Virus record (IMG/VR): IMGVR_UViG_2711768032_000008
Location: 1-38,383 of that record
Length of the DNA: 38,383 nucleotides
Origin: a virus
Lineage: Duplodnaviria > Heunggongvirae > Uroviricota > Caudoviricetes
Direction: 5' to 3' (one strand)
In this document: positions 1 to 38,383 of the stretch, in pieces
Layout: every line of letters starts with the position of its first letter
Position numbering within the stretch: the stretch's first letter is position 1
Position numbers and translations under genes: made by a program
The notes under the pieces: model-generated
Told to the model about the DNA's origin: nothing
The model's input: only the letters and a program-made list of their open reading frames with translations
Database searches by the model: none

Positions 1-483
1 ATGACGAAGAAAAAAGCACATAAACCTGGTTCAGCGACCATCGCGCTTAACAAGCGCGCCCGTCACGAATACTTTATCGAAGAAGAGTTCGAAGCGGGAC
101 TTGCCCTGCAAGGCTGGGAGGTTAAATCCCTGCGCGCAGGAAAAGCCAATATCAGCGACAGCTACGTCCTTCTGCGTGACGGAGAGGCATTTCTGTTTGG
201 CGCTAACATCACGCCAATGGCCGTGGCCTCCACGCATGTGGTGTGCGATCCTACCCGTACCCGCAAGTTACTTCTCAACCAGCGCGAACTGGACTCATTG
301 TACGGTCGCGTCAATCGAGAAGGCTATACCGTAGTGGCGCTCTCCCTGTACTGGAAAAATGCCTGGTGCAAAGTGAAAATCGGCGTCGCCAAAGGTAAAA
401 AACAGCACGATAAACGTTCAGATATCAAAGAACGCGAATGGCAGGTGGATAAAGCACGTATCATGAAAAACGCCCACCGTTAA
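1..483 (+). CDS. smpB: SsrA-binding protein SmpB
   Basis: 160-aa ORF; translation reads as enterobacterial SmpB from memory; lies directly upstream of the tmRNA gene as in E. coli. Confidence 0.95.
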
Positions 484-697
484 ACCTGCACTCCAATTAT
501 TGACCAGTTCCTCACCGCGCCTCCCTCTCCGGCGGCGCGAATCAACATCTTATTGGCTATCACATCCGACACAAATGTTGCCATCCCATTGCTTAATCGA
601 ATAAAAATCAGGCTACATGGGTGCTAAATCTTTAACGATAACGCCATTGAGGCTGGTCATGGCGCTCATAAATCTGGTATACTTACCTTTACACATT

Positions 698-1060
698 GGG
701 GCTGATTCTGGATTCGACGGGATTTGCGAAACCCAAGGTGCATGCCGAGGGGCGGTTGGCCTCGTAAAAAGCCGCAAAAAATAGTCGCAAACGACGAAAA
801 CTACGCTTTAGCAGCTTAATAACCTGCTTAGAGCCCTCTCTCCCTAGCCTCCGCTCTTAGGACGGGGATCAAGAGAGGTCAAACCCAAAAGAGATCGCGT
901 GGAAGCCCTGCCTGGGGTTGAAGCGTTAAAACTTAATCAGGCTAGTTTGTTAGTGGCGTGTCCGTCCGCAGCTGGCAAGCGAATGTAAAGACTGACTAAG
1001 CATGTAGTACCGAGGATGTAGGAATTTCGGACGCGGGTTCAACTCCCGCCAGCTCCACCA
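698..1060 (+). ncRNA. ssrA: tmRNA (SsrA), 363 nt
   Basis: Begins GGGGCTGATTCTGGATTCGACGGG and ends with tRNA-like GGTTCAACTCCCGCCAGCTCCACCA; internal tag reading frame GCA AAC GAC GAA AAC TAC GCT TTA GCA GCT TAA (ANDENYALAA) at 787-819. Confidence 0.95.
1016..1060 (+). repeat. attL core: 45-bp ssrA 3' end, one of two identical direct repeats
   Basis: ATGTAGGAATTTCGGACGCGGGTTCAACTCCCGCCAGCTCCACCA is present identically at 1016-1060 and 32402-32446. Confidence 0.85.
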
Positions 1061-1070
1061 AATAAAACAA

Positions 1071-1103
1071 GGGGTTACGTGAAAACGTAGCCCCTTTTTC
1101 TTT
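1071..1103 (+). terminator. Rho-independent terminator downstream of ssrA
   Basis: Hairpin GGGGTTACG / CGTAGCCCC (1071-1079 / 1086-1094) followed by TTTTTCTTT. Confidence 0.6.
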
Positions 1104-1157
1104 GGTAGTGGCGGCAAAATGGCGACAGCAGTTTAGGTCGTGGCGGCAAAAAGCAAT

Positions 1158-1177
1158 AAAAAACCCGCCGTAGCGGG
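1158..1177 (-). terminator. Rho-independent terminator of ogr
   Basis: On the minus strand, hairpin CCCGC-TACG-GCGGG followed by TTTTTT immediately after the ogr stop codon. Confidence 0.55.
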
Positions 1178-1393
1178 TCAGTAAGAAAGCTGTTGCTGCA
1201 TCCCTTTGGGATGCGGTGGTGCGGCGCTTATTTTCTCAGGACGGCAGACAGAACGAACAAAGGTTTCATGCGTTACGAACGTATGCCCACACTCAATATT
1301 AGTGCACTGGTTGTAACGCTCTTTGGTTTGAGTTGAGACTTGAAAACTACTGCGTGTGTGTGCGGCCTGACCACACAACGGACAATTCATCAT
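1178..1393 (-). CDS. ogr: Ogr/Delta-family zinc-finger late-gene activator
   Basis: 71 aa, MMNCPLCGQAAHTRSS...ERYNQCTNIECGHTF; Cys-x2-Cys...Cys-x4-Cys-His pattern as recalled for P2 Ogr; sits at the prophage end next to D. Confidence 0.85.
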   Translation of the reverse strand: MMNCPLCGQAAHTRSSFQVSTQTKERYNQCTNIECGHTFVTHETFVRSVCRPEKISAAPPHPKGMQQQLSY

Positions 1394-1461
1394 TTATCAA
1401 CTCTCCTCATTTGTGCTTTATCCGCAACAATGATACATCATTATTCAATATTGAGAACCAT

Positions 1462-2562
1462 TTATTCCATTTCGAGATCATCAATCTTCACTTCAAGCTC
1501 CATGCTGGTCGTAAATCCATTATCCGGGCTGACAGAATGCGTCAGGGTGGTAATGGTCCATTCTGCATCATCGATCGGCTGCTTAAACCCCGTCACCTTC
1601 ACCGGCATTTCCGTATAGAGATCAGCCCGCCCCTCAGCGAGCTGCAGGGAAAATGAAGCAACCCCGCGCTGCAGGCGTTCCCACTGCATTTTTGCTGCGC
1701 GCTCTGCATTGCTCCGATTGGCGTAGGTACGATTAAGAACCAGCACGTTTTCATCCGTTCCCACCAGATAATCGCCCTGTTTTGTTTCCGGCTCTTTGGG
1801 TGTGGTGGTTTTCTTTCGACGACGCTTAACACTGGTTGTCTCTTTTTTCCTGGGTTCACGCGTATGCAACCAGCTGGCAATAACACCGGTATAGGCACCA
1901 CGATCAGCAAGGGTGAACCGATGACCGTCACCGGCTTTGCGCGTGATGGTGATAACCGGCAGCGGCTTGCCGCTCGCCGTTCTTCCCTGTCCCTGCCGGA
2001 TAAACAGCAGATTCCCGTCCTTAACGGAAGCAATCGCCCCGTACTGTCTCGCCAGTTTCATCAGAAAACTTGCATCGCTTTCATTGGTCTGGTCCAGATG
2101 ATCCAGCGCCTTATCCGTCAGGTCTTTACCCAGCGCCATTTTGAGGTTATGCCGGGCGGCTATTTTCTTTACCACCTCCCCCACCGTTGTCTGATGCCAT
2201 GATTTTTCGCGCCGTGTATTGAGGGTTTCACGGAAATCTGCGCTACGCGCCCGGATGGTCAGCCGGTCAGGGGCACCGCTGTGTTCAATTTCATCCACAG
2301 TAAAAGCCCCTTTAGGGAAAAGCGGCTGGCCTTTCCAGCCCAGCGCCAGCTGAATCACTGCCCCACGTCGCGGCAGGGCGATCAGCCCGTCGGCGTCGTC
2401 CAGCTCCAGATCAAGCTGGTCCGCTTCAAAGCCCCGGTTATCCGTCAGCGTCAGACTCATCAGGCGGGTATCCAGCACGGTCGTCACGTCCTTACCTTCA
2501 ATGACGATACTGAAAGCAGGGCTTTTGCTGTTCAGATTCAGAAGATCAGAATTAACGTTCAC
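1462..2562 (-). CDS. D: Tail protein D (gpD-like)
   Basis: 366 aa; position between ogr and U; translation resembles P2 gpD from memory. Confidence 0.8.
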   Translation of the reverse strand: MNVNSDLLNLNSKSPAFSIVIEGKDVTTVLDTRLMSLTLTDNRGFEADQLDLELDDADGLIALPRRGAVIQLALGWKGQPLFPKGAFTVDEIEHSGAPDRLTIRARSADFRETLNTRREKSWHQTTVGEVVKKIAARHNLKMALGKDLTDKALDHLDQTNESDASFLMKLARQYGAIASVKDGNLLFIRQGQGRTASGKPLPVITITRKAGDGHRFTLADRGAYTGVIASWLHTREPRKKETTSVKRRRKKTTTPKEPETKQGDYLVGTDENVLVLNRTYANRSNAERAAKMQWERLQRGVASFSLQLAEGRADLYTEMPVKVTGFKQPIDDAEWTITTLTHSVSPDNGFTTSMELEVKIDDLEME

Positions 2563-3044
2563 TGCAGCAATCCTCCTACCGTGTTCTTAATCCCCCCAAT
2601 CGCAGAGGCAGCAGAGTCCTGCAGGTTGCTGAGCTGGTCACTCAGGCTCCCGAACATGTCAGACAGCGATTCATCAACCCGTTTGAGGGTGATCGTAAAC
2701 TCAATGCGCCTCGGCATTCCACTGGCAAAAAACTCCGTCTTTGTCTGGCTCAGACTTTCAATAACAAACATGCCGTAAATGGTTCCGCTGCCTTCAATCA
2801 AAGGCCAGGCTTTGCCCTGCTCTGCCATCAACTCCAGCGCCAGCAATGACAGCCTGCCTCCGGTCACTTCCGGCAGCAGAACCCCGGACAGTGTCAGTGA
2901 ATCGTTATCCGGGCCAAGAAACTGCGTTGACGGGCGGCGGTTCACCCGGCTGTTGGCTGCATGTCGCCAGCTGCGCTGATACTGCAGCTCCTGATAAGGG
3001 ACAGTGCGCAGCATAAATACATATAAACCCAGCACCATCATCAT
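2559..3044 (-). CDS. U: Tail protein U (gpU-like)
   Basis: 161 aa; 4-bp overlap with D and with T; P2 gene order T-U-D. Confidence 0.8.
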   Translation of the reverse strand: MMMVLGLYVFMLRTVPYQELQYQRSWRHAANSRVNRRPSTQFLGPDNDSLTLSGVLLPEVTGGRLSLLALELMAEQGKAWPLIEGSGTIYGMFVIESLSQTKTEFFASGMPRRIEFTITLKRVDESLSDMFGSLSDQLSNLQDSAASAIGGIKNTVGGLLQ

Positions 3045-5848
3045 GATTCATACCCCCCCTGATCGCTGAAATTGCTGCGCGCTTTTGCCCTGGCCCTGCG
3101 TTCCCGCTCGTCAAGCTGGCGTGCCACTTCACGGGCAATATCCTGCGCACTCTGTCCCGGCTGTGCAACGATATGAATGGGCGCATTTATCTCATAACGA
3201 ATAACTGACGGCGGGCTGTCTGCCTTAACAGGCTGCGTCTGGTATGCCCTCGCAGGCAGACTGAACGGATGAAACGGAGCTGCTTCTGCAGGTGTCGCAG
3301 CTACCCCCATCACGCCTGCAACGACAGAAGCCAGAGCGGCTGTTCGCCGTCTGCTGGTAACATTTGCGGGGCCATTCACAATTTCGGGGCCATTTTCTCC
3401 AACAATGCCAAACTGCCCGCGAGGAATGATCCCGCCCGTGTCGTACATCCCTGCGTAAGCCGGGAACCCACCGGGCGGCAGCACCACTTTGCCGTCACTG
3501 TTCACCGTGGCGGATTGCTGCTGCGTAACCTGCGCAGGCAGTTTCGCCTTCGCAGCCTCCTTACTGACAATACCGAGCTTTTCCAGCAGCCACGACACAC
3601 CGGATTTAAGTGATTCCAGCGGGTGCATCACCCTATTCAGACCTTCCGCCAGCGCCTCACCAAACCGGCGCCCCATTGCAGCTGCGCTGTTCAGTTCTTC
3701 AGAAGTGGATTTAACCGGCGTAAGCAAATCATTGAACCAGCCCCACAAGGCCTGCACCCTGTCACCCATCCACTGAAACATGGGCCTGAGCGGCTCAAAG
3801 GCGGCACTGATGGGCGCAGCAGCGGCTTTGAACCCTTCCACCACGCCCCCCAGAAATGCACTGATGGGCTGCCAGTATTTCCACACAACCAACGCCGCAC
3901 CAGCCAGCGCAGCCACAACCAGCCCTATCGGACTGAGCAGCGCACCCAGTAGTCCACTGATGGCAAACAGAGCAACGCGCAACAGCGCCAGCGGACCAGA
4001 AACCAGCAACCGCAACACACCCCCGGTACGTGTTACCGCCGCCGCTGCGGAAGGTAATGCCTTAGCTGCCAGCATCGACAACCCGAAACGGATCACTGCA
4101 ATTGGCCCCAGCACCGCAGCCACCGCCACGGCAAGCGTCCCCAGCCCGACAGCTATCACCGCCATGACCGCCGCCACTTTCATCAGCGTGCCCGCCAGCA
4201 CGGGGTTCTGCTCAACCCATCGACGCAGCGCCCCGGTCACGCCCTTAACCATGCCCATAATATCCATCAGCGGCTGGCGCAGCGTTTCCCCCAGGCTGCT
4301 GAAAGCGTTCTGCGCACCCGTCTTAACCAGCAACCACTGCGCAGACAATGAATCCTTGTTAATGTCGGATTCTTTCTGCATGGAGCCATTAGCACCACCG
4401 CCTGATGTGAGTTTCAGCTGACGCTGCAGCTCCGGCAGGTTGTTAGCCAGCTTTGCCGCATCATCGCCAAACTCTTTGCCAAAAAGCATCGTCATTGCAG
4501 ACAGGCGCTTGTCCTGCGGCAGATTGTTGACCTTCTCCAGAACCCGCCGAATGGTGCCCATGGCATCGGTGGTCATCTGCTTTTCAATCTCCGCCGGATT
4601 GAGTTTCAGCAGGCTCATACCTTCAAAGAAGCGCTTACTTTGCATGGTGGCAATGGACAGTTCACGCACCATGGCATTAGAGGCGCTGGCGGCAATTTCC
4701 GGGGCAGCCCCCAAAGAAAGGAATGTTGAACCCAGCGCAGCAGCCTTTCGGAAGTCAAGACGGTCAGCCACGCCCCCCATGCGCTGCAGGACGTTGATAA
4801 TGTCCCCGCCCTTTGACATGGCGTTATCGTCTAGGTAGTTCAGCGCATCGCCCAGCTGTTCAATATTGCGCGTCGGAACTTTATAGAGCTGCGCGATTTT
4901 CCCCAACCCTTCCGCCAGCTCATCGGCTGGCAGCTCAAAGGCCGTTGCAGCTTTTGCCGCCGTGGATGCAAAGGCCAGCAGGTCACGTTTCTGGTCCTCA
5001 AAGGGATCGTCCTGGCTGGTCACGCCCATGCGCGCGCCCCCCTCAACCAGCGCGGCATAGTCTATAGCGCCATTCTCCATGGGCAGCTGCTCACTGGCAG
5101 CCTTGATGGCATCCTGCATATCATAAAACTGTTTTGTACGGTTGCCGTTATCGTCACGCAGCCCGTTTACCTGCTTTGCCACGCCTTTCATGGCATCTTC
5201 CATACTGGCGTAGCTCTTAACTGCAGCCATAACCGGCGCGCCCATTGCCAGCCCCGCTGCCGTGGTGGTGGCCCCGGCTCCGGCAATGCGATCCCGAACC
5301 TCCAGACGGCGCGAATACTGATCACGAACCGCATTCATTCTCGCCTGCTGTTCACCCAGGCGTTTCAGGGATTTTTGCTGTCGCTCCAGTGCCAGTCGGG
5401 TTTCATCGGCGTTCTGCCGTAACTCACGCTGTGCGCTGCTCAGTTTCTTTGTATCAAGCCCTGCCTCATTCAGCGCAAGGCGCTGACGCTGCACTGACTG
5501 ACGCAGCCCGTTATATTTTCCCTGTAAATCGGTGACGCGATTTTTAGCCTGCTCAAGCAGCCTGGCCTGTGCAGCCGTCGGGCGGTTGGTCACAGTAAAC
5601 TGCGTGGCGAGTTTTGCCGCTTCTTCGCGGGCGGCTTTAAGGCTGTTACCTGTGACTGCCAGCTGCGCGCTGGCCTTACGGAAGCCATCAATTCTGCCCG
5701 CCTGAGAATCTAACTCTTTCAGTCGGGCGCGGCTTTGCTGAATGGCGGCAGCCAGCTCTTTTGAGCTGGCCTGCGCGGATCGAAATGGGCGGGTGAGCTT
5801 GTCAACCGCATTCAGAATCACCTGCAGACGCAGGTTAGTGTCACTCAT
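3041..5848 (-). CDS. T: Tail tape measure protein (gpT-like)
   Basis: 935 aa with coiled-coil N-terminal part and Ala/Gly-rich hydrophobic middle segment; start overlaps the E' stop (ATGAGTGA). Confidence 0.9.
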   Translation of the reverse strand: MSDTNLRLQVILNAVDKLTRPFRSAQASSKELAAAIQQSRARLKELDSQAGRIDGFRKASAQLAVTGNSLKAAREEAAKLATQFTVTNRPTAAQARLLEQAKNRVTDLQGKYNGLRQSVQRQRLALNEAGLDTKKLSSAQRELRQNADETRLALERQQKSLKRLGEQQARMNAVRDQYSRRLEVRDRIAGAGATTTAAGLAMGAPVMAAVKSYASMEDAMKGVAKQVNGLRDDNGNRTKQFYDMQDAIKAASEQLPMENGAIDYAALVEGGARMGVTSQDDPFEDQKRDLLAFASTAAKAATAFELPADELAEGLGKIAQLYKVPTRNIEQLGDALNYLDDNAMSKGGDIINVLQRMGGVADRLDFRKAAALGSTFLSLGAAPEIAASASNAMVRELSIATMQSKRFFEGMSLLKLNPAEIEKQMTTDAMGTIRRVLEKVNNLPQDKRLSAMTMLFGKEFGDDAAKLANNLPELQRQLKLTSGGGANGSMQKESDINKDSLSAQWLLVKTGAQNAFSSLGETLRQPLMDIMGMVKGVTGALRRWVEQNPVLAGTLMKVAAVMAVIAVGLGTLAVAVAAVLGPIAVIRFGLSMLAAKALPSAAAAVTRTGGVLRLLVSGPLALLRVALFAISGLLGALLSPIGLVVAALAGAALVVWKYWQPISAFLGGVVEGFKAAAAPISAAFEPLRPMFQWMGDRVQALWGWFNDLLTPVKSTSEELNSAAAMGRRFGEALAEGLNRVMHPLESLKSGVSWLLEKLGIVSKEAAKAKLPAQVTQQQSATVNSDGKVVLPPGGFPAYAGMYDTGGIIPRGQFGIVGENGPEIVNGPANVTSRRRTAALASVVAGVMGVAATPAEAAPFHPFSLPARAYQTQPVKADSPPSVIRYEINAPIHIVAQPGQSAQDIAREVARQLDERERRARAKARSNFSDQGGYES

Positions 5849-6277
5849 CGCTGGCCCCGCTTCTCTGAATCGCTTTATGCCGCCACTCCAGCACTTCGGT
5901 CAGCGGCATAACGTCAGTGACGGACGGCGGCCAGTGAAAAATGGTGGCGATATCAGCCACCAGGTCTTCTACCGTCAGGCTGTCGGCAAACCGGCAAGCA
6001 CCGATTTCTTCAACAAAAAAGTGACCACCTCAACCGACAGCGCGGTGAGATCGGCGGGGTCCATTTCAGCCATTTCCTGAGCGGTCAGCGCGGGCGTGGA
6101 GATGCGGGGAATAATCGTCATCATCGCGCCGACGTCCATATCCATGATCGCCTGCAGGCGGGTGCCGCGCAGCGCACCGGACTGAGGCTTACGCAGCACA
6201 ATTTCGGTGATTTGGGTTTTACCGCGCATGATGGGCGTATCCAGTTGTACGGTTTTTTCAGTCAGCTTGTCGTTCAT
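5841..6277 (-). CDS. E+E' product of programmed -1 frameshift (tail assembly chaperone)
   Basis: After TTTTTTG the -1 frame stays open (FFVEEIGACRFADSLTVEDLVADIATIFHWPPSVTDVMPLTEVLEWRHKAIQRSGASDE) to a TGA at 5841-5843 overlapping the T start codon. Confidence 0.7.
5975..6277 (-). CDS. E: Tail assembly chaperone E (gpE-like)
   Basis: 100 aa ending ...VVTFLLKKSVLAGLPTA; contains slippery T_TTT_TTG at 6014-6020 on the coding strand. Confidence 0.8.
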   Translation of the reverse strand: MNDKLTEKTVQLDTPIMRGKTQITEIVLRKPQSGALRGTRLQAIMDMDVGAMMTIIPRISTPALTAQEMAEMDPADLTALSVEVVTFLLKKSVLAGLPTA

Positions 6278-6331
6278 GTTCGTTTCCTGTTAATCAGATA
6301 CTGGCGCGGATCACCGCGCCGTTAAGTTAAA

Positions 6332-6847
6332 TCAGAGGCCAAGGGCGTTACGGTGCGCTTCCATCAGGTCCACGCCGTCAACGATTTCAATCATGTTGAC
6401 CACATCAACCTCATAGAGCACCTCGCCGTTAATGCTCAGCTTCGCGTAACTGTTGGTGCTGCTGACTTTGGTGGCGCTACTTTCTCCGGTTTTCCACTCG
6501 CCGGAATCCACCTCTTTATGACGCCCGCGCACAACCAGCTCAACGGCCTGCACTTCGCCAGTATCGTCACGCTGAATAGAGCCGGTAAAACGCAACTGGA
6601 TACCGTCCACCGTGGCAGCTCCCATCTGCTTGAATAACAGCAGTTCGGTGCCGCCGATTGAAAATTCCGTGTCCAGTGCGCCGTCATCCAGCCCCATGTC
6701 CACATCCACCGCGCCCGGCATACCGCCGCCGCGATACTTCTCAAACTTGCGGGTGAATTTCGGCAGGGTCAGAGACTCGACAATCCCCTGCCAGTTGTTC
6801 CCGTCGTTGAACAGGTTCAGGTGTTTTAACTTACGTGGTAAAGCCAT
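6332..6847 (-). CDS. FII: Tail tube protein FII
   Basis: 171 aa beginning MALPRKLKHLNLF; resembles P2 FII from memory; downstream of the sheath gene. Confidence 0.85.
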   Translation of the reverse strand: MALPRKLKHLNLFNDGNNWQGIVESLTLPKFTRKFEKYRGGGMPGAVDVDMGLDDGALDTEFSIGGTELLLFKQMGAATVDGIQLRFTGSIQRDDTGEVQAVELVVRGRHKEVDSGEWKTGESSATKVSSTNSYAKLSINGEVLYEVDVVNMIEIVDGVDLMEAHRNALGL

Positions 6848-6856
6848 GGTGTCCCC

Positions 6857-8029
6857 TTACGCGCTGACCTGGCTGGAGAAATCCAGCAGGTACTGATCGG
6901 TGATGCGCTGGCGCAGCATCAGGTTTTCAAGCGGCGGCACCGGCGTGTAGTCGTAGTCGATAGTGAGTTTCCCTGCTTTCAGGGAGTCTTTATCGTTCAC
7001 CGACTCATCCAGCCAGCAGTCTGCACCGATGATGTAGCCCTGCGTTTTCAGGCTGCGCAGCTTGGCGCGGATACCTTCGATAATGTCGCGGGCCAGTGAC
7101 GGATTCAGTGGTTTATCCACGGCCCACATATGCCCCTCTGCAATCGTGTCAGCCATCACCTGCGCCGTGCGGGTGTAGTTTTCAAACGCAAACAAGGGAT
7201 CGTCACTGAGGCAGCGGGAACCCCAGAAGCGGAACCCGTCTTTGCAGATCAGCGTGGTGACGTCATTCTGGTTCAACAGTCCCGCGTCCGTTGCCGGGTC
7301 CTGCAGGTCCCAGAACACATCAGCGGAAATGCCGGTGACGCCATTCACTCCCACGTTGGACAGGGTTTTGTGCCATCCGGTCTGTTCGTCGATTTTGGCG
7401 CGCAGACCGAGCGCACGGGCCGAGGCGTAAGCCGTGGCATCGGCTTTCAGAACGGTGTCAAAGTTGATGAAATCAGGCCAGATCAACATCCCCTCTCGCT
7501 GGCTGAAATTGTCCCGGTAAGCAATGGCTTCCTCCACCGTCTTGCAGCCATAGGCAGACAGGTAGGCAAACCCGCGCAGGCTCTGCGCAACACTCATCAG
7601 CTCAGTGGCTACCGCCTGCGTGTCATGCCCCGGCACACCGAGAATACGCGGCTTAACTTTCAGTTGCGACTGCGCAGAAAGCAGCGCTTTCATCCCCGTT
7701 TTTTTACCGTCAGATGTCACGCCACCGATAATATTGGAGGTGGTTTCCGCTTCGGTTTCGCCCTGCGCCACGCGCACAACAACCGTCACGGGTTTTGACT
7801 GGTCGGCAATAGCATCCAGCGAACGAGCCAGCGTGCCGGACTCGCCTGCTTTACCGCTGGCGGTCAGCACGTCGGTAAGCAGGACCGGCTTATTGAGGGG
7901 GAACACGGACGCATCAGCATCATCGCCGGTGCAGACCATGCCCACGATGGCGGTACTCACCGTGGTAATGGATCGGGTGCCCTCGTTGACTTCAACAACG
8001 CGCACACCGTGGTGGTAATCCTGAGCCAT
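6857..8029 (-). CDS. FI: Tail sheath protein FI
   Basis: Start chosen at [21 protein letters not shown] (tracked ORF extends upstream to 8134); resembles P2 FI from memory. Confidence 0.85.
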
Positions 8030-8100
8030 AAGGCAATTCTCCGGTTTACAGGGATGCCTTATGTTCTGGTCGATAAGAGAATGATGCACGTGTTTCAGAA

Positions 8101-8118
8101 TGTACTGACTCTGGCACA
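8101..8118. promoter_or_regulatory. TGT-N12-ACA dyad upstream of FI (Ogr-type late promoter element, candidate P_F)
   Basis: TGTACTGACTCTGGCACA centred about 80 bp upstream of the FI start codon. Confidence 0.45.
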
Positions 8119-8488
8119 ATTTCTCTGTTTTCAACCAGATGGATTAGCCGGAAATTTCTTATACAGTGTGGAAATGCCTACATCAAAAAGTAGTGCCACG
8201 TGCTGACGCTTTCCCCCAGAAACAATTAATATCCCTCCCTGAGCCCTCTGTTTAGGTGTTAGCTTTGGCCTTAGTGTAGGGCTTCAAGTGATGTTGTTCG
8301 GCAACCAATTCAATGCTACTAGCATTGAGCTATGTGAGAAGGGACTACTTTTTCGATTTAATAAAATGTTAGTTTTAAATGTCGAGAGGCAAGGTAATAT
8401 TGGCAAAACAATATTTTTAACACAGCGTGTAAAAAATATTTTTATCTGGTAGAATCAGAATATTCTTAACCATACTTGGAAGCATTTT

Positions 8489-9556
8489 GTGAAGCTAACA
8501 AAAGAACAAAGTGATATTTTATATATCGTTAAAGGAATTGGGATTTTCACTGTTGTAATTGGTCATAGCTGGGGTATTCTTGTAAGTTTAACAAAACCTT
8601 ATTTTTACCATATGCCATTATTCTTTTTTATCGGTGGTTTTTTCCTGAGTGGTGAAGAACCAATTAAAGCCGCAACAAGAACCATCAAAAAAATCACCAC
8701 TTACTTAATAATAACATACATTATAATAGGGGTAGCATCAGAAATAATATCTTCCTTTTATGAAGTGGATTTTGGAACACCTTTTTCAACAGATACCATT
8801 AGAACCGTAGTTGCAACTTTAGAACATAATTTTCATAACAACGAATTATTTTTTGTCGGATGGTTTCTTTTTGCATATGCGCTGGCAAATATCACATCAG
8901 AAATAATACTATCATTACTATTGAAAATTAAAAACAATAGTTTAAAAAAAGCAGCACCTATTATCACTGCAATCATACTAGGTGTTGTATCCGTAAATTT
9001 CACAGCACATATTTATAAAAACTCCGAGTTGCAAATTTACAATCTAATCTCACAAGTGCTTTATGCCTCAATGTTTATGTTAATTGGATATTCCATCCGC
9101 AATATAGCGTTAAACTTTAAAAATAACATGTTATCTATCGTGTTATTCGCTTTAGTGGTGCTATTATATTTAACCGGCGTTGCAAAACAAATGATAATGT
9201 CATGGAGCACTTATCCGTCTGGTTTTATTATTTCAAGCATTGTAGCACTATCTTGTATTTTATTAATATTCTTTGCAGCTCAACATATAAACAAAACTGT
9301 TCTATCCGCCTTTTTTATTGATGCCGGAAAATACTCTAGAAACATAATGTCATACCACCTCTGCATATTTGTAATGTTAGACATATGTTTTTCAACCATA
9401 GGCTTATGGGATATGAAGAATACAAAAACGCTTTCTCACTATCAAAGTTCATATTCTCAACTCTTGTATCCTTTCATCGCAGCGGTAGTCCCATTATACA
9501 TAGCAAAAATATTATCGAGAGGGAAAAGCAAAATAATATCAATCACCTCTCAATAA
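8489..9556 (+). CDS. Acyltransferase family 3 integral membrane protein (OafA/Oac-like)
   Basis: 355 aa, about 10 hydrophobic segments, N-terminal ...GIGIFTVVIGHSWG motif typical of acyltransferase_3; AT-rich; GTG start; lies between tail fibre assembly and sheath genes (P2 Z/fun position). Confidence 0.7.
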   Translation: MKLTKEQSDILYIVKGIGIFTVVIGHSWGILVSLTKPYFYHMPLFFFIGGFFLSGEEPIKAATRTIKKITTYLIITYIIIGVASEIISSFYEVDFGTPFSTDTIRTVVATLEHNFHNNELFFVGWFLFAYALANITSEIILSLLLKIKNNSLKKAAPIITAIILGVVSVNFTAHIYKNSELQIYNLISQVLYASMFMLIGYSIRNIALNFKNNMLSIVLFALVVLLYLTGVAKQMIMSWSTYPSGFIISSIVALSCILLIFFAAQHINKTVLSAFFIDAGKYSRNIMSYHLCIFVMLDICFSTIGLWDMKNTKTLSHYQSSYSQLLYPFIAAVVPLYIAKILSRGKSKIISITSQ

Positions 9557-9574
9557 AAAAATTAAATATGTAAT

Positions 9575-10012
9575 CTAAAATTTTGGAGTGGTCGGCCAAT
9601 GAATGTTAGGTGCGCTAGAGGTATCTACCGCTTCAAGCGCATCTAAATAATCAATCCAATCGTTATACTGATTTTTCTCATCATTTGTCAAACGCGCCAT
9701 TGCTGCTTTACCAGGCCACTGCTTACTGTTCATAAAATAATTCGCTTGCTCAATCAGTTTATCTCTCTGGGCTTCAGCATACTCGATATGTTCTTCATGA
9801 GTAGGAGGAGGAGCGTCAACCCAACAGGGTAGATTATCCTTACTAACGCCTCTAATTTTCCCCTTTGGTGGAACGGATGTATACTCTTCAAATATCTTTT
9901 CGCTCACACTAATACCATCTTCTGGCCATTCACCAGAGATAATGTAGTTCTCTTTATATGCGATGTTGTAGAAAATATTTTCTGATGGGCTAAAAAAATA
10001 AATATCAATCAT
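9575..10012 (-). CDS. Tail fibre assembly protein (gpG/Tfa-like)
   Basis: 145 aa with Tfa-like motifs GEWPEDG, PPKGKIRG, WVDAPPPTHEE and C-terminal APNIHWPTTP; directly downstream of the tail fibre gene. Confidence 0.8.
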   Translation of the reverse strand: MIDIYFFSPSENIFYNIAYKENYIISGEWPEDGISVSEKIFEEYTSVPPKGKIRGVSKDNLPCWVDAPPPTHEEHIEYAEAQRDKLIEQANYFMNSKQWPGKAAMARLTNDEKNQYNDWIDYLDALEAVDTSSAPNIHWPTTPKF

Positions 10013-10014
10013 AA

Positions 10015-11289
10015 TTAGTTACCTATCGCTAAATAGTACCCTGATTCATCTGCTGCTGCGGCTTGCTGCGTTCTGGAGGCGCAAACTGCTGTATATCCTG
10101 TTTTTGTAAATCCAGTAACCCCCCATACGTTAACTGCAGTATATTTGGTTGGCCCTGCGGCAGAAGCTTCTGTCAATAAAAATGATCTACAGGCAGTAGG
10201 AAAAGCAAAGGGAAATGTTCCAGATACGGCTCCTGTCATAGTGTTACTATTAGTGGTTTGCCCCCACTGCAAAATATTTCCTCCGGGCAGTGGACACCAA
10301 TTAGCCCCGCCACCTCCCAAACCAAGGTATTGGAGAAGACCTGAAACACTTTTCCCGCTGAGATCAGACAGGGTGGTATCCAGAGGTTGCTTACCTGCCA
10401 GGGAGTTTGTAATTGTCGTGGCAAAATTAGGGTCATTACCCAGCGCCGCCGCCAGCTCATTTAGCGTGTCCAGTGCAGCCGGTGAAGATGCCACCAGTGC
10501 AGCAATAGCTGATTTCACAAAAGCAGTAGTTGCAATCTGCGTATTGTTCGCCGTCTGCGTCGCAGTAGGAGCTGTAGGCGTTCCGGTCAGCACAGGGTTT
10601 GCCAGCGGCGCCTTGAGCGCCAGCGCATTGTTTAACGCCGTTACCACTGCCTGCACAAAGGCCGTGTTTGCAAGCTGCGCGGAATTATTGCCTGCCGGTG
10701 CCGTCGGCGCTTTTGGCGTGCCGGTGAGTGTCGGACTGTCTTTTGGTGCATACTGCGAATGAGGATCAACAGCAGCAAGATGCTTTGCCATCAGGTCATC
10801 CACATACACCCTCAGCTCCAGTACCTTGTCATCCACATACTTGCGGGTTGCCAGAACCACAGCAGGGTCAATTTTCAGGGTGATGTTATCGGTGCTGCTG
10901 GTAATCAGTACCATACGCACGGTCTGCGTGCGTCCGCTGCCCTCCGCCAGCTTCGGCTTGTAGCTCTCCGGGCAGTTTCCCACAGCAATCAGTGCACCAG
11001 TTTCATCAAACAGGCCGACTTCACGGATCCACCACCCGCCCTCATTTTCCGGGATCACCTGCTCAGCAATAATCTGGCTGTTGTTCTGCGGGTCGATATA
11101 CAGCATATTCAGCGCTGCGCGGCGCTCCTCAGCCACTAACGTGGTCTGTTGCGCGTTGGGTGTGGGCAGTACACCGCCACCGCTGCCCACCGCCATATGG
11201 GTAATTTTCAACGGGACACCGAGTGCGGCGGCGCTTGCCAGTTTCGCCGCGCCGATATCCGTCAGCAGGGTATAAAATTTTGCGCTCAT
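10015..11289 (-). CDS. H: Tail fibre protein (gpH-like)
   Basis: 424 aa; conserved P2 H-like N-terminus, variable Ala/Thr-rich repeat-containing C-terminal region. Confidence 0.85.
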   Translation of the reverse strand: MSAKFYTLLTDIGAAKLASAAALGVPLKITHMAVGSGGGVLPTPNAQQTTLVAEERRAALNMLYIDPQNNSQIIAEQVIPENEGGWWIREVGLFDETGALIAVGNCPESYKPKLAEGSGRTQTVRMVLITSSTDNITLKIDPAVVLATRKYVDDKVLELRVYVDDLMAKHLAAVDPHSQYAPKDSPTLTGTPKAPTAPAGNNSAQLANTAFVQAVVTALNNALALKAPLANPVLTGTPTAPTATQTANNTQIATTAFVKSAIAALVASSPAALDTLNELAAALGNDPNFATTITNSLAGKQPLDTTLSDLSGKSVSGLLQYLGLGGGGANWCPLPGGNILQWGQTTNSNTMTGAVSGTFPFAFPTACRSFLLTEASAAGPTKYTAVNVWGVTGFTKTGYTAVCASRTQQAAAADESGYYLAIGN

Positions 11290-11891
11290 GGGTTCACTCT
11301 CATTGTGTCAATAACATGGACCGCCCCGCCCTCATATGCGGTGCCGCCGGAAATAATGGTTTCGTTGATATACGGGTAGATCGTGATTTCTTCGCCGGTG
11401 TAGGTGGCTGCCACCACAAAATACGGGCCGCCTGTCTGCAGGTTGATGGACATGCCAGCCAGGTGACGGCTGCATGGTTTGGCGTCACCGATCAGGCGCT
11501 CCAGCTCCAGATAGGTTTCTTCTGTTATGCCCTGGTCCTGCACGCCAATATCCAGACGGAATGTCCCCGGCGTCTCGCCGGTCTGCCACCACTCAATGAT
11601 GCGGATCAGGAAGCCGAACGGCTCCACCACACGCCGCACGGCACTGGTTGTCCCTTTGTGCTGATGGATATAAAAAGCGTCCTGCACAACGCGGCGCTTG
11701 ACGCTTTCTGTCCAGCTCTCATCCCAGCGGTCAACAGAAAACGCCCAGGCCAGATAAGGCAGGAACCTGCTCGGGCAGGTTGCCGGGTTCCATAAATCGC
11801 GCAGCGATACCTGCAGATCGGAAATCCCGCTGCAGGTCTGCGCCAGTCGGCGCTCAAGCGGCGACGAACCCGGCGGCAACAGACTATTCAT
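11286..11891 (-). CDS. I: Baseplate protein I (gpI-like)
   Basis: Start chosen at MNSLLPPGSSPLE (tracked ORF extends to 11957); overlaps J end. Confidence 0.8.
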   Translation of the reverse strand: MNSLLPPGSSPLERRLAQTCSGISDLQVSLRDLWNPATCPSRFLPYLAWAFSVDRWDESWTESVKRRVVQDAFYIHQHKGTTSAVRRVVEPFGFLIRIIEWWQTGETPGTFRLDIGVQDQGITEETYLELERLIGDAKPCSRHLAGMSINLQTGGPYFVVAATYTGEEITIYPYINETIISGGTAYEGGAVHVIDTMRVNP

Positions 11892-12792
11892 CCGTGCCCC
11901 CGTTGGTGACGATCCATTCAGTACAGGATGCCGCCTGCGTCTTATCCAGCACCACATCCTCCAGCGGGGACGTCAGCTCCACACGCTGGACGCCCTCCAC
12001 GTGCAACGCGGCATAAATAGCGCTGCGGCGGATATCACGTCCCAGCCGCGTCTGACTGGCGATGTATTTCTGCAGACTGGCTTTTGCTTCTGCCATCACC
12101 GGCTCAGCCTCCGGCCCCGGATAAAGGAAGATCGTCGCATCCACGCTGTACGGAATAATTTCAGCGCTGCGCACCGTCAGGCGGTCTGCCACCGGGCGAA
12201 CCTTTTCACTGTTAAGCGCCTGCTCAACCACTGCCAGCAGATCAGCCCCTGCCGTACCGTCACCCTCGCGGCTCAGTACGGTAAGCACCACCTCTGCCGG
12301 TGCCGGACTGGTTGCGCTGGCATCAGCCACCCGCCCGTCGGCACTTCTGGCGTGGAACTCATAGGCTCCCGTCGGCCCTGCAACGGACAGCCCCTCAAAT
12401 GCTGCAGGAATGCGCTGGCGTAATGCTTCATCACTTTCCATCACTGCGGCGACCGGCGGCACCGAGTCATTATCTGCAGGGACTACCGTCAGGCGCTTCA
12501 CGTTGCAGTTACCTGCCAGTTGTTCAAGGTCATTTCCCATGGAATAGGCCACCATGACCGCCTGCGCAGCCTCATTAATTCGCTGACGCAGCAGGATTTC
12601 GCGGTAGGTGCTTTCCTGCAGCTGCTTGGTGACGGGTTCAGATTCCAGTGCCAGCGTGCGCCGTACCGCGTCCTGCTCATCCGCCGGATAAAGGGCCACA
12701 AATGCGGCCTTGCGCTCAGCCAGCAGCGTCTCAAAATCCGGCACGTCCACTATCTGCGGCGCGGGCAGCTGGGAAAGGTCAATCACTGCCAT
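11884..12792 (-). CDS. J: Baseplate assembly protein J
   Basis: 302 aa; P2 order W-J-I. Confidence 0.85.
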   Translation of the reverse strand: MAVIDLSQLPAPQIVDVPDFETLLAERKAAFVALYPADEQDAVRRTLALESEPVTKQLQESTYREILLRQRINEAAQAVMVAYSMGNDLEQLAGNCNVKRLTVVPADNDSVPPVAAVMESDEALRQRIPAAFEGLSVAGPTGAYEFHARSADGRVADASATSPAPAEVVLTVLSREGDGTAGADLLAVVEQALNSEKVRPVADRLTVRSAEIIPYSVDATIFLYPGPEAEPVMAEAKASLQKYIASQTRLGRDIRRSAIYAALHVEGVQRVELTSPLEDVVLDKTQAASCTEWIVTNGGTDE

Positions 12793-13138
12793 TGTCTGCT
12801 CCTGTTGATACCGAAAGGGAAACCGGCGCGCCGTTGTTGCGCTGCCCGGTAAGCTCTACCACCATGGAGCCGTCAAAGCTGCTGCTGATGGTGATGGAAT
12901 CCAGCGTAAGCCGTGGCTCCCAGCGACTCAGGGCCACATAGACCGCAGACATGACCTGCAGGCGTAGCGCCGGGTTCTGCGGCTGGTCAATCAGGGCAGA
13001 CAGCAGGGAACCATATTCCCGGCGGGCGATCCGGCTGCCCTGCGGCGTCAGCAGAATATCCCGCACTGACTGGCGGAGATGGTCCGTATCAGTAATGGCC
13101 TTGCCGTTGCCCTGGCTCATGCCGATATACAGCGTCAT
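12779..13138 (-). CDS. W: Baseplate assembly protein W (gp25-like)
   Basis: 119 aa; overlaps the V and J reading frames. Confidence 0.8.
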   Translation of the reverse strand: MTLYIGMSQGNGKAITDTDHLRQSVRDILLTPQGSRIARREYGSLLSALIDQPQNPALRLQVMSAVYVALSRWEPRLTLDSITISSSFDGSMVVELTGQRNNGAPVSLSVSTGADNGSD

Positions 13139-13713
13139 ACCGGACCTCCCGTGTTAGCGCCGCCTTTCAGAACTCCAGTATGCTCATGGTCATCAACTAC
13201 GATCCCGTTAGAACTCATTGCGCCGCCGCCCTGGGTGACGCCGCCATTGATCACCACCTCGCTGTTAATGCGCGTGGTGTCAGCCTCCACCACAAACTCA
13301 CCGGTTTTGTAGATGACGCTGTCTGATGCCTCGATCACCATGGATTTGATGCCCCTGACATGCCATCGTCCGGTGGCGGGTTCATACTCAAACCATCCCC
13401 CGTCCGGGTACTCCGTCACGCAGCCGCCCACAGAATCCGACGGTGGCGGAAACTGATTGGAGTAGATGGCGGGCAGCACAAAAGCGGTTTCCAGATTGCC
13501 GCCCATGCTCAGCACCACCACCTGCTCATCCGGCGACGGACACCACCACGTACGGGCACCACCGGCGCGCAGTGTCAGCCAGTTAATCCAGTTAGTTTCA
13601 AGCTCGCCCATTTTTACCCTGCACAGCCACTTTTCCCGGTCCACTTCGGTTACAGTGCCGATGCGGATCAGGTTGGTGATAAGGCGCATGATTTCGGTCA
13701 GTTGTGCATTCAT
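13135..13713 (-). CDS. V: Baseplate spike/assembly protein V
   Basis: Start chosen at MNAQLTEIMRL (tracked ORF extends to 13806 through AT-rich DNA); resembles P2 gpV from memory. Confidence 0.8.
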   Translation of the reverse strand: MNAQLTEIMRLITNLIRIGTVTEVDREKWLCRVKMGELETNWINWLTLRAGGARTWWCPSPDEQVVVLSMGGNLETAFVLPAIYSNQFPPPSDSVGGCVTEYPDGGWFEYEPATGRWHVRGIKSMVIEASDSVIYKTGEFVVEADTTRINSEVVINGGVTQGGGAMSSNGIVVDDHEHTGVLKGGANTGGPV

Positions 13714-13759
13714 AGATATATGATGACAGCTGAAAACTTGTTTATAACTTCTTGCAAAT

Positions 13760-13777
13760 TGTGGTATCGATGGTACA
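13760..13777. promoter_or_regulatory. TGT-N12-ACA dyad upstream of V (Ogr-type element, candidate P_V)
   Basis: TGTGGTATCGATGGTACA, internally palindromic; centred about 55 bp from the predicted V start. Confidence 0.4.
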
Positions 13778-13817
13778 AATTGATTAAAGGATAAAAAAAC
13801 AACCAATAGGTGGATGA

Positions 13818-14624
13818 ATGAGTGTTATGAATCCAATAAGTTCTAATATATTTAATGCTGAATTTTTAAATACCCCGGCAGCGGCACTTGCCGCATGGAT
13901 TTCCATTATTGGAGCTGCTATAACTCTGGTGACGATAGTTATAAGAGCACTATTCAAATATAGAAAGTCTCATGATGTAATTTTGAAAAAATCAGGAATA
14001 CCTGCGTTTATATTAAATTTTTTTCTTATACGAATATCATTAAAAAGGCTGCCTACTATCACATGGGCTGAAAAATCAATCGCGGTTCTCTTTTCACTTC
14101 TTTTTTTGTATGCAATTTATATTTTTGGTCCAGTTTTCATCCAAACCATTAGAACCCCACCAAATAGCACATTGCTTTATTGGATAAAGTCCGGTGAATC
14201 ATTTTACATATCAAAAAAACTGGCGACTGCAGCTACAATATTAACCACTCCTGATTGGGAAATATCAAAGGATGATTGCGAACAGTCATCCTCTGCCAGT
14301 TCAGAGAAGTACAAATCATTAACTATCGAACATAAAGAAATTCTTTGTAAACTACTAACCACTGATGAAGGGAATGCTTACATTGATAAAGCAGTCAAGA
14401 AGTTCGTTAAAGACAAATTCTTTATCTATTCCTTTACCCCAATGACCATATTTATTCTATTATGGCTTTCTTTGGGTTTTATGCTGACCATTCACTATTC
14501 TAAAAAAGTCAGGAAATATATTCTAACTGAACAAAAAAGTGCAATTCATTGGGCAAATGGTGAATTCAAGACAGAAGGAATCTATTCAATATATCAAGAG
14601 TTAGAACGTAAGACTCACCATTAA
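13818..14624 (+). CDS. Hypothetical membrane protein (prophage cargo between S and V)
   Basis: 268 aa, AT-rich, opposite strand to the late operon; hydrophobic segments (AAALAAWISIIGAAITLVTIVI, IAVLFSLLFLYAIYIFGPVFI, IYSFTPMTIFILLWLSLGFML); SD-like AGGTGG upstream; no family recognised. Confidence 0.6.
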   Translation: MSVMNPISSNIFNAEFLNTPAAALAAWISIIGAAITLVTIVIRALFKYRKSHDVILKKSGIPAFILNFFLIRISLKRLPTITWAEKSIAVLFSLLFLYAIYIFGPVFIQTIRTPPNSTLLYWIKSGESFYISKKLATAATILTTPDWEISKDDCEQSSSASSEKYKSLTIEHKEILCKLLTTDEGNAYIDKAVKKFVKDKFFIYSFTPMTIFILLWLSLGFMLTIHYSKKVRKYILTEQKSAIHWANGEFKTEGIYSIYQELERKTHH

Positions 14625-15012
14625 TACCTAACAGGCGGCGCTCTGCATAGCGGACCTCCGGGCCTTTATGGCTGACGCGGTCACGCAGGCCGTAGTGGTG
14701 AACCCGCGCAATACGTTGCACCTTACCCTCAAACTGCACGCTGGCAGAGTCCGCGTTGGCTGCAGTTTTCAGGTATTTTGTGGTGCGAAGCTTTGCAAAC
14801 ATCTGGCGTTTGATGCGTCCCTTCTTGCTGCGGGCTGTCACCCGGCGCGGCTCATAGCCGCTGCCATCAGGATTACGCTGCAGCCTGATGTTCTGCTGCT
14901 GCGTCCGGCGCAGCTGTTGCGCCAGTTGCCGCATCATACGACTGCGTGCTGCAGGCTCCAGATTTGCCAGCAGCGCCGTCAGCCAGTCATCCACCTTCTG
15001 CAGTTCATCCAC
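14566..15012 (-). CDS. S: Tail completion protein S (gpS-like)
   Basis: 148 aa; position and recalled similarity to P2 S; last ~17 codons lie in the AT-rich insert. Confidence 0.8.
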   Translation of the reverse strand: MDELQKVDDWLTALLANLEPAARSRMMRQLAQQLRRTQQQNIRLQRNPDGSGYEPRRVTARSKKGRIKRQMFAKLRTTKYLKTAANADSASVQFEGKVQRIARVHHYGLRDRVSHKGPEVRYAERRLLGINGESYVLTLDILNRFLLS

Positions 15013-15457
15013 GTTTCACCGTCCACATTTCTTCGGGTTCGTCCGGCTCCGGCACCGCTTCAACTCTTGACACTCTGCCGTCAGTGCTGACCAGCACACG
15101 CTCCGTCAGCTGCAGGTTCATGCTGATATCACACACATCATTACGCAGAATATCCACTTCAAAGGTGAACAGTTTTTCGCGCAGCTCCGGGTTGTTGATG
15201 GCGTCCGGCTGGTTCTCTCTGAGCCACAGCAACACGGGGGCCATCAGCAGATTCTGGTCACCGCTGAAATCCTCGATCACCACGTTCAGGGTGTAGCGGT
15301 ATTCCCATGACATAGAGCTGGCACCGGTTGCCACCAGTGAGCCGTTATCAACGAAAAGGTGCAGCTTATCCGGGTTGTTGCGGACATACGCCACCGCTTT
15401 ATTCAGGGCGCTGCGCAGGGACTGCGGTTTGTTCACTGTTTCGCTCCTGACACGCAA
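15005..15457 (-). CDS. R: Tail completion protein R (gpR-like)
   Basis: 150 aa (true start may be slightly downstream at VNKPQSLR); P2 order R-S. Confidence 0.8.
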   Translation of the reverse strand: MRVRSETVNKPQSLRSALNKAVAYVRNNPDKLHLFVDNGSLVATGASSMSWEYRYTLNVVIEDFSGDQNLLMAPVLLWLRENQPDAINNPELREKLFTFEVDILRNDVCDISMNLQLTERVLVSTDGRVSRVEAVPEPDEPEEMWTVKRG

Positions 15458-15689
15458 CTATCGTGTCGACTTTGTCGGCACAGACCGCCCAGGCGGCCTC
15501 GGTTTCATCCAGTGCCGCATTCAGATCACCGTTACTGCGCGGCGCTGACCTTTCCAGGCGGCACTGCGTCACTCTGGGACAGCCACTCACGGTAAGCTGC
15601 ACCTCCGGCGAAGGCCGGACGCTCCCGCAGCCTGATAATGTCAGCAGGCAAAGGAGCGTCAGCCCAGCGGCGCAAATCCTCGTTTTCAC
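15399..15689 (-). CDS. lysC: o-spanin lipoprotein (LysC/Rz1-like)
   Basis: 96 aa with lipobox LTLSGC after a signal peptide; in a different frame overlapping the 3' end of lysB and the start of R. Confidence 0.7.
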   Translation of the reverse strand: MKTRICAAGLTLLCLLTLSGCGSVRPSPEVQLTVSGCPRVTQCRLERSAPRSNGDLNAALDETEAAWAVCADKVDTIVACQERNSEQTAVPAQRPE

Positions 15690-15981
15690 GTTTCAGTTCC
15701 TCGATCCGGCGCTGGCGGCTTCGCAGCAGCGCGGTGGTATGTTCCGCTGCCGCATAAAGCCGCGTCTGCTCCCGGCTGTTGGTTTCGGTCAGAATGGACA
15801 GGCCGATCAACTGACTGTTCTTCTTTGTCAGTTCCTGCGTTTTGCTTTTCAGCGCCGTGTCCTGCGTCTCGATGATGTGACTGGCATTGTTAAGCCGCCA
15901 CAACTGCCAGCCCAGCGCCGCAATAGCCAGCACCAGCACGGCCGCCAGCAAGCGCGTCACGCCCCAGTTCCTTTTAAGCAC
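15532..15981 (-). CDS. lysB: i-spanin (LysB/Rz-like)
   Basis: 149 aa, N-terminal transmembrane segment then coiled-coil; follows the endolysin gene. Confidence 0.75.
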   Translation of the reverse strand: MLKRNWGVTRLLAAVLVLAIAALGWQLWRLNNASHIIETQDTALKSKTQELTKKNSQLIGLSILTETNSREQTRLYAAAEHTTALLRSRQRRIEELKRENEDLRRWADAPLPADIIRLRERPAFAGGAAYREWLSQSDAVPPGKVSAAQ

Positions 15982-16472
15982 CAGGCCAGTTCCCGCGCGC
16001 GGCGGTTCTCCAGACCTTTATTTTTCACACCGTTAACGTAAATCCAGCGCGGTAGCTGGTTGCATGCCTGCCACCACTGCTGGCGATTGATATATGACAC
16101 CATGGTTGACCTGCAGATCGCGCCGGTCCCCACATTGAAACCAATGCTCACCAGCGCATCGTAGACATGTTGCGGGGGCTTAACCGTCAGGCAGGCATCC
16201 AGCCTTTTTTCAGTCAGTAGTACATTGTTTATTAACCCCTGCGCCGCCTGCCGTTCCGTGATAGCTTTCCCCGGCACCACCCCGGATGTATTTCCGATCC
16301 CGTCGGTCCAGACACCCGCGCTGCACTGATAAGGCTGCAGGCGGCATCCCTCGTAATCAGCAATCAGTTTCAGCCCCTCAACGGAGGTATGGAGCGACTG
16401 AAAACCGGGCAGCGTGGCGGCGATGGCCAGCGCCGCCCCGACCATGCAGCGCTTAACGATTGAAGGATTCAT
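15957..16472 (-). CDS. K: Endolysin (phage lysozyme) with N-terminal SAR-type signal-anchor
   Basis: Start at MNPSIVKRCMVGAALAIAATLPGF (weakly hydrophobic Ala/Gly-rich segment), followed by a lysozyme-like domain; P2 K position. Confidence 0.8.
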   Translation of the reverse strand: MNPSIVKRCMVGAALAIAATLPGFQSLHTSVEGLKLIADYEGCRLQPYQCSAGVWTDGIGNTSGVVPGKAITERQAAQGLINNVLLTEKRLDACLTVKPPQHVYDALVSIGFNVGTGAICRSTMVSYINRQQWWQACNQLPRWIYVNGVKNKGLENRRARELAWCLKGTGA

Positions 16473-16668
16473 ATTCCCCCCGCGAAATTTTGCCGCCACG
16501 CAGCAATTTGAAGGACTGGTGTTTGTAGTACCAGTTGATCGCCAGCATCAGCACGCCAATCAGGACGCCGCCAACCGTTGACACATCCTTGAGCGACAGA
16601 TCGCCCAGCCATGCCAGCAGCACGGCGATGCAATAAGTGATAAAGGCGCTGATTCGTTCAAGCGTCAT
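16453..16668 (-). CDS. Y: Holin
   Basis: 71 aa starting MTLERISAFITYCIAVLLAWLG, two hydrophobic helices and a charged C-terminus; immediately upstream of the endolysin gene. Confidence 0.7.
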   Translation of the reverse strand: MTLERISAFITYCIAVLLAWLGDLSLKDVSTVGGVLIGVLMLAINWYYKHQSFKLLRGGKISRGEYESFNR

Positions 16669-16672
16669 AAAT

Positions 16673-16876
16673 TCAGTCCCATAGCTGGACGGTCTGCGCC
16701 GTGGTTGATGCCGGAATGTCCGGCAGATCCACCTGCAACCCGTGCGGTAAAAAGGGGCCGTATTCAGCCAGCCCCGGATTTGCCTGCAGAACCTGCTCCG
16801 TGACACCCTGCGTGCGCCCGTAATGACGCCAGCAAAGCGCGTCCACCGTGTCATACTGATGCGCACGCACTTTCAT
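16673..16876 (-). CDS. X: Tail protein X (LysM-like)
   Basis: 67 aa starting MKVRAHQYDTVDALCWRHYG; resembles P2 gpX from memory. Confidence 0.8.
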   Translation of the reverse strand: MKVRAHQYDTVDALCWRHYGRTQGVTEQVLQANPGLAEYGPFLPHGLQVDLPDIPASTTAQTVQLWD

Positions 16877-17340
16877 CAGATAAGCTCCACCGTACAGTGC
16901 GGTGCATCCTGCACCCGGCTGATAGCCCAACGGGCATCACGCCACAGATCACCGCTGGCCTCCGCCAGTTCTTCCCCTCGCTTCACGCCGGACGCCGTGG
17001 CGTCATAGTCCTGATAACGCTCATTGAGCACGGCGCGCGCCCAGCAAAAAACGGCGTTGTGGTAGTGCTGTATCCGCTCACTTTTGCCGTCCAGCATGTC
17101 CGCCGGAACCTCAGTCAGTGCCCGATAGCCCAGCATCTGCTGGCGGTTGCGGAATTCGTACAGCTCAGCGTTAACCTCAGAAATCGCCGTCAGCAGAACC
17201 TGCTTTAAACGCGGCTGCGTCACCGTGCCGTCAGTGCGCATCACACTGCGAAATTCCGCCAGGTCAACATCCGGCCAGAACGGCGTATTTTTGATGACCT
17301 CCGCCTGTTCCGGTGCCTGTTCGGGCGCAACAAACTTCAT
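16876..17340 (-). CDS. L: Head completion/stabilisation protein L
   Basis: Start at MKFVAPEQAPE (tracked ORF extends to 17403); P2 order M-L-X. Confidence 0.8.
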   Translation of the reverse strand: MKFVAPEQAPEQAEVIKNTPFWPDVDLAEFRSVMRTDGTVTQPRLKQVLLTAISEVNAELYEFRNRQQMLGYRALTEVPADMLDGKSERIQHYHNAVFCWARAVLNERYQDYDATASGVKRGEELAEASGDLWRDARWAISRVQDAPHCTVELI

Positions 17341-17433
17341 GCGGCTTTCTCCTGAAATAGAGGGCGGTGAACGGGGTTTTGATGAGGCTATGCCTTTCGC
17401 CACCCCGTGCCGCCCGTGCGCGGGGCACGTTCG

Positions 17434-18084
17434 TTAGCGGCTGTCATTGCGCAGTCTGCGCTCCAGCTGCTGCTTTTCTTTTTTCACGCCGCAACGGGAG
17501 TCCAGTTGCAGCGCATGGGTGAGGTGATTCAGGGCAGATGCCGGGTGGCTTTCGCTCAGCACAGCGCCGATGGCTTTATGCAGGCGCGCCCGCGACTGGT
17601 CCGGCATATCCAGATCGGTTGTCAGGTCCAGCGTCTGCAGGAGCAGATCGGCGTCAAAGCCGGTGGCGGCAAGCAGGGCACTTTGCGCCGCGTCTGCCAT
17701 TTCTTCTGCCAGCACGGTCTGCACGTTGCGGTTGCCCAGCGGCATCACCCAGCCATGGCGCAGCGCATGGCGCCCGATTTCCAGCGCACCGGCATAGTCA
17801 CCGGCATCGATGCGCCAGAGCATCACGTACATCAGCACGTCATCCTGCTGCGCAGCTCCGGCAGCCAGCACGCCGTCTGCCCAGGCGGCATATTTCGGCA
17901 GCAGCTCCACCTTAATCGCCGCCTTTTTCACCGTGGACTGGATGCCCCTGAGGCGGCGACGGTCTTCTGCCAGTTGCAGCAGCATCAGGTCATAGCCCGA
18001 GGCATGGCGAACACTGCCGCCCTCACGGGCGGCCTGTTCGGCCTGAATGCGCAGGCGGTGCTGCCGTGCGGGACTCAGGCTCAT
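17434..18084 (-). CDS. M: Terminase small (endonuclease) subunit M
   Basis: 216 aa; resembles P2 gpM from memory; downstream of the capsid gene. Confidence 0.8.
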   Translation of the reverse strand: MSLSPARQHRLRIQAEQAAREGGSVRHASGYDLMLLQLAEDRRRLRGIQSTVKKAAIKVELLPKYAAWADGVLAAGAAQQDDVLMYVMLWRIDAGDYAGALEIGRHALRHGWVMPLGNRNVQTVLAEEMADAAQSALLAATGFDADLLLQTLDLTTDLDMPDQSRARLHKAIGAVLSESHPASALNHLTHALQLDSRCGVKKEKQQLERRLRNDSR

Positions 18085-18087
18085 GCG

Positions 18088-19149
18088 TTACTCCCCACTC
18101 TCCGGTGCGGCTGGCACACTGAAATCACCAATTTCGATGTTTTCCACCAGTGCCGCACAACGGTAGTCCTCGACCACATACGCCTCGTTAACGGATTCAA
18201 AGTTTTCAATCCGGTCACGTTTCGGGTTGTCGATAACAGAACGGCGGCGGGTGTCTTCCTGCCAGTAGATAGACAAGTTATCCAGACGGGTGATCAGCAG
18301 CGCATTTGCCGGGAAGAAAGGCGCGCGAACGGCCTGCAGGCCGCCCATGCGTTTCTGACTGATGATCAGATCGGCGGCGATTTTCTCGCTGTTGTCCTGC
18401 TCTTTGTTAACCAGCGGGAAATATTTGTCGGACAGCAGTTCACGCCCGCAGACAACCACCAGATCGTCATCATCCTGGTAAACCACGTCGATCAGCTCGT
18501 TGACGGCATCCATCACCAGCGCGTCCAGGTTGGCGTAGTCGCCCTCCTTACCCACTTTCACTGCATCTTTGGTGGTTACGCCGTCTTTCGTCGCGCTGCC
18601 CATGACATGATCCGGCGCGTCTTCGCGGATTTTCTGCAGCCAGCCTTTATTGACGTCCTGCAGCAGTGGGTTTTCACCACGGTTAGACGTTTTGGCGCGC
18701 TTCTCGCCGTTAAAGCCAATCATGATGCGGTCCAGCGCCTGACGCTTGACGATGGCGTTGCGGATACGCACCTGGAAGTCCTGGAACTTCGCCCACAGGT
18801 CCAGTTTTGCGTAGGTCAGCACCGTATCAAAGTTGGTCTGTTCGCATTTATATTCCGCGTCCTCCATCAGCATCGGATCGGTAGGCTCGCGCTCTTTGGT
18901 GGTGGTGTCGGTGGTTCCGGCAATGGTGCTGCCAACACCCAGCCCCAGCAACTGACCGGACTGCTCAGTGACCGGTGTGATGTTAATCAACGTCAGGAAA
19001 GCGGCGGACTGCTGGATCTGGTCTTCCAGCGTCTGCTGTACCGTCGGCTCCACGGTGAATTTGCTGGAGAGTTCTTCAACCTCCACACCGTTCAGGCGCG
19101 CCAGTTGCTGCAGGTAGGCGTTAAAGGCAAAGCGGGTTTTCTTTTTCAT
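18088..19149 (-). CDS. N: Major capsid protein N
   Basis: 353 aa; P2 gpN-like by position and recalled similarity. Confidence 0.9.
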   Translation of the reverse strand: MKKKTRFAFNAYLQQLARLNGVEVEELSSKFTVEPTVQQTLEDQIQQSAAFLTLINITPVTEQSGQLLGLGVGSTIAGTTDTTTKEREPTDPMLMEDAEYKCEQTNFDTVLTYAKLDLWAKFQDFQVRIRNAIVKRQALDRIMIGFNGEKRAKTSNRGENPLLQDVNKGWLQKIREDAPDHVMGSATKDGVTTKDAVKVGKEGDYANLDALVMDAVNELIDVVYQDDDDLVVVCGRELLSDKYFPLVNKEQDNSEKIAADLIISQKRMGGLQAVRAPFFPANALLITRLDNLSIYWQEDTRRRSVIDNPKRDRIENFESVNEAYVVEDYRCAALVENIEIGDFSVPAAPESGE

Positions 19150-19165
19150 CGGGTTTTATGCTCCA

Positions 19166-19999
19166 TCAGCAATTGGTCAGGGTGCCTGCCGGTGCGTCAC
19201 CACCCGGCGCGCGCTGGCGGTAGTCCTGGCGACTGTCTTCACGGCTCAGCTTCTGCTCAAGCTCAGCAAAGGCGGTCTGCTGCTCCTGCAGGGAAGACTC
19301 CAGCGCGGAAAGGCGTTCACCGTTTTCAGCCAGGGATTTATCGGTGCGTTCGCTCAGGTTCTGCTGCTCAGTAGCGACCAGCTCCACGGCCTGATGCACG
19401 TCAGAGAAACGCGCCTCATCGGTCTGCTCTTTTTTGGTGAACAGCGCGGTGACACGGGCAAACAGGGACGGTTTATCGTCGCGGGTTTCTTCCAGTTCGA
19501 TCGCCGTTTCTTCGGCGGCGGTAAACAGGTTTTCAGGGTTCTGCTTGCGGTTCGCCAGTGGGTTGTGCGTGGCACTGGCGCTGAAGGTCAGCATTTCGGT
19601 GCCGAGACTCGCCGGATCGTCAGTCGCCGCCAGCCCCACAAGATAGGCTTTACCGGTGTCGGCAAACTTCGGGCTGACCTCCATGGAGGTAAACAGCTTC
19701 TGGCCTTTCTTCACCAGCGCCACCAGGGAGTCTGTCGGCTCCACATCGGCGTAAATTGCCATCTTGCCCGCCAGCGGACCGTCCTGGATTTCCTCTGCAA
19801 CCAGCGCCGTCACTTTGCCGTAACGGTTGAAGGCACTGTCCGGGGAGTAAGACTTGATGTGCTCCAGGTTGATCAGCGCGGTGTAGACCGTCGGGTTGTA
19901 GCTGGCAGCCATCTGTTCCAGCCATTCACGCTGGATTTCGCGCCCATCGGTGGTGGCACCTTCCACCCCGATACGGAAACGCTTTGCTTTCACTATCAT
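19166..19999 (-). CDS. O: Capsid scaffolding protein O
   Basis: Start at MIVKAKRFRIGVEG (tracked ORF extends to 20065); resembles P2 gpO from memory. Confidence 0.85.
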   Translation of the reverse strand: MIVKAKRFRIGVEGATTDGREIQREWLEQMAASYNPTVYTALINLEHIKSYSPDSAFNRYGKVTALVAEEIQDGPLAGKMAIYADVEPTDSLVALVKKGQKLFTSMEVSPKFADTGKAYLVGLAATDDPASLGTEMLTFSASATHNPLANRKQNPENLFTAAEETAIELEETRDDKPSLFARVTALFTKKEQTDEARFSDVHQAVELVATEQQNLSERTDKSLAENGERLSALESSLQEQQTAFAELEQKLSREDSRQDYRQRAPGGDAPAGTLTNC

Positions 20000-20075
20000 G
20001 AGCCGTGCTCCGTTAAAAATACTTACTGGAGCCTTATGGTTGCGGTGATGGGGGGCGTGAAACAACGCGCGGCGC

Positions 20076-20093
20076 TTGTAGGGTCAGTCACAC
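20076..20093. promoter_or_regulatory. TGT-N12-ACA dyad in divergent O/P promoter region (Ogr-type element)
   Basis: TGTAGGGTCAGTCACACA; centre about 85 bp upstream of the O start codon (minus strand) and about 56 bp upstream of the P start codon. Confidence 0.45.
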
Positions 20094-20140
20094 AATCCGC
20101 CGCCGGGGAAAGCCGCCAGTCAAGGCCGTAGGCTTGTGTC

Positions 20141-21907
20141 ATGAACACCACACTGACCCCCGCAGACCTCGATCCCCGTAGGCAGGCCATGCTGCTGTAC
20201 TTTCAGGGATACCGTGTAGCCCGCATTGCTGAAATGCTGGGCGAGAAAGTTGCAACCGTTCACAGCTGGAAGAAGCGCGACGAGTGGGGCAAGTATGGCC
20301 CGCTGGATCAGATGCAGCTCACCACCGCCGCGCGTTACTGCCAGCTCATCATGAAGGAGCAGAAAGAAGGGAAAGACTTCAAAGAGATTGACCTGCTGGC
20401 GCGCCAGTCAGAGCGCCATGCCCGGATTGGCAAATTTAACGACGGCGGCAACGAGGCCGACCTTAACCCCAACGTGGCGAACCGCAACAAAGGCCCGCGT
20501 AAGCAGCCGGAAAAGAACCTGTTTACCGACGAGCAGATCGAGAAACTGCAGGAGGTTTTCCACCATTCGATGTTTGCCTACCAGCGCCACTGGTGGGAAG
20601 CAGGCAACCGCCACCGCATCCGCAACCTTCTCAAGTCACGCCAGATTGGCGCGACCTTCTTTTTTGCCCGTGAGGCGCTGATTGACGCCATCACCACCGG
20701 GCGCAACCAGATTTTCCTCTCCGCCAGTAAGGCCCAGGCGCACGTCTTTAAGCAGTACATCATCGACTTTGCCAAAGAGGTGGATGTGGAGCTGAAAGGC
20801 GACCCGATGACGCTCAGCAACGGCGCGTGTCTGTACTTCCTCGGCACCAACGCCCGCACGGCGCAGAGCTACCACGGCAATCTGTACCTGGATGAATATT
20901 TCTGGATACCGAAATTTCAGGAGCTTCGCAAGGTGGCCTCCGGGATGGCGATTCACAAGAAATGGCGCCAGACCTATTTTTCCACGCCGTCCAGCCTGAC
21001 CCACAGCGCCTACCCGTTCTGGTCCGGCGCACTGTTCAACCGGGGCCGCGCCAAAGCGGACAAGGTGGATATTGACCTGACCCACGGCAGCCTGGCCCCC
21101 GGCCTGCTCTGCCCGGACGGACAGTATCGCCAGATCGTCACCGTGGAAGATGCGGTGCGCGGCGGCTGTAACCTGTTCGACATCGACCAGCTGCGCATGG
21201 AGTACAGCCCGGACGAATACCAGAACCTGCTGATGTGCGAATTTATCGACGATCTGGCGTCCGTGTTTCCGCTTAGCGAGCTGCAGGCATGCATGGTGGA
21301 TAGCTGGGAGGTCTGGACTGATTTTCACGCACTGGCGCTGCGACCGTTTGGCTGGCGCGAAGTGTGGATCGGCTATGACCCGGCGAAAGGCACACAGAAC
21401 GGCGACAGCGCAGGCTGCGTGGTGATGGCCCCGCCTGCCGTGCCGGGCGGCAAGTTCCGCATTCTTGAACGTCACCAGTGGCGCGGGATGGACTTCCGCG
21501 CCCAGGCTGACGCCATCAAAAAACTGACCCAGCAGTACAACGTAACCTATATCGGCATCGACTCGACCGGCGTCGGTCACGGTGTTTACGAGAACGTGAA
21601 AGCGTTCTTTCCTGCCGTCCGGGAGTTTGTCTACAACCCCAACGTCAAAAACGCCCTGGTGCTCAAGGCATACGACATTATCAGCCACCGCCGTCTGGAG
21701 TTTGACGCCGGACACACCGACATCGCGCAGTCCTTTATGGCAATCCGCCGGGCTACCACAGCCAGCGGTAACCGCCCAACCTACGAAGCCAGCCGCAGCG
21801 AAGAAGCCAGCCACGCCGATTTGGCCTGGGCAACGATGCACGCACTGTTTAACGAACCGCTGCAGGGCGAATCCGCCAATACCAGCAATATTGTGGAGAT
21901 TTTTTGA
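20141..21907 (+). CDS. P: Terminase large (ATPase) subunit P
   Basis: 588 aa; divergent from O, overlaps Q start; P2 gpP-like. Confidence 0.9.
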   Translation: MNTTLTPADLDPRRQAMLLYFQGYRVARIAEMLGEKVATVHSWKKRDEWGKYGPLDQMQLTTAARYCQLIMKEQKEGKDFKEIDLLARQSERHARIGKFNDGGNEADLNPNVANRNKGPRKQPEKNLFTDEQIEKLQEVFHHSMFAYQRHWWEAGNRHRIRNLLKSRQIGATFFFAREALIDAITTGRNQIFLSASKAQAHVFKQYIIDFAKEVDVELKGDPMTLSNGACLYFLGTNARTAQSYHGNLYLDEYFWIPKFQELRKVASGMAIHKKWRQTYFSTPSSLTHSAYPFWSGALFNRGRAKADKVDIDLTHGSLAPGLLCPDGQYRQIVTVEDAVRGGCNLFDIDQLRMEYSPDEYQNLLMCEFIDDLASVFPLSELQACMVDSWEVWTDFHALALRPFGWREVWIGYDPAKGTQNGDSAGCVVMAPPAVPGGKFRILERHQWRGMDFRAQADAIKKLTQQYNVTYIGIDSTGVGHGVYENVKAFFPAVREFVYNPNVKNALVLKAYDIISHRRLEFDAGHTDIAQSFMAIRRATTASGNRPTYEASRSEEASHADLAWATMHALFNEPLQGESANTSNIVEIF

Positions 21908-22920
21908 TGGGTAAGAGTAAGAAAAACCGCACTGCAGTTAAGCACCGCAGCGGCGCATCCGCAGAAGCATTCAGCTTTGGTGATCCGATCCCGGTTCTGG
22001 ACCGCCGTGAGCTGCTTGATTACGTGGAGTGCGTGCAGATGGACCGCTGGTATGAACCGCCAGTAAGTTTTGACGGGCTGGCGCGCACCTACCGTGCGGC
22101 CGTGCATCACAGCTCACCCATTGCCGTTAAACGCAACATTCTGACCAGCACCTTTATTCCGCACCCTCTGCTGAGTCAGCAGGCATTCAGCCGGTTTGTG
22201 CAGGACTATCTGGTATTCGGTAACGCCTATCTGGAGAAGCGCACCAACCGCCTCGGCGGTATTCTGTCGCTGGAGCCATCGCTGGCGAAATATACCCGCC
22301 GTGGTCTGGATCTCGATACCTACTGGTTTGTGCAATACGGTATGACCACACAGCCCTACGAGTTCACCAAAGGCAGTATCTTTCACCTGATGGAGCCGGA
22401 TTTAAACCAGGAGATTTACGGCCTGCCGGAATACTTGTCCGCCATCCCTTCCGCCCTGCTGAATGAGTCTGCCACGCTGTTCCGCCGCAAGTATTACATC
22501 AACGGCAGCCATGCGGGATTCATCATGTATATGACTGACGCCGCACAGAACCAGGAGGACGTGAACAACATCCGGCAGGCAATGAAAAGCGCCAAAGGGC
22601 CGGGCAACTTCCGCAATCTGTTTATGTACTCGCCGAACGGCAAAAAGGACGGGATTCAGATTATCCCGCTGTCAGAAGTCGCGGCAAAGGATGAGTTTCT
22701 GAACATCAAAAACGTGAGTCGGGACGATATGATGGCAGCACATCGCGTTCCGCCACAGATGATGGGGATTATGCCAAGTAACGTTGGTGGGTTTGGGGAT
22801 GTGGAGAAAGCCAGCAAGGTTTTCGTTAGAAATGAACTTATCCCGCTCCAAAAAAGAATATCGGAAGTTAATGAATGGTTAGGTGAAAATGCTATAACTT
22901 TTGTGGAATATCTATTATAG
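21904..22920 (+). CDS. Q: Portal protein Q
   Basis: 338 aa with recalled similarity to P2 gpQ (e.g. PVLDRRELLDYVEC, HHSSPI, YGLPEYLSA, NELIPLQ). Confidence 0.9.
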   Translation: MMGKSKKNRTAVKHRSGASAEAFSFGDPIPVLDRRELLDYVECVQMDRWYEPPVSFDGLARTYRAAVHHSSPIAVKRNILTSTFIPHPLLSQQAFSRFVQDYLVFGNAYLEKRTNRLGGILSLEPSLAKYTRRGLDLDTYWFVQYGMTTQPYEFTKGSIFHLMEPDLNQEIYGLPEYLSAIPSALLNESATLFRRKYYINGSHAGFIMYMTDAAQNQEDVNNIRQAMKSAKGPGNFRNLFMYSPNGKKDGIQIIPLSEVAAKDEFLNIKNVSRDDMMAAHRVPPQMMGIMPSNVGGFGDVEKASKVFVRNELIPLQKRISEVNEWLGENAITFVEYLL

Positions 22921-22930
22921 AAAAATCTTT

Positions 22931-22960
22931 GAGGTGTTCTTCGAACACCTCTCTTTAAAT
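22931..22960 (+). terminator. Hairpin terminator candidate after Q
   Basis: Perfect 9-bp stem GAGGTGTTC / GAACACCTC with 3-nt loop, followed by a weak T-rich stretch. Confidence 0.45.
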
Positions 22961-23252
22961 CAGCCAATCTAATTAAGCTCTTTAACAAAATTGCGTACAC
23001 GCCTTCTATTCATCTCACTTTCATAAGAAATCACTGTGAGCGCCCACTTAACCTTATCATCTATTATACGATATTTCTCATCACCTCCACATATCTCACC
23101 AAATAGAAGACCTCCTTTTATAGCCTTATACAAATCTTCACCGCGGACCGTTTTAATAATACGATAATAATCTTCAACATAGACACTACATAGGTAATCA
23201 ACATCTTCATGACTCCAACTATGGTCGTTATAAACTCGCAGTAGAACTTCAC

Positions 23253-24656
23253 TTAAGGATCCCTGTTGATTTGTTTTTTTACGTGAAAAGCATTATTAAA
23301 TTTATCGACAAGCTCGCCATCTTCTAATGCGCTGAACAATGACCTGTTTTGCACATTGAATAATTCAATCTCATCGCCCCGCCCCTCAATATAGACATCT
23401 ATAATATGCGATGCCTTACTACCTTCTCCAAAGTCTCGAAAAAAACAAACTAGGTTATCTAAGTTGTTAGGTGTTATAGTTTTAAAGTTATCTAAAAAAC
23501 TTTGATATAATGAATTTATAACTTCAGACTGATTGTTATCAAATGAGTCGCGATATAACCCCCAAGCAATAGTGAAGTTATCTCTAGACTTTCCATCTAG
23601 AACTAACTCATTCATCTTTTTGATTTCATCATCTAGCATTAACTTATTATAATACCCATCCTTAACAGCACTAATAAGGATCCTATCCAAGTCAGATGTG
23701 TTGTGATATTTGTATTTATTGATAATTTCCTTCCAAGCTAGTTTCTTTGAGTCATTGTCTTTTTCATTGTTAAATGAACCATAGAACATAAATTCATCTT
23801 TTTCTATAAACTGTATCGGAGGTACTAATTCATCATCATTAAAACAATAATAGCTCCATGAAAAAAGTACAATAGAATGCATAATGGAGTACAAAATACC
23901 ATCATCCATATTCTTAGTATGAAGATACGCCTCATCGATTAAACGTTCTATTTTTTTTAGCACACGGATATTAGTTATTCCGACACTTGAGGTTAAAGAT
24001 CTCAAATCATCATGAAATCTTTTTTTTCCGTCATACGCGATTTGCGCACACTCATAAGGTGTTGGTTTAAACGTAAATTCAATATCAATTACTTTTTCTT
24101 TATAAGTTTCATAGTCCTTAGTTTCACTAGTCCCATCATTTAATAGCAATACCACTTTGCATTTTTTTTGTTCTTTAAGATGTGAAACCAATCCTAATAC
24201 ATCCTTCAACGGCAATCCATCGCCTTTCCTCTCTAAATCATCTATGCATACTATAATATTTTTTAGAGACATAAATGACAATGCTTCTAAGGCTGGTGCA
24301 AAATCTTTCACATAAGGCATGTTTTTCACAAAGTTCATTGCCTTTCTACCAAAACCCTCTGACAGAGCCAATGCATTTTGTTTAAAAGTTTCAATATTTG
24401 GCTCGATACCAATTGAAGATGTTGGAATCGCATTTTCAAATATAGAATACTTTAAGGCATCAAGAGAGTTCACTCCGAATAATGACACGTATGAATATCG
24501 TTCAAATTCTATATTAACTTCCTGCTTCGCTGTTTGTAAAAAATTATTCCAGCCATAGGTCTTTCCTACACCCCACTTACCTTTTATCGCTACTACCGCT
24601 GATTCTTCATTATTAAGAAAATTAAATATTTGCTCGCGAACTATAGCTATTGACAT
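23253..24656 (-). CDS. KAP-family P-loop NTPase (candidate anti-phage cargo)
   Basis: 467 aa; Walker A GKWGVGKT with the Trp typical of KAP NTPases, Walker B-like IVCIDDLERK; strongly AT-rich compared with flanking phage genes; between cos and Q. Confidence 0.75.
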   Translation of the reverse strand: MSIAIVREQIFNFLNNEESAVVAIKGKWGVGKTYGWNNFLQTAKQEVNIEFERYSYVSLFGVNSLDALKYSIFENAIPTSSIGIEPNIETFKQNALALSEGFGRKAMNFVKNMPYVKDFAPALEALSFMSLKNIIVCIDDLERKGDGLPLKDVLGLVSHLKEQKKCKVVLLLNDGTSETKDYETYKEKVIDIEFTFKPTPYECAQIAYDGKKRFHDDLRSLTSSVGITNIRVLKKIERLIDEAYLHTKNMDDGILYSIMHSIVLFSWSYYCFNDDELVPPIQFIEKDEFMFYGSFNNEKDNDSKKLAWKEIINKYKYHNTSDLDRILISAVKDGYYNKLMLDDEIKKMNELVLDGKSRDNFTIAWGLYRDSFDNNQSEVINSLYQSFLDNFKTITPNNLDNLVCFFRDFGEGSKASHIIDVYIEGRGDEIELFNVQNRSLFSALEDGELVDKFNNAFHVKKQINRDP

Positions 24657-24736
24657 GATCTCATCCTTTTATCTAAGCAAGCAACATAAAGAGCCTGATA
24701 TTATCTCATTTTTTAGAAATGATCCCCTCTGCGCGC

Positions 24737-24756
24737 GCTCGTATCCCCGCCACGCC
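24737..24756. other. Candidate cos (cohesive end) site
   Basis: GCTCGTATCCCCGCCACGCC; reverse complement GGCGTGGCGGGGATACGAGC resembles the recalled 186/P2 cohesive ends (GGCGTGGCGGGGAAAGCAT / GGCGAGGCGGGGAAAGCAC). Confidence 0.5.
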
Positions 24757-24938
24757 TGCCCGCTTTATGGAGTGGTTTTCATGCAGGTGCATGATGGGCC
24801 GGAAATCGCGCCAGTTCTGGCGACTCCGACCCGTTGCGATCCTTTTTGGATCATGCGAATCCATGCACCATAGACATGCACCGCTTATTCAAACCGCAGG
24901 ATGCCATATGGGAGGGAGTTTCCCATGGTGCGAAATCA

Positions 24939-25124
24939 CTAATGCGTACTCTCATCCTGCCCTACTCCATATTCATCCAGCCGGGTAACCAGATCGCTCG
25001 TCAGTTCTGACAACCACGAAATCGCCACCTCTTTATCGTCATCGCTACAGTCTGAACTGGCAACCAGCCGGGCCATAAGTTCTATCCGCTGCAGTGCAAG
25101 TGACTCCATGAACAAATCGTTCAC
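24939..25124 (-). CDS. Hypothetical small acidic protein
   Basis: 61-aa ORF between A and cos; no family recognised. Confidence 0.35.
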   Translation of the reverse strand: MNDLFMESLALQRIELMARLVASSDCSDDDKEVAISWLSELTSDLVTRLDEYGVGQDESTH

Positions 25125-25239
25125 AACTCCCTCCCAATATTACTGTTTATATATACAGTACATCATATGCATTTAAAGCTGAAATAATTTTTTACTCAGC
25201 TAACCCTTTGATTAATAGATAGCCTCATTTCAGACCGTC

Positions 25240-27660
25240 TTAGTACCACTGCCGCCATTTGTCATCCTCCTGCAGACGCTGATCCCGGTAGAAAAGGCGT
25301 AGCCCGGCTCCGGATGGGATGCTACCGCCTCGTAAAAGCAGATCCACTTCCGCATCACTTGCATCAAATCCTCTGGAACTCAGTTCTGCCTCGAGCTGCA
25401 GTCGTTGCTGTTCTGAAATGCTCTGTTTGTATGCTTTTTTCCGCTTCGGTTTTACCAGTCTCAACCTAGCGGTGAGTTCCCACCGTTCCTTCTGGCTCAT
25501 GTTGTGCAAGTAATCCTGCAACTCCTTCTCATCCATGGATTTAATATCGGGTAAATCCCCTTCTGCCTGGTTCAAATTTTCAACAGGGGGACAGTTATTG
25601 CCACGAGTCCAAGGGGCGCAAGCGCCCTGGTCGGCTGTCGCCTCCTGAACGTCAACGGCCTTGCGAACCATTTTCCACTTCACCGCGTGCGTGCAAATCT
25701 TGCCCTCTGCAATCGGGGACCAGATGCCATAAATACGGATACCGTGATCGCCGTAGGCGCTCGGCTCGTCGTTAAGCTCGTAGGCCGTTCTGACAAGGTG
25801 ATGTTTGCGGGGAACCAGCACGCCACCCTGTTTCATAATGTAGGTGGCAAAGCAGCCCGCATCAGCAGCAGCCAGTACCGCATCCAGACGCGGGTTATCC
25901 AGTACCGGCGCGCCCGCTTTGCGCTCGCCCTGCACTCTGGCGGCCTGACCAGCCAGCAAACGCAGCTCGCGGTATGCCTGGCGCCCCGGAATACCAAAGA
26001 AGCGAAACTGTTGGACGCGATGCAGTGACGCCCATGCACTAACATGCTCGGCGCTGTCGCGCAGCGATCTGCCGGTTTCTTTGCTGATTTCTTTAGCCAG
26101 TCCGCGCCCGTCAATATTCTTGCTGATGTATTTGGCGATATAGCTGGTCGGCGTGCCCTTACGCGGGTTGATAAGCTCGGATTTGAAGCGCGGCCCCGTG
26201 TTGTTGCCCAGCTCCTCGCGGTCTTCACGAATGGCAAATTTACGCAGCAGCGCGGTAATGGATCGACGGTCTTTTTTGCGCATGAAGCACAGCAGGTGCC
26301 AGTGCACGGTACCGTCATGGTGCGGTTCTGCAACGCGGACGCCATACCAGCGCAGCCCGGCTTTGTGCATTGCCTTGCGGAAAGCGGCGAACGTATCAAC
26401 CAGGTAATCACTGCTCTGGCGGACTGTGGCGCTGGTCCACTTCGGATTTGGTCTGCCGTTGTTAAGGGTTGCGTGGAAGCGTGACGGGCAGGTGATGGTA
26501 TAGAACACAGCGCAGTCTCCGCGCATTTCCGCGATCAGCTCCAGCCCTTTCACACAGGCCATCATTTCATTACGACGGTGCGCCGGGTTGCTGCTGCTGG
26601 CGTTCACCACGTCTTCCATATCCAGCGTGTCGCCGTCTGCATTAACCAGCTCGTGCGACTGGAAAAACTCCAGCGATTTGCGGCGCTGCTCGCGTTTGTG
26701 GATCACGGTTTCATAGCTGACATACGGCGATGCTTTCTTGTTAACCAGGCATACTGCACGCAGTTGTTCCTCCCGCCATTCACAGCGCATCTGCCACAGC
26801 TTGCGATACCACCAGTCTGCGCACAGCATACGTGCAAGCGAAGGTGGGATAAGCTCATAAGGCACGGGTTTACGGCGGCGTTTCTTGCGGCGCAGTTTCT
26901 CAAATGCAGGTGGTATAACTTCAAGTCGCATAGTTTCTGCAGCGACTTTTTCCCATGTCTGCCTGATTTCTTCCAGTTCTACATCATCACTTGCAGACAG
27001 ATCGCCCCAACCCGCATCAAGACACATGCTCATGTGTGCCGCAACCAGCGTGGAAAGACGTTTGACCTGATCCTGATTCATTTCGGGCAGAACCAGCAGC
27101 CCCTCCAGTCCATCATGGCTCGCCATGAACCGGAATGAAGCAGACACCTGACTATCACGCACGCACTCCAGCCGTTCAATACACGGTCTGATAGTTTCGC
27201 GCAGGTAGCGGGAATACGCTTTCGGGCGTCCCAGGCTATGGAAGTATTTAATCCGCTCCAGCAAAGGCTTGCTGATATGGGTGGGCATGGCGCTTACATC
27301 AGCCAGGATAACCAAATCGGGGTTAACGCGTTGCTGCTCGCGGGCCATTTTGGCATGGCTAATCAGCCGATCCTGTTCCATTTCACGCTGGACAGGATCT
27401 CTGGATTCATTGAAGAAATAACGTTCCCAGACCTCATCACTCAACGCCTCACGGCGCAGTTGCTCCTGCTCGTTATCAGTAGCGTAAAGAGTGATCAGGT
27501 TTGAAAGCGCAGACTCCGGCGCAACTTCCGCCGGGTCCAGATACGGATTAACCGCTTTTTTTGGGGTATTCCATGGAAAGGCCACGGCGGCCTCGATCGG
27601 GCCGCTTTTGTCTCTTGCTAATTTTAGCGTCACTGGGAGACTCCAAGGCTCACAAAGCAC
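25240..27660 (-). CDS. A: Replication initiation endonuclease A (gpA-like, rolling-circle Rep)
   Basis: 806 aa; HxH-type motif ([10 protein letters not shown]) and downstream YIAKYISK segment; early-region position. Confidence 0.9.
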
Positions 27661-27877
27661 CTCGGGTGTAGTGCTTACCTTTCAGCTCTGCAATTTCCTG
27701 ACAGGTAACGCAGCACTGCACACCCGGGATGGCTCGGCGGCGAGCTGGCGGGATTGGTGCATCGCAATCAACGCAGAGAACACGGGAAACGCCCGGCACT
27801 TTGGCGCGGGCGTTGTGGATGTGGCGCTGGAGATCTTCTTCCACGCGCTGCTGCACGAGGTCCATTGAATCAGCCAT
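27650..27877 (-). CDS. TraR/DksA-family C4 zinc-finger protein
   Basis: 75 aa with [26 protein letters not shown] four-cysteine motif. Confidence 0.75.
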
Positions 27878-28113
27878 CAGTGCCAGTCCCCCCGAGATTC
27901 CGCTTCACAGCGCGCAGCTTCGCGGCGCAGTAGCTCTGCTGCCTCCACCCCGTTCATTTCCTTCTGCAGAATATGAATCGCCAACGCTTCCATTCGGATT
28001 GAAACGGCTAAAGCACGATCCTTGCGCTCATCCATACGCGCCTCAGTAAGCAACAGATTGAGGCCTGCATCATCTGGTCCTGTTTTGGTGACACGGGTTT
28101 CAATATTTCGCAT
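27877..28113 (-). CDS. Hypothetical early-region protein
   Basis: 78-aa ORF packed between neighbouring minus-strand early genes. Confidence 0.45.
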   Translation of the reverse strand: MRNIETRVTKTGPDDAGLNLLLTEARMDERKDRALAVSIRMEALAIHILQKEMNGVEAAELLRREAARCEAESRGDWH

Positions 28114-28180
28114 AGTTGTTTCTCCTGAATTTGGGCAATAAGAAGCCCGGCGGGTTTACGCCATTAATTTCTGTTGTGGA

Positions 28181-28522
28181 TTAATTCGGCATGGTTAGCC
28201 GTTTGGGAAATAAGCTCACCACTGCACGAAAATGATTCATTGCTTTAATCAGCTCCCGCGTTTCGTCAGTGGTCAGCTCATTAATTTTGACGCTGTGACG
28301 TTCTGCCGGAATTTTTGCCATATAAAATATGGCTGCCAGTGCCCTCTCATTCTGTTTATTGTTAACGTCCCTTGGGTCACGCATATCCTCAATAAATCTT
28401 TCAAGCTCCGACTCAATATTCAGGCCAAACACTTTTGCTCGTAATTCCGCAATATGGTTCAGTCCGTCCAGGCGTTTACCGGGGCTTAATGGAACAGTCG
28501 CCGCAGCGCCTTCGATAGCCAT
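28181..28522 (-). CDS. Hypothetical early-region protein
   Basis: 113-aa ORF in the 186-like early operon downstream of cII. Confidence 0.5.
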   Translation of the reverse strand: MAIEGAAATVPLSPGKRLDGLNHIAELRAKVFGLNIESELERFIEDMRDPRDVNNKQNERALAAIFYMAKIPAERHSVKINELTTDETRELIKAMNHFRAVVSLFPKRLTMPN

Positions 28523-28692
28523 GTGTTCCCCTTTTTGGTTGTAGACAGTTCAGCCAGCAGCGCATCCTGAGAGCGGCACGGATGCCAGCGCTTGCCATCC
28601 TTCCCCATAATCCAACCATGACCGCAGTGCATTGCAGGACTTGGCTTAACGAGAAGCGATGCAAAAGAAGGTTCTTTAGTCAGCATAACCAC
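28486..28692 (-). CDS. Hypothetical small early protein
   Basis: 68-aa ORF with Cys/His residues, immediately downstream of cII-like gene. Confidence 0.4.
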   Translation of the reverse strand: MVMLTKEPSFASLLVKPSPAMHCGHGWIMGKDGKRWHPCRSQDALLAELSTTKKGNTWLSKALRRLFH

Positions 28693-28693
28693 C

Positions 28694-29203
28694 TCAGATC
28701 AGCCCGAACGAAGCGCCGAGGCCCGTCACGGTATCCACCGCGCTTGCCATCGCCGGATTAACCTGCAAACGCGCATGCAATGAAACTGCAGTGAGTGCCA
28801 TCAAGCGCGTAACAGAGTTGATGCTGTTGATAACATCGCGGCGGCCTGCACTGGTTTTTACATCACCGGATACTGCGCCTGCAGCTACTCGCCCAATCTC
28901 CGCAGTTGCGCTCATGACGTAATGCGGCAGGTTCTCTTTTGCCACTTCATTCAATGGCACACACGGCAGGCAATGGATTTGAGCCAGAAAACCGTCAACC
29001 AGCGTTGAGTCCTCTGTGATATCAGTCAGCAGCCAGATCTCCGGCGGAGTGAGTTGATGTGGTTGGTCTGGGTTCAGTTTGTTGCGCAGAGTCTGGACGT
29101 TCATTCCTGCACGTTCCGCCAGCTTCGCCATGTTGTGACGCAGCGCGAAAGTCCGACAGGAGTCATCAAAGTGCGGATGTTTGGAAATCTTATAATCAAA
29201 CAT
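28694..29203 (-). CDS. 186 CII-like regulatory protein
   Basis: 169 aa; position after apl/cox and recalled similarity to the phage 186 CII family. Confidence 0.65.
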   Translation of the reverse strand: MFDYKISKHPHFDDSCRTFALRHNMAKLAERAGMNVQTLRNKLNPDQPHQLTPPEIWLLTDITEDSTLVDGFLAQIHCLPCVPLNEVAKENLPHYVMSATAEIGRVAAGAVSGDVKTSAGRRDVINSINSVTRLMALTAVSLHARLQVNPAMASAVDTVTGLGASFGLI

Positions 29204-29235
29204 GTAAGCCCCTTAGAAAGTTCTCATAATTGAAC

Positions 29236-29478
29236 TTACTGGCCAACAATGACGCGGAAGTTGGAATGACCGAGGGATTCACGAACCTGGTCGGTTTTGT
29301 ACATCAGATAACGAAGGCTTACGCGACCTTTGTTTTTTTCCTTCTTGACCATGTATTTAGCAAGCTGACCATGGTGGATCTTTTGGTAAACAGAACCACG
29401 GGAAATACCTTCCCACTCCGCGAACTCTGCGGGCGTAGCCATCTCTTTTGGTACACGAATTGAAATATCAGTACTCAT
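29236..29478 (-). CDS. Apl/Cox-like excisionase/repressor (HTH)
   Basis: 80 aa, divergent from cI; HTH-like segment ISRGSVYQKIHHGQL. Confidence 0.6.
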   Translation of the reverse strand: MSTDISIRVPKEMATPAEFAEWEGISRGSVYQKIHHGQLAKYMVKKEKNKGRVSLRYLMYKTDQVRESLGHSNFRVIVGQ

Positions 29479-29597
29479 AGTGCAGTATCTCTCGATTAAG
29501 GTTTGGTTTACGTCGTTTTATCTTATTTTATTTGATTCAATAATTGATACATCGAGATACTACGATCCAATATTTGATACGTCAACAGGATTGAAAA
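29479..29597. promoter_or_regulatory. Lysis-lysogeny switch region with repeated TTGATAC motifs
   Basis: AT-rich divergent intergenic region between apl/cox and cI; TTGATAC at 29544-29550 and 29574-29580, TTGATTC at 29532-29538. Confidence 0.5.
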
Positions 29598-30230
29598 ATG
29601 ATACACGTGAAAGCGGGCGAGAATACCGGGGGAAGAGAGGCTATCCATAGGCTAATGGCTGCCTACGATTTCAAGTCCAGACAGCAACTGTGCGATCACC
29701 TGGGCGCATCAAAAAGCACTATGGCAAACAGATACTTAAGAGATAGTTTTCCGGCGGAATGGGTGATTCAGTGCGCTCTGGAGACAGGTGTTTCTTTACT
29801 CTGGCTAACAACCGGTCAGGGCGAGCCAAGTTCAAATATTGATTCGAAAAAAAATATCAATTTCGTGAACTCTGGCAAAGTCAAACCCCTTTCTGAGCTT
29901 GTTTCCCCCGAAATTGATAAGGCAACTCTCAACGGTGGCTTATTGGTCGATGCTGGAAAAGCAATCATTGATAGCAGCCTGCTCCCCTCAGACTCAAGCA
30001 ACCTATTGCTGGTGAATACTTCTGGAGATTCTTATTTAGTGGACCGCAGCCAAACACCTCCAGTTAACGGTATGTGGTTGGTAGATATCGACGGAATAAA
30101 AAGCATCGTGAAGTTAACACGGCTACCAGGAAACAGATTGGTGGTCCATCAAGACGAATCATCCTTTGAGTGCAGCCTTGATGATATCGAGGTAGTAGGC
30201 CGCGCTTTAAAAATAATTAAGAGCCTTTGA
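29598..30230 (+). CDS. cI: CI-type immunity repressor (186-like)
   Basis: 210 aa with N-terminal HTH; immediately upstream of int in the same orientation. Confidence 0.75.
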   Translation: MIHVKAGENTGGREAIHRLMAAYDFKSRQQLCDHLGASKSTMANRYLRDSFPAEWVIQCALETGVSLLWLTTGQGEPSSNIDSKKNINFVNSGKVKPLSELVSPEIDKATLNGGLLVDAGKAIIDSSLLPSDSSNLLLVNTSGDSYLVDRSQTPPVNGMWLVDIDGIKSIVKLTRLPGNRLVVHQDESSFECSLDDIEVVGRALKIIKSL

Positions 30231-30231
30231 T

Positions 30232-31251
30232 ATGACCATCAGAAAGCAGCCAAACGGAAAATGGTTGTGTGAATGCTACCCGAACGGGCGCGACGGCAAG
30301 CGTGTGCGCAAACAATTTTCGACAAAAGGCGAGGCCATAGCATTCGAAAACTTCACCATGGATGAAGTGAACAAAAAACCATGGCTAGGGGAAAAGGAAG
30401 ATCGGCGGAATCTGTCAGAAGTGATAGAGCAATGGCACTCACTCTACGGACAAACGCTTGCAGACCCCAAACGCCTGATGGCGAAACTCAACATTATTTG
30501 TAATGGTCTTGGCGATCCCATCGCCTCAGAGTTAACCGCCGGTGATTTTACGAAATACCGCGAAGCGCGGTTAAAAGGTGAAGTGCGAAATGAAGAGGGC
30601 GCACTTATGTCGCCGGTTAAGCCCCGCACGGTAAACCTTGAACAACGCAACCTATCATCGGTTTTTGGCACACTGAAAAAGCTGGGCCACTGGTCAGCGC
30701 CCAATCCGCTCGCCGGATTGCCAACATTTAAAATCGCTGAGGGCGAACTGGCATTCCTGGCCCCGGAAGAAATTAAACGCCTGCTGGATGCCTGCGCTGA
30801 TTCTCAAAGCCCCAGCCTGCTGATGATTGCAAAAATATGCCTGGCCACCGGCGCACGCTGGAGTGAAGCCGAAAACCTGCAGGGCCATCAGTTATCGAAA
30901 TACCGGATCACCTACACAAAGACCAAAGGCAAGAAAAACCGAACCGTGCCAATATCTCAGAAACTGCACGATGAACTCCCCAAAAACAGAGGGAAGCTAT
31001 TCACCCCATGCAGAAAAGCCTTTGAGCGTGCAGTGAAGCGAGCTGGTATCGACCTGCCAGAAGGTCAATGTACTCATGTGCTTCGGCATACATTCGCCAG
31101 TCACTTTATGATGAACGGCGGAAACATACTGGTACTGCGCGATATTCTTGGTCACTCTGATATTAAAATGACAATGGTCTATGCACACTTCGCTCCAGAC
31201 CATTTAGAAGATGCAGTGACGAAAAACCCACTTGCTATGTTGGAAGTTTAA
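30232..31251 (+). CDS. int: Tyrosine integrase (P2/186-type)
   Basis: 339 aa; C-terminal catalytic region with HVLRHTFASH and LGHSDIKMTMVYAH (Tyr). Confidence 0.9.
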   Translation: MTIRKQPNGKWLCECYPNGRDGKRVRKQFSTKGEAIAFENFTMDEVNKKPWLGEKEDRRNLSEVIEQWHSLYGQTLADPKRLMAKLNIICNGLGDPIASELTAGDFTKYREARLKGEVRNEEGALMSPVKPRTVNLEQRNLSSVFGTLKKLGHWSAPNPLAGLPTFKIAEGELAFLAPEEIKRLLDACADSQSPSLLMIAKICLATGARWSEAENLQGHQLSKYRITYTKTKGKKNRTVPISQKLHDELPKNRGKLFTPCRKAFERAVKRAGIDLPEGQCTHVLRHTFASHFMMNGGNILVLRDILGHSDIKMTMVYAHFAPDHLEDAVTKNPLAMLEV

Positions 31252-31252
31252 T

Positions 31253-31783
31253 ATGGACAAAAGCTTAGTAGCTCTTTTTTACTTTTCGTTTTTATTTTTA
31301 AGTTTTTTTGTTTTTATTAAGTATCGACTTTACGAACTCGATCATAGAAGCTTATTCCAGCAACCTCTTTTTTGGGCTGCAATTGCACTCCCCTTACTCA
31401 CTTGTTTTTTCTTAGGCTCATTAGTTTGGATAGATAAAATCCACTCCTTCAGTCTTACAAGTCATGGTTACGAAAGATTTCTTGAAATATCTAAATTGCC
31501 ATTACTGGTTCTAGCTTCATCTGTTCCCCTAGTTTCAATAGTTAATAACCTTCACAGAACGAAACAAACAGAAAAACAAATTTCAGAGGCCGAACAAAAA
31601 AACAGAGTAGATCTATATTATAACCATATGAAATTCAACTTAGATTTGTATAAAAAAATTGAAACAAAAAAAAATTATCAGCTACTACCCTGTAGTGGAT
31701 GCCCACAAAGAAGCTATATATCAGCATTATATCAAACATCCACAAGAGCTTTACAGGAAAGCATACCCTCAATCTACCCCTGA
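31253..31783 (+). CDS. Membrane-anchored hypothetical protein, N-terminal part (frameshifted cargo gene)
   Basis: AT-rich; two or three N-terminal transmembrane helices; frame ends 110 bp after an A9 tract (31666-31674). Confidence 0.5.
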   Translation: MDKSLVALFYFSFLFLSFFVFIKYRLYELDHRSLFQQPLFWAAIALPLLTCFFLGSLVWIDKIHSFSLTSHGYERFLEISKLPLLVLASSVPLVSIVNNLHRTKQTEKQISEAEQKNRVDLYYNHMKFNLDLYKKIETKKNYQLLPCSGCPQRSYISALYQTSTRALQESIPSIYP

Positions 31784-32285
31784 TAATTCACAACAATTGA
31801 AAATCAATGATAACTTTGTTATAGAACTACATAAGTGCTGGATTGAAATTAATGCCAGACTTAAACAATTATCAGAAAGCGAAACTCAACTAGATCCAAC
31901 TCAAGAATTTTGTACTTCAAAGATGAGAATTTTCTTTGGAATAATGAGTATTTATGTAAAGACTTGCAAGCATCTTTGCTTGGGTGGATTTCATGACCAA
32001 AAGTCATTCATTTTGAATGATAATTATGATAAGTATCAAATTTATTCACCGTTCTATGACTTTGGTACAATGTACCAATCTCTGCAATCTCTAGAAGAGA
32101 TCACATTCGCTTTCTTAGATACCTGCAGAAATGAAGAGGTTAATTTATATTTCCCATTGGACGACAAAATTCTGATTTATGGTGAAGGGATTCTACAAAA
32201 TTGGTATGGATACTCTCGATTCTTGATTTCTACCGCCTATCAGCCCGCAAAGATGGTGCGTTTACAACCGCTGATGCGTGAATGA
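31659..32285 (+). CDS. Hypothetical protein, C-terminal part of the same frameshifted cargo gene
   Basis: 208-aa ORF in the +1 frame beginning inside the A9 tract (TTG start in the ORF track); removing one A fuses it to the upstream ORF. Confidence 0.45.
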   Translation: MKQKKIISYYPVVDAHKEAIYQHYIKHPQELYRKAYPQSTPDNSQQLKINDNFVIELHKCWIEINARLKQLSESETQLDPTQEFCTSKMRIFFGIMSIYVKTCKHLCLGGFHDQKSFILNDNYDKYQIYSPFYDFGTMYQSLQSLEEITFAFLDTCRNEEVNLYFPLDDKILIYGEGILQNWYGYSRFLISTAYQPAKMVRLQPLMRE

Positions 32286-32401
32286 AGATGGCGGCATTTT
32301 GGCGGCAGAGCATTAAAAACGAGTAAAACGGACAAATATGGAATAACACTAACATACTGTTTTTAAACACAACTAACTGTTTTCATTATAGTAAAAATGG
32401 T

Positions 32402-32446
32402 ATGTAGGAATTTCGGACGCGGGTTCAACTCCCGCCAGCTCCACCA
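32402..32446 (+). repeat. attR core: displaced copy of the ssrA 3' end (45 bp)
   Basis: Identical to 1016-1060; no tmRNA 5' portion upstream. Confidence 0.85.
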
Positions 32447-32611
32447 CTTTTTAGTTGTTTGAAGTTCAATGAAGTCTACTAAGCCCACACAGCACAAGCT
32501 CTGCGGGCTTTTTTACGTCTATTGTCGTCCAGTGAGAATTGCTGAGAACTACGAGTTATGGCACCCTGAATGGGACCCACTAAGAAGGGTCCAAAAACCG
32601 AGGGTCCCAAA

Positions 32612-33841
32612 ATGGCAAAAATCGCTAAGAAGCTCACTGACACTGAAATCAAAAGCACCAAGCCAGCCGATAAAGAAATCAACTTGTTTGACGGTGATGG
32701 TCTGATTCTACGAATCGCTCCTTTGGCGAAAGGAGGCAAGAAAAATTGGTATTTCAGGTATGCAGTACCAGTGAGCAAGAAAAGAACCAAAATGAGCCTT
32801 GGGACATATCCTCACCTTACCCTTGCAAGAGCCAGAGCCTTACGTGATGAATATCTCTCCTTTCTGGCAAATGGTGTTGATCCCCAAATCCATAACAACG
32901 ATAAGGCGAAGGCATTAAAGAGTGCTACTGAGCACACTCTCCAAGCCGTAGCGCGGAAATGGTTAGATGAGAAGGTAAAGACATCAGGTATCTCACAAGA
33001 CCATGCAGCAGACATCTGGCGCAGCTTAGAGAGAAATGTCTTTCCCGGTCTGGGTAATGTCCCTATCAATGAGATCCGACCTAAGCTCTTAAAACAACAC
33101 CTTGATCCTATTGAGCAACGAGGCGTATTGGAAACTCTACGCCGTATCATTTCACGTCTGAATGAAATCTTCCGGTGGGCAGCTACTGAAGAACTTATTG
33201 AGTTCAACCCGGCTGACAACCTTGGTCAAAGATTCAGTAAACCAAAAAAGCAAAATATGCCTGCCCTTCCCCCAAGCGAATTGCCAAGGTTTATGGAATC
33301 TTTGACGAATGCGTCAATCCGGTTGGAAACACGTATGCTAATTGAATGGCAATTGTTGACATGGGTTCGTCCGGGTGAAGCCGTTCGCGCAAGGTGGTCT
33401 GATATTGATACAACCAACAGCATTTGGAACATTCCTGCTGATTTCATGAAAATGAAAAAGCTTCACAAAGTTCCTTTGAGTAAAGAAGCTTTGCGCATCC
33501 TTGAATTAATGAAATCAATAAGTGGGCATAGAGAATGGGTTTTCCCCAGCATAAAAGCGCCTCTTAATCATATGCATGAACAAACAGCCAACGCAGCTAT
33601 CATCCGAATGGGGTTCGGAGGCGAGCTTGTAGCTCACGGTATGCGTTCTATTGCACGAACAGCGGCAGAGGAGTCTGGTAAATTCAGAGCTGAAGTTCTT
33701 GAGGCAGCGCTTGCCCACTCGAAAAAAGATGAAATTATCGCAGCATACAATCGTGCAGAATATCTGATAGAGCGACAGAGTTTGATGCAATGGTGGAGTG
33801 ATTACGTTCAAGCTCAAAGATCAAATGCTCTGGTAGCCTAA
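32612..33841 (+). CDS. Tyrosine integrase, P4/CP4-57 (IntA)-like
   Basis: Start chosen at MAKIAKKLTDTEIKSTKP (tracked ORF from 32570); N-terminal LTDTEIK...DGDGL motif and C-terminal HGMRSIARTAA...AYNRAEY catalytic region. Confidence 0.85.
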   Translation: MAKIAKKLTDTEIKSTKPADKEINLFDGDGLILRIAPLAKGGKKNWYFRYAVPVSKKRTKMSLGTYPHLTLARARALRDEYLSFLANGVDPQIHNNDKAKALKSATEHTLQAVARKWLDEKVKTSGISQDHAADIWRSLERNVFPGLGNVPINEIRPKLLKQHLDPIEQRGVLETLRRIISRLNEIFRWAATEELIEFNPADNLGQRFSKPKKQNMPALPPSELPRFMESLTNASIRLETRMLIEWQLLTWVRPGEAVRARWSDIDTTNSIWNIPADFMKMKKLHKVPLSKEALRILELMKSISGHREWVFPSIKAPLNHMHEQTANAAIIRMGFGGELVAHGMRSIARTAAEESGKFRAEVLEAALAHSKKDEIIAAYNRAEYLIERQSLMQWWSDYVQAQRSNALVA

Positions 33842-33879
33842 GTATCAGAATAGCTAATATAATCCTGAAGGTAAAGAAA

Positions 33880-34296
33880 ATGGAAACCCTATTCAAAGTT
33901 TTTGAAAAATTTAGTTCCAGACCACTTTTTTTTATTTTTTTCGGACTCTCACTTTGTGAATTTTTTCAGAAACAATCTGTTCTGATGAATCCATCAGCAG
34001 ATAACATCGCGAAATTATTCGCAGCCATGATATTAGTTGTTTTTTTTACTTGGGGATTTGAATGGCTAATCTTCAAGTTCAATGTAAACCTTGAACCTCA
34101 TGATCAAGGCGATATTGGACCAACAATTGGAACGGCTACTTTAGCTGTATACTTAGTTTATGCCTTTCACTTTCTCAGTGAAAATCCTGAAGCATTAAAT
34201 TTAAAGTTATTAACTAACTCTGGCTTTATATACAGCACAACTCTATTATTATTCTCATTAGAATGCATGAAGCTTAGAAGACTTAAACAAAAATAA
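33880..34296 (+). CDS. Small hypothetical membrane protein (about 4 TM segments)
   Basis: 138 aa, AT-rich, hydrophobic stretches (LFFIFFGLSL, FAAMILVVFFTWGFEWLIF, TATLAVYLVYAFHFL, FIYSTTLLLFSL). Confidence 0.5.
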   Translation: METLFKVFEKFSSRPLFFIFFGLSLCEFFQKQSVLMNPSADNIAKLFAAMILVVFFTWGFEWLIFKFNVNLEPHDQGDIGPTIGTATLAVYLVYAFHFLSENPEALNLKLLTNSGFIYSTTLLLFSLECMKLRRLKQK

Positions 34297-34367
34297 ACAA
34301 CATCATTGTGATGATAAATATAAAATAGGCATGGCGAAAAAAAATCACCACGCCTAAAATATAATAA

Positions 34368-36134
34368 TTATGGTAGCATCATTGATACATAATCCACACC
34401 AATCCTTGAGCTATACTGAGACGCTATAGCCTGATATCTTTCTGCATAACCAGTTCTCAGTTGAGATTTAAGTTTGAGTCGGACAGGAACATTTTGCACG
34501 TTGCCATCCATATTACTTAAAAACACGGCAGAAATAATATTTTTTTCTTCGCCATCAACTGTTGTTCCATGATTCAACACCACCATATAATCAACAACAG
34601 GAAGCGTTTTATCCCCTTCGAAAATAGAGAGATATTTTCTTTGATTTTTATGCATTACATATATATATTTCGAATGTTCAGCAAATGGCAATGCTTTACT
34701 CTGACTGGCGTTAAAAAGCTCCAGAACTTTAATGAGCCTGTGCGGACTTAATCTTACATGGTGAGGGTCGTTACCCTGAGTAGGAACCAAATCACATGCC
34801 GCAGATACACATAAATACCATTTGTTCGACTCTGTATCAAAGAAAATAGTGCCAGTAGAAATATGACCATCTTCAAAATTCTTTGAAGACAAATTCATAT
34901 TTAAAGCATGATACATTTCGTGATAAGTATCATTATTTGATGGCAGATCCATTTTTGAAGAGCAATATTGGAGCAATGCAGCAACTCCGCTGTTAGCGTA
35001 TTCATTTGAATAGCTATCAAAAACACTTTTGATAAATTCATCCAGCGTATTATTATTTTTAAGTCTTTGATAAAGCTCTTCTGATAAATTACCAAATACA
35101 AAGTCAATATTTCTACATCTAATATCAGGCGAGTCTGATTTTAATATCTCATTTAACCACGCAGCTTGACCGTAATGATCGTTAGCCAAATGATTTACAA
35201 AAGATAAAGCCTCAGCTTCGATTGCATTCTGAATTTCAGATTTTATTAACTGATAATAAGATGGTTTCCATTCAATGAGAGAATCATTGAGAGTTTGCCA
35301 AATCCTATCTCCATCGTTTTCATGATCATCTTGAACCTTATGAAATAGGGAGACAAAGATATTACCACATTGAATCCATTTTACTCCGCTTTCATCACCC
35401 CGAATGACATTGCCAGATGTGTTGCTAGAAATAATTGCATTTCTAGACACAGCATATTCTGCAATCATTTTTGCAATGAAGTTTTTATCCTTTTGATCCT
35501 CCAACACAGCATCATCATGTATTAATCTTTTAATTCTTCTACAAGGCTTACTGTCTTTAATATAGGCTATTGTTTCATCTCTTGTGAGAGCTTTATTACC
35601 ATTATCATTTAAGTTCGGTAATACAACGTCTTCCCAATAACTTTGGACATCTTCATTATCGTAGTCAATGATCAAGCTGTTGATATCCAGAGCACCTTTG
35701 AGAGTCGATGATATCTGCATCCAAACCGTTTCTAAATTCTCTCTAGTATATATTACAATCATATTTAAATGATCGGAGTCTTTCAAATCTTGTAATAGTT
35801 TAAGTGTTTTATCAGGTGCATTATTATCAAGATGATAATCTACAATAATAAGATCTGATTTCCTAATCCGATCCACATCGAAATTAACAGAACCATTGTC
35901 AACATCACAAATCATATTTTTAGATTGAAAAAAGCTCTCAAGAGTAGCGGCTCGTTTAGATGAGTCAATTTTGTTGTAGTCTAAATCAACTTCGTTATTC
36001 AACGCCCTGATTGATTCAGAATACGTCAGAAAATCGTCATCAATCATGACAACGGAACGAATTGCATTTTCGCAGAAAGTTTTCTGGACAAGAGAATTAT
36101 AATTTGCCACTGTCATATTAGAACTCCACTCCAT
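34368..36134 (-). CDS. Receiver (REC)-like domain protein with large uncharacterised C-terminal domain
   Basis: 588 aa; N-terminal VVMIDDD ... DLIIVDYHL ... NMIVIYT resembles a response-regulator receiver fold; the remaining ~450 aa match nothing I recognise; AT-rich; 17-bp overlap with the upstream kinase-like gene. Confidence 0.6.
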   Translation of the reverse strand: MEWSSNMTVANYNSLVQKTFCENAIRSVVMIDDDFLTYSESIRALNNEVDLDYNKIDSSKRAATLESFFQSKNMICDVDNGSVNFDVDRIRKSDLIIVDYHLDNNAPDKTLKLLQDLKDSDHLNMIVIYTRENLETVWMQISSTLKGALDINSLIIDYDNEDVQSYWEDVVLPNLNDNGNKALTRDETIAYIKDSKPCRRIKRLIHDDAVLEDQKDKNFIAKMIAEYAVSRNAIISSNTSGNVIRGDESGVKWIQCGNIFVSLFHKVQDDHENDGDRIWQTLNDSLIEWKPSYYQLIKSEIQNAIEAEALSFVNHLANDHYGQAAWLNEILKSDSPDIRCRNIDFVFGNLSEELYQRLKNNNTLDEFIKSVFDSYSNEYANSGVAALLQYCSSKMDLPSNNDTYHEMYHALNMNLSSKNFEDGHISTGTIFFDTESNKWYLCVSAACDLVPTQGNDPHHVRLSPHRLIKVLELFNASQSKALPFAEHSKYIYVMHKNQRKYLSIFEGDKTLPVVDYMVVLNHGTTVDGEEKNIISAVFLSNMDGNVQNVPVRLKLKSQLRTGYAERYQAIASQYSSRIGVDYVSMMLP

Positions 36135-37836
36135 TGAACTGGATCACAAAATTAGCGCCATCTTTTATTAAATAGTTATCGCCTTCATCAGGTTCTGAAT
36201 ACCATATTTTATGATGTGCAACAGCAAGGTTTTCTCGACATAGATACAGACCTACCCCATGTCCATTTGCTCTTTTGCTATAAAATAGTTCAAATAGTCG
36301 CGGGATATCATCGGTATCAATTGCCGGACCAGAATTTGCTATGATAACCAAAGAATTCACAAAACCAATCTTTATGAGCCTATTATTTGACAGACTGACC
36401 CAATACATTGCATTGTTGATAATATTAGTAAAAACAGGATAGATCCTTGATGGTATATCTGTTATTGCGATTTGCTTAAACTCTTCACTAAATTCAATAG
36501 TTATTCGTTGCCGTTCGAAACGCTCCCCAAAGAACTTCAGGACATAATCCATGATATTTTTTCCAGTTATTCTCTGCCTGGATTGATAACCTGATATTTT
36601 CAAAGGTGATAAGAAACGTATTTGTTGAGTAAGCGATCTGTGAGCATTTAACGCCAATGAAAAACCAGGGTGTTCTTTTACAGAAGTAGGAAGAGAGTTT
36701 AGTCCTCTGGTTACCATAGAATCCATTTCTTCAAGTTCATGAGATGTTATCTCAACACTAATACCTAACTGTGCAAGCGCGTTTAAACTTTTAGCTTTTT
36801 CTTCAAAATATGAGCGTTCTTCTTCAGATAATGAGAATGCTGAATCTAAGTTTATACCTTCAAATAATCTATCGAGACCTTTTATTATTGATTGATATTT
36901 GAAAGTTAGGGTATCAACTGACTCAACATATAAACTATCGAGCAAATTAAACACATTTTCAATTTGTGAATCATTATCTATTGAATCAACAACTGATATA
37001 GTTTTAGCATAATAATCACTTCGATCAACCTTTATTTCATCGGCCCATTTTTTTAAAAGAGAATGTATCTTCTCCTCTATCGTGTTATTAAACTTAGTTA
37101 GTTTAGAATTAATAATACCTTGATTTTTTTCAAGGTGATTTTTCGCTGCCAATGAAGGCTCAAGTTTATTTAATTCAGAATCAAGTTTATTAATTGCTAA
37201 CTTCATTTGTAGAATATACGCAGAGAACTCATTAAATTTATCTCTGTAGTCTCTATATTTCTCTTCATACATTCCAAGTTTTGGAGGTTTGATAGGCGTT
37301 TTAATTTCACTGCGCAACGCATCTAAGTTTGTAAGATCACTGTCTATAATTTTAAGATAGTTTAAATCTAACGAACCATCAGTTTTATCAAGCTTAGTTT
37401 TCAGCCTTTTAACAGCCTCCAAGGAAGCATCAAGAACTGGTGTCTGATTCTTCAAAGCTTCTGAAAAACTTTTTTGTGTTGATTTTCGAGCTTGTTGTTG
37501 AGCAGATTTTCTTAACTCTTTTTCACGCTTAACTTGTTCTAAAAGCTCTTTACGGTCATCAGAACGTGAACCAAAAAATCTATCAGCAAGTTCAGTTAAC
37601 AAATTAGATATAATAGTTTTCAGTTCTCTTGCAGCCTGGTATCTTATGAATCCCTCTCTCCCCGACTTATCTTTCAGCTCTTTATTACTGGATTGAGTAA
37701 TTCCAATATAACCAAAAATCCTTCTATTAGACCAATAATATCGCCCTGCATTCCATGAACGTCTTTCTTCTATCTGGAAGAAATCATTATCTACTCGACC
37801 ATAAGGTAATACTCTCAAGCTATCCCTAAAAATCAT
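36118..37836 (-). CDS. Histidine-kinase-like protein (H-box + HATPase_c), 5'-truncated by IS3
   Basis: C-terminal TSHELEEM (H-box-like), N-box NIINNAMYW, G1 IANSGPAID, G2 GHGVGL; long coiled-coil-rich N-terminal region; frame stays open upstream of the first Met to the IS3 junction (in-frame stop only at 37963-37965, inside the IS). Confidence 0.6.
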   Translation of the reverse strand: MIFRDSLRVLPYGRVDNDFFQIEERRSWNAGRYYWSNRRIFGYIGITQSSNKELKDKSGREGFIRYQAARELKTIISNLLTELADRFFGSRSDDRKELLEQVKREKELRKSAQQQARKSTQKSFSEALKNQTPVLDASLEAVKRLKTKLDKTDGSLDLNYLKIIDSDLTNLDALRSEIKTPIKPPKLGMYEEKYRDYRDKFNEFSAYILQMKLAINKLDSELNKLEPSLAAKNHLEKNQGIINSKLTKFNNTIEEKIHSLLKKWADEIKVDRSDYYAKTISVVDSIDNDSQIENVFNLLDSLYVESVDTLTFKYQSIIKGLDRLFEGINLDSAFSLSEEERSYFEEKAKSLNALAQLGISVEITSHELEEMDSMVTRGLNSLPTSVKEHPGFSLALNAHRSLTQQIRFLSPLKISGYQSRQRITGKNIMDYVLKFFGERFERQRITIEFSEEFKQIAITDIPSRIYPVFTNIINNAMYWVSLSNNRLIKIGFVNSLVIIANSGPAIDTDDIPRLFELFYSKRANGHGVGLYLCRENLAVAHHKIWYSEPDEGDNYLIKDGANFVIQFNGVEF

Positions 37837-37957
37837 TAGTCCTGCATACTTTTTGGCCTTAAGATCAAAGTGGGAATGTTCACGTTCAGTATGTGATGTA
37901 TTTTGTGAAAGGAATTCAAACGTTCCTATCTGAAGCTCAAATGGGCCGACCCCTGCG

Positions 37958-38383
37958 TGATCCTACCCACGTAATATGGACACAGGCCTAAGCGAGGTTC
38001 TTGTTTTCAAATTGTTCCGGACTGAGGCCGCCACACCAACTGTGCCGCCGCCACCGATTGTAATCACATTCGATATAATTAAACACCGTTGCCCGCATTA
38101 TTTCCCGGCTGATAAAGTGTTCTCCATGGATACATTCCACTTTCAGCGAATGAAAGAAGCTTTCCACGCAGGCATTATCGTAGCAGCAACCTTTTGCGCT
38201 CATACTTCCACGCAGATTATGCCGCTTCAGTTGCGCCTGATAATCTGCTGAACAGTACTGGCCTCCACGGTCCGTGTGAACGATAACGTTCCGGGGCCTC
38301 TTACGCCGCCACAGCGCCATCTGCAGGGCATCGCAGGCCAGTTGCGCCGTCATGCGTGGCGACATTGACCAGCCAATAACGGC
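37958..38383 (-). mobile_element. IS3-family insertion sequence, right end (partial, runs off window)
   Basis: Terminal inverted repeat TGATCCTACCCACGTAATATGGACACAGGCCTAAG starting at 37958; contains the 3' part of a transposase gene. Confidence 0.8.
37988..38383 (-). CDS. IS3-family transposase OrfB, C-terminal fragment (5' end outside window)
   Basis: Translation ...[10 protein letters not shown]...[23 protein letters not shown]... is a DDE transposase C-terminus. Confidence 0.85.

Follow-up and report, generated by a model that had tools for sequence, protein, structure and literature searches.

That mobile elements stand in tandem arrays at ssrA, the gene for tmRNA, is reportedly textbook knowledge that goes back to Williams in 2003. 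The Salmonella enterica phages Fels-2 and SopEPhi, both of the genus Felsduovirus, have ssrA as their integration site (PMC3448106), and for Salmonella LT2 both Fels-2 and an element with a P4-type integrase are listed at this gene (PMC10107115 Table 1, citing Williams 2003). In E. coli K-12 the 22-kb element CP4-57, which encodes IntA and AlpA, lies 3′ of ssrA and ends in an attR of the form GCCAGC-CCACCA (contig L003, position 22651); its excision deletes T357 of ssrA (PMC10107115). Tandem arrays, in which repeated site-specific integration at one tDNA yields an intact gene and displaced 3′ fragments, have been described with the Islander database, and as a target the tmRNA gene is more enriched than any other (PMC4383910).

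The locus considered here is a window of 38,383 nucleotides (the whole stretch of DNA that was analyzed), and its host is E. coli. With a probability of about nine in ten, it holds two independent elements stacked at ssrA, an older island truncated by an IS3 element and a Fels-2-like phage that inserted later. Stacking of elements at the tmRNA gene is already known, well documented and ordinary, and knowledge of ssrA integration is unchanged by the window. What it offers is a clean, well-bounded case of serial tmRNA-gene integration that aids annotation, both through the exact ends of the prophage and through an immobile island remnant that is not to be merged with it, and an instance, from a single E. 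coli lineage, of one chromosomal slot being refilled by differing phages and satellites.

With Fels-2 and SopEPhi the prophage shares its integrase (93-95% identity), its DNA (about 89% identical over 77%), the CI/Apl/CII genes and the ssrA target. It differs from them in being found in E. coli and in its cargo, which comprises a KAP NTPase, an acyltransferase, a DUF6216 protein and an AT-rich 343-aa ORF, with no sopE. The LT2 pair is similar in that the same two integrase classes are found at one gene in one genome, but the island cargo differs and the likeness is that of a table listing at ssrA, physical order aside. The island and CP4-57 have in common their integrase family, their position and orientation 3′ of ssrA and a similar terminator, whereas the island of the window is a 5.5-kb remnant from which attR and AlpA are both absent. 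The arrangement works like a tandem array, keeping in mind that Islander looks in each member for an integrase and a tDNA fragment of its own, while the window has two integrases and one displaced fragment; the fragment of the older member was deleted with the IS3 event, and a strict algorithm would call the prophage alone.

The tmRNA gene and the attachment sites

The features at the two ends of the prophage are as follows.

1 to 483, plus strand: smpB (SsrA-binding protein), chromosomal backbone; a 160-aa ORF whose DNA is 100% identical to the annotated smpB of strain 2014C-3097
698 to 1060, plus strand: ssrA (tmRNA), intact (ARAGORN and Rfam RF00023)
1016 to 1060, plus strand: prophage attL core, the first 45-bp copy, which completes functional ssrA (exact direct repeat)
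1069 to 1106, plus strand: phage-supplied intrinsic terminator, now ending ssrA (terminator scan; 12-bp stem and T tract)
1109 to 1151, plus strand: P′ arm with two TGGCGGCAAAA repeats, putative arm-type Int sites (repeat family D10)
32289 to 32310, plus strand: P arm with TGGCGGCATTTTGGCGGCAG repeats, putative arm-type Int sites (conserved in SEN8 attP)
32402 to 32446, plus strand: second 45-bp copy, prophage attR and ssrA-proximal island junction (exact repeat; in island-only genomes the same flank directly follows intact ssrA)
32496 to 32520, plus strand: island-supplied terminator, which ends ssrA in island-only genomes (terminator scan)

ARAGORN and Rfam agree on a single complete tmRNA gene in the window, with the tag peptide ANDENYALAA (ARAGORN) and 295.8 bits against RF00023 (gathering score 47), the model being covered over its full length. 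The last 45 nucleotides of the gene, ATGTAGGAATTTCGGACGCGGGTTCAACTCCCGCCAGCTCCACCA, occur in two exact copies with a start-to-start spacing of 31,386 bp. The intact gene ends with the first copy, and positions 1-1060 are 100% identical to the smpB-ssrA region of an island-only genome; the second is a stand-alone fragment from which upstream tmRNA sequence is absent. Identity between the copies ends sharply at either edge, the flanking DNA being unrelated, and a search of the window with the final 25 nucleotides of the repeat, allowing up to three mismatches, matches solely at these two places, with any match at all in 0 of 100 shuffles. Because all copies are identical, the crossover point cannot be placed more finely than within the 45 bp. 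The first-pass annotation had reported a 45-bp ssrA 3′ end present twice, its first copy completing a functional tmRNA gene, and both statements are borne out.

When the two prophage ends are joined through one core, the resulting attP is collinear with that of the free phage SEN8 in a one-piece alignment that shows conservation of the 45-bp core as well as of the terminator and arm repeats. The core, which is the ssrA 3′ end, is placed between int and ogr; the layout in SEN8 is int, then directly attP, then ogr and D. The terminator that now ends ssrA is phage DNA, because the identical sequence is present in the attP of free SEN8, and the terminator beyond the second copy has a homolog in the CP4-57 DNA that follows ssrA in K-12. 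The motif TGGCGGCAWWW occurs six times in the window against 0.37 expected, three of the six flanking the att cores. In the P′ arm SEN8 attP conserves the first TGGCGGCAAAA repeat with the DNA around it, and the second falls in a poorly aligned, gapped stretch; in the P arm one of the two TGGCGGCATTTTGGCGGCAG copies matches the motif exactly. Judged from sequence, the TGGCGGCAAAA repeats are putative arm-type binding sites for Int.

The prophage

The element between the two cores has the following parts.

1061 to 32401: Fels-2-like (P2/186-type, Felsduovirus) prophage, apparently complete; 31,341 bp between cores (DNA likeness and PHROGs)
1178 to 22920: late region (PHROGs, E 1e-25 to 1e-217)
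8489 to 9556, plus strand: acyltransferase of the Acyl_transf_3 family, low-GC prophage cargo (Pfam PF01757, 8e-13)
23253 to 24656, minus strand: KAP P-loop NTPase, candidate defense gene, low-GC cargo downstream of the portal gene (Pfam KAP_NTPase 2e-9; PADLOC PDC-S49 9.6e-27)
25240 to 27660, minus strand: replication endonuclease, gpA type (phrog_91, 3e-281)
28694 to 30230: 186-type lysis/lysogeny switch (PHROGs families 101, 6912/575, 4)
28694 to 29203, minus strand: CII (PHROGs)
29236 to 29478, minus strand: Apl/Cox excisionase (PHROGs)
29598 to 30230, plus strand: CI repressor (PHROGs)
30232 to 31251, plus strand: prophage tyrosine integrase, ssrA-specific Fels-2 type (Pfam Int_N and Phage_integrase)
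31253 to 32285, plus strand: AT-rich moron between int and attP, frameshifted in the window (GC 33.6%)

The phage had earlier been labeled P2/186-like; more precisely it is Fels-2-like, of the genus Felsduovirus. Its DNA is about 89% identical over 77% of its length to SEN8, SopEPhi, RE2010 and Fels-2, and PHROGs assigns it a full set of late and early genes. The late genes run from ogr (1178-1393) through D, U, the tape measure, E, the tail tube and sheath, the tail fiber and its assembly protein, baseplate I/J/W/V, S, R, the lysis genes, L, the terminase small subunit, capsid and scaffold to the terminase large subunit (20141-21907) and the portal (21904-22920). The P2-type order (ogr, D, U, T, E, FII, FI, H/G, I, J, W, V, S, R, lysis, L, M, N, O, P, Q) is kept, with all of these found in PHROGs, and along this region the DNA is about 89% identical to, and collinear with, that of the four phages just named. 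The CI/Apl/CII switch adjoins the tyrosine integrase, with ORF sizes and order that match those annotated in SEN8 and in strain 07-4299, and the integrase protein has 95.3% identity to Fels-2 Int and 92.9% to SopEPhi Int.

The GC content falls to 0.35 across the 8-10 kb stretch with the acyltransferase gene and to 0.33 in the KAP NTPase gene. The AT-rich moron is absent from SEN8 and has no Pfam family and no significant PADLOC family. Its frame is broken at a run of nine A residues (31665-31673), and a contig that is 99.992% identical (L011) has eight and an intact 343-aa ORF; the frameshift might be a sequencing error, and it is uninformative on phage viability.

Given perfect att cores, Int, the Apl/Cox excisionase and the full gene set, the prophage should excise precisely and restore the island-only arrangement of sister strains, and because the cores are perfect the ssrA 3′ end should be kept unchanged, as with Fels-2 and SopEPhi.

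The island remnant and its IS3 boundary

Beyond the second copy of the repeat the following are found.

32447 to 37957: integrase-headed island remnant, 5,511 bp, 36.7% GC (IS3 end at 37958)
32612 to 33841, plus strand: island integrase, IntA/CP4-57 (P4) type, 409 aa (three Pfam domains; NCBIfam NF007246)
33880 to 34296, plus strand: 138-aa ORF (RefSeq: hypothetical protein)
34368 to 37836, minus strand: cargo operon of histidine-kinase-like and Response_reg_2 genes (Pfam)
36118 to 37836, minus strand: HEF_HK/HATPase_c histidine-kinase-like protein (Pfam PF19192 3.7e-31; PF02518 1.7e-11)
34368 to 36134, minus strand: Response_reg_2 protein, its C-terminal ~400 aa without a family (PF19191 1.2e-4)
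37958 to 38383, minus strand: end of an IS3 element that continues past the window and truncates the island (terminal sequence TGATCCTACCCACG from 37958)

The ~5.5 kb of the island, an integrase and three cargo genes, are 99.97% identical to the corresponding DNA of strain 2014C-3097 and 99.6% to that of 07-4299. The integrase ORF extends from 32570 to 33841, and the start in RefSeq, which also aligns with that of IntA, is 32612. With this start exactly 165 bases separate the second 45-bp copy from the ATG, the distance given in the first-pass annotation, and the P4/CP4-57 type named there is upheld by the Pfam architecture (Arm-DNA-bind_3 / Phage_int_M / Phage_integrase) and by NF007246 (440.6 bits, above the cutoff of 434). 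The protein has 48% identity to K-12 IntA and 50% to the integrase of a P4-like satellite, and similarity to the prophage integrase is undetectable (BLASTP E = 14). The gene lies directly 3′ of the ssrA 3′ end and in the same orientation, and the junction is identical in island-only genomes. The cargo pair follows a P4-type integrase directly, and in this it resembles the cargo that the P4-like satellite of strain 504838 carries between int and psu.

The 138-aa ORF has no match in Pfam, PADLOC or NCBIfam. In the cargo operon the PF19191 match, at 22.9 bits, is slightly below the 24.1-bit cutoff. The kinase-like and Response_reg_2 pair has no PADLOC family, no NCBIfam-named system and no sequence relative in the PDB, and it goes unmentioned in the conflict-system and hotspot papers checked. 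Tentatively, though the odds are against it, the pair could be an uncharacterized two-component anti-phage or conflict system, possibly retained by selection at a hot spot for phages and satellites. Comparison of the three non-integrase ORFs with Phage_AlpA and the excisionase families of Pfam, PADLOC and NCBIfam gives no AlpA-type excisionase or regulator, and Pfam, NCBIfam and the RefSeq annotation give none of the P4 core genes psu, delta, sid, alpA and alpha (primase) in 32447-37957.

At the place where the island stops, the annotation of 07-4299 and 2014C-3097 has an IS3 transposase followed by a 5′-truncated ygaQ, and the K-12 interval missing here holds ypjA, ileY and the 5′ part of ygaQ. 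The IS3 ends were taken by direct reading of the sequence, an inverted-repeat finder returning no terminal repeats for the copy in 07-4299; the triplets that flank this copy are GCG and AGA, with no target duplication. A third ssrA 3′ repeat had been expected to mark the far end of the island, and its absence had been named beforehand as grounds for refuting the proposal. None is present downstream of the island in the window, 07-4299 or 2014C-3097, the queries being the ssrA 3′ end of 25 or 18 nucleotides (up to three mismatches), any shared 11-mer and the deleted form GCCAGC-CCACCA (12 nucleotides, up to one mismatch), and the span in the two strains being the remaining island and about 14-20 kb of conserved chromosome. 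The missing repeat together with the IS3/ygaQ′ boundary makes the island an IS3-truncated remnant whose distal end is lost, and because it is such a remnant the missing repeat does not speak against tandem occupancy. That part of the earlier proposal holds, and its island is reduced to 5.5 kb by an IS3 that truncates both it and ygaQ. An island with neither a distal att site nor a recognizable excisionase cannot excise site-specifically.

Order of integration

In 970 of 5,426 complete E. coli genomes ssrA is directly beside the same or a similar integrase gene, and 556 have at least 80% of the island segment of the window (32300-38383), with the ssrA/phage left junction present in only 47 and the right junction of the window in only 7. 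The junction predicted for ssrA and the island without a prophage is matched at 100% over 1201 nt in 2014C-3097; comparison with prophage-free relatives had been the check proposed at the outset. Among the contigs read that carry an identical kinase gene, the IS3/ygaQ′ truncation is the same in 24 of 24, whereas what lies between ssrA and the island varies: nothing in 15 contigs, a P4-like satellite in 4 and a Fels-2-like phage in 5. The Fels-2-like phage of strain 07-4299 is another one, only 78-86% identical to that of the window, and stands beside a 99.6%-identical island, and the slot of strain 504838 has a complete P4-like satellite in which the core genes psu, delta, sid, alpA and alpha (primase) are present and variable AAA and DUF4435 cargo lies between int and psu. 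Such varied occupants ahead of the same island argue that the island came first. This polarity rests on parsimony across many genomes and is probable at that level; any single comparison is symmetric, because island-only genomes could in principle be cured lysogens.

The tyrosine integrase of each element would recombine the ssrA 3′ end in the chromosome with the copy of it carried at the site of the element; ssrA would be rebuilt from element DNA, and its original 3′ end would come to lie beyond the element. The first to enter ssrA in this way would have been an island whose integrase was of the IntA/CP4-57 type. The structure shows that an IS3-associated deletion then took the distal part of the island, its far att and the chromosome as far as mid-ygaQ, leaving a fixed 5.5-kb remnant of int, the 138-aa ORF and the histidine-kinase-like and receiver-domain pair. 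Subsequently, as the comparison of genomes shows, a 31.4-kb Fels-2-like temperate phage entered the rebuilt ssrA by means of its own Int and the 45-bp core. Since then the ssrA 3′ end and its terminator are phage-supplied, and the second 45-bp copy doubles as phage attR and as the proximal junction of the island.

The opposite order, with the phage at ssrA first and the island entering the displaced 45-bp copy (the phage attR) later, is very unlikely. It would be feasible in so far as the displaced copy is the full last 45 nucleotides of ssrA and P4-type integrases need just the last 15-20 or so, a short core suggested by a degenerate junction in contig L008 and by the K-12 attR GCCAGC-CCACCA; moreover K-12 has a Fels-2-type P′ arm remnant distal to CP4-57, so that the opposite physical order does occur in nature, and there the phage is older. 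However, the island of the window is immobile and carries an identical IS3/ygaQ′ truncation everywhere read, including next to empty and satellite-filled slots, and later entry would demand the same IS3 deletion independently each time. Island-only arrangements are also common (15 of 24 contigs, and 556 genomes with the island as against 7-47 with the phage junctions), and two phages only 78-86% identical precede near-identical islands. The shared truncation, the varying slot and the two phages sustain the first-pass annotation in its order of events, island first and the P2/186-like phage later between it and ssrA.

That the second integrase and its neighbors are cargo of a single composite prophage with two integrases has a negligible probability, even with this integrase gene just 165 bases past the phage end and oriented like the phage int. 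An att core separates the two integrase genes, int-attP-ogr is contiguous and free of any P4-type integrase in the free phages SEN8 and MLG42, and each partner is found without the other, the island alone beside ssrA in 2014C-3097 and the phage family without this island in contigs L017, L019, L020 and L023. With an Int and a SEN8-like attP of its own, the prophage has no claim on the second integrase, the point on which the earlier proposal might have fallen. A functional pairing, in which the island is what is left of a P4-like satellite and its place beside a P2-family helper serves a purpose such as co-induction or defense against that helper, is highly improbable. The integrase is of P4 type, cargo directly follows it as AAA and DUF4435 precede psu in strain 504838, the same ssrA slot holds complete P4-like satellites in sister strains, and defense-gene hotspots of P2 and P4 are documented (PMC9122126). 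Yet psu, delta, sid, alpA and primase are all gone from 32447-37957, most carriers of the remnant are without an adjacent helper phage, and the closest relatives of the integrase head islands that are not P4-like, with MobQ, RepL and pilus genes in EC42405 and a serine recombinase, ParB and a type I R-M system in MB7671. On these points the single two-integrase element, the reverse order and the functional helper-satellite pairing are all rejected in favor of an older, IS3-truncated island and a later Fels-2-like phage.

The layout of two integrase genes with a core between them is also present in other genera, namely Klebsiella, Photorhabdus and, as a more distant case, Shewanella.

The ssrA 3′ end and its second copy

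The window opens with smpB and a tmRNA gene, and beyond these it holds two elements, a prophage and the remnant of an island, whose main features are these:

1-483, smpB, at the start of the window
698-1060, ssrA, the single complete tmRNA gene (ARAGORN, tag ANDENYALAA; Rfam RF00023, 295.8 bits, full length)
1061-32401, P2/186-type prophage of the Fels-2 group
1069-1106, terminator now 3′ of ssrA, phage DNA
30232-31251, prophage integrase (95.3% identity to Fels-2 Int, 92.9% to SopEPhi Int)
32612-33841, island integrase (Arm-DNA-bind_3, Phage_int_M and catalytic domain; NF007246, 440.6 bits, cutoff 434)
34368-37836, minus strand, island cargo operon of a HEF_HK/HATPase_c kinase-like protein and a Response_reg_2 protein
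37958-38383, IS3 end, running to the window end

The final 45 nt of ssrA (ATGTAGGAATTTCGGACGCGGGTTCAACTCCCGCCAGCTCCACCA) recur exactly at 32402-32446, 31,386 bp beyond the first copy, with a sharp loss of identity at either edge of the repeat. With up to 3 mismatches allowed, the two core copies were the sole matches to the terminal 25 nt of ssrA, and 0 of 100 shuffles matched. The second copy is an isolated ssrA fragment followed by an integrase ORF. The start of that ORF at 32612, which is the RefSeq start and also where the alignment with IntA of the K-12 cryptic prophage CP4-57 begins, lies exactly 165 bases after the repeat. The first-pass annotation had described a duplicated ssrA end with a P4/CP4-57-type integrase 165 bp past the second copy, and this observation is confirmed in every detail.

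The prophage and its boundaries

The late genes recognized with PHROGs between the repeats are ogr, D, U, tape measure, E, tube, sheath, and the tail fibre with its assembly protein, together with baseplate I/J/W/V, S, R, endolysin, L, both terminase subunits, capsid, scaffold and portal; the early genes are those for replication protein A, CII, the Apl/Cox excisionase and CI. The late region has ~89% DNA identity over 77% of its length to the Salmonella phages SEN8, SopEPhi, RE2010 and Fels-2, which the early region matches too. Integration at ssrA has been reported for Fels-2 and SopEPhi (PMC3448106; PMC10107115 Table 1).

The attP predicted for the excised circle, in which the right prophage end leads through a single core into the left, was searched against phage genomes. 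It aligned in a single piece spanning the junction with the circular record of SEN8, a free phage, and as two joined pieces with Yersinia phage MLG42 and Escherichia phage Cartapus. In SEN8 both the 45-bp core and the adjoining hairpin terminator are identical, and TGGCGGCA-type repeats are kept on both attP arms. This collinearity identifies the two 45-bp repeats as the phage's own attL and attR, and the identical hairpin identifies the terminator now 3′ of ssrA as phage DNA. Gene order in SEN8 is int, attP, ogr/D, with no other gene between, and the comparison, by fixing the prophage ends, places the second integrase outside the phage; the possibility raised at the outset that it is the prophage's own falls away. 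The two integrases, between which no similarity is detectable, are independent, and the GC content of the prophage is 51.7% versus 36.7% for the island segment.

An island truncated by IS3

The island integrase scores above the cutoff of NF007246, a curated IntA-type model, and is 48% identical to K-12 IntA; its identity to a P4-like satellite integrase is 50%. Downstream of it are three genes, for a 138-aa ORF that has no family, the Response_reg_2 protein, with ~400 C-terminal residues lacking an assigned domain, and the kinase-like protein. The kinase/Response_reg_2 pair matched no PADLOC family and has no sequence relative in PDB; perhaps it represents a two-component conflict system not yet characterised.

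In the near-identical genomes of E. coli strains 07-4299 and 2014C-3097 the IS3 adjoins a 5′-truncated ygaQ pseudogene, beyond which are glaH, lhgO and gabDTP. The IS3 of 07-4299 (25659-26916 of that contig) is flanked by the triplets GCG and AGA and hence lacks a 3-bp target duplication, which points to an IS3-associated deletion. The corresponding interval of K-12 contains ypjA, pinH′, ypjC, ileY and the full ygaQ pseudogene, and this interval with ileY and ypjA is missing from the island-bearing lineage. A third ssrA 3′ repeat had been suggested as the mark of the island's far end, but neither a perfect ssrA end nor one of the deleted form GCCAGC-CCACCA is found again in the rest of the island or the ~14-20 kb of conserved chromosome past the IS3 in these two strains. 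What survives of the island is therefore its proximal 5.5 kb, without a distal att site or a recognisable excisionase.

In MB7671 an IS3 is also beside ygaQ′, but the ygaQ fragment is longer and the island content different. Strain EC42405 has a ~19-kb ssrA island (20766-39500 of its contig) with a MobQ relaxase, RepL and type IV pilus genes. The integrase heading it has ~88% DNA identity to the island integrase of the window, and so one integrase subfamily has very different cargo across strains.

Order of arrival at ssrA

A prophage-free junction would have ssrA through 1060 fused to 32447 onward, and the genome of 2014C-3097, where the comparison suggested earlier found its empty site, matches this at 100% over 1201 nt. 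There the same int comes immediately after ssrA, then the same 138-aa ORF, receiver protein, kinase, IS3 and ygaQ′, and the island is 99.97% identical to that of the window. Tracing the identical kinase protein led to 24 contigs, in all of which the IS3/ygaQ′ end is the same. Of these, 15 have nothing between ssrA and the island, 5 have a Fels-2-like phage in this slot and 4 have a P4-like satellite there. The slot phage of 07-4299 is Fels-2-like and only 78-86% identical to that of the window, though the adjoining island is 99.6% identical. In strain 504838 a complete P4-like satellite (3984-15915 of its contig, with int, AAA ATPase and DUF4435 genes, psu, delta, alpA and primase, the AAA ATPase/DUF4435 pair being between int and psu) separates ssrA from the same island integrase. 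The satellite/island att junction is short and degenerate (AACTCCGCCAGCCACCA, 15380-15440 of the satellite-bearing contig L008).

The constant IS3/ygaQ′ end with varying slot contents argues for the order originally put forward, island first and phage later between ssrA and the island. Arrival of the phage at ssrA before the island would need recurrence of the same IS3 deletion, or repeated phage loss, and is very improbable. These sequences are most simply read as an old truncated island, fixed in the lineage, with different elements later entering the rebuilt ssrA and each coming to lie nearest the gene. The earlier interpretation is thus supported with one correction, that the island is an IS3-truncated remnant without a far-end repeat. 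By analogy with tDNA-targeting tyrosine integrases, the attP of each element would carry the ssrA 3′ end and so rebuild the gene upon integration. With two perfect cores, Int and Apl/Cox, the phage should excise precisely and leave ssrA intact. CP4-57 differs, as ssrA loses T357 when it excises and tmRNA is inactivated (PMC10107115). Site-specific excision is impossible for the island, which lacks a distal att site.

Tandem elements at ssrA in other genomes

Among 5,426 complete E. coli genomes, ssrA directly adjoins this or a similar integrase gene in 970, and 556 contain 80% or more of the island segment of the window (32300-38383); the ssrA/Fels-2-like left junction occurs in 47 and the window's right junction in 7. 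One contig, L011, is 99.992% identical to 26117-38161 of the window, so the configuration is already in public data. Species-representative genomes contained ten loci with an Int at least 68% identical to the prophage Int. The ssrA 3′ core is just downstream of int in nine, the tenth being interrupted by a contig end, and in three of the nine (Klebsiella, Photorhabdus and an Enterobacteriaceae MAG) a P4-type integrase gene is ~190 bp past the core. A Shewanella locus whose Int is 60% identical has the int-core-P4-type-integrase layout too.

The tmRNA gene is the most enriched integration target and tandem arrays are a recognised class (PMC4383910); for Salmonella LT2, a published table that cites Williams 2003 gives ssrA as the site of Fels-2 and also of a P4-integrase element (PMC10107115 Table 1). 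From this literature the tandem arrangement at ssrA was already known, and with the phenomenon well known and the exact configuration in public genomes, its interest is low.

K-12 has two deleted-form ssrA ends, GCCAGC-CCACCA, at 22651-22662 of the K-12 stretch and at 28147 (in the region 28147-28220). The second, beyond ypjA and pinH′, is followed by a 60-bp remnant of a Fels-2-type terminator and P′ arm, which suggests that part of an older Fels-2-like prophage survives distal to CP4-57. About 85 bp upstream of this second copy is a sequence, TATTGCTGGGTAAGATCA, that resembles an IS3 end.

Cargo genes

The conserved prophage backbone is broken by four low-GC insertions:

8489-9556, plus strand, Acyl_transf_3 acyltransferase, in the tail/baseplate region
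13818-14624, plus strand, DUF6216 protein, in the tail/baseplate region
23253-24656, minus strand, KAP P-loop NTPase, downstream of portal (PADLOC candidate PDC-S49, 9.6e-27)
31253-32285, AT-rich ORF between int and the att site, 33.6% GC

The cargo genes, above all the island's kinase/receiver pair and the KAP NTPase, might be the only parts worth further work. No PHROGs family matched the acyltransferase or the DUF6216 protein, and the KAP NTPase also matches phrog_4740, a family of unknown function. At the position of the KAP NTPase the related prophage of 07-4299 has instead a TIGR04255-family protein, an XRE regulator and a hypothetical protein. Neither a Pfam family nor a significant PADLOC match was obtained for the AT-rich ORF, and phage SEN8 lacks it. 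In L011, with an A8 tract, it is intact at 343 aa with hydrophobic segments at the N-terminus, and in the window it is split by a frameshift at an A9 run (31665-31673); the additional base may reflect an error in sequencing or slipped-strand variation of a moron gene.

Follow-up and report, generated by a model that had tools for sequence, protein, structure and literature searches.

What does a gene for a membrane acyltransferase do between the tail fiber assembly and sheath genes of a P2-type prophage, and does it alter the surface of the bacterium that carries it? We addressed this with the 38,383-nt stretch of IMG/VR record IMGVR_UViG_2711768032_000008 (here, the window), whose host element is a Fels-2-like, P2-family prophage integrated at ssrA. 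An Rfam scan of the window returned tmRNA only. An initial annotation, made from the sequence alone, had placed an acyltransferase family 3 (AT3) gene at 8200-9556, in the position of the P2 Z/fun gene, with lysogenic conversion as its possible role.

The AT3 gene and its slot

The genes on which the argument depends are the following.

6857..8029, minus strand: gene FI for the tail sheath, 390 aa with the ATG at 8029 as start (PF04984, PF17482, PF22671)
8489..9556, plus strand: AT3-only (WbaK-like) membrane acyltransferase gene, 355 aa, GTG start, GC 0.316
9575..10012, minus strand: tail fiber assembly chaperone gene (gpG-like, Tfa; Caudo_TAP PF02413, E 3e-31; phrog_188; GC 0.393)
10015..10387, minus strand: variable receptor-binding tip of tail fiber H, about aa 301-424, with a Gp53-like_C domain (PF21882, residues 334-424)
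10388..11289, minus strand: conserved N-terminal (baseplate-proximal) part of tail fiber H (PF12571; 97.6% DNA identity to locus L159)

The sheath gene, with its stop at 6857, most likely starts at the ATG at 8029; the resulting length of 390 aa agrees with the gene call in near-identical locus L003. The AT3 and Tfa genes are convergent and separated by 18 nt. This gene order bears out the position between G and FI given in the initial annotation, and the equivalence to Z/fun also held, as fun(Z) occupies the interval between G and FI in the P2 record and is encoded opposite to the late genes, in the same orientation relative to G. The P2 Fun(Z) protein itself, however, has no homology to the AT3 protein. 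The proposed span was right at its end but not at its start, because the gene begins at 8489; the segment from 8200 up to that point consists of approximately 70 nt of a DNA-invertase pseudogene remnant and a 217-nt AT-rich upstream region. The gene is AT-rich as described, with a GC content of 0.316 compared with 0.582 in the sheath gene and 0.572 in the N-terminal part of the fiber gene (about 0.58 in the flanking tail genes). The open reading frame is not a chance one, since a 99%-identical E. coli protein is on record (E 3.8e-220) and 91 relatives were found at E ≤ 1e-3.

Cassette exchange, gene integrity, and linkage to receptor-binding-protein genes

Comparison with sister prophages delimited two further features.

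8070..10387: full variable cassette in comparison with the closest sister prophage, in E. coli GDSC2227PM (blastn breakpoints)
8131..8271, minus strand: pseudogene remnant of a Gin/Cin-type DNA invertase, comprising its last 45 codons (HTH) and the stop codon (tblastn with the Fels-2 invertase)

In blastn against GDSC2227PM, homology covered 7219-8069 (94.8%) and 10388-11400 (97.6%), with none between. The sister slot holds an unrelated AT3 gene (PF01757, 64 bits) and another fiber tip, and its Tfa is largely different, being similar in the C-terminal part only. Fiber H homology to sister prophages starts at 10388 (L159) or at 10316 (L110 and Fels-2), and the H protein is 95.7% identical to that of L159 over aa 1-324. 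Among 5,426 complete E. coli genomes, none matched the Tfa gene at the DNA level, and the AT3 of L159 had no tblastn match in 50,697 phage genomes. These comparisons show that the AT3 gene, the Tfa gene, and the fiber tip form one exchangeable cassette of about 2.3 kb, in which the AT3 gene seems to have come with the new fiber tip. Because they are exchanged as a unit, receptor specificity and a receptor-modifying enzyme would travel together.

The remnant is 64% identical to the Fels-2 invertase (E 2e-17), with an in-frame stop upstream, and is annotated in E. coli EC96 as a partial HTH pseudogene. Elements of the Fels-2/PSP3 type carry an invertase with an invertible fiber segment at the G/FI junction, whereas the AT3 cassette takes that place here; it has displaced a Fels-2-type DNA invertase system, leaving the 45 C-terminal codons behind. 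Neither leftover invertase crossover sites nor long inverted repeats were detected around the cassette. What fills the G/FI slot varies among related phages, with an invertase in Fels-2, another AT3 gene in L159, and fun(Z) in P2.

The AT3 gene is tightly linked to genes for receptor-binding proteins. At all 22 loci of full-length IMG/VR relatives with at least 30% identity, the next gene was a convergent tailspike, tail fiber, or fiber chaperone gene, and the further phage-borne relatives (7 of 7) likewise adjoined a convergent gene of receptor-binding-protein type. The two genes overlapped slightly or lay up to about 50 nt apart, except at one locus with a gap of 177 nt. P2-like and other myoviral prophages share this arrangement with P22-like and other prophages that bear tailspikes, and the AT3 protein of the window falls in a clade whose known-context members are all phage-borne. 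A scan of genome contigs added at least four full-length usable relatives; most of the matches listed were distant AT3 proteins. The tail-to-tail layout, in which the 3′ ends sometimes overlap, might make lysogenic transcription of the AT3 gene and lytic transcription of the receptor-binding-protein gene mutually exclusive.

The region upstream of the gene contains three candidate signals.

8407..8443: 17-nt AT-rich palindrome, 88% complementary, with a 3-nt spacer, over the -35 region (inverted-repeat scan)
8447..8455, plus strand: candidate extended -10 promoter element, TGgTAGAAT, some 35 nt before the start codon (read from the sequence)
8478..8482, plus strand: Shine-Dalgarno-like GGAAG, 6 nt before the GTG (read from the sequence)

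The upstream regions of the homologues have diverged too far to be properly aligned, and the -10-like element alone lines up: locus L016 has TGGTATGAT at the equivalent place, and other loci have -10-like hexamers. The palindrome is a possible operator. The gene would be transcribed against the late operons, probably from this extended -10 promoter of its own, and on that account expression in the lysogen would be expected. GATC sites are absent upstream, so that nothing points to phase variation under Dam control as known for oafB/gtr. A search for intrinsic terminators after the AT3 gene and between the convergent genes was negative. A stable hairpin (z -3.6, no T run) lies at 9606-9645, inside the Tfa coding region. 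A small open reading frame at 8288-8452 on the plus strand, which has no family match and overlaps the putative promoter region upstream of the -10 element, was treated as spurious.

Several of these observations could be read to mean that the gene is a silent or decaying passenger, left by recombination of the fiber tip and without a role in the lysogen. A strict sigma-70 consensus scan upstream of the gene called no promoter; the cassette is rare, with the AT3 gene absent from all 5,426 complete E. coli genomes and found in seven contigs; an invertase pseudogene adjoins the gene; and IS1 has destroyed the region in E. coli EC96, with its junction at 8429/8430, inside the palindrome. On the other hand, the gene is intact and full-length. 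Thirteen columns are invariant over 40 homologues with identities down to 22%, and the window protein keeps all 13; the dN/dS ratio against a 61%-identical E. albertii gene is about 0.13; the copies differ by 2 nt; and a layout beside receptor-binding-protein genes that recurs across phage types is hard to explain without selection. We therefore regard a passenger without function as quite improbable.

Family, fold, and conserved motifs

The assignment to acyltransferase family 3 in the initial annotation was confirmed by a Pfam profile search, in which the protein matched PF01757 (Acyl_transf_3) at 48.5 bits, above the gathering score of 31 (E 8.2e-13; residues 13-333, profile positions 6-315 of 326). 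Hydropathy and an AlphaFold2 model (pLDDT 95.5) gave about 10 transmembrane (TM) helices, in agreement with the number first proposed and with the 10-helix core of the AT3 family (PMC9833829). The protein has the TmAT-type fold common to the solved transmembrane acyltransferases; two of these acyl-CoA-dependent enzymes of the TmAT superfamily, HGSNAT and GWT1, differ from it in being eukaryotic and larger and in using other acceptors, and they share 11 to 14% sequence identity with it. There is no fused SGNH domain, as the 355-aa protein has a single Pfam domain and its C terminus ends after TM helix 10. Judged by these features and by its relatives, the protein is assigned to an SGNH-less, WbaK-like AT3 subfamily.

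TM helix 1 contains K15-X10-H26, an instance of the R/K-X10-H motif of the AT3 family (PMC9558356, PMC9833829). H26 is invariant, and position 15 is K in 35 and R in 3 of the 39 homologues with a residue there, so that this subfamily prefers Lys where OafB has Arg. The canonical RXXR motif on the cytoplasmic face of TM helix 3 was not found; the window protein has R64-T-I-K67-K68 instead. While R64 is variable (R in 5 of 40 homologues), a basic patch is kept, with K or R in 24 of 40 at position 67 and in 31 of 40 at position 68. The RXXR motif is described as highly conserved but not absolute in AT3 proteins (PMC9833829). By analogy with the AT3 proteins studied, the 10-helix bundle would form a pore that admits cytoplasmic acyl-CoA, presumably acetyl-CoA, the phosphates of which K15 (the R/K of the motif) and the basic patch K67/K68 would bind. 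H26, near the periplasmic face, would then catalyze acetylation of a sugar hydroxyl on a surface polysaccharide.

No match for the protein was found in NCBIfam, PHROGs, or PADLOC, and a PDB sequence search returned nothing relevant. A tblastn search of 50,697 deposited phage genomes gave no match, a negative that we take as real because a control search with Sf6 Oac found 33 records. As far as these searches indicate, the subfamily is absent from deposited phage genomes and from the PHROG families, and for that reason standard phage annotation would miss the gene. Among named E. coli proteins, WecH, which acetylates the enterobacterial common antigen (ECA), gave the best profile match, although this match was marginal (hhalign E 9e-5 over 253 columns, probability 59%).

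O-antigen clusters and the proposed function

The subfamily is connected with the O-antigen through its chromosomal relatives. In Enterobacteriaceae, the sole nonphage contexts that we found for it were O-antigen clusters, at the wbaK position (after wbaP and before gnd). Aligned over more than 88% of the window protein, the relatives at this position show 33 to 37% identity to it, and they share with it all the subfamily-invariant residues. One of them (P0053; 35% identity, E 5e-41) lies in the order wzy-GT-GT-manC-manB-wbaP-AT3-gnd-ugd-wzz-his, and another (P0071; 37% identity, E 7e-38; 1,775 member sequences, from Salmonella) is directly upstream of gnd. This is the published site of wbaK, the gene for the galactose O-acetylase of the group E1 O-antigen (PMC3715488, PMC9558356). 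In Salmonella enterica group E1, WbaK (orf17.4) is an AT3-only galactose 6-O-acetyltransferase (Hong et al. 2013, as cited in PMC9558356), and P0071 would be WbaK by its synteny with the published description (PMC3715488). Like the window protein, WbaK is AT3-only without SGNH, whereas it is encoded on the chromosome, at the end of the O-antigen cluster, and not by a prophage.

The known phage O-antigen acetylases Sf6 Oac (OacA), OacB, OacD, PhiV10 Oac, and BTP1 OafB belong to the same Pfam family. Among them, the experimentally characterized Sf6 Oac has the same stand-alone 10-TM architecture, its gene is convergent with the receptor-binding-protein gene (33 nt from the tailspike gene), and both genes are low-GC morons expected to act in lysogens. 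However, there is no BLAST similarity between the two proteins, and hhalign aligned TM1-3 only, with a probability of 13%. Moreover, Sf6 is a P22-like podovirus with an enzymatic tailspike, whereas the window phage is a P2-like myovirus with a fiber and its chaperone. An O-antigen acetylase expressed from a phage in its lysogen is the accepted model of receptor masking (PMC9558356). An uncharacterized acyltransferase-3-like moron, ORF16 of the P22-like phage SPC-P1 of Salmonella Paratyphi C, has also been published; it has a GC content of 31.65% and a GTG start and is flanked by the tailspike gene (ORF15) and the integration genes (PMC3022927). This description, on which the match was made, fits a Salmonella relative (P0008; 37% identity) that adjoins a Head_binding tailspike, although phage type and slot differ from those of the window gene.

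Taken together, the analysis leads us to favor, with some confidence, a functional stand-alone WbaK-like AT3 enzyme of the inner membrane, encoded by a moron at the G/FI junction, which would most likely O-acetylate the O-antigen in lysogens. Two lines of evidence strengthen this reading: the relatives at 33 to 37% identity sit in O-antigen clusters, and every phage-borne relative examined abuts a receptor-binding-protein gene. The most likely acceptor would be the O-antigen repeat unit, and the outcome would be lysogenic conversion, with both the O-antigen epitope and the phage receptor altered. Such masking may reduce phage adsorption and may block superinfection by the same phage.

The profile match to WecH counts against the O-antigen as the acceptor, as does the receptor of P2, which is the LPS core and not the O-antigen. 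The departure from the canonical RXXR motif, the negative strict promoter scan, and the absence of an intrinsic terminator and of upstream GATC sites also weigh against the favored reading. AT3-only enzymes act on acceptors that include ECA, capsules, OPGs, and Nod factors. A functional enzyme that acts on another envelope glycan, i.e., ECA (as WecH does), the K-antigen or colanic acid capsule, the LPS core, or periplasmic glucans, is accordingly a less likely possibility that we still take seriously. The family profile aligns better with WecH than with Sf6 Oac, many of the neighboring tailspikes have beta-helix or depolymerase domains, for which capsules are possible targets besides the O-antigen, and AT3 substrates are diverse (PMC9558356). 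Arguing against such an acceptor, the full-length identity to O-antigen-cluster proteins is far above the similarity to WecH, and in Enterobacteriaceae the wbaK position is the one place outside phages where we found the subfamily.

Another explanation is that the gene defends the lysogen by a different route, such as membrane-acting abortive infection or superinfection exclusion of the kind exerted by P2 Fun(Z), which blocks T5 according to the P2 annotation. The G/FI slot of fun(Z) is described as a variable and recognized defense locus of P2 in the introduction of PMC13586616, and the other variable slots of this prophage include a KAP NTPase matching the PADLOC candidate PDC-S49. The AT3 protein, however, resembles neither Fun(Z) nor any PADLOC entry, conservation of the predicted catalytic His and acyl-CoA-binding Lys is strict, and the relatives reside in O-antigen biosynthesis clusters, which makes this explanation highly improbable.

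Prophage O-antigen acetylases alter serotype, vaccine epitopes, and phage susceptibility and are well studied in the podoviruses of Shigella and Salmonella. With the window gene, this known strategy most likely extends to the Z/fun slot of a P2-family myovirus of E. coli. No published AT3 gene of a P2-like phage came up in a limited literature search. Recent P2 hotspot surveys view the Z/fun slot mainly as a site for intracellular defense systems, and acyltransferases and the O-antigen are not mentioned in the main text of Rousset 2022 or of the 2026 NAR survey.

More tentatively, the cassette may follow a “lock-and-mask” principle, in which the fiber tip recognizes a surface glycan and the linked AT3 enzyme acetylates the same glycan, the two being coselected; this could be general across P2-like myoviruses, P22-like, epsilon15-like, and other tailspike phages, although we would put its chances at somewhat below even. 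If it is true, a cassette swap would change host range and self-exclusion in one recombination step. The cassette structure may offer a practical way to predict the receptor of an unknown fiber tip from what the linked enzyme modifies, and matched pairs of fiber and masking enzyme may be of use in host-range engineering for phage therapy.

The P2-like carrier and the acyltransferase gene

The window begins with smpB and the tmRNA gene. Two direct copies of a 45-nt sequence from the 3′ end of tmRNA, attL at 1016-1060 and attR at 32402-32446, flank a prophage of ~31.4 kb with the gene order of P2 and an integrase at 30232-31251; it is a P2-like phage integrated in ssrA. Its tail region is 85% identical at the DNA level to those of the P2-family phages Fels-2, SopEPhi, and RE2010. 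The features around the acyltransferase-3 (AT3) gene are as follows.

Features at the junction of the tail-fibre assembly and sheath genes
6857-8029, minus strand, sheath gene, left-hand neighbour of the AT3 gene
8131-8271, minus strand, Gin/Cin-type DNA invertase remnant (45 C-terminal codons sharing 64% identity with the invertase of Fels-2, E = 2e-17)
8489-9556, plus strand, AT3 gene, an unbroken ORF of 355 codons starting with GTG
9575-10012, minus strand, tail-fibre assembly gene (tfa; Caudo_TAP), right-hand neighbour of the AT3 gene
10015-11289, minus strand, tail-fibre gene, next beyond tfa

The initial annotation had placed an AT-rich, 10-TM acyltransferase gene between the tail-fibre assembly and sheath genes, at the Z/fun position of P2. 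The ORFs and Pfam matches agree with these neighbours, and the P2 reference record has fun(Z) between G and FI, encoded on the strand opposite to them, i.e., in the same slot and orientation. The profile search that the annotation had asked for matched the product to PF01757 (Acyl_transf_3) along almost the full profile (48.5 bits against a gathering score of 31; E = 8.2e-13). The GC content of the gene is 0.316, compared with 0.582 for the sheath gene and 0.572 for the conserved part of the fibre gene; hydropathy gave ~10 hydrophobic segments, and an AlphaFold2 model from 40 homologues was all helical (pLDDT 95.5, pTM 0.92). Slot, neighbours, and profile match thus confirm the observation. 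Only the extent, given as 8200-9556, had to be corrected: the gene starts at 8489, preceded in 8200-8488 by a pseudogene end and an AT-rich leader.

Exchange of the acyltransferase, chaperone, and fibre tip

The G/FI slot of Fels-2 is occupied by a Gin/Cin-type DNA invertase gene together with an alternative fibre tip, which is invertible and comes with a chaperone of its own. Only 45 invertase codons are left in the window, their frame broken upstream by a stop codon, and AT-rich DNA starts immediately past them, which shows that the cassette of AT3 gene, fibre chaperone gene tfa, and fibre tip replaced the invertase and its invertible segment and so took the place of an invertible tail-fibre switch.

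Of the sister prophages, that of E. coli GDSC2227PM (L159) is the closest: it matches the window with 94.8% identity as far as position 8069 and with 97.6% from 10388 on. Between these breakpoints (L159 3636-6902) it encodes a different acyltransferase (343 aa, PF01757 at 64 bits), along with a Tfa and a fibre tip of its own. The two acyltransferases share no BLAST or profile similarity, the Tfa proteins are alike in the C-terminal part alone (54% over 72 aa), and the fibres share 95.7% identity across residues 1-324, past which they are unrelated. A third P2-like prophage, from IMG/VR, has in the same slot an AT3 protein 34% identical and a Tfa 28% identical to those of the window, with another fibre tip. 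These breakpoints and slot contents delimit a variable unit at ~8070-10387 consisting of AT3, chaperone, and fibre tip, which are exchanged jointly. Each of the three was absent from 5,426 complete E. coli genomes, of which >1,000 have the N-terminal part of the fibre. The GDSC2227PM acyltransferase had no homologue in the phage genome collection and gave only weak partial DNA matches (74-76% identity) in two further complete E. coli genomes.

The same prophage also occurs in E. coli EC96 (L001), 99.94% identical up to window position 8429. There (L001 6280-6993), IS1 interrupts it at 8429/8430, 60 nt short of where the AT3 gene starts; the genes for AT3 and fibre and those downstream are deleted, and only a P-loop NTPase gene fragment follows.

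Other low-GC genes were also seen. A second moron (13818-14624, plus strand; 268 aa, DUF6216), without a PADLOC match, lies between baseplate gene V and tail gene S, where L159 (9425-11516) has a PARIS-like pair of AAA ATPase and DUF4435 genes, making this junction another variable slot. Within a stretch of ~33% GC, a 467-aa KAP-family P-loop NTPase (23253-24656, minus strand), matching the PADLOC candidate defence family PDC-S49 (E = 1e-26), lies between the capsid/portal genes and an 806-aa ORF (25240-27660) taken to be the replication gene; comparison with the order of genes in P2 makes this site the cos-proximal old/tin hotspot. On the far side of attR there is another tyrosine integrase (32570-33841), and after it come low-GC genes whose domains are Response_reg_2 (PF19192, 34368-36134) and HEF_HK/HATPase (36118-37836). 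The region 32570-37836 resembles a distinct tandem island at ssrA and may encode a two-component-like defence system; it gave no PADLOC match.

Relatives beside receptor-binding genes and in O-antigen clusters

The closest database protein, from E. coli, is 99% identical (two residues differ) and occurs on 7 contigs, with the same prophage context on those whose flanks are long enough to judge. The next relatives are 61% (E. albertii), 47%, and then 43-30% identical. In all phage-borne relatives examined, the next gene is a convergent receptor-binding gene.

Genes adjoining phage-borne AT3 relatives
E. albertii relative: Phage_tail_beta tailspike, 868 aa
Another relative: 845-aa tailspike adjoining holins
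Salmonella and E. coli relatives: P22-type Head_binding tailspikes
Relative in another myovirus: Caudo_TAP chaperone
E. coli relative: 786-aa tailspike

An IMG/VR scan for full-length relatives (identity of at least 30%) gave 22 loci, all with a convergent next ORF, separated by anything from a short overlap to ~50 nt in 21 and by 177 nt in one (L112). Signatures in this ORF among the loci scanned were Head_binding, Tail_spike_N, Phage_T7_tail, Beta_helix, Peptidase_S74, Caudo_TAP, or tail-fibre/tailspike PHROGs. The layout is that of the textbook case Sf6, in which a 33-nt gap separates the tailspike from the convergent oac. In several relatives (L012, 35 nt at 9034-9068; L099, L104, L109, and others) the 3′ ends of the AT3 and tailspike genes overlap, which suggests that lysogenic and lytic expression may interfere with each other, through antisense or at transcription.

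Among chromosomal relatives, a Citrobacter protein (P0053, 35% identity) is encoded in the order wzy-GT-GT-manC-manB-wbaP-AT3-gnd-ugd-wzz-his, and a Salmonella protein (P0071, 37% identity, 1,775 member sequences) immediately upstream of gnd-ugd-wzz-his. Both sit where published accounts place wbaK (orf17.4), after wbaP. WbaK is an AT3-only enzyme to which O-acetylation of galactose in the O-antigen of group E1 is attributed (PMC3715488; PMC9558356, citing Hong et al. 2013). These chromosomal relatives point to the substrate. The window protein grouped, in a distance tree, with proteins that are phage-borne wherever their context is known; the neighbouring clade contained the wbaK-position proteins, and another phage clade lay further out.

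Phage-encoded AT3 O-antigen acetylases are well established, e.g., Sf6 Oac, SfII OacD, PhiV10, and BTP1 OafB (PMC9558356), and an uncharacterised AT3-like moron adjoins the tailspike of the P22-like phage SPC-P1 (GC 31.65%, GTG start; PMC3022927); this moron probably belongs to the subfamily found here. What is new is the carrier, a P2-family myovirus with the AT3 gene in the Z/fun slot, the subfamily, which is WbaK-like by synteny with the published position, and the cassette structure. A literature search found no AT3 case in a P2-like phage, the subfamily has no PHROG, and 50,697 deposited phage genomes held no homologue, while the Oac control found 33.

Conservation, expression signals, and proposed function

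Across 40 homologues, down to 22% identity, 13 columns were invariant (H41, M42, P43, F45, F46, G50, W125, F126, N185, G200, Y242, M287, and H290), and H26 was kept in all 39 sequences covering it. The AT3 hallmark R/K-X10-H (PMC9558356, PMC9833829) is K15-X10-H26 here, with Lys preferred at position 15 (35 of the 39 homologues that cover it). The second hallmark, RXXR in TM helix 3, is not conserved, leaving only a basic patch at 67/68; this makes the subfamily a variant, though still one within PF01757. dN/dS against the E. albertii gene was ~0.13, with dS saturated. Conservation of the protein speaks against a silent passenger gene, which is unlikely.

The AT3 gene is oriented against the late operons and has an SD-like GGAAG 6 nt ahead of its GTG. 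An extended -10-like element, TGgTAGAAT, lies upstream at 8447-8455, and a comparable TGGTATGAT occurs at the equivalent position in another locus (L016). A strict consensus scan called neither promoter nor terminator, so we only infer that the gene is independently expressed in a lysogen. There are no upstream GATC sites and hence no sign of Dam/OxyR phase variation. A 17-nt AT-rich palindrome at 8407-8443, over the -35 region of the putative promoter, may serve to bind a regulator. A stable hairpin lies past the AT3 stop, within the 3′-terminal part of the tfa ORF (9606-9645; region z-score -3.6), but has no T run and so is not a canonical terminator.

O-antigen acetylation has the strongest support as the function, from the relatives in O-antigen clusters and the constant association with receptor-binding genes taken together. 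Another glycan acceptor, such as ECA or capsule, is the main alternative, possible but rather doubtful; in its favour, WecH is the best match of the protein to any named E. coli protein. A non-enzymatic defence role is unlikely, as the protein has neither a PADLOC match nor similarity to Fun(Z). By analogy with OafB, Oac, and HGSNAT (PMC9833829, PMC12423673), acetyl-CoA would enter a helical pore from the cytoplasmic side, its phosphates held by K15 and the K67/K68 patch, and H26, close to the periplasmic face, would catalyse transfer onto a sugar hydroxyl. We consider it fairly probable that the AT3 protein acetylates the O-antigen, in which case altered serotype and phage adsorption would follow.

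Follow-up and report, generated by a model that had tools for sequence, protein, structure and literature searches.

What lysis module lies between the tail genes X and R of this tailed phage genome (Caudoviricetes), and how would its endolysin be held in check until the moment of lysis? A sequence-only reading of the window (the whole stretch of 38,383 nt analysed here) had proposed a compact lysis cassette at this place, with an endolysin of the signal-anchor-release (SAR) type and overlapping spanins, one of them a lipoprotein encoded in an alternative frame. The issue then turns on whether the N-terminal hydrophobic segment of the endolysin is retained or cleaved, on how the holin would act, and on whether the lipoprotein frame is a true gene. 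As detailed below, the cassette is real, was rightly interpreted and is already known, being a catalogued Fels-2-type lysis module. Altogether, we give a probability of about 0.85 to the whole explanation, mechanism included, in which a Fels-2/P2-like prophage (Peduoviridae), integrated at ssrA, uses this locus for lysis.

The Lysis Cassette and Its Genomic Setting

Four minus-strand lysis genes (holin, endolysin, lysB and lysC) occur between X and R (Table 1), and each of the four proteins matches a curated family above its cut-off. The cassette is as compact as originally pointed out, with successive overlaps of 20 nt between holin and endolysin, 4 nt between endolysin and lysB (GTGA), 158 nt between lysB and lysC, and 38 nt between lysC and R, whereas only 4 nt lie between the X stop and the holin start. 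Gene R starts at GTG 15436, with AGGAG ahead, and has the same length as R of Fels-2. A promoter and terminator scan of positions 13500-17500 yielded nothing above the shuffled expectation and the GC content of the cassette is uniform with that of the late operon, so nothing suggests that the cassette is transcribed as a unit of its own. Transcription would most likely take place as part of the late capsid and tail operon.

Table 1. Features of the lysis cassette and of its flanking tail genes, in window positions.
Feature	Positions	Strand	Remarks
Tail gene X (upstream flank)	16673-16876	-	PF05489, E 1.2e-33; 60% identity to P2 X
Holin, 71 aa	16453-16668	-	ATG 16668 to TAA 16453; PF16080, phrog_20
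GH24 (T4-lysozyme family) endolysin, P1 Lyz type, 171 aa	15957-16472	-	ATG 16472 to TGA 15957; PF00959, E 3e-37
Predicted SAR segment, residues C9-F24, after K7 R8	16401-16448	-	Cys9 codon 16446-16448
Catalytic/regulatory motif E41-G-C43-x6-C50-x5-T56	16305-16352	-	spacing identical to P1 Lyz E42/C44/C51/T57
lysB, i-spanin, 142 aa	15532-15960	-	GTG 15960 to TAA 15532; TIGR03495, phrog_89
lysC, o-spanin lipoprotein, 96 aa	15399-15689	-	GTG 15689 to TAA 15399; NF038368, PF23793
LysC lipobox L18-S19-G20-C21 (within L16-T-L-S-G-C21)	15627-15638	-	lipidation Cys codon 15627-15629
Tail completion gene R (downstream flank)	15005-15436	-	PF06891, E 1.4e-46; 56% identity to P2 R

The Endolysin and Its N-Terminal Segment

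The endolysin keeps the catalytic triad E41-x8-C50-x5-T56 together with a cage cysteine, Cys43, at Glu+2, and this set of four residues is present in all 80 species-level relatives. The best match among PDB sequences is P1 Lyz (1xjt, E 4.4e-28), and the same entry is the best fold match of an AF2 model (TM 0.74 over 170 columns, N-terminus included), a model of moderate confidence (pLDDT 75.7) that falls below 50 at residues 1-10 and 52-64. P1 Lyz is the prototype of the SAR endolysins, and its switch cysteines, reportedly numbered Cys13, Cys44 and Cys51 by Xu and co-workers in 2005, have exact counterparts in C9, C43 and C50. Both enzymes (PDB 1XJT/1XJU for P1 Lyz) share the GH24 fold, the triad, the cage cysteine and a Gly/Ala-rich N-terminal segment with a cysteine towards its N-terminal end, and their catalytic cores are ~45% identical. 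On the other hand, the hydrophobic segment has 16 residues in our case and 20 in P1 Lyz, its cysteine occupies the first position, directly after K-R, and the lyz gene of P1 is unlinked from the P1 holin genes. The cysteine of such a triad, as defined in the same source, is disulfide-bound until activation (PMC3556154).

The N-terminus reads MNPSIVKR-CMVGAALAIAATLPGF, where residues 9-24 form a stretch of 16 uncharged residues with 50% G/A/S/T and a mean Kyte-Doolittle (KD) value of 1.84. The Ala/Gly-rich and weakly hydrophobic character attributed to this segment is thus borne out. The corresponding values for proven SAR segments are 0.55/1.94 (P1 Lyz), 0.65/1.60 (R21) and 0.56/2.14 (HP1 Lys), a range within which we place the composition and hydrophobicity of the segment, and its length also agrees with theirs; the transmembrane domain (TMD) of the LysB from the same cassette has 40% and 2.64. 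Moreover, Cys9 is kept in 80/80 species-level loci across 38 distinct hydrophobic segment sequences. At a wider scale, 19 out of 22 distinct N-terminal segments of the Cys type (50%-identity representatives) carry the cysteine; in the three that lack it, the segment begins with the first residue of the called protein, suggesting that these start codons were miscalled. A start at GTG 16499 (180 aa) was rejected, because in species-level relatives the conserved K-R-C comes 6-8 residues after the Met. In some database entries, the endolysin starts at Met10 or is extended upstream.

Holin and Spanins

The holin scores 38.9 bits against PF16080, the HP1-family holin (cut-off 28.8), and 1.5e-26 (E-value) against the phrog_20 holin, and its homologues carry the NCBI name 'HP1 family phage holin'. 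Two hydrophobic segments, at residues 6-22 and 29-44, are followed by a charged C-terminus, which corresponds to a class II topology with two TMDs. The gene has a single start codon, without a dual-start antiholin. An upstream GTG at 16866 (137 aa) was discarded, since the frame would run through gene X.

LysB belongs to the TIGR03495 phage_LysB equivalog (169.3 bits, cut-off 92.75) and to the phrog_89 Rz-like spanins (E 5.8e-45), and combines an N-terminal TMD (residues 4-18) with a helical periplasmic domain, as expected for an i-spanin. The position of its GTG start is occupied by ATG in the relatives L081 and RE-2010; this, together with a GGAG/AAGGA motif ahead, led us to reject GTG 15981 (149 aa) as the start.

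The frame of lysC is shifted by +1 with respect to that of lysB, with a Shine-Dalgarno-like GAGG 9 nt upstream of its start. The gene extends 133 nt beyond the lysB stop, in keeping with the overlapped architecture of two-component spanins, and is the sole frame for 95 nt (15437-15531) before entering R. The protein matches the NF038368 P2_Rz1 equivalog (125.1 bits, cut-off 27) and PF23793 LysC (E 6e-14). The lipobox LTLSGC announced from the letters alone is indeed found, ending at Cys21; cleavage at this position would leave 76 aa, and the Gly at +2 makes sorting to the outer membrane the expected outcome. In all 78 species-level loci, a cysteine aligns with C21 behind some lipobox variant (LSGC, CAGC, CVGC, LSAC and others), and none of the 82 related viral loci has the frame interrupted. 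Where lysC is not overlapped, its variation is biased to third positions and pN/pS is 0.14, as against 3.0 and 1.4 for the two remaining frames; in the stretch shared with lysB, position 1 of lysC (position 2 of lysB) varies least. Both spanin frames are therefore under selection, and the existence of a conserved o-spanin across the lysB-R junction, as anticipated, holds.

Alternative Explanations

For the endolysin, the competing view is that the segment acts as a cleavable Sec signal peptide, leaving a soluble periplasmic enzyme under some other control, as in the lysin of the Oenococcus phage fOg44 or in T4 RI. The positive n-region (K7 R8), the short h-region of 16 residues and the motifs A14-L-A16 and A16-I-A18, of A-x-A type, would all fit, and an error of this kind has a precedent in T4 RI, whose presumed SAR domain proved to be a cleaved signal peptide (PMC8385771). 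Predictors also tend to call such segments signal peptides, but a call of this sort, suggested beforehand as a check, is a weak test of the SAR type, because SignalP gives it for HP1 Lys too, though the experiments of its authors point to a SAR endolysin. As for the A-x-A motifs, they lack a polar c-region after them, and the SAR domain of P1 Lyz also has an A-I-A, yet it is unprocessed; SAR domains of both P1 Lyz and R21 stay uncleaved and are released upon collapse of the PMF (PMC6116005). Cys9 lies inside the part that cleavage would remove, and its invariance in all 80 relatives while the neighbouring residues vary argues for a segment that is retained. The same cysteine co-occurs with C43 and C50, the pair isomerised in P1 Lyz, and the fold match to the active, full-length P1 Lyz covers the N-terminus. 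All in all, we consider cleavage quite improbable. A SAR endolysin of the disulfide-isomerisation kind seen in P1 Lyz, the type originally proposed, is supported by the match in sequence and fold, the composition of the segment and the conserved set of cysteines, from which non-cleavage and release by depolarisation are predicted.

How the holin permeabilises the membrane is a more balanced matter. A pinholin, which like S21 or the HP1 holin would depolarise the membrane through nanometre-scale channels that let no proteins pass, in place of large holes, would fit the pairing with a SAR endolysin, and the 71-residue protein has the small size and the two TMDs of this class. In this line, it belongs to the 'HP1 family' of PF16080, and the HP1 holin behaves as a pinholin (PMC7312051); an hhalign comparison with S21 gave a probability of 51% (E 1.5e-4, residues 3-51). 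Against this, the TMD1 of the holin shows strong hydrophobicity (KD 2.10, 35% G/A/S/T), whereas pinholins are characterised by a weakly hydrophobic, SAR-like TMD1 that can exit the membrane (KD 0.64 and 63% in S21, 1.32 and 50% in the HP1 holin). Furthermore, the score against PF04971 (P21 holin S) was 22.1 bits, under the cut-off of 26, and no similarity to the HP1 holin itself was detected either by BLASTP (no alignment) or by hhalign (probability 7%). SAR endolysins also work with holins of other kinds, as P1 Lyz does with LydA, which is not a pinholin (PMC9025707). The odds that we would give to a pinholin fall slightly short of even. Regarding lysC, an unexpressed frame left open by chance across the lysB-R junction might be invoked from its alternative frame, its GTG start and its omission from some annotations, such as the RefSeq record of RE-2010. 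The equivalog score, the GAGG ahead of the start, the 43% identity to P2 LysC with equal length and cysteine positions, and the pattern of variation where lysC is the sole frame all stand against this idea, which the conservation of frame and lipobox cysteine already refutes; its likelihood is practically nil.

Relatives, Known Systems and the LysA-Like Gene

The same set of an HP1-family holin, a Lyz-type endolysin, LysB and LysC is found in 83 viral loci, and the cassette of the window is one of the Fels-2/RE-2010 type present in Felsduovirus and relatives. Its DNA is 85-88% identical to those of Fels-2, SopEPhi, RE-2010 and SEN8 over 100% of the query, and ~95% identical to E. coli prophages, whereas a search of genome contigs for the exact 36-nt junction gave no identical genome. 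The closest layout is that of the Salmonella phage RE-2010 (NC_019488, Felsduovirus), where the whole 1270 nt run collinear at 85% identity, the four genes are the same, endolysin and lysB also overlap by 4 nt, and a lysA-like gene is likewise missing. They differ in ~15% of the DNA, in the endolysin allele (just 77% identical) and in that lysC is left unannotated in the RE-2010 RefSeq record. Fels-2 (NC_010463), SopEPhi and the Yersinia phage MLG42 show 87-88% identity across holin, endolysin, lysB and lysC, and share with the E. coli prophages the position between X and R; the Fels-2 record annotates its endolysin as P1 Lyz-like. A published census already lists the spanins of Fels-2 and RE-2010, assigning their i-spanin to the KS14 family and their o-spanin to that of P2 (PMC6139136).

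The comparison with the Y-K-lysA-lysB-lysC cassette of P2, put forward by the sequence-only reading, stands in part. The module of P2 also lies between X and R, the LysC proteins (both of 96 aa) share their cysteines at 21/37/43/70/80 and the 38-nt overlap of the gene with R, and the C-terminal part of LysB is 38% identical. The lysC of P2 has likewise been described as opening in the +1 frame of lysB and closing within R (PMC3091744). No alignment is possible, on the contrary, over the first two thirds of LysB, and Y, K and lysA have no counterpart in the cassette: neither is the holin related to Y, a class I holin of 93 aa with three TMDs, nor the endolysin to K, which is soluble and without SAR segment, and BLASTP of the lysis proteins against Y and K gave no similarity. 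A different likeness is offered by the hol-lys region of the Haemophilus phage HP1, also P2-like, where a small holin without dual start overlaps a Lyz-type endolysin (35% identity) with an EGC...C motif and Cys11 in its SAR segment, and a LysB-like gene comes next. The holins are alike at the Pfam family level only, and the HP1 cassette follows the tail tube gene instead of lying between X and R.

No separate lysA-like frame had been seen in the window, and in fact the 4-nt overlap between the endolysin stop and the lysB start leaves no room for one. Unlike the present cassette, those of Fels-2, SopEPhi, MLG42 and the E. coli prophages carry at this point an extra gene of ~378 bp, of the DNZ54_00345 family, which has four TMDs, is annotated as 'LysA-like antiholin' and appears frameshifted in the Fels-2 reference. 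This gene is present in 61/83 viral relatives and 18/77 species-level relatives, and absent from 22 and 59 of them, respectively. Judged from these counts, the lysA-less layout appears as a common natural variant. Two LysA-like alleles from relatives had no match in a Pfam search, and pairwise BLASTP of LysA-like alleles against P2 LysA was not significant, although some alleles in the species-level loci match both queries. When the junctions of the compact and long forms were compared for a deletion or an insertion of the gene, the similarity was very short.

Proposed Lysis Mechanism and Biological Meaning

The sequences themselves show the gene structure, the membership in families, the conservation and the selection acting on lysC. 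From the homologous systems of P1 Lyz, HP1, P2 and lambda, a course of lysis can further be proposed, with export of an uncleaved endolysin, isomerisation of its disulfide, triggering of the holin and fusion of the membranes. The two-TMD holin would build up in the inner membrane while Sec exports the endolysin in parallel, with segment 9-24 uncleaved and presumably anchoring the enzyme on the periplasmic side of the membrane while this is energised. In this state, a disulfide to Cys43 would block the catalytic Cys50 and keep the endolysin inactive. Triggering of the holin would collapse the membrane potential, allowing the SAR segment to exit the bilayer, and the free thiol of Cys9 would then attack the cage to form a Cys9-Cys43 bond, so that Cys50 is freed and the muramidase can degrade the murein. 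Finally, the complex of LysB in the inner membrane and LysC, as a lipoprotein, in the outer one might leave the murein meshwork, fuse both membranes and complete lysis. With neither a LysA-like protein of four TMDs nor a dual-start antiholin, timing would rest on the holin alone.

As a combination of a holin, a SAR endolysin and overlapped spanins, the cassette is a textbook one, with close relatives whose sequences and annotations exist and which a published spanin census already covers, and it matters little outside correct annotation. In this regard, lysC merits annotation despite overlapping two genes, as it is omitted in some RefSeq records, and the endolysin should be annotated from ATG 16472, a start that keeps Cys9 and the SAR segment inside the protein. 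Relatives with and without the LysA-like gene also offer a clean natural comparison for work on lysis timing. A more speculative idea, to which we concede a rather small chance, is that the LysA-like polymorphism could switch the timing of SAR-type lysis, and that, alongside, the holin may represent a third type of trigger, neither a pinholin like S21 nor a large-hole holin. If this were true, the presence or absence of the LysA-like gene, which is polymorphic among cassettes otherwise nearly identical, would be a natural switch of lysis timing.

The lysis cassette and its genomic setting

Between the P2-type tail genes X and R, four tightly packed, overlapping genes occupy the minus strand, and the limits given by the sequence-only reading (15399-16668) coincide exactly with the lysC stop and the holin start. 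That observation is confirmed, and its interpretation as a compact lysis cassette with a signal-anchor-release (SAR) endolysin and overlapping spanins is supported. The cassette is real and functional-looking, and it is already known, as one of the Peduoviridae lysis cassettes of the Fels-2/RE-2010 type. The holin matched PF16080 ('HP1 family holin', 38.9 bits, cut-off 28.8) and phrog_20, the endolysin PF00959 (E 3e-37) and phrog_7, LysB the equivalog TIGR03495 phage_LysB (169 bits, cut-off 92.75), and LysC the equivalog NF038368 P2_Rz1 (125 bits, cut-off 27) as well as PF23793.

Coordinates of the lysis genes, the flanking tail genes and the prophage repeats
Feature	Coordinates	Strand	Product	Remarks
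Tail gene X	16673-16876			Flank of the minus-strand cassette
Holin	ATG 16668 to TAA 16453	-	71 aa	Start 4 nt past X stop
Endolysin	ATG 16472 to TGA 15957	-	171 aa	20-nt overlap with holin
lysB	GTG 15960 to TAA 15532	-	142 aa	GTGA, start over endolysin stop
lysC	GTG 15689 to TAA 15399	-	96 aa	Overlaps lysB by 158 nt, R by 38 nt
Tail gene R	15005-15436			Start GTG 15436 behind AGGAG
Direct repeat	1016-1060 and 32402-32446			Exact copies, 31.4 kb apart

The surrounding prophage of ~31.4 kb carries P2/Fels-2-type structural, replication, CI and integrase genes and ends in a 45-bp direct repeat of the ssrA 3' end; these repeats are the attL and attR of the Fels-2-like prophage that holds the cassette. 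The tmRNA gene ssrA itself (698-1060) encodes the tag ANDENYALAA, and its last 45 nt recur downstream. The GC content of the cassette equals that of the neighbouring late genes, and a promoter and terminator scan of the cassette region gave no signal above chance, features that are consistent with expression within the late operon, as in P2.

Several other genes of the window deserve mention. Directly after the second ssrA repeat there is a second tyrosine integrase (32570-33841), followed up to 37836 by two large minus-strand genes with Response_reg_2 (PF19192) and HEF_HK plus HATPase_c domains, neither with a PADLOC match; the stretch 32570-37836 resembles a second, tandem insertion of an island at ssrA. 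An AT-rich plus-strand ORF (13818-14624, 268 aa, 31-36% GC, DUF6216 match) lies opposite in strand between tail genes S and V, overlapping S at the 3' ends by 59 nt, and sits precisely where P2 has its non-essential orf30; neither sequence similarity to orf30 nor a PHROG or PADLOC match was found. Just beyond the capsid-gene end of the prophage, the accessory region includes a minus-strand gene for a KAP-family P-loop NTPase (23253-24656); it adjoins a putative portal ORF, and PADLOC gives it a match (E 1e-26) to the candidate defence system PDC-S49. Finally, an Acyl_transf_3 family acyltransferase gene (8489-9556, plus strand), opposite in strand to the tail-fibre assembly gene that it adjoins, may be a serotype-converting moron.

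Comparison with P2 and with closer relatives

The P2 lysis module (Y-K-lysA-lysB-lysC), against which the cassette was to be compared, likewise lies between X and R (60% and 56% identical to those of the window). The P2 LysC is clearly homologous (43% identity, equal length), overlaps R by 38 nt as here and has its cysteines at the same positions (21/37/43/70/80), whereas LysB can be aligned in its C-terminal third only (38%), Y and K are unrelated to the holin and endolysin, and the lysA of P2 has no equivalent in the window. The LysB and LysC results fit the family split of a published spanin census, where Fels-2 and RE-2010 have i-spanins of the KS14 family and o-spanins of the P2 family, both classified as 'overlapped' (PMC6139136).

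Over its full 1270 nt the cassette is 85-88% identical to SopEPhi, Fels-2, SEN8, Yersinia phage MLG42 and RE-2010, and ~95% identical to E. coli prophages; among complete E. coli genomes, 1026 of 5426 contain a match. The proteins nearest to the endolysin and the holin (96-98%) come from Citrobacter. Fels-2, MLG42 and the E. coli prophages differ from the window in an extra gene of ~378 bp between endolysin and lysB, whose 125-aa product (four transmembrane domains by eye; NCBIfam NF038378 'DNZ54_00345 family') was named 'LysA-like antiholin' by the authors of MLG42. Like the window, for which the absence of a separate lysA had been proposed from the sequence, RE-2010 lacks it, and the two are collinear. 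Since 22 of 83 related viral loci and 59 of 77 informative species-level loci (one genome per species, picked by endolysin alone) are compact, the others (61 and 18) carrying the extra gene, the lysA-less layout is a common natural state, and probably the commoner one.

In the Fels-2 reference (NC_010463, locus positions 1159-1534) annotation divides the LysA-like gene between two hypothetical ORFs; it appears frameshifted, so that in functional terms Fels-2 itself may be lysA-less. Protein entries P0024, P0060 and P0080 and ~40 similar single-member clusters are 'lysozymes' of 296 aa in which a short out-of-frame stretch (...REMACVYREQTEM-KKKLISGLF...) joins the endolysin to a LysA-like protein of a third allele; they appear to be read-throughs of 1-nt frameshifts in the assemblies rather than true fusions. 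One viral contig (L004, 1794-2504) has holin and endolysin in one fused ORF (...KISRGNMNPSIVKRC...), through either loss of the holin stop or a sequencing error. The cassette is mosaic: among the viral loci, those with 99%-identical holins have endolysin alleles 97% or 77% identical to that of the window, two differ in TMD2 through a 68% holin allele, and the LysA-like gene occurs in at least three alleles. Frequent recombination between the lysis genes is what this points to.

The embedded o-spanin gene

The lysC frame is +1 relative to lysB, with a GAGG 9 nt 5' of its start, an arrangement also described for P2, whose lysC begins in frame +1 relative to lysB and ends within R (PMC3091744). 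The 291-nt frame and its GTG start are intact in all 82 viral loci covering lysC, and the lipoprotein ORF across the lysB-R junction is thus conserved, as the sequence-only reading required. In the 95 nt where lysC is the sole coding frame (15437-15531), nucleotide diversity is 0.025, 0.028 and 0.108 at codon positions 1, 2 and 3, and pN/pS is 0.14 against 3.0 and 1.4 in the other two frames. Within the lysB overlap, lysC position 1 (lysB position 2) varies least, the pattern expected with both frames constrained, while in the R overlap variation tracks the third position of R and the LysC tail is variable accordingly. A cysteine aligned with C21 stands behind a lipobox variant in 78 of 78 species-level loci, these variants including the L-C-A-G-C of P2.

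The endolysin as a probable SAR enzyme

P1 Lyz is the best solved relative of the endolysin by sequence (1xjt, E 4.4e-28), and its active full-length form is also the top fold match of the AF2 model (pLDDT 75.7; TM 0.74 over 170 columns), followed by the SAR endolysins R21 and DLP12 RrrD. In P1 Lyz, as Xu et al. reportedly found in 2005, the disulfide forms with Cys44, and Cys13 in the SAR domain supplies the thiol that releases it; their exact counterparts here are C43 (Glu +2) and C9, the residue with which the hydrophobic segment opens. The family triad Glu-8X-Cys-5X-Thr corresponds to E41, C50 and T56, and in P1 Lyz a disulfide holds the catalytic cysteine until activation (PMC3556154).

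The hydrophobic segment (residues 9-24, after K7 R8) has 16 residues with 50% Gly/Ala/Ser/Thr and a mean Kyte-Doolittle value (KD) of 1.84, near the SAR domains of P1 Lyz (0.55, 1.94), R21 (0.65, 1.60) and HP1 Lys (0.56, 2.14) and weaker than the LysB anchor of the window (0.40, 2.64). A cleavable signal peptide could be suspected from the A-x-A motifs that it contains, T4 RI being a cautionary precedent (PMC8385771), but the P1 Lyz segment also has such a motif. The strongest argument for retention is that C9, together with C43 and C50, is kept in 80 of 80 species-level relatives (58-96% identity) although the segment occurs among them in 38 versions, since a cysteine in a discarded peptide would not be conserved. 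Likewise, 19 of 22 distinct Cys-type N-terminal segments (50%-identity cluster representatives) have the cysteine in their N-proximal 40%, and the three without it start at the very first residue of the protein as called, which suggests miscalled starts. Cleavage therefore seems improbable, and the SAR segment, judged from these sequence comparisons, would stay in the enzyme.

The holin and the presumed release of the endolysin

The holin has a single start codon and two hydrophobic segments, and we call it a class II, HP1-family holin. The HP1 holin acts as a pinholin with a Lyz-type SAR endolysin as partner (PMC7312051), and a similar role for the window holin is possible, at slightly under even odds. 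Neither pairwise nor profile similarity to the HP1 holin was found, similarity to the phage 21 pinholin S21 (the S21 sequence used being 100% identical to that of phage 21) is borderline only (hhalign 51%, E 1.5e-4), and the PF04971 score is below the cut-off of that family. Moreover, the window holin has a strongly hydrophobic TMD1 (KD 2.10), whereas the TMD1 of S21 (0.64) and that of the HP1 holin (1.32) are SAR-like. Pinholin or not, the holin would depolarise the membrane and thereby release the SAR endolysin.

Follow-up and report, generated by a model that had tools for sequence, protein, structure and literature searches.

A frameshifted KAP-family NTPase gene in the cos-proximal cargo slot of a 186/P2-like prophage, and the candidate defence family to which it belongs

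The window considered here is the complete stretch of 38,383 nucleotides of the IMG/VR record IMGVR_UViG_2711768032_000008. Its ORF list places a minus-strand ORF of 467 aa (23253..24656) between the portal gene Q (21904..22920, plus strand), which follows the terminase gene P (20141..21907, plus strand), and the replication gene A (25240..27660, minus strand) with the small conserved ORF after it (24939..25124, minus strand). Q (Phage_portal in the matching loci) and A (Phage_GPA in contig L014, which is 99.98% identical to the window) are the conserved boundaries of the slot and of the gpA-gpQ hotspot, respectively, and the gene between them is the sole cargo gene of this prophage at that hotspot. 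The backbone genes within 20000–28000 read as full-length ORFs, and one end of the element carries a tmRNA gene (698..1060). The low-GC character that the preliminary description had given to the cargo between A and Q is evident from the composition, which is 0.31–0.36 across 23001–24500 versus 0.55–0.64 in the P, Q, and A genes (∼32% versus ∼57%).

A cos core (GGCGTGGCGGGGATACGAGCGCGCGC; 24731..24756, minus strand) was located by alignment to cosL of phage 186. Nucleotides 24756..24738, the first 19 of the core, are the counterpart of the 186 cohesive end, and the core matches at 26/32 in an alignment to positions 1–32 of the 186 genome and at 24/32 in one to the left end of P2. Each of 12 related prophage loci contains this 26-mer a single time, and directly past it the homology between prophages with different cargo breaks. 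The start codon of the KAP gene lies 75 nt beyond the core (24756..24731), that is, on the Q side of cos, where the preliminary description had put it. Other E. coli prophages, with backbones that are ∼84–88% identical, carry different cargo at the same place (a DUF4145 gene, an S1-peptidase pair, a PD-(D/E)XK three-gene set, or a small hypothetical gene). Thus, cargo is regularly found on the Q side in the 186-like clade, and the placement of the KAP gene is not special. Phage P2 itself harbours old and tin in the gpA-gpQ interval (PMC9122126). The two are exclusion genes that, like the KAP gene, are accessory and lie near cos between A and Q, but their products are unrelated to KAP. As the distance from cosL to the portal gene is only 187 bp in P2 (196 bp in 186), old and tin must be on the A side of cos, whereas the KAP gene is on the Q side.

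The gene makes up a self-contained cargo module, bounded by the cos core and a hairpin. Upstream, a candidate extended −10-like element (TGaGATAAT; 24708..24700, minus strand) and a putative ribosome-binding site (AAGGA; 24668..24664, minus strand), 7 nt before the ATG, could be read by eye; a consensus promoter scan did not report the former, which is hence a candidate only. Downstream, between the convergent Q and KAP genes, a terminator scan found a GC-rich hairpin (GAGGTGTTC-GAA-GAACACCTC; 22931..22951) with a terminator-like site on the minus strand. The hairpin lies 11 nt past the stop codon of Q and 18 nt past that of the KAP gene when its reading frame is restored (see below), and it is likely a bidirectional terminator shared by both genes.

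The 467-aa product was assigned to the KAP family of P-loop NTPases (Aravind et al, 2004) by profile as well as by motif, in line with the initial claim. Residues 10–199 score 37.5 bits with the Pfam profile PF07693 (KAP_NTPase), the cutoff of which is 20; P0002, the closest intact homolog, scores 41 bits. Family membership was judged by a Walker A motif of the form GxxGxGK[ST] and a Walker B motif with the signature DD-x-[DE]-R; the protein contains both, as GKWGVGKT (residues 26–33; 24558..24581, minus strand) and as the KAP hallmark DDLER (residues 139–143; 24228..24242, minus strand). In 59 family members, K25, G26, W28, G29, G31, K32, and T33 of the Walker A region, C137, I138, D139, D140, E142, and R143 of the Walker B region (CIDDLER, 137–143), and also N173 and R231, are invariant. 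Selection on nucleotide binding and hydrolysis in this family is therefore clear. A protein homology search with the ORF returned 2168 homologs at E ≤ 1e-5 (best E 1e-270), which places it far above chance, and the public record of the exact protein is named “P-loop NTPase fold protein [Escherichia coli]”, which makes E. coli the host. A search of the NCBIfam profiles with the protein gave nothing useful, and tblastn against 50,697 phage records yielded no close relative, the best matches (Burkholderia and E. coli phages) being 27–29% identical. A STAND NTPase identity (NB-ARC/NACHT) was considered and rejected: the NB-ARC profile stayed under its cutoff (E 0.037; 13.7 bits versus 23.5), and STAND proteins are only mid-ranking structural neighbours.

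The preliminary description had taken the ORF at 23253..24656 for a single gene. Both the ORF and its motifs are real, but it is not the whole gene. When P0002 (562 aa, 86% identical) was used as a tblastn query, two high-scoring segments in different frames were obtained, one in frame −3 (24656..23262, 86% identity) and one in frame −2 (23289..22972, 69% identity). In a DNA alignment with the intact gene of locus L003, a single 1-nt gap was found at CACG-TAAAAAAAC, which maps the deletion to an A7 homopolymer (23274..23280, minus strand) where A8 is needed to keep the frame. Restoring this one base results in a gene of 562 codons that ends in ...RRVRNFVKELN*. The true footprint of the KAP-family NTPase gene is thus 22969..24656 (minus strand; frameshifted in the window), and the seemingly non-coding 333 bp between the ORF stop and Q are its out-of-frame 3′ end. 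This remnant (22969..23289, minus strand; …KVKWALTVISYESEMNRRRVRNFVKELN) corresponds to the conserved C-terminal ∼95 residues and covers nine family-invariant positions (L472, D485, L489, F501, F519, A539, L540, N550, and R553). Among the best 120 of the 2168 matches, the full-length proteins almost all have 554–564 aa. Judged by these alignments, family members are uniformly ∼560 aa long and the 467-aa ORF encodes a truncated product consisting of the KAP NTPase domain and most of a helical domain.

A missing base in a homopolymer may also arise from sequencing or assembly error, in which case the gene would be intact. The window indeed contains one private homopolymer indel, an extra A at about 31673 compared with L014. 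However, the A7 state is common, without gaps, to L014, L015, and L016, which are independent assemblies. A product identical to the 467-aa protein was detected on 13 contigs, which come from NCBI and from several independent Logan assemblies, and the alignment of their DNA to the window is free of gaps. In the protein cluster at 90% identity, which comprises 13 distinct sequences, all from E. coli, no product is longer than 467 aa and no version with A8 was found; three 467-aa variants on 7, 119, and 2 contigs account for ∼128 E. coli contigs, and every cluster member, on well over 100 contigs, carries A7. Because independent assemblies have the A7 state in common, the frameshift is real, and the artefact explanation, which we regard as most improbable, was rejected, barring a systematic error shared by all of these assemblies.

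The population carries further lesions in the gene. On one contig, an extra +1 T in a T-run leads to a 412-aa product; fragments of 250 and 218 aa, starting at internal methionines and ending in the same frameshifted tail, are found on 17 and 5 contigs, respectively; and in strain EC96, IS1 interrupts the gene after nt 391. The commonest variant has the exchange L327R, where each of the 59 aligned homologs has L, I, or V, and the out-of-frame part of the window copy has F501I, where F occurs in 59/59 sequences. The ratio of dN/dS for the C-terminal part, compared with the intact L003 gene, is still 0.29, and this part is more variable than the rest of the gene in intact pairs, too. By this ratio, the frameshift is recent when set against the divergence of the alleles. 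The presence of the 467-aa form on ∼128 contigs may reflect recent clonal spread or a truncated protein that is still useful. Taken together, the frameshift, the loss of the conserved last 95 residues, and the further decay in the population make the window copy a poor candidate for active defence, contrary to the role first suggested for it. By the sequence evidence it is most likely a recently inactivated, decaying remnant and not a working defence gene; that it is inactive we consider probable. In a 2026 survey, pseudogenes of recognisable defence genes were rare in P2/P4 hotspots, so a decaying gene in a defence slot is somewhat unusual.

Alternatively, the A7 allele could still be functional, either because 467 aa suffice without the last 95 residues or because slippage of a minority of ribosomes or RNA polymerases at A7 yields some 562-aa protein; through such slippage, the frameshift would throttle the expression of a costly defence gene or serve as its phase-variable switch. 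Read in phase, the A7 run is part of GT[A AAA AAA]C, a potential −1 slippery heptamer (A_AAA_AAA), and a −1 shift on it restores the exact family frame (HVKK-TNQQGSLSEV…), with the 106-codon downstream frame still open. The persistence of the 467-aa form on its many contigs and the C-terminal dN/dS of 0.29 would also fit this explanation. However, in a test for programmed frameshifting, no stimulatory structure was found downstream of the heptamer (z +1.07; 177/200 shuffled sequences gave equally good or better folding), an SD-like element could not be seen upstream of A7, and the 90% cluster is devoid of an A8 version. Intact relatives have no A-run at this site (P0002 reads GCC AAA AAG TCA), so A7 is not a conserved recoding site. 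The independent secondary disruptions described above, as well as F501I and L327R, both at conserved columns, also speak against continued function, which we therefore consider unlikely. The reading as a decaying remnant is followed below, and the intact members are used to describe the family.

An AF2 model of P0002 was built with 59 homologs (mean pLDDT 81.6). According to this model, the N-terminal ∼245 aa are predicted to form a soluble P-loop ATPase of the KAP type, with a fold like that of Cdc6/ORC, and the C-terminal ∼315 aa are predicted to be all-helical and solenoid-like, with no catalytic effector domain recognisable in this part. Transmembrane helices within or next to the NTPase domain are typical of many, but not all, KAP members. 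Here, no transmembrane segment was detected (maximum Kyte-Doolittle mean over 19 residues, 1.45), and the insert at residues ∼88–130, the site of such helices in many KAP proteins, is polar and of low model confidence; by its sequence, the protein is predicted to be a soluble KAP variant. When all PDB chains were searched with the family profile, only a chance match was returned (arginase, E 0.24).

The idea that the gene is cargo at a known anti-phage hotspot is borne out by its position, as the cos-proximal gpA-gpQ hotspot holds anti-phage systems (Rousset et al, 2022; PMC9122126), and by the variation in cargo between otherwise similar prophages. The cargo of this hotspot also includes genes outside defence, for instance those of partition systems and toxins (PMC9122126). 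The E. coli variant of the family was found in 128 of 5426 complete genomes (in strain JL05 split into two ORFs), whereas the P/Q/A backbone was matched in 1315 genomes. The KAP gene is thus accessory and not a core function. Relatives of the gene occupy the same slot in prophages of Enterobacter cloacae (P0003, 69% identity), Mixta hanseatica (50%), and Salmonella enterica (48%), and in E. coli 504237 the gene for the protein WP_001726290 (550 aa; 41% identical to the KAP protein over its full length, E 1e-140) is directly flanked by the cos core and the portal gene and has the same orientation. The family has not gone unnoticed: WP_001726290 is entered as KAP_NTPase in Table S5 of Rousset et al (2022) (PMC9122126), the available portion of which has at least 69 mentions of KAP_NTPase. 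The text of that study shows no test or discussion of these entries (PMC9122126).

The family also has entries in profile collections. Checked against PADLOC, the ORF matches the candidate PDC-S49 (PDLC05031; E 9.6e-27, 92 bits) with residues 22–389 at profile positions 27–396 of 624, that is, over only 59% of the profile, and WP_001726290 gives the same PADLOC match. It also matches phrog_4740 (E 1.3e-78, residues 5–449). In the literature searched, no mention of PDC-S49 was found; PDC-S49 is a candidate only, and no member of this exact family was found among the KAP proteins tested in the literature. As the family is already catalogued at the cos-Q slot, the window copy is little out of the ordinary.

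Beyond Enterobacterales, 78 species-level loci were collected from Gamma- and Alphaproteobacteria, Cyanobacteria, Leptospira, Nitrospinae, and CPR bacteria, and portal-gene remnants lie beside only two of them. When 150 immediate neighbours from 40 species-level loci were scanned against PADLOC and Pfam, no recurrent partner gene emerged. Integrases, AriA/PtuA/Old-like ATPases, mad genes, and AbiJ domains are scattered among ordinary genes in these neighbourhoods, and many of the non-enterobacterial homologs adjoin ordinary housekeeping genes.

Among the systems with which the gene can be compared, the cargo encoding WP_001726290 is of the same family and has the same position, orientation, and PADLOC match; the window lineage is closer to P0002 (86%) and to P0003 of Enterobacter (69%), and it is frameshifted. 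PDC-S49 and phrog_4740 represent single-gene P-loop proteins of ∼620 aa to which the profile matches are significant, although the C-terminal third of PDC-S49 remains unaligned. Three metagenomic single-gene KAP NTPases and EF_KAP protect against phage, the latter depending on its Walker B motif (PMC12632615), and Reve, a KAP/ORC-like single gene from P4 hotspots, confers strong protection against Drexlerviridae (bioRxiv 10.64898/2026.02.27.708500). By their descriptions, these proteins likewise have a KAP domain followed by a region without known domain and are borne by mobile elements. The annotations given for Reve (human ORC motor module as the top Foldseek hit and PF07693 as the top HHpred hit) agree with the results obtained for the KAP protein. 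EF_KAP has two N-terminal transmembrane helices, whereas the protein described here has none. QatA (qatABCD) and RdrA (RADAR) act together with partner genes, which sets them apart from the family described here with its lack of a conserved neighbour; the QatA model gave no match to the protein. An identity with PifA, which mediates exclusion of T7 by the F plasmid, was rejected, as the PifA model matches residues 14–33 only (E 0.0018), a stretch of 20 residues around the P-loop, and not the full length.

From these data, the locus can be described as an accessory module between cos and the 3′ end of the portal gene Q, inserted in a 186/P2-like prophage that is itself integrated beside ssrA in E. 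coli. Apart from its single gene, the module has a candidate promoter and a ribosome-binding site on one side and a hairpin terminator on the other. The gene is a member of a widespread, horizontally mobile, single-gene family of proteins with ∼560 residues. The likeliest function of the intact members is protection, encoded by the prophage, from infection by other phages. The helical domain would recognise a phage component, and ATP binding and hydrolysis at the invariant Walker A and B motifs would drive a conformational or oligomeric switch that leads to a block of infection. In the window copy, the fixed 1-nt deletion in the A-run takes away the conserved last 95 residues. Phage sensing and the switch are inferred from the content of the hotspot, the match to PDC-S49, and the protective single-gene KAP systems; as no effector domain is recognisable, the mechanism of protection is guesswork. 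A defence role of the intact family is, in our analysis, on balance probable, and we regard cos-Q cargo from a prophage defence family, of which the window holds a decayed copy, as the best overall explanation, favoured by a narrow measure of confidence.

The family could also have a function other than anti-phage defence, namely, as an ATPase for the housekeeping or maintenance of a mobile element, such as a DNA-binding factor similar to Cdc6/ORC or TnsC. Such a factor might act in replication, in packaging near cos, or in element stability, or have a role in counter-defence or addiction. A function in DNA transactions or maintenance would suit the Cdc6/ORC/TnsC-like fold, the lack of an effector domain, and the position of the gene right next to cos in all P2-like loci that were examined; moreover, partition systems and toxins belong to the cargo of the same hotspot (PMC9122126), and many homologs elsewhere have non-defence neighbours. 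However, the sporadic occurrence among P2-like prophages (128 versus 1315 genomes) means that the phage does not need the gene, which is swapped with unrelated cargo at the same slot, consists of low-GC foreign DNA, and has been inactivated here while the backbone genes (20000–28000) are full-length. The match to PADLOC candidate PDC-S49 and the defensive activity of the KAP single genes that have been tested (PMC12632615) also argue against a non-defence role, which we consider rather unlikely.

Within a defence role, a combination of readings deserves mention that is considerably more doubtful than either alternative above. The protein might be a soluble effector-less KAP/ORC-like ATPase that blocks phages in a hitherto undescribed way, one possibility being ATP-dependent binding or sequestration of phage DNA or of a replication or packaging protein, rather than killing of the cell. 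The A7 allele would in this case be alive but throttled by −1 slippage, producing mainly the truncated protein and rarely the full-length one.

Under the favoured explanation, cargo of a prophage defence family with a decayed copy in the window, the stretch of DNA described here contains a defence-slot gene caught in the middle of its decay, and the annotated 467-aa ORF should be used with caution, as it represents less than the full protein. The useful lead is the intact family and not the window copy. This family is common: one variant is present in ∼2% of complete E. coli genomes, and relatives occur in many phyla. If intact members do protect, a soluble, effector-less KAP ATPase would join the known prophage-borne defences, and, if this proves true, the old idea of KAP NTPases as conflict proteins would become directly testable.

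Disruption of the KAP-family NTPase gene in the slot between cos and the portal gene Q is not confined to the window, as the gene is broken in further copies. In Escherichia coli JL05 (contig L001, 4474-6125), a gene of the WP_001726290 type, the full-length homolog known from the same slot in E. coli 504237, is annotated as two ORFs of 321 and 219 aa. In E. coli EC96 (contig L027, 5001-5396), the allele found in the window is interrupted by IS1, with IS66 alongside. KAP_NTPase is also included among the P2/P4 pseudogene annotations in the pseudogene table of a 2026 preprint.

A second split gene in the window adjoins the integrase (31232-32285, plus strand), where a single additional A in an A-run at ∼31673 splits it into two ORFs. 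In contig L014, which is 99.98% identical to the window, the same gene is unbroken and encodes 343 aa with a weak TPR-like match. As only the window shows this homopolymer indel, it is due to an error in sequencing or else marks a second, fresh frameshift in cargo.

The window contains a second cargo slot, occupied by an Acyl_transf_3 gene (8489-9556, plus strand; PF01757, 48.5 bits) of low GC content (0.30-0.37), the 355-aa product of which is probably an O-antigen acetylase involved in lysogenic conversion. It is flanked by ORFs at 6857..8134 and 9575..10012, both on the minus strand, which we take, from their position, to be late tail genes; the slot possibly corresponds to the Z/fun position of P2. 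Another low-GC gene, encoding a 268-aa DUF6216 protein (13818-14624, plus strand; 48.8 bits), is set into the tail and baseplate genes. PADLOC searches with the Acyl_transf_3 and the DUF6216 proteins gave no match for either.

The prophage is flanked by the tmRNA gene ssrA (698-1060, plus strand), and a second tyrosine integrase (32570..33841) lies at the opposite end. Behind this integrase follow a Response_reg_2 (PF19192) and HEF_HK/HATPase_c pair (34368..37836, minus strand) as well as an IS3-type rve fragment. The region 32570-38365 has the appearance of another island, the second of a tandem that shares one attachment region.

On the A side of cos, contig L003 (2489-5691), which carries the closest intact KAP homolog (P0002), harbors genes for a PAAR-motif protein, an Rv2179c-like exonuclease, and HipA_C/HIRAN, an unusual cargo next to a KAP gene. 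The 26-nt cos core itself (24731-24756) is identical across all 186-like prophages examined, including L001, L002, and L022-L026. Several Logan contigs with the KAP gene (L007, L013, L015, and L016) end at this core, at most 1-2 bases from window positions 24760-24762. Such ends could be the physical ends of genomes, but this is less likely; most likely, assembly was broken by the conserved cos/backbone sequence being repeated in those genomes. In prophages with differing cargo on the Q side, similarity stops exactly at the last base of the cos core, which suggests that cargo exchange has its recombination boundaries at cos and at the 3′ end of Q.

Follow-up and report, generated by a model that had tools for sequence, protein, structure and literature searches.

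In phage 186, the annotated CI-binding region at the lytic promoter pR covers 57 bp, starting at the cI start codon and ending shortly beyond the pR −10, and contains three CI sites 21 bp apart, a spacing of two turns that places them on one face of the helix. A clear TATCTC-N8-GAGATA dyad can be read from the sequence at the centre of the 186 pR spacer, and A-type operators with the layout ATTCAC-N5-GTGAAT lie at FL, FR and pB. The second 186 switch protein, Apl, has seven binding sites between pR and pL, direct repeats that follow each other at intervals of about one helical turn (PMC7498355; seven are also given in the 186 annotation). P2-like switches have their lytic and lysogenic promoters face-to-face (PMC7498355). 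For the C repressors of P2, WPhi and P2 Hy dis, one published account describes an operator of two direct repeats, the position of which relative to the early promoter varies (PMC1904268). P2-type C proteins have roughly half the length of CI, and no alignment between the two can be made (PMC3448106). In a literature search we found no description of operators for the immunity regions of SopEPhi, SEN8 or Fels-2 (Felsduovirus).

Here we analysed a stretch of 38,383 nucleotides (the window), which is the whole of IMG/VR virus record IMGVR_UViG_2711768032_000008. The window carries a Fels-2/SopEPhi-like, that is, P2/186-like prophage of about 31 kb in ssrA (tmRNA gene at 698-1060, tag ANDENYALAA), bounded by at least 44 bp of the ssrA 3′ end (1016-1059) that are repeated at 32402-32445. 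Its closest phages are SEN8 (90%), Kp4845-2, MLG42 and SopEPhi, with 83–90% DNA identity to the window; a 99.7% identical copy is present in E. coli EC96, and the cI-apl region was matched in 224 of 5,426 complete E. coli genomes. As in 186, with which the gene order is shared, int and cI are on one strand and apl and cII on the other. The two genes of the switch are as follows.

29598-30230, plus strand: cI, encoding a 210-aa 186-type immunity repressor
29236-29478, minus strand: apl, encoding an 80-aa excisionase and switch regulator

CI matched Pfam families Phage_CI_repr (E = 5e-31) and Phage_CI_C (E = 8e-29) and the 186 CI structures PDB 2FJR (E = 6.6e-27) and 2FKD (E = 3.9e-13), and it is 32% identical to 186 CI (BLASTP E = 1e-35), with homology in both domains. 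Apl is 30% identical to 186 Apl (BLASTP E = 4e-13); searches of Pfam and NCBIfam returned no family for Apl, and NCBIfam returned none for CI. CII belongs to Pfam Phage_CP76 (E = 1e-43), and integrase domains are present. Between the end of int (31251) and att the DNA is of low GC content (0.32–0.36), with two overlapping open reading frames (31232-31783 and 31659-32285).

The spacer between the apl start (29478, minus strand) and the cI start (29598, plus strand) is exactly 119 bp long (29479-29597). A preliminary description of the window had drawn attention to two exact TTGATAC copies 30 bp apart and a TTGATTC variant in this AT-rich interval, and had proposed them as candidate operator half-sites of a divergent switch. 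All three motifs are indeed present on the plus strand (TTGATAC at 29544-29550 and 29574-29580, TTGATTC at 29532-29538), and the spacer falls within the lowest-GC 400-bp block of the neighbourhood (0.405). The repeat of the 7-mer is not significant by itself, since 47% of dinucleotide-preserving spacer shuffles contain a repeated exact 7-mer. Both copies are, however, enclosed in a longer 20-nt direct repeat (GATTCAATAATTGATACATC at 29534-53 and GATCCAATATTTGATACGTC at 29564-83, identical at 17 of 20 positions), and a repeat of this quality was reached in only 2 of 2,000 such shuffles. A third, gapped copy, GATTGAAAAATGATAC, was found at 29589-29604; it is the sole additional match to GATTNA-N4-6-TGATAC in 38 kb, where 0.05 were expected. 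In addition, TTGATA/TATCAA occurs six times in the 752 bp of spacer and cI against 0.59 expected (Poisson P = 3.5e-5). The three copies can be written as elements with two half-sites around a short centre.

29534-29550, unstranded: S1, GATTCA-ATAAT-TGATAC, a 17-bp imperfect dyad that includes the first TTGATAC
29564-29580, unstranded: S2, GATCCA-ATATT-TGATAC, 17 bp, including the second TTGATAC
29589-29604, unstranded: S0, GATTGA-AAAA-TGATAC, with a spacer one base shorter than in S1 and S2

The arms pair at 4 of 6 positions in S1 and, by eye, at 3 of 6 in S2. The distance between centres is 30 bp from S1 to S2 and 24.5 bp from S2 to S0; these last two are not in helical phase. The functional unit predicted from these sequences is a 16–17-bp 6-5-6 element, of which TTGATAC would be the right half. 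TTGATTC fits differently from the way it was first described: rather than being a variant copy, it overlaps GATTCA, the opposite half-site of S1, and the real third copy (29589-29604) extends outside 29479-29597.

The position of these elements relative to the promoters was examined in the window and in related loci (19 from genomes, nine phage loci and the best 80 of more than 565 related IMG/VR loci, which are viral contigs). Two promoters were assigned.

29557-29585, minus strand: pR, the predicted lytic promoter, TTGACG (29585-80), a 17-nt spacer and TAGTAT (29562-57), directed toward apl
29459-29488, plus strand: pL, the putative lysogenic promoter, TTGAAA (29459-64), 17 nt and CAGTAT (29483-88)

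A consensus promoter scan alone was not significant (3 sites against 2.6 expected), and the evidence for pR combines the consensus match with conservation: pR is kept in 21 of 21 loci from six immunity classes, with its −35 lying 10–14 nt from the cI ATG (14 nt for the annotated pR in 186). The location of pL is suggested by positional homology with the annotated pL of 186, as in both phages the apl start codon falls between the two hexamers, 4 nt ahead of the −10. The pL-like element was not flagged by the consensus scan and is invariant across classes, an invariance confounded by apl coding. The genes are divergent, as the preliminary description had it, but by this homology the promoters probably face each other, and about 55 bp would separate their starts; in 186 the pR and pL starts are 62 bp apart.

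Relative to pR, S2 fills the 17-nt spacer, its final base being the final base of the −35 hexamer, S1 covers the predicted start (about +1 to +17), and S0 lies between the −35 and the cI start, where it overlaps the Shine–Dalgarno sequence, the ATG and codons 2–3 of cI. S0, S2 and S1 together occupy the stretch equivalent to the CI-binding region of 186 and reach about 7 nt further downstream. On this basis, and from the class comparison described below, we propose with a probability of roughly 0.7 that the TTGATAC copies are the right-hand halves of predicted sites for the prophage's own 186-type CI, placed over pR. The comparison with 186-like operator arrangements that the preliminary description had called for is favourable in the position at pR and in the 6-5-6 form, as the 17-bp layout is that of the 186 A-type operators; it departs from 186 in half-site sequence (here GATTCA/GTATCA) and in spacing (30 and 24.5 bp in place of 21 bp). 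A precedent for a spacing of about three turns exists at 186 pB, where a pair of CI sites lies 32 bp apart. Dyad symmetry is weak here, unlike in 186, and CI is longer (210 aa against 192 aa in 186) with a longer linker. The longer linker was considered as the cause of the three-turn spacing and was not supported: locus L026, with a CI of 188 aa, appears by eye to have three related elements about 30 bp apart.

Two further features of the promoter region were observed. An inverted repeat (29483-29496 and 29551-29562; AGTATCTC(TC)GAT and ATCGAGATACT) has as its arms the −10/start regions of the putative pL and of pR, both of which read (C/T)AGTATCTC. The dyad described above for the 186 pR spacer likewise has TATCTC/GAGATA as its arms. 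A GATC (Dam site, 29564-29567) that adjoins the pR −10 at the left end of the spacer is kept in 20 of 21 loci of all classes; the pR spacer of 186 has none. This GATC could represent half of a shared operator or be a feature sensitive to methylation.

The same hexamers invite a promoter reading, in which TTGATA serves as a −35-like sequence (compare TTGACA) of one or two rightward cI promoters lying back to back with pR. The scan did report a plus-strand candidate, TTGATA(29574)-17-AATGAT, matching at 9 of 12 positions, and a second combination read by eye, TTGATA(29544)-18-CAATAT, would place a start about 17 nt upstream of the cI ATG. We nevertheless regard this arrangement as unlikely: the scanned candidate would start inside cI, past the ATG, it comes from a scan with hardly any excess of sites over expectation, other classes lack TTGAYA at this place yet retain pR and the pL-like element, and the 17/20 repeat and the third copy at 29589-604 are left unexplained.

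Within the window's own immunity class (class A), we footprinted 90 loci with 38 distinct spacers. The spacers of SEN8, SopEPhi, MLG42 and Kp4845-2 are those of the window, with the second TTGATAC invariant. Hardly any change is seen in the S2 half-sites among the 38 distinct spacers, and within S1 and S2 variation peaks at the dyad centres (20 and 6 of 38 variants). The TAC of the first TTGATAC is altered in 5–6 of the 38. TTGATTC cannot be counted as a third repeat, because its leading TT varies in 7 of the 38 whereas the GATTCA that follows hardly changes. Conservation within the class did not discriminate overall, the half-sites being no better conserved than the remaining spacer among the 38 distinct sequences (Mann–Whitney P = 0.55). 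Other constraints act too, on S2 as a promoter spacer and on S0 through the Shine–Dalgarno sequence, the ATG and coding.

This lack of contrast is among the points that would suit an origin of the repeat by local duplication, or by chance in AT-rich DNA, without any role in protein binding; so would the frequency of repeated 7-mers in the shuffles and the over-representation of TTGATAC in the window at large (12 copies against 3.7 expected). Such an origin is quite unlikely in our view, given how rarely shuffling yields a 17/20 repeat, the presence of the third gapped copy, the roughly tenfold local enrichment of TTGATA and the dyads at the same positions in other immunity classes. Half of the TTGATAC copies in the window lie to the right of the prophage, at 34000-38383, an AT-rich segment (GC 0.28–0.39) with large minus-strand open reading frames (34368-36134 and 36118-37836) that is probably another horizontally acquired island beside ssrA.

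Next, we compared the spacer across six immunity classes. The invariant parts of the alignment are the apl N-terminus with the pL-like element, the pR −10, the adjoining GATC and the GTCAA of the −35, and the blocks at S1 and S2 are class-specific. In four of the five classes other than A, the best 6-5-6 dyad of the spacer lies at an offset of −29 to −31 or +1 from the centre of the pR spacer, and these offsets are the positions of S1 (−29) and S2. The elements at these positions read as follows.

Class B, positions equivalent to S1/S2: dyad GGTTTG-TTTTT-CAAACC
Fels-2, both putative operator positions: GATCAC-TTTTT-ATATAC and GTTTTG-CTTTT-CAAACC
Locus L021, positions equivalent to S1/S2: dyads ATTCCC-ATTGC-GGGAAT and GATCAC-TTTAA-GTGGTC
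Cartapus, positions equivalent to S1/S2: dyad GATCTT-GATTC-AAGATT

Fels-2 shares Apl, pR and the pL-like element with the window and differs in sequence at both putative operator positions. The proposal that TTGATAC marks operator half-sites is thereby the best supported on comparative grounds, through the location in the pR spacer, the class-specific dyads and the phages that share Apl and lack the motif, with the qualification that the predicted unit is the 16–17-bp element and TTGATAC only its right half.

The phages with shared Apl also bear on whether the repeats could be binding sites of Apl itself. GATAC, GATTC and GATCC form direct repeats at 29534, 29546, 29556, 29564 and 29576, with spacings of 8–12 bp that resemble the one-turn phasing of the 186 Apl sites. 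However, Cartapus, Fels-2 and ST15-OXA48phi14.1 have an identical or nearly identical Apl and spacers without TTGATAC, the DNA ceases to resemble that of Cartapus and RE2010 14 bp past the start of apl, and no GATAC repeat array was seen in the segment that separates the Int arm sites from the int-side att core. What phages with the same Apl share instead are GTTTTAK repeats with a phasing of about 10 bp. The class-specific dyads and the absence of TTGATAC from phages with the same Apl favour CI operators, and binding of the repeats by Apl is very unlikely. The GTTTTAK-type repeats appear to be better candidates for Apl sites, in line with what 186 would lead one to expect.

29506-29531, plus strand: candidate Apl sites, GTTTAC/GTTTTAT/ATTTTAT direct repeats spaced by about 10 bp

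A similar pair, CGTTTTAC-T-CGTTTTTA (about 32315-32335, minus strand), adjoins the GGCGGCA Int arm repeats at the int-side att. Neither GTTTTAT nor CGTTTTAY is more frequent than expected by chance, so it is position and phasing that make 29506-31 a candidate.

A host architectural protein such as IHF, the consensus of which is WATCAANNNNTTR, would be another possible ligand of the sites. On the minus strand, TATCAAATATTGG and TATCAATTATTGA each differ from that consensus by one mismatch as read by us; in both copies, however, the mismatch replaces the required TT by TG, and both positions are class-specific, whereas a host-factor site should not vary with immunity class. We consider this highly improbable. 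With regard to an RNA-level explanation, no Rfam match was obtained at E ≤ 1, and folding z-scores were about zero on both strands.

The CI operators proposed here were also compared with those of the P2 C repressors. In common with P2-type operators, the locus has two direct-repeat units, of 20 nt, which flank the pR −10. It differs in that the units have internal dyad character and that their equivalents in sister classes are often perfect palindromes. The repressor, moreover, is a 210-aa CI with the domains of 186 CI, which sets the locus apart from the P2 C type; the P2 C repressor has about 99 aa. Because dyad symmetry is weak in the window class, a reading of S1 and S2 as head-to-tail GATTC/GATAC repeats in place of dyads is also conceivable.

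Natural CI chimeras occur among the loci compared (L015 to L018): class B repressors pair a Fels-2-like N-terminal domain with a window-like C-terminal domain, and their breakpoint lies in the hypervariable linker, which is 21–55% identical between classes. One of them, L015, joins a Fels-2-like N-terminal domain (88% identity) to a window-like C-terminal domain (73%) and has Fels-2-like dyads, which fits operators that track the DNA-binding domain, although co-variation of the N-terminal domain and the spacer could in part be linkage, as the two are physically linked. The window and Fels-2 classes have one and the same recognition helix and yet different putative operators, so specificity would have to lie elsewhere in the N-terminal domain, for example at residues 36–37 (GA against EV).

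In 50 unique same-class genes, synonymous diversity along cI reaches its minimum at the recognition-helix codons 39–49 (29712-29744, KSTMANRYLRD), and the peptide itself hardly changes from class to class. This codon uniformity may reflect inter-class recombination or a constraint at the nucleic-acid level.

Candidate distal sites, to which pR-bound CI might loop as in 186, were found about 290–345 bp away, in the linker codons of cI and at the apl/cII junction, the places of FL and FR in 186, which flank pR there at a distance of about 300 bp on either side. These, together with an element at the predicted late promoter pB, are listed here.

29854-29870, unstranded: S5, candidate distal FL-like site, ATATCA-ATTTC-GTGAAC, in cI linker codons
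29958-29974, unstranded: S7, second candidate distal site, AAAGCA-ATCAT-TGATAG, by eye identical to S1 at 12 of 17 positions
29829-29845, unstranded: S3, weak candidate, AGTTCA-AATAT-TGATTC, tied for the top half-site match within cI
29220-29236, plus strand: element at the FR/pE position, GTTCTC-ATAAT-TGAACT, at the junction of the apl stop and cII start; GTTCTCATAATTGAAC covers 29220-35
1442-1458, minus strand: pB element, GTTCTC-AATAT-TGAATA, over the −35 of predicted pB (−10 TATCAT), upstream of a B/ogr-like gene

S5 lies 290 bp from the centre of S2 (about 306 bp for FL in 186), and the stretch that holds it, 29847-29870, is among those with the lowest third-codon-position diversity in cI across the 50 unique genes. 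Elements of 6-5-6 form also occur in classes B and D at nt 257–273 of cI, the place of S5, and in three class B loci the best match of cI to the class's own half-site is at nt 263–279. S7 ends in TGATAC in 13 of the 50 unique class A genes; the surrounding 29958-29978, which holds CAATCATTGATAG/C, has low synonymous diversity, with S7 ranking 43rd of 617 among 17-nt windows. S3 was not supported by itself as a clear FL operator: with a position weight matrix built from S1 and S2 only it ranked tenth in the window, about two such hits are expected per 38 kb, and its conservation rank is 545 of 617.

The other two elements have a different character. GTTCTCANNNTTGAA occurs exactly twice in the window, at 1444-1458 (minus strand) and 29220-29234 (plus strand; 12/12 match), and these are positions of A-type CI operators in 186 (pB and FR). 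At pB the layout is also that of 186, in which an A-type operator covers the −35. At 29220-36 the element contains a −10-like hexamer, CATAAT, where 186 has pE. Neither element behaved as an immunity-specific operator: the FR-position element is the same in every class, which sets immunity specificity aside, and the pB element, tried for co-variation with immunity class, does not differ between classes A, C and D. GTTCTCANNNTTGAA may be a class-independent CI site, or it may in part be promoter sequence (the pE −10-like CATAAT). That the repressor uses two kinds of site, class-specific ones at pR that set immunity and a class-independent GTTCTC-N5-TGAAY at the pB −35 and at pE/FR, is a tentative idea that we hold to be possible but doubtful. 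Were the shared element bound by CI of all classes, a superinfecting heteroimmune relative could find its late-gene activation or its establishment of lysogeny damped by a resident prophage, which would amount to partial cross-immunity.

Returning to CI operators at pR as the preferred reading, we suggest that the switch works as in 186. CI dimers, presumably joined through the C-terminal oligomerisation domain, would occupy S0, S1 and S2 and exclude RNA polymerase from pR, and this exclusion would shut off apl, cII and the lytic operon. As pR faces the weak pL, its silencing should in addition lift transcriptional interference from the cI-int transcript. The prophage would then most likely have a heteroimmune but otherwise ordinary member of the well-known 186-type family of switches.

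Together, these results provide predicted operator coordinates for the immunity class of SopEPhi, SEN8 and many prophages of E. coli, Salmonella, Citrobacter and Klebsiella, and leave the general picture of such switches unchanged. The six-class comparison separates the fixed parts of the switch (pR, the pL-like element, GATC and the candidate Apl repeats) from the immunity-specific parts. The pR-region spacing of about three turns (29–32 bp) in all these classes would offer a natural test of the amount of DNA contacted per dimer by the 14-mer wheel of a 186-type CI (PMC3675496). The predicted operators may be of use in forecasting heteroimmunity among Fels-2-like prophages, including the SopE-converting phage, and in adopting 186-type repressors as orthogonal parts.

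Follow-up and report, generated by a model that had tools for sequence, protein, structure and literature searches.

A probable recent slipped-strand frameshift in a conserved membrane protein gene located between int and attR of an ssrA-integrated 186/P2-family prophage of Escherichia coli

Introduction

Between the integrase gene and the right attachment site of an E. coli prophage, two open reading frames (ORFs) overlap in +1 register at a run of nine A. This arrangement raises the question of whether the two ORFs are genuine separate genes, the halves of one gene whose expression is switched by the length of the tract, a single gene that was broken recently, or an intact gene that appears split through a sequencing error. 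Here we address this question for the locus in a window of 38,383 nt, which is the whole stretch of DNA analyzed in this study and is identical in sequence to contig CXWQ01000021.1 of the E. coli draft genome GCA_001269145.1.

An original prediction for this locus had placed the A9 run and the overlapping ORFs at the positions listed in Table 1, had described the segment as AT-rich cargo of a prophage lying between int and attR, and had expected that deletion of one A would fuse the ORFs into a frame of about 343 codons with N-terminal transmembrane (TM) helices and a soluble C-terminal domain. All of these structural claims held in the analyses described below, and the positions were confirmed exactly.

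Results and discussion

Prophage setting of the cargo gene

Two 45-bp repeats bound a prophage of roughly 31 kb, and the cargo gene lies inside it (Table 1). The gene order of CII, Apl/Rha-like, CI, int, cargo gene and attR, together with ORFs of the gpA, portal, capsid, tail and gpD types, identifies a member of the 186/P2 family. The stop codon of int (TAA) and the ATG of the cargo gene are separated by a gap of 1 nt, and no terminator-like site was found from cI to position 32496. Based on this close spacing and the lack of an intervening terminator, the cargo gene is probably co-transcribed with cI and int in the lysogen. The GC content of the cargo segment is 0.336 compared to 0.496 for the entire window. 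Outside the cargo gene, the gene map of the prophage is uninterrupted.

Table 1 Positions of the cargo gene, its parts and other features in the 38,383-nt window.
Feature	Position	Strand	Remarks
attL core	1016–1060	+	Last 45 bases of intact ssrA (tmRNA 698–1060, ARAGORN)
Acyl_transf_3 membrane acyltransferase	8489–9556	+	Adjoins tail-fibre assembly gene
DUF6216 protein	13818–14624	+	Strand opposite to surrounding late genes
KAP-family P-loop NTPase	23253–24656	−	467 aa; between gpA and portal gene
CI repressor	29598–30230	+	Pfam Phage_CI_repr and Phage_CI_C; first gene of the cI-int-cargo string
186/P2-type tyrosine integrase (int)	30232–31251	+	Pfam Int_N and Phage_integrase on the identical contig
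Whole cargo gene	31253–32285	+	Frameshifted allele of a 343-codon ORF, family phrog_17460
5′ ORF (ORF1)	31253–31783	+	ATG at 31253, stop at 31781–31783
A7 run	31652–31658		7 bases 5′ of the A9 tract
3′ ORF (ORF2)	31659–32285	+	+1 frame relative to ORF1; encodes the cytoplasmic C-terminal domain
A9 homopolymer	31666–31674	+	In-frame state A8: ACA AAA AAA ATT (T-K-K-I)
attR	32402–32446	+	45-bp exact copy of the ssrA 3′ end
Second island	32570–38383		In tandem at ssrA; ~35% GC past the integrase gene
P4-type integrase	32570–33841		Second island
Response_reg_2 protein	34368–36134	−	Second island
HATPase_c/HEF_HK protein	36118–37836	−	Second island
rve transposase fragment	37988–38365		Closes the second island

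Several other genes in the window deserve mention in their own right. The KAP-family NTPase (Pfam E 2.2e-9; PADLOC candidate system PDC-S49, E 9.6e-27) is encoded in a 33%-GC segment at the main P2 defence hotspot. The acyltransferase gene is situated in a 35%-GC insert and could be a lysogenic-conversion gene that modifies the O-antigen, and the DUF6216 gene occupies an AT-richer patch. Directly past attR begins a second island, which contains a Response_reg_2 and HATPase_c/HEF_HK pair typical of conflict systems; no PADLOC match was obtained for this island.

The two ORFs as parts of one gene

The product of ORF1 comprises 176 aa, consisting of 140 native residues, which include three TM helices and an invariant juxtamembrane motif, and of a 36-residue out-of-frame tail. 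When one A was removed from the tract, ORF1 and ORF2 merged into one ORF of 343 codons, and exactly this repaired protein exists in nature, as it is encoded on seven E. coli contigs (P0055). The repaired protein aligned end-to-end with the profile of phrog_17460 (positions 1–340 of 343, E 2.4e-164) and thus belongs to this family, which is annotated as of unknown function and represented by a 343-aa hypothetical protein of Enterobacteriaceae 186/P2-type prophages. Length and location right after int are the same in phrog_17460 and in the window; the window copy differs by the +1 A frameshift.

The homologues are not two separate conserved genes. Single-ORF homologues of ~340–400 aa occur in E. 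coli, Salmonella, Enterobacter, Citrobacter and Pseudomonas. A search of 5.8 billion proteins retrieved 54 relatives from Escherichia, Citrobacter, Kluyvera, Enterobacter, Cronobacter, Dickeya and Pseudomonas, nearly all of them 338–405 aa long, and an exhaustive profile search yielded 967 cluster representatives (50% identity) at E ≤ 1e-3, mostly of 320–400 aa. A 79%-identical allele is present in 20 complete E. coli genomes as one 343-aa CDS at the same location. The gene had no DNA match in the INPHARED phage collection. A comparison of the repaired window gene with the 79% allele gave NG86 dN/dS values of ~0.05 before and ~0.04 after the tract, which are rough because dS is saturated. These ratios point to purifying selection on both halves, which, as judged from this comparison, evolved as coding sequence of one protein.

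That the assemblies are right to annotate two genuine genes, one for a small membrane protein and the other for a soluble protein, is extremely unlikely in the light of these data. Gene callers indeed list two products in GCA_001269145.1 and in E. coli EC96. However, the homologues are single ORFs, and neither the 36-residue tail of ORF1 nor the first residues of ORF2 have a counterpart in any homologue. A direct reading of the sequence upstream of the candidate ORF2 starts (TTG at 31659 and GTG at 31695) also revealed no Shine–Dalgarno-like sequence, and on these grounds ORF2 is without a convincing start signal of its own. Taken as a whole, the family comparison indicates that the two annotated “hypothetical proteins” are one frameshifted gene.

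Tract length in close relatives

The A9 run is the longest homopolymer of the whole window. Its occurrence as such is within chance expectation, as dinucleotide shuffles averaged 1.38 runs of this kind, with at least one run present in 59 of the 100. The run is meaningful because it is sited exactly where the two ORFs join into a conserved protein.

The allele frequencies given here rest on protein-cluster counts, because tract scans with the exact pattern and its flanks found no match in JGI metagenome contigs or GTDB representative genomes. We used 15 listed members of the 18 in the 90%-identity protein cluster. In addition to the exact repaired protein, these comprise a D119V variant of 343 aa on 140 contigs (P0058), two other 343-aa variants (P0059 and P0066, 1 contig each), three contig-end partials that are in frame through the tract (P0009, P0060 and P0063, 1 contig each), the split forms of this window (P0056 and P0057), and the split forms of strain EC96 (P0061 and P0065, 1 contig). 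The fused form, far from being absent from all relatives, is therefore represented by P0055 and P0058. Among these listed members, ~152 in-frame contigs compare with three out-of-frame contigs (OFF ~2%), and the only two disrupted alleles are A9 in the window and A7 in EC96.

At the level of DNA, the comparison of A8 and A9 homologues that the original prediction had called for showed A8 in frame at one locus (L003), A9 in the window, A7 in EC96 (L001), and an interrupted tract in the 79% allele (L002; GGAAAAAGAATAGG). In the family alignment, the residues at the tract position are variable. Outside the tract, the genes of the window and EC96 agree at each of the 1024 positions, and the in-frame A8 gene differs at one position. 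Two slips in opposite directions thus happened on the same allele without any accumulated substitution, which marks the tract as a local mutational hotspot. The A7 run upstream of the tract (Table 1; TATAAAAAAATTG) is kept even in the 79% allele and showed no length variation across the loci compared.

The prophage of strain EC96 (NZ_CP060748.1; L001 and L018) is a sister of the window prophage and a remnant, in which the head and lysis genes are missing. ISKpn26 separates int from the cargo gene, ISEc21, ISEc31 and ISCro1 are found in and around gpA, and copies of IS1 are present. We considered that A7 in EC96 might be a long-read artefact, but this idea was weakened by the adjacent core genes, which carry no frameshift flags over 30 kb. 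The IS-ridden state of the remnant and the unflagged flanking core genes make the A7 allele look like genuine decay.

A9 as a real allele

If the A9 run were an artefact of sequencing or assembly, this strain would in truth have A8 and an intact gene. Homopolymers are classic sites of indel errors, the tract is the longest one of the window, and the split form is rare among relatives. Moreover, a systematic homopolymer error common to two Illumina data sets is conceivable, and the second of these data sets (SRR8625621) could stem from the same strain resequenced. We nevertheless regard an artefact as unlikely, because SRR8625621, an independent run from another submitter stream, assembles to A9: its contig in the Logan assembly (L015) is identical to the window over 2679 of 2679 bp including the tract. 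The 176-aa truncated product was called in both GCA_001269145.1 and this Logan assembly. The uninterrupted remainder of the prophage gene map also argues against an artefact. By these comparisons, A9 is probably a real DNA allele.

Origin of the frameshift

The presence of A7, A8 and A9 on near-identical alleles means that the locus has a length-varying, frame-shifting tract, as do the contingency loci of Neisseria, Haemophilus and Campylobacter, in which coding homopolymers (poly-G or poly-A) likewise differ by ±1 between otherwise like alleles. Through reversible slipped-strand mispairing, a maintained poly-A tract could place expression of a costly membrane or defence protein in an ON (A8) or OFF (A7, A9) state within lysogen populations. 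Such phase variation would account for the three tract lengths on 1-kb sequences that are otherwise nearly the same, and for the observation that every ORF-disrupting allele among the listed cluster members maps to the tract. The A7 and A9 slips are also a high proportion when set against the seven in-frame contigs of the exact allele, which leaves some room for selection of the OFF state. The broader data nonetheless render an evolved contingency gene improbable. ON and OFF are not both common, as shown by the contig counts of the cluster, and the prophage that carries the A7 OFF allele, that of EC96, is decaying. Occasional disruptions of the gene were also seen in alleles that have no such tract. 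Furthermore, the tract is not maintained, since it is interrupted in the 79% allele of the 20 complete E. coli genomes, and the family is kept as a single ORF. The tract simply encodes Lys-Lys within an AT-rich gene. In mismatch-repair-proficient E. coli, a run of eight A is on the short side for efficient switching, and this, too, counts against phase variation. In contrast to the known contingency loci, the tract is thus short, not conserved in the family, and rarely in the OFF state.

It is very unlikely that the A9 allele is a recoded “pseudo-pseudogene”, from which RNA polymerase slippage or ribosomal frameshifting would still produce some full-length protein in addition to the truncated membrane anchor. 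In many bacteria, transcriptional slippage becomes appreciable once a run reaches nine A or T, and disrupted E. coli ORFs that can be restored by such slippage have been described (Baranov et al. 2005; PMC1088944). The window resembles these cases in that an extra A creates a coding run of nine A and interrupts an ORF which other strains keep whole. However, in the published example an A inserted into the mRNA restores the frame, whereas here the mRNA would have to lose one A (or gain two), and deletion is a poor prospect for the E. coli RNA polymerase on poly(A): in reporter assays with this enzyme, none of the poly(A) runs examined gave detectable deletion slippage, and the enzyme is biased toward poly(T) (PMC6260861). 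A −1 ribosomal frameshift was rejected as a route, as the −1 frame hits a stop within 7 codons (the resulting tail is that of the EC96 product). The conserved slippery run of programmed slippage and frameshift sites, such as the IS-type 9A sites, dnaX and mxiE, has no equivalent here, since A9 is found only in this allele and its combination with overlapping ORFs is conserved in no relative. Full-length rescue from A9 would be possible in principle but, given the need to lose one A, the reporter results and the stop in the −1 frame, we expect it to be weak and not a conserved feature.

A related idea is that the A8 tract, having arisen by chance, is in effect a mutational ON/OFF switch for this E. 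coli lineage, and that the family is a new single-gene, membrane-anchored anti-phage or exclusion system. We consider this combination rather unlikely. If it were true, lysogens could shed a costly or self-toxic effector, and the two opposite slips on one invariant allele would be explained.

The explanation that fits best, and which we consider likely, is a recent and sporadic slipped-strand frameshift in one conserved accessory (moron) gene of the ssrA-integrated 186/P2-family prophage, with the tract being a mutational hotspot and not an evolved switch or recoding site. The frameshift must be recent, because the 204 codons downstream are still open and identical to those of intact alleles. 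According to this model, replication slippage would have lengthened a chance A8 tract, encoding part of Thr-Lys-Lys-Ile, to A9 in this strain. Translation of the A9 allele would then proceed through the 140 native residues, shift frame, and stop after 36 more codons. The truncated product would retain the three TM helices and the juxtamembrane motif and lack the cytoplasmic domain, with a predicted loss of function. Among the three options left by the original prediction, which were a phase-variable gene, a recent pseudogene and a sequencing error, the second one in the form of a recent frameshift is hence the one that agrees best with the data; phase variation found no support, and an error is unlikely.

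Architecture and conservation of the intact protein

Hydropathy analysis of the repaired protein revealed three hydrophobic segments at residues ~1–26, 37–63 and 76–100. An AlphaFold model of the 78%-identical homologue P0002, computed with 50 homologues (pLDDT 87, pTM 0.72), contains helices at residues 2–23 and 38–61 and a long helix at residues 70–135, which comprises TM3 and a stalk. Beyond this helix lie a β-hairpin and a domain of mixed helical structure. For the C-terminal domain specified by ORF2 of the window, the AF2 model (31674–32282) predicts a folded unit with a pLDDT of 92.8 and a pTM of 0.89. The distribution of charges suggests an N-out, C-in topology.

Conservation is uneven along the protein, with a mean identity within the family of 65% for residues 29–135 versus 29% for residues 136–343. 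Just past TM3, H101 and Q105 are invariant in 120 representatives that share ~25% overall identity, and R102, T103, T106, Q109, I110, K116, N117, D120, H125 and K127 are conserved in at least 90% of these representatives. The intact protein may be pictured as a lysogen-expressed inner-membrane protein with a conserved TM/stalk module that would work at the membrane and a variable cytoplasmic domain that would provide specificity.

Searches of Pfam, NCBIfam and PADLOC and of the PDB by sequence profile and by fold gave no match to the protein. None of the families in the known and candidate defence models of PADLOC-DB 2.0 matched the repaired protein, and the same was true of the Pseudomonas homologue. 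HEPN RNase domains (RiboL-PSP type) and membrane-tethered Abi effectors are counted among the closest known systems. By profile and motif, an assignment to HEPN (PF18735, RiboL-PSP-HEPN) was rejected for this subfamily: the query had no profile match, the best family member reached 25.1 bits and remained below the gathering threshold of 28.4, and matches occurred in 3 of 50 and 0 of 120 members. The HEPN motif Rx4-6H is absent from the aligned segment of the window protein (SESETQLDPTQ), and RNxxxH was found only in the P0014-like subgroup.

Genomic neighborhood and candidate role

In Enterobacterales, the gene directly follows int at the loci examined, including those of Enterobacter. Other E. 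coli carry in the same slot an HNH-motif protein or another unknown gene. The slot thus lies inside the att-bounded prophage and varies in content, as is characteristic of P2-like hotspot cargo. The occurrence of an AT-rich single gene in a variable slot is shared with the hotspot cargo of P2-like prophages (Rousset et al. 2022, PMC9122126; PMC13586616), whereas no known or candidate PADLOC 2.0 model matched in the present case. According to a 2026 survey in NAR (PMC13586616), the int-att gap is a minor P2 defence hotspot with 3% of the P2 defence systems. In Enterobacter hormaechei (L009 and L010, 6191–7381), a second unknown gene of 396 aa follows the homologue and precedes the chromosomal flank or the next integrase, which indicates that the int-att slot can hold two cargo genes. 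This 396-aa gene had no match in Pfam or PADLOC.

One of the Pseudomonas homologues (P0043; L011, Logan SRR4234974) lies inside a defence island, where it is surrounded by genes for a PDC-S15-like protein, a GajB-like UvrD helicase, an LmuB-like SMC ATPase and a Drt8 reverse transcriptase (E 1.4e-112). Another Pseudomonas homologue is located at the edge of a P2-like tail cluster.

Based on the int-att location and on the defence-island neighborhood in Pseudomonas, we tentatively propose single-gene anti-phage defence or superinfection exclusion, expressed in the lysogen, as the leading candidate for the role of the intact protein.

Implications

For annotation, these results mean that the pair of “hypothetical proteins” is best recorded as a single frameshifted gene. 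The frameshift itself is ordinary and changes no concept; the case illustrates how two Lys codons that happen to form an A8 tract can turn a site within AT-rich prophage cargo into a mutational hotspot. Of more use as a lead is the gene family, a widespread and uncharacterised group of three-TM proteins with an invariant juxtamembrane motif. In 186/P2-type prophages of E. coli, Salmonella and Enterobacter, the gene directly follows int, and in Pseudomonas it is found near Drt8-, Lamassu- and Gabija-like genes. This distribution and neighborhood make the family a reasonable candidate for a phage-defence screen.

Follow-up and report, generated by a model that had tools for sequence, protein, structure and literature searches.

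A truncated HEF_HK/Response_reg_2 gene pair in an Escherichia coli ssrA island, probably the remnant of a three-gene, methylase-linked module

Described relatives of the gene pair

A two-component-like gene pair linked to C5 methylases and composed of the Pfam families PF19191 and PF19192 was defined by Bellieny-Rabelo, Pretorius & Moleleki (2021; Genome Biol Evol, PMC8011034). In that data set, which already held E. coli members, a linkage of 91.6% was reported over 644 regions, restriction-modification (R-M) genes were enriched, and regulation of the neighboring R-M genes by the pair was suggested. An N-terminal HATPase_c_3 domain was present in the majority of the kinases (“group 1”; 174 of 222), and a “group 2” (34 of 222) was, like the copy described here, without it. 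A search of the literature retrieved neither an experiment on any family member nor a later name for the system.

The pair encoded in the window (the whole stretch of 38,383 nucleotides that was analyzed) is a member of this HEF_HK/Response_reg_2 family; the suggestion of an earlier, sequence-only reading that it may constitute an undescribed, distinct family therefore had to be given up, both domains having been published in 2021. [quoted passage not shown] In contrast, the window copy lacks HATPase_c_3 and the methylase, and its HEF_HK score (22.9 bits, E 1.2e-4) is just below the Pfam cutoff of 24.1, whereas the 88%-identical intact orthologue reaches 28.4.

In the defensive two-component system Detocs (DtcA/DtcB/DtcC), both the His and the Asp are required for defense (Rousset et al, 2023, bioRxiv 10.1101/2023.01.24.525353). 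The common logic would be that a soluble sensor kinase delivers phosphate to a receiver domain fused to an effector that does not bind DNA. However, the Detocs sensor consists of TPR repeats and its effector is a PNP ATP nucleosidase, whereas the intact form of the present module (see below) has a paraMORC GHKL ATPase as sensor, has no PNP, and includes a C5 DNA methylase in the unit. Detocs also has a standalone “buffer” receiver gene, which is found neither between nor beside the genes in the window. The earlier distinction from Detocs was upheld, with no Detocs match in PADLOC; indeed, no PADLOC v2 model matched either window protein (only noise at E ≤ 1).

GHKL ATPases of the paraMORC and MORC type are known from R-M operons (Iyer, Abhiman & Aravind, 2008, PMC2292703). 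Intact orthologues of the window kinase have in common with them the N-terminal HATPase_c_3 with intact ATP-binding motifs and the linkage to cytosine methylase and Vsr. They differ in carrying the ATPase and a histidine kinase (HK) core in a single protein and in being paired with a receiver protein; the window copy has lost the ATPase.

The gene pair in the window

The two co-directional minus-strand ORFs reported earlier (34368..36134 and 36118..37836) were confirmed, as was their location in an AT-rich island (33–35% GC versus 50–60% across most of the window) adjoining a P4-type integrase (Table 1). This integrase is 89% identical to the one adjoining an intact module in a close relative (locus L002). 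Its start in RefSeq lies 42 nt further inside the ORF. The 45-nt copy of the ssrA 3′-end is the border between a later P2/Fels-2-like prophage and the older island with the remnant, and the locus is tagged “remnant integrative element”, with a “histidin kinase-like protein”, in GenBank AJ304858.2. Almost no copies of the pair were present in plasmid and phage collections; two “phage” matches were rejected because they are chromosomal flanks swept into prophage records.

Table 1. Features of the remnant locus and its surroundings (window positions).
Feature	Position	Strand	Remarks
tmRNA	698-1060		
P2/Fels-2-like prophage (later)	1061..32401		
att site, 45-nt copy of ssrA 3′-end	32402..32446	+	exact direct repeat with 1016-1060
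P4-type tyrosine integrase belonging to the old, module-bearing ssrA island	32570..33841	+	Arm-DNA-bind_3, Phage_int_M, Phage_integrase (Pfam)
Terminator-like hairpin, 12-bp stem then T-run	34326..34356	-	consensus scan only; 12 nt past the receiver stop codon
Receiver-effector gene	34368..36116	-	Response_reg_2 (Pfam PF19192); conserved ATG at 36116; 582 aa
5′-truncated HK-like gene remnant	36118..37957	-	frame open to IS3 end; residues 380-991 of the 991-aa intact protein
IS3 right end, inverted repeat ...GGGTAGGATCA, and 3′ part of orfB (37988..38365)	37958..38383	-	junction sequence; runs off the window

The genes are adjacent, but the 17-nt overlap that had been noted is a product of start choice: it arises when the receiver ORF is started at 36134 (588 aa) instead of at the conserved ATG, which lies one base past the kinase stop codon (TAA-T-ATG). 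The terminator-like hairpin downstream is likely to represent the end of the operon.

The receiver protein matched Response_reg_2 with an E value of 3.7e-31 (109.1 bits, cutoff 27; residues 25–181). The motifs proposed to form an N-terminal receiver, VVMIDDD (D32/D33), IIVDYHL (D99), and IVIYT (T130), contain residues that were invariant in 41 homologues, as was K266; the protein has the fold of a canonical two-component receiver, complete with its acidic pair, its phospho-Asp, its Thr, and its Lys. The protein (AF2 model, pLDDT 84.4) consists of the Response_reg_2 fold with a large helical insertion, a helical bundle (∼293–416), and a β-rich C-terminal subdomain (∼417–575). As anticipated, no Pfam match was obtained for the C-terminal ∼300 aa, including to a PNP ATP nucleosidase or another known cell-killing effector, and neither a DNA-binding nor any other known output domain turned up in Pfam, PDB sequence, or fold searches. 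A nuclease or other toxin domain was not recognizable by sequence in either protein of the pair. When other architectures with the C-terminal domain were sought, the top 150 of 618 representatives all had the receiver plus C-terminal layout or were fragments. The β-rich subdomain weakly resembles the MazF/CcdB barrel. Membership in MazF/Kid/CcdB was rejected (identity of 5–13%, no Foldseek match, hhalign probability <1%, PemK and CcdB Pfam models negative, and, by eye, no conserved basic residue where MazF has its catalytic Arg). Neither a second fold method nor a sequence profile supported the resemblance, which is a lead only.

The upstream gene had been regarded as encoding a cytoplasmic HK-like protein, which is correct with respect to its domains (HATPase_c, E 1.7e-11, residues 462–553 of the 572-aa ORF; invariant His) but overlooks that it is only a 5′-truncated fragment. 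Both the ORF call and RefSeq place its start at an internal ATG (37836), while the frame stays open to 37957, the first base beyond the IS3 end. This frame aligns without gaps to residues 380–991 of the intact L002 orthologue (88% identity) and retains the RVLPYGR...DKSGREG block, the helical middle region, the HEF_HK DHp helix (ITSHELEEM), and the HATPase_c catalytic domain. Missing is the GHKL ATPase (HATPase_c_3) that occupies residues 28–139 at the N-terminus of the orthologue. The His of SHELEEM is invariant among homologues (H785-E786), and the N, G1, and G2 boxes (NNA, NSGP, GxGxGL) could be aligned to those of ThkA (3A0T), the best solved relative (E 4.7e-11). In the G1 box (ANSGPAI), Asn stands where Asp would be expected, which at first suggested a dead ATP site; this was rejected, since the functional Thermotoga enzyme has the identical NSGP. 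A private I-to-T change next to the His goes along with the HEF_HK shortfall of the window kinase.

The intact module in relatives and its possible function

The intact unit is not a complete two-gene system, as had been assumed, but comprises three genes in the order C5 DNA methylase, kinase (∼990 aa), and receiver protein (∼582 aa), overlapping or 1 nt apart. The kinase is soluble, ∼380 residues longer than the remnant, and composed of an N-terminal paraMORC-type GHKL ATPase, a helical region, the HEF_HK phospho-His helix, and HATPase_c. L002 contains such a copy in the same ssrA/integrase site, 87–89% identical to that of the window, and others reside in Pantoea, on one ICE each of Salmonella and Acidobacteria, and in Acinetobacter Tn7 cargo. 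The inspection of homologue neighborhoods proposed earlier did reveal mobile elements, yet not a two-gene arrangement: in all 31 usable loci the HK-like gene was located directly upstream of, and co-directional with, the receiver gene, and the conserved neighbors were a C5 methylase (28/31) and Vsr (11/31). Beyond Vsr no further conserved gene, such as a nuclease, was found near the pair; only antisense shadow ORFs clustered across loci. At some loci, an HTH_3 controller-like gene adjoins that of the methylase. The N-terminal GHKL domain of the intact kinase also matched the PADLOC “REase_II” profile (E 1.6e-9), over the ATPase fold only. In intact members, the GHKL motifs, H785-E786, the N/G1/G2 boxes, and the receiver D-D-D-T-K residues are all invariant, which suggests that these proteins are catalytically competent. 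At one locus (L033), methylase and kinase N-terminus were lost jointly at an IS, a second, independent decay, which fits an effector that would be harmless without activated kinase.

Judging from these sequences, the intact module probably acts as a conflict system that is linked to methylation and gated by a phosphorelay. The host genome would be marked by the methylase, and the paraMORC-type ATPase end of the kinase would read a DNA-associated signal, for example, unmethylated incoming DNA. The kinase core would then autophosphorylate its invariant His and hand the phosphate to the invariant Asp of the receiver protein, whose C-terminal domain would thereby become an active effector, either toxic or restricting. 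Overall, this would amount to an R-M-like or abortive system under phosphorelay control, and there is good reason to believe that the pair in the window is the surviving 3′ part, now a remnant, of such a three-gene mobile module. A more specific view, which can be put forward only tentatively, is that the intact relatives form an immune or addiction class in which a MORC-like DNA ATPase joined to a histidine kinase would use host cytosine methylation as self reference and would activate, by phosphotransfer, a receiver-fused effector of new fold, possibly distantly MazF/CcdB-like. The strict three-gene linkage, the mobile carriage, and the two independent losses of methylase and sensor are consistent with this view.

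Alternatively, the intact pair could serve as a two-component regulator of neighboring R-M genes, at the level of expression or of activity, and not be the effector itself, in line with the suggestion of those who defined the family. The non-random association with R-M genes and the HTH_3 controller-like gene at some loci speak for such a role. It is nevertheless unlikely because the receiver protein has no detectable DNA-binding output domain, because most loci conserve only methylase and Vsr and thus no separate restriction nuclease to regulate, and because the pair is translationally coupled to the methylase gene. The module might also be mainly an addiction device for the mobile element, acting by post-segregational killing, with loss of the element diluting methylation, which the kinase would sense, whereupon the receiver-effector would kill the cell. 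Consistent with this, the module is always carried on mobile elements (ssrA islands, ICEs, and Tn7), the methylase is a possible “antidote”, the fold of the C-terminus is weakly toxin-like, and methylase and kinase N-terminus disappeared together in both decays; all of this, however, fits defense equally well, classical type II R-M systems serve both ends, and addiction as the main function appears quite unlikely.

Truncation and decay in E. coli

In the window, no gene for a C5 cytosine methylase is present; instead, an IS3 element (in E. coli W annotated by RefSeq as “IS3-like element IS3 family transposase”) abuts the kinase remnant, and the alignment to the intact orthologue begins at residue 380, exactly at the IS3 end. 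In E. coli W, IS3 is not surrounded by a target-site duplication, which is expected after an IS-mediated deletion. Such a deletion, associated with IS3, probably removed the gene for the methylase together with 379 codons from the start of the kinase gene, including those for the GHKL ATPase, and is probably the reason why the window copy has neither the N-terminal HATPase_c_3 nor a methylase neighbor. To see whether IS3 brought about the deletion or arrived afterwards, strains free of IS3 (e.g., 2011C-4251) were inspected. Together with IS3 they lack 23 bp on the side of an amylase pseudogene and 1 bp on the side of the remnant and are therefore derived from the IS3-containing form.

The same truncated form was carried by 560–574 of 5,426 complete E. 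coli genomes (∼10%), and in most of them both ORFs were open. The long-term ω of the pair versus the intact orthologue was 0.05–0.08. Within E. coli, it was ∼0.96 (11 nonsynonymous and 3 synonymous changes), a value based on 14 substitutions in seven sequences picked among the more divergent ones; had the old constraint persisted, such changes would be expected with P = 4e-7 to 2e-5. In other strains, the remnant contained a frameshift, an internal stop codon, or insertions of IS1, IS3, or ISVsa5, and three nonsynonymous changes are private to the window allele, among them the I-to-T exchange beside the phospho-His. Thus, the window copy is most likely a broken, neutrally decaying, pseudogene-like remnant devoid of function.

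The remnant could also have been domesticated by E. coli, the truncated kinase core (DHp and CA), expressed by way of the internal ATG (37836) or IS3 read-out, continuing to function with the receiver protein as a two-gene unit. In favor of this are the many genomes retaining the remnant with open frames and the persisting DHp and CA motifs. Such domestication is very unlikely, given the near-neutral ω, the disruptions in other strains, and the private changes of the window allele; moreover, promoter-like sites at the locus were no more frequent than in shuffled sequence, and the high frequency of the remnant can reflect clonal descent because its copies in E. coli are 99.7–100% identical. The original proposal of an intact, previously undescribed two-gene signaling or defense system is scarcely credible anymore. 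In its favor are the open ORFs, the HK and receiver motifs, and the lack of a PADLOC model for them; against it stand the Pfam entries and the 2021 publication of the family, the truncation of the kinase gene at residue 380 of 991, the missing methylase partner, and the neutral evolution of the pair within E. coli.

The locus in the window, as a dead remnant, should therefore be counted neither as a new system nor as an active two-component system of E. coli. What has been gained is that the family is made testable, by a three-gene core that a close relative has in intact form at the same ssrA site, and by a receiver C-terminal domain that, among the top 150 of 618 representatives, is confined to one architecture. 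If the phosphorelay-gated, methylation-referenced model were true, it would represent a second defensive use of two-component signaling beside Detocs, and bacterial MORC-like ATPases would gain a role.

Layout of the locus and identity of the gene pair

The two overlapping minus-strand genes, a kinase remnant and a receiver gene, lie in DNA of 33-35% GC, compared with 50-60% across most of the window, and a P4-type integrase lies beyond their 3' end, as the sequence-only reading had described. The 3' end of ssrA is present twice, and since these repeats bracket a P2/Fels-2-like prophage (~89% identity to Salmonella phages SEN8 and Fels-2 across 77% of 1061-25000), the island carrying the gene pair is an older ssrA island, displaced from ssrA by the later prophage. 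The prophage, integrated in ssrA, looks complete and carries cargo of its own (see the table).

Features of the window
Feature	Coordinates	Strand	Remarks
tmRNA gene (ssrA)	698-1060		3' end at 1016-1060
P2/Fels-2-like prophage	1061..32401		between both ssrA 3'-end repeats
Acyltransferase	8489..9556	+	Acyl_transf_3 (E 8e-13), membrane protein; 35% GC insert adjoining tail-fibre assembly gene; looks like O-antigen-modifying cargo
DUF6216 protein	13818..14624	+	E 7.6e-13; opposite strand within tail/baseplate region, GC dip to 44%; may be a moron
KAP-family P-loop NTPase	23253..24656	-	467 aa; AT-rich cargo spot (33-40% GC); matches PADLOC candidate defence family PDC-S49, E 9.6e-27
Prophage integrase	30232..31251
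phrog_17460 ORF pair	31232..31783, 31659..32285	+	overlapping; match residues 1-140 and 137-340, consecutively, of the 343-residue PHROG profile; one frameshifted cargo gene between prophage integrase and attR
ssrA 3'-end copy	32402-32446		45 nt, exact repeat of 1016-1060
P4-type integrase	32570..33841		beyond 3' end of gene pair, at lower coordinates; Arm-DNA-bind_3, Phage_int_M, Phage_integrase
Hydrophobic ORF (WP_000448925.1, RefSeq)	33880..34296	+	138 aa; between integrase and receiver gene; not in the intact island L002, where this gap is 118 bp only
Receiver gene	34368..36134	-	ORF, 588 aa
Kinase remnant	36118..37836	-	ORF, 572 aa

The histidine-kinase-like core noted upstream and the receiver-like N-terminus noted downstream were both recovered by Pfam, as matches to HATPase_c (E 1.7e-11) and Response_reg_2 (PF19192; E 3.7e-31), respectively. 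The remnant also matched HEF_HK (PF19191; E 1.2e-4), scoring 22.9 bits where the cutoff is 24.1. Aligning 41 homologues with identities as low as 23% showed receiver residues D32/D33, D99, T130 and K266 to be invariant. The kinase has an invariant His-Glu in its H-box, and its N, G1 and G2 boxes do not vary either. The closest solved structure for the kinase was Thermotoga ThkA (3A0T; E 4.7e-11), whose G1 box likewise reads NSGP. Searches against NCBIfam gave only weak partial matches to many sensor kinases, and against PADLOC no meaningful match.

The suggestion that the pair represents an undescribed, distinct family did not hold: the family is already known, PF19191 and PF19192 having been defined by Bellieny-Rabelo, Pretorius and Moleleki in 2021 (PMC8011034) from a data set that includes E. 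coli members. They reported kinase/receiver gene linkage of 91.6% (644 regions), HATPase_c_3 + HEF_HK + HATPase_c as the commonest kinase architecture (174/222), and enrichment of C5 methylases, Vsr and type II R-M genes near the pair, and proposed descent from paraMORC ATPases. No experimental function is given there, and a literature search found no later paper testing one. GenBank AJ304858.2 labels the window's locus a 'remnant integrative element' with a 'histidin kinase-like protein'; the RefSeq product names are 'ATP-binding protein' (kinase) and 'response regulator receiver domain' (receiver).

Truncation and decay of the window copy

The frame of the kinase remnant stays open past its ATG (37836) up to 37957, the base immediately following the inverted repeat of IS3 (...GGGTAGGATCA). 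It aligns without gaps, at 88% identity, with residues 380-991 of the 991-aa kinase of L002, a locus in a close relative. There, a C5 DNA methylase (PF00145, E 3.3e-61) is followed by the kinase (HATPase_c_3, 28-139; HEF_HK, 775-833, 28.4 bits; HATPase_c, 881-984) and the receiver protein, with overlaps or 1-nt spacing between the genes. The module adjoins an integrase 89% identical to that of the window, beside smpB; L002 is thus the intact form of the window's island at the same position. Compared with L002, the window lacks the methylase gene and kinase codons 1-379, and its upstream gene is a fragment. The N-terminal GHKL region of the L002 kinase (gene at 5034-8009; residues 13-136) matches the PADLOC 'REase_II' profile PDLC03419 (E 1.6e-9); a subset of the proteins classed as type II restriction enzymes therefore has this ATPase module in common with the kinase.

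At the E. coli W locus (L001, 10700-12040), the junction IS3 has no target-site duplication and its far side abuts a truncated alpha-amylase-like pseudogene, the pattern expected from IS-mediated deletion. In IS3-free strains, such as 2011C-4251 (3960-4040), this pseudogene is fused directly to the kinase remnant; together with IS3 they have lost 23 bp next to the pseudogene and 1 bp next to the remnant, and so descend from the IS3 form. Of 5426 complete E. coli genomes, 574 carry the truncated form (99.7-100% identity), and an intact copy was found in none of the set.

Comparison with the intact L002 genes gave a dN/dS of 0.048 in the kinase part and of 0.082 in the receiver gene. Seven E. 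coli copies, that of the window included, differ by 14 distinct substitutions (11 nonsynonymous, 3 synonymous; omega ~0.96), W519* in the remnant among them; under the old constraint, the probability of at least 11 nonsynonymous changes in 14 is 4e-7 to 2e-5. RefSeq flags the receiver gene as 'frameshifted' in strain AH25 and the remnant as 'internal stop' in GPEC1366, and further strains carry IS1, IS3 or ISVsa5 insertions inside module genes. Three nonsynonymous changes in the remnant are private to the window lineage; one, I-to-T beside the phospho-His, coincides with the drop of the HEF_HK score to just below cutoff. By these comparisons, the window copy is a neutrally evolving remnant; that the truncated pair retains some residual function is less supported. 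A receiver protein 100% identical to that of the window also occurs on a 7.5-kb contig of a Sporosarcina psychrophila MAG (DYWT01000267.1), almost certainly a mis-binned E. coli contig.

The conserved three-gene module

Intact loci were collected from Pantoea, from ICEs of Salmonella and of Acidobacteria, and from Tn7 cargo in Acinetobacter; another 31 loci came from scanning a single genome of each species. Among 31 usable loci, a kinase-like gene lay directly upstream of the receiver gene in all, a C5 methylase was adjacent in 28 and Vsr was present in 11; a further conserved real gene was found in none. In most cases the methylase gene lies upstream in the same orientation; in some loci it is downstream and convergent. 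The adjacency underlying the proposed two-gene system thus stood, but not its completeness, given the methylase in 28/31 loci and a window kinase starting at residue 380. As an observation, the sequence-only reading was largely correct; as an interpretation, partly.

Three loci had no methylase. In L033 (Gemmatimonadetes MAG), a DDE_5 transposase (2905-4206) lies directly upstream of the kinase gene (4327-7011), whose product is missing ~75 residues at its start; the module has therefore decayed a second time, independently and again in association with an IS. The neighbouring gene encodes a KAP NTPase. L043 has a Vsr gene upstream, and its contig stops just past the receiver gene; L042 has an 841-aa gene upstream.

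[quoted passage not shown] A profile of residues 290-588 matched 618 of 1.84 billion cluster representatives, the best 150 of which all had the same receiver and C-terminal layout or were fragments. Modelled separately (pLDDT 85.2), the domain shows a bundle of helices and, after it, a beta-rich subdomain. Foldseek found no match, and hhalign against MazF and CcdB gave probabilities below 1%; a toxin-like fold is a lead only.

Proposed function of the intact module

The three-gene linkage is strict and the loci lie on mobile elements. The methylase may mark host DNA; a third of the loci carry Vsr, as would suit active C5 methylation of the genome. With its paraMORC-type GHKL end the kinase would sense a DNA-linked signal, and His-to-Asp phosphotransfer would turn on the C-terminal effector. 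In both independent decays (window and L033), methylase and sensor ATPase were lost and the receiver gene is whole, a co-loss that, with n = 2, would fit an effector harmless without activated kinase. Regulation of R-M genes by the intact module, or its service as an addiction device for its mobile element, is less well supported than this DNA-sensing scheme. The interest lies in the intact relatives of the window copy, for which such a function is proposed on the basis of sequence.

Follow-up and report, generated by a model that had tools for sequence, protein, structure and literature searches.

A kinase-like gene cut short at an IS3 copy as the probable remnant of a methylase-linked operon on an Escherichia coli island

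The kinase-like open reading frame near the end of the window (the whole stretch of 38,383 nucleotides analysed here) is very probably the decaying 3′ remnant of a paraMORC-type kinase-like gene from a defence island, left behind by an ancestral deletion bounded by a copy of IS3. The window keeps the 3′ 62% of a histidine-kinase-like gene of the paraMORC type, originally 988 codons long; the ORF in it is here called HK′. What remains after the deletion is a stretch of coding sequence devoid of a start, a 572-codon ORF that begins at an internal Met, and an intact receiver gene. The features of this part of the window are as follows.

32405-32446, plus strand: ssrA 3′-end repeat (cf. 1018-1061); attachment-site copy at the island end nearest ssrA
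32570-33841, plus strand: island tyrosine integrase, P4-type (Arm-DNA-bind_3, Phage_int_M, Phage_integrase)
33880-34296, plus strand: 138-aa hypothetical protein, kept in the intact and the truncated island alike
34368-36116, minus strand: intact partner gene, 582 aa, starting 1 nt past the HK′ stop
About 35592-36062, minus strand: Response_reg_2 receiver domain, N-terminal in the partner; the rest is a C-terminal region of ~400 aa
36118-37836, minus strand: HK′, truncated kinase-like ORF of 572 aa (equivalent to 417-988 in the intact 988-aa protein)
36178-36453, minus strand: HATPase_c catalytic (CA-type) domain, 44.7 bits (cut-off 26.4)
36595-36771, minus strand: HEF_HK (DHp-like) domain with the H-box SHELEEMD, profile match E 1.5e-4, 22.6 bits
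37837-37957, minus strand: in-frame remnant, codons 376 (third base only) to 416; no start codon, 5′ leader if transcribed
37963-37965, minus strand: TAG closing the kinase frame upstream, 6-8 nt inside the IS3 terminal repeat
37958-38383, minus strand: IS3, 3′ portion only, as the window stops within the element; contains the 3′ end of orfB (rve integrase core; stop codon TAG, 37990-37988) and the right inverted repeat, whose last bases, ...GGATCA, reach 37958

The junction with IS3 and the intact operon

Direct reading of the window showed that the minus-strand frame is stop-free from 37962 to the TAA at 36120-36118. This confirmed what a sequence-only reading had described, namely a frame that stays open from the first Met (37836) through 37957 and meets a stop only within the IS3 inverted repeat. 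The TAG at 37965-37963 is the sole upstream stop of the kinase frame; its context, ...GGGTAGGATCA, is the IS3 terminal inverted repeat, and the final IS3 base is 37958. The earliest ATG, GTG or TTG in frame is the ATG at 37836, with 41 sense codons preceding it. The IS3 part gave rve, rve_2 and rve_3 matches and is annotated in RefSeq as 'IS3-like element IS3 family transposase'. Its transposase gene is oriented in the same direction as HK′, and a transposase–kinase fusion protein is impossible because the transposase stop lies in a different frame from the kinase ORF.

The open stretch upstream of Met 37836 is real coding sequence and not a chance opening. The 40 residues ahead of this Met are 100% identical to residues 377-416 of the intact proteins, and 37957-36118 as a whole is 99% identical to residues 377-988 of intact 988-aa homologues. 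The translation of 37959-36118 aligned gap-free with residues 376-988 of one of them (P0003), with 606/613 residues identical. At the DNA level, homology to the intact gene begins precisely at the IS3 end, where ...GGATCA followed by CGCAGGGGTCGG in the window is matched against ...ATCCTAA followed by CGCAGGAGTCGG in the intact gene, with a one-base ambiguity. The earlier suggestion that the native 5′ end is gone, with IS3 exactly at the breakpoint, was thus borne out by alignment with the IS-free homologues: the kinase-like gene lacks its first 1127 nt, or 375 codons plus 2 nt.

HK′ retains the kinase core. Its HATPase_c domain matches sensor-kinase CA domains in the PDB (E 7e-7), and the SHELEE of the H-box, in which the conserved His precedes an acidic residue as is typical of HEF_HK, is invariant in the homologue alignment. 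The HEF_HK score of the window allele is just below the cut-off of 24.1 bits, and that of the intact allele is 25.3 bits; the window allele carries I780T, two residues ahead of the H-box His. Intact homologues with 99% identity carry HATPase_c_3, HEF_HK and HATPase_c. A profile search of the window ORF found no match to HATPase_c_3, the N-terminal GHKL/paraMORC ATPase domain, which occupies residues 28-137 of the intact 988-aa allele and falls entirely within the deleted 375 codons. Because a structure model of the full-length kinase was too poor (pLDDT 59), the breakpoint could not be placed confidently in a domain.

The intact form is a three-gene operon of a C5 DNA methylase, the kinase-like gene and a receiver-effector gene, carried by a mobilisable island whose integration site is ssrA. 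An intact island, L003, has the gene order integrase, 138-aa gene, receiver gene, kinase-like gene and C5 methylase, the methylase gene overlapping the kinase start by 20 nt, and the window is 98.99% identical to it across 5555 nt, as far as the breakpoint. The methylase was found in L003-L007 (PF00145, 200 bits; TIGR00675, 163 bits). In the window IS3 stands in its place, and this overlapping upstream gene and the native promoter are missing as well. The locus contains no stand-alone receiver gene, and profile searches gave no family match for the 138-aa protein.

Judging the biochemical roles of all three proteins from their domains only, the methylase of the intact system would mark self DNA, and the N-terminal GHKL module would take a signal and drive autophosphorylation on His782. 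The phosphate would then pass to the receiver Asp of the partner and switch on the C-terminal effector. With neither input module nor methylase, the window copy would have a relay broken at its first step, and the remnant would drift as a pseudogene.

Decay and possible continued use of the remnant

Compared with the intact allele, HK′ has 6 nonsynonymous and 4 synonymous changes (omega about 0.40), whereas the adjacent receiver gene has 1 and 11 (omega about 0.02); the two sets of counts differ with Fisher p = 0.02. Among 7 E. coli alleles, 5/5 HK′ polymorphisms are nonsynonymous. N482Y and I780T, the latter next to the H-box, are private to the window lineage, and both are at otherwise invariant positions. 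One sublineage has lost 1 nt from an A7 run of the receiver gene, which is annotated there as frameshifted. This could in principle be an assembly error, but the deletion is common to three genomes together with a linked SNP, which speaks otherwise. Extra IS damage was seen in H31, H112 and ET479, and some carriers have a further deletion. Most carriers still have an open HK′ ORF and receiver gene, and identity among all E. coli alleles is 99.7% or higher; because the event is so recent, neither this openness nor the small substitution counts are decisive. The substitution pattern suggests that the remnant is under relaxed constraint, as in ordinary gene decay. Combined with the absence of methylase, sensor domain and native promoter, these signals lend indirect support to the earlier view that the system is probably inactivated.

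Any transcription of the remnant would come from IS3, by read-through or from outward promoters, the latter being the alternative that the sequence-only reading had offered. Two candidate promoters are present in the IS3 part.

38009-38039, minus strand: TTGGTG...CAATTT, candidate outward promoter, exact match (Charlier et al. 1982 as quoted in PMC12095673)
38057-38083, minus strand: TTTAAT-15 nt-TACAAT, outward-facing IS3 right-end promoter signature, exact match to the motif in PMC12095673

These motifs point into HK′ and could transcribe the remnant, in line with the description of IS3 as a mobile promoter (Charlier et al. 1982; PMC12095673). When 37600-38383 was scanned for consensus sigma-70 promoters, only two sites of chance-level quality turned up, both within orfB and neither at the junction, which leaves the published motifs as the basis of the promoter argument. 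No terminator was predicted between IS3 and the HK′ ORF, and a sensor-less kinase could be made because AGGA precedes its ATG by 3 nt.

It is unlikely that the remnant is still used, with IS3 promoters or read-through expressing HK′ and the receiver gene, the sensor-less kinase phosphorylating the receiver-effector, and a methylase-independent module being kept under selection. Such use would agree with the presence and correct orientation of the outward motifs, the lack of a predicted terminator between IS3 and the ORF, the intact H-box, CA domain and receiver gene, the low nonsynonymous count in the latter, and carriage by about 10% of complete genomes. However, all HK′ polymorphisms are nonsynonymous and at invariant positions, the receiver gene is frameshifted in a sublineage, other carriers show extra IS damage or a further deletion, and the IS3 right end dampens outward transcription, its terminal 50 bp reducing expression about 1.9-fold (PMC12095673). 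In addition, the ORF appears, in the low-confidence model, to start inside a conserved beta-rich region (309-462). The wide distribution can be explained by descent from one event. The most specific version, in which the IS3 right-end promoter drives the 572-aa kinase core and this core keeps phosphorylating the intact receiver-effector, is more doubtful still; if it were true, the IS3-bounded deletion would have turned a defence module tied to a methylase into one that is constitutive, works independently of the methylase and persists in about 10% of E. coli.

Origin of the truncation

The truncation goes back to a deletion in the ancestor of a large E. coli lineage, one endpoint of which is a copy of IS3. 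Lost in this event were the first 1127 nt of the kinase gene, the methylase gene and the operon promoter, everything else on that side of the island including its distal attachment site, and chromosomal DNA as far as 1145 nt into an alpha-amylase-like gene. The window ends within IS3, and its own far side is read from genomes that share the junction. E. coli W and ETEC-2264 carry a junction identical to that of the window, and beyond IS3 both have a 5′-truncated alpha-amylase-like pseudogene followed by glaH-lhgO-gabDTP. In strain 21EVA the alpha-amylase-like gene is full-length (2253 nt), with a tRNA-Ile ahead of it. IS3 is characterised by TGATC... terminal inverted repeats, a length of about 1258 bp, orfA and orfB joined through a programmed frameshift, and a DDE (rve) transposase; the complete element, 1258 bp with both ends and a frameshifted transposase, is present in L001 and L002. 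The triplets flanking the element in L001 are TCT on the left and CGC on the right, showing that there is no 3-bp target-site duplication.

We also ran a megablast search of 5426 complete E. coli genomes with the methylase gene and the 5′ part of the kinase-like gene as query, and found the missing sequence in none. Matches were obtained in 559 genomes, none extending beyond the retained 11%, and in every match listed they covered query positions 2316-2589. The exact junction of IS3 with HK′ was found in 484 genomes, and carriers of the deletion thus number about 484-559, or ~10% of complete E. coli. Because the far side is a truncated alpha-amylase-like gene, no duplication is present and the 5′ part is absent from E. 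coli, the configuration is that of an IS3-bounded deletion, and the shared junction points to a single ancestral event. It arose either via IS3 directly or through recombination between two IS3 copies. A complete IS3 lying between two unrelated truncated genes, with no target duplication, resembles reported IS3-mediated truncation and adjacent deletion (e.g. Kanai et al. 2022, PMC8860574).

The sequence-only reading had spoken of an IS3 insertion and pointed to the far side for the 5′ part of the gene and a 3-bp duplication. A simple insertion would have split the gene, leaving the 5′ part just past IS3 between duplicated triplets, and precise excision could restore it. Although IS3 adjoins the breakpoint exactly and the far side falls outside the window, we consider such an insertion very improbable: the genomes with the identical junction have a different truncated gene there and differing flanking triplets, and the 5′ part and the methylase are missing in all 5426 genomes. 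The wording 'insertion' is therefore replaced here by a deletion bounded by IS3.

Least probable of all, and contradicted for the allele in the window, is that the short form is a natural gene ('group 2', HEF_HK plus HATPase_c) whose homologues start at the equivalent of Met 37836 after a coincidental open frame: annotated proteins of 572 aa do occur in Pectobacterium, Klebsiella, Salmonella, Yersinia and Morganella, and 34/222 sequences were reported without HATPase_c_3 (PMC8011034), but the stretch before the Met is identical to the intact proteins and in the 572-aa case examined, L006 from Salmonella, the open frame spans 999 aa and its N-terminus is conserved. A conserved internal start giving a natural short isoform was rejected, since more distant homologues do not share the Met; it is in neither invariant nor near-invariant columns among 25 homologues.

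Related systems and annotation

The module belongs to the described HEF_HK/Response_reg_2 family, two-component-like modules linked to C5 methylases and paraMORC ATPases that have been described by computation only (Bellieny-Rabelo et al. 2021, PMC8011034). The window has HEF_HK, HATPase_c and an adjacent Response_reg_2 gene, and the intact allele, at 99% identity, shows the architecture that predominates in the family ('group 1': HATPase_c_3, HEF_HK and HATPase_c; PMC8011034), with a PF00145 methylase upstream. An upstream C5 methylase is frequent but not universal in the family (PMC8011034). The window copy differs in having neither HATPase_c_3 nor a methylase, owing to the deletion; its 'group 2' appearance results from truncation. 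A literature search combining paraMORC, response regulator and phage retrieved no experimental study of the system.

Two other systems invite comparison. The likely logic of the intact form resembles that of Detocs (Rousset et al. 2023, bioRxiv 10.1101/2023.01.24.525353), in which a cytoplasmic kinase-like sensor hands phosphate to a receiver domain fused to a non-DNA-binding effector. Unlike Detocs, the system here has no DtcB-like buffer receiver, its sensor is a GHKL/paraMORC module instead of TPRs, and a methylase is attached. As regards membership in DtcA, DtcB or DtcC, neither HK′ nor the partner receiver protein matched any PADLOC model meaningfully or above noise in release 2.0.0 (2023), which may not contain Detocs models. 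The BbrUII/HgiDII GHKL-ATPase restriction enzymes pair with C5 methylases, as the lost neighbour here is a C5 methylase, and the lost N-terminal 125 residues match their N-terminus (E 1.5e-13). However, the GHKL head alone matches, with 50 bits against a family cut-off of 550, and the remaining protein is a coiled coil plus kinase core and has no restriction enzyme body.

The main relevance of this finding is for annotation. PGAP labels the remnant as an intact 'ATP-binding protein' (WP_000577254.1 / WP_001703571.1) in hundreds of E. coli genomes, strain W included, and database copies in the thousands (clusters of about 2000 members) resemble a kinase-only HEF_HK architecture. Such entries, together with internal-start misannotations in other genera, can inflate the reported 'group 2' architecture. 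E. coli carriers are unsuitable for inferring the function of the system because the methylase and the sensor are absent; the version worth experimental testing is the intact three-gene operon of Serratia, Klebsiella and Salmonella. The E. coli locus itself neatly illustrates how an IS-bounded deletion can fix an island at its site.

The reading frame at the IS3 end

The truncated kinase-like gene extends up to the right end of IS3, where the following features were read in the window sequence.

37965-37963, minus strand: TAG within the IS3 repeat, in frame with the kinase-like gene
Final base 37958, minus strand: IS3 right inverted repeat (...CCATATTACGTGGGTAGGATCA)
To 36120-36118, minus strand: truncated kinase-like gene, ending in TAA

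No stop interrupts the minus-strand frame between this TAG and the TAA, exactly as the sequence-only reading had described when it placed the first stop upstream of Met 37836 inside the IS3 inverted repeat. The earliest ATG, GTG or TTG of the frame is the ATG at 37836, giving a 572-aa ORF. The IS3 transposase gene has the same orientation, but its stop (37990-37988) lies in another frame; a transposase fusion protein is therefore impossible.

A protein search found intact 988-aa homologues with 99% identity in Serratia, Klebsiella and Salmonella. The window translation aligned without gaps to residues 376-988 of one of them, P0003 (606/613 identical), all 40 residues preceding the Met were identical, and the DNA match to an intact copy (L003) begins precisely at the IS3 end. 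Judging from these alignments, the stretch upstream of the Met is real coding sequence. They also bear out the claim that the native 5' end is gone: 1127 nt, or 375 codons plus 2 nt, are missing. Pfam domains of the intact protein are as follows.

Residues 28-137: HATPase_c_3
Residues 772-830: HEF_HK
Residues 878-969: HATPase_c

Only HEF_HK and HATPase_c are retained in the window. The lost N-terminal head (P0003 residues 13-138) matches the BbrUII/HgiDII N-terminus (NCBIfam) at E 1.5e-13, far below family membership; the match hints that the intact head is related to ATP-dependent restriction enzymes paired with C5 methylases.

Homologues P0079-P0088 from several genera are annotated as a 572-aa "ATP-binding protein" starting at the same internal Met, as would be expected if the gene began there and the upstream frame were coincidental. 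However, a Salmonella Bareilly locus (GCA_009468465.1, 3984-6983) has an ORF that follows the methylase gene directly and stays open for 999 aa, conserved N-terminus included, and the equivalent of Met 37836 is absent from the invariant and near-invariant columns of 25 homologues, which argues against that possibility. The 572-aa entries reflect where the start was annotated and do not represent short genes; along with the truncation in E. coli, they may swell the count of the "group 2" architecture (HEF_HK+HATPase_c), given as 34 of 222 sequences (PMC8011034).

Deletion at the breakpoint and the ssrA island

The truncation had been attributed to an IS3 insertion. The gene is indeed truncated with IS3 at the breakpoint, but the configuration is that of a deletion that also took the methylase, not of an insertion. 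Because the window ends inside IS3, its own far side was inferred from the shared junction, which in E. coli W and ETEC-2264 is 99.9-100% identical to the window. In these two genomes IS3 is complete (1258 bp), and beyond it, where the 5' part of the gene and a 3-bp duplication had been suggested, lie an alpha-amylase-like pseudogene without its N-terminus and then glaH-lhgO-gabDTP; the flanks differ (...TTATCT on one side, CGCAGG on the other), so a 3-bp duplication is absent at IS3. The full alpha-amylase-like gene measures 2253 nt in strain 21EVA, where a tRNA-Ile gene precedes it, and W-type genomes retain it only downstream of nt 1145.

When 5426 complete E. coli genomes were searched by megablast with a query joining the methylase gene to the initial 1400 nt of the intact kinase gene, 559 matched, none over more than 11% of the query (the retained part), and every match listed started at query position 2316, the breakpoint. 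The missing 5' part was found in none of the 5426 genomes, and a 300-bp stretch with the junction at its centre was wholly present in 484. With the same breakpoint and junction and the missing part absent, one ancestral event therefore accounts for all copies. Its route was either a one-step IS3-mediated adjacent deletion, a kind of event reportedly caused by IS3 transposase (PMC8860574), or recombination between two copies of IS3.

Starting beside smpB/ssrA, intact loci (L003-L005) run from an integrase through a 138-aa gene, the receiver gene and the 988-aa kinase-like gene to a C5 DNA methylase gene, with 20 nt shared between the methylase 3' end and the start of the kinase gene; a relaxase and two further integrases follow. 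Between the breakpoint and the ssrA repeat (5555 nt), the window and L003 share 98.99% identity, so the window contains a stump of this mobilisable island, its ssrA-proximal part.

The tmRNA gene ssrA lies at 698-1060, and its 3' end (compare 1018-1061) is repeated at 32405-32446, immediately ahead of the island integrase. Megablast annotation places P2-like prophage genes (CI repressor, CII family, integrase) in the ~31 kb that separate the copies, so that ssrA, prophage, ssrA repeat, island stump and IS3 occupy the site in tandem. The prophage is not present in E. coli W or ETEC-2264. Two 4.83-Mb "DH5alpha" assemblies (NZ_CP026085.1 and NZ_CM135829.1) carry the W-type stump at 99.9% identity. 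At ssrA, K-12 derivatives carry another element, CP4-57, and their genomes measure ~4.6 Mb, so these labels may be wrong.

Family and putative mechanism

The kinase and receiver pair is a member of the HEF_HK/Response_reg_2 family of Bellieny-Rabelo et al. 2021 (PMC8011034). Known from computation only, this family comprises cytoplasmic pairs of two-component-like genes (91.6% linked) that are related to paraMORC GHKL ATPases and usually lie behind a C5 methylase. The structure model of the receiver protein was confident (pLDDT 85), and no solved structure matched its C-terminal ~400 residues. Neither protein has a PADLOC model. Among experimentally validated systems Detocs comes closest, in logic only; by sequence the pair falls outside it. 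In the intact system, the methylase would mark self DNA and the GHKL head would take in a signal, whereupon His782 would be autophosphorylated and pass its phosphate to the receiver Asp, turning the effector on.

Condition of the remnant

The remnant lacks the input module, the methylase and the operon promoter, all lost in the deletion. Substitutions relative to the intact allele were as follows.

Truncated kinase-like gene: 6 nonsynonymous, 4 synonymous, omega ~0.40
Receiver gene: 1 nonsynonymous, 11 synonymous, omega ~0.02

The two genes differ in these counts (Fisher p = 0.02). Among seven E. coli alleles, all five polymorphisms of the truncated kinase are nonsynonymous (R476I, N482Y, A646S, D738E, I780T); N482Y and I780T occur only in the window lineage, at positions that are invariant elsewhere, I780T lying two residues ahead of the H-box His. 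In the receiver gene of the same alleles, one polymorphism is synonymous and two are nonsynonymous, and a 3-nt insertion lies close to the 3' end. A 1-nt deletion in its A7 run (reference-stretch position 3412, window ~34546) is common to AH25, B1-56 and ET479, which come from different sources, along with a linked SNP and the 3-nt insertion, and PGAP labels these copies frameshifted. Two carriers (H31, H112) have additional IS insertions. In ET479, an IS1-bounded deletion took out IS3, 144 nt more of the remnant and chromosomal genes up to gabT, and IS1 now stands in IS3's place. The remnant fits neutral decay, which these small counts among alleles at least 99.7% identical do not prove.

A consensus scan found no promoter at the IS3/gene junction. 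Two outward signatures, directed into the gene, match published IS3 right-end motifs.

38083-38057, into the gene: TTTAAT-15-TACAAT
38039-38009, into the gene: TTGGTG...CAATTT

Both were published for the IS3 right end, whose last 50 bp reduce expression ~1.9-fold (PMC12095673). AGGA lies 3 nt ahead of the ATG, and the kinase stop is followed after 1 nt by the start of the receiver gene. The remnant could thus yield a kinase core without its sensor; we regard this as very unlikely.

The case is ordinary IS-associated pseudogenisation in a member of a described, computationally known family, and its practical value lies in annotation and in the choice of an intact operon for experiments.
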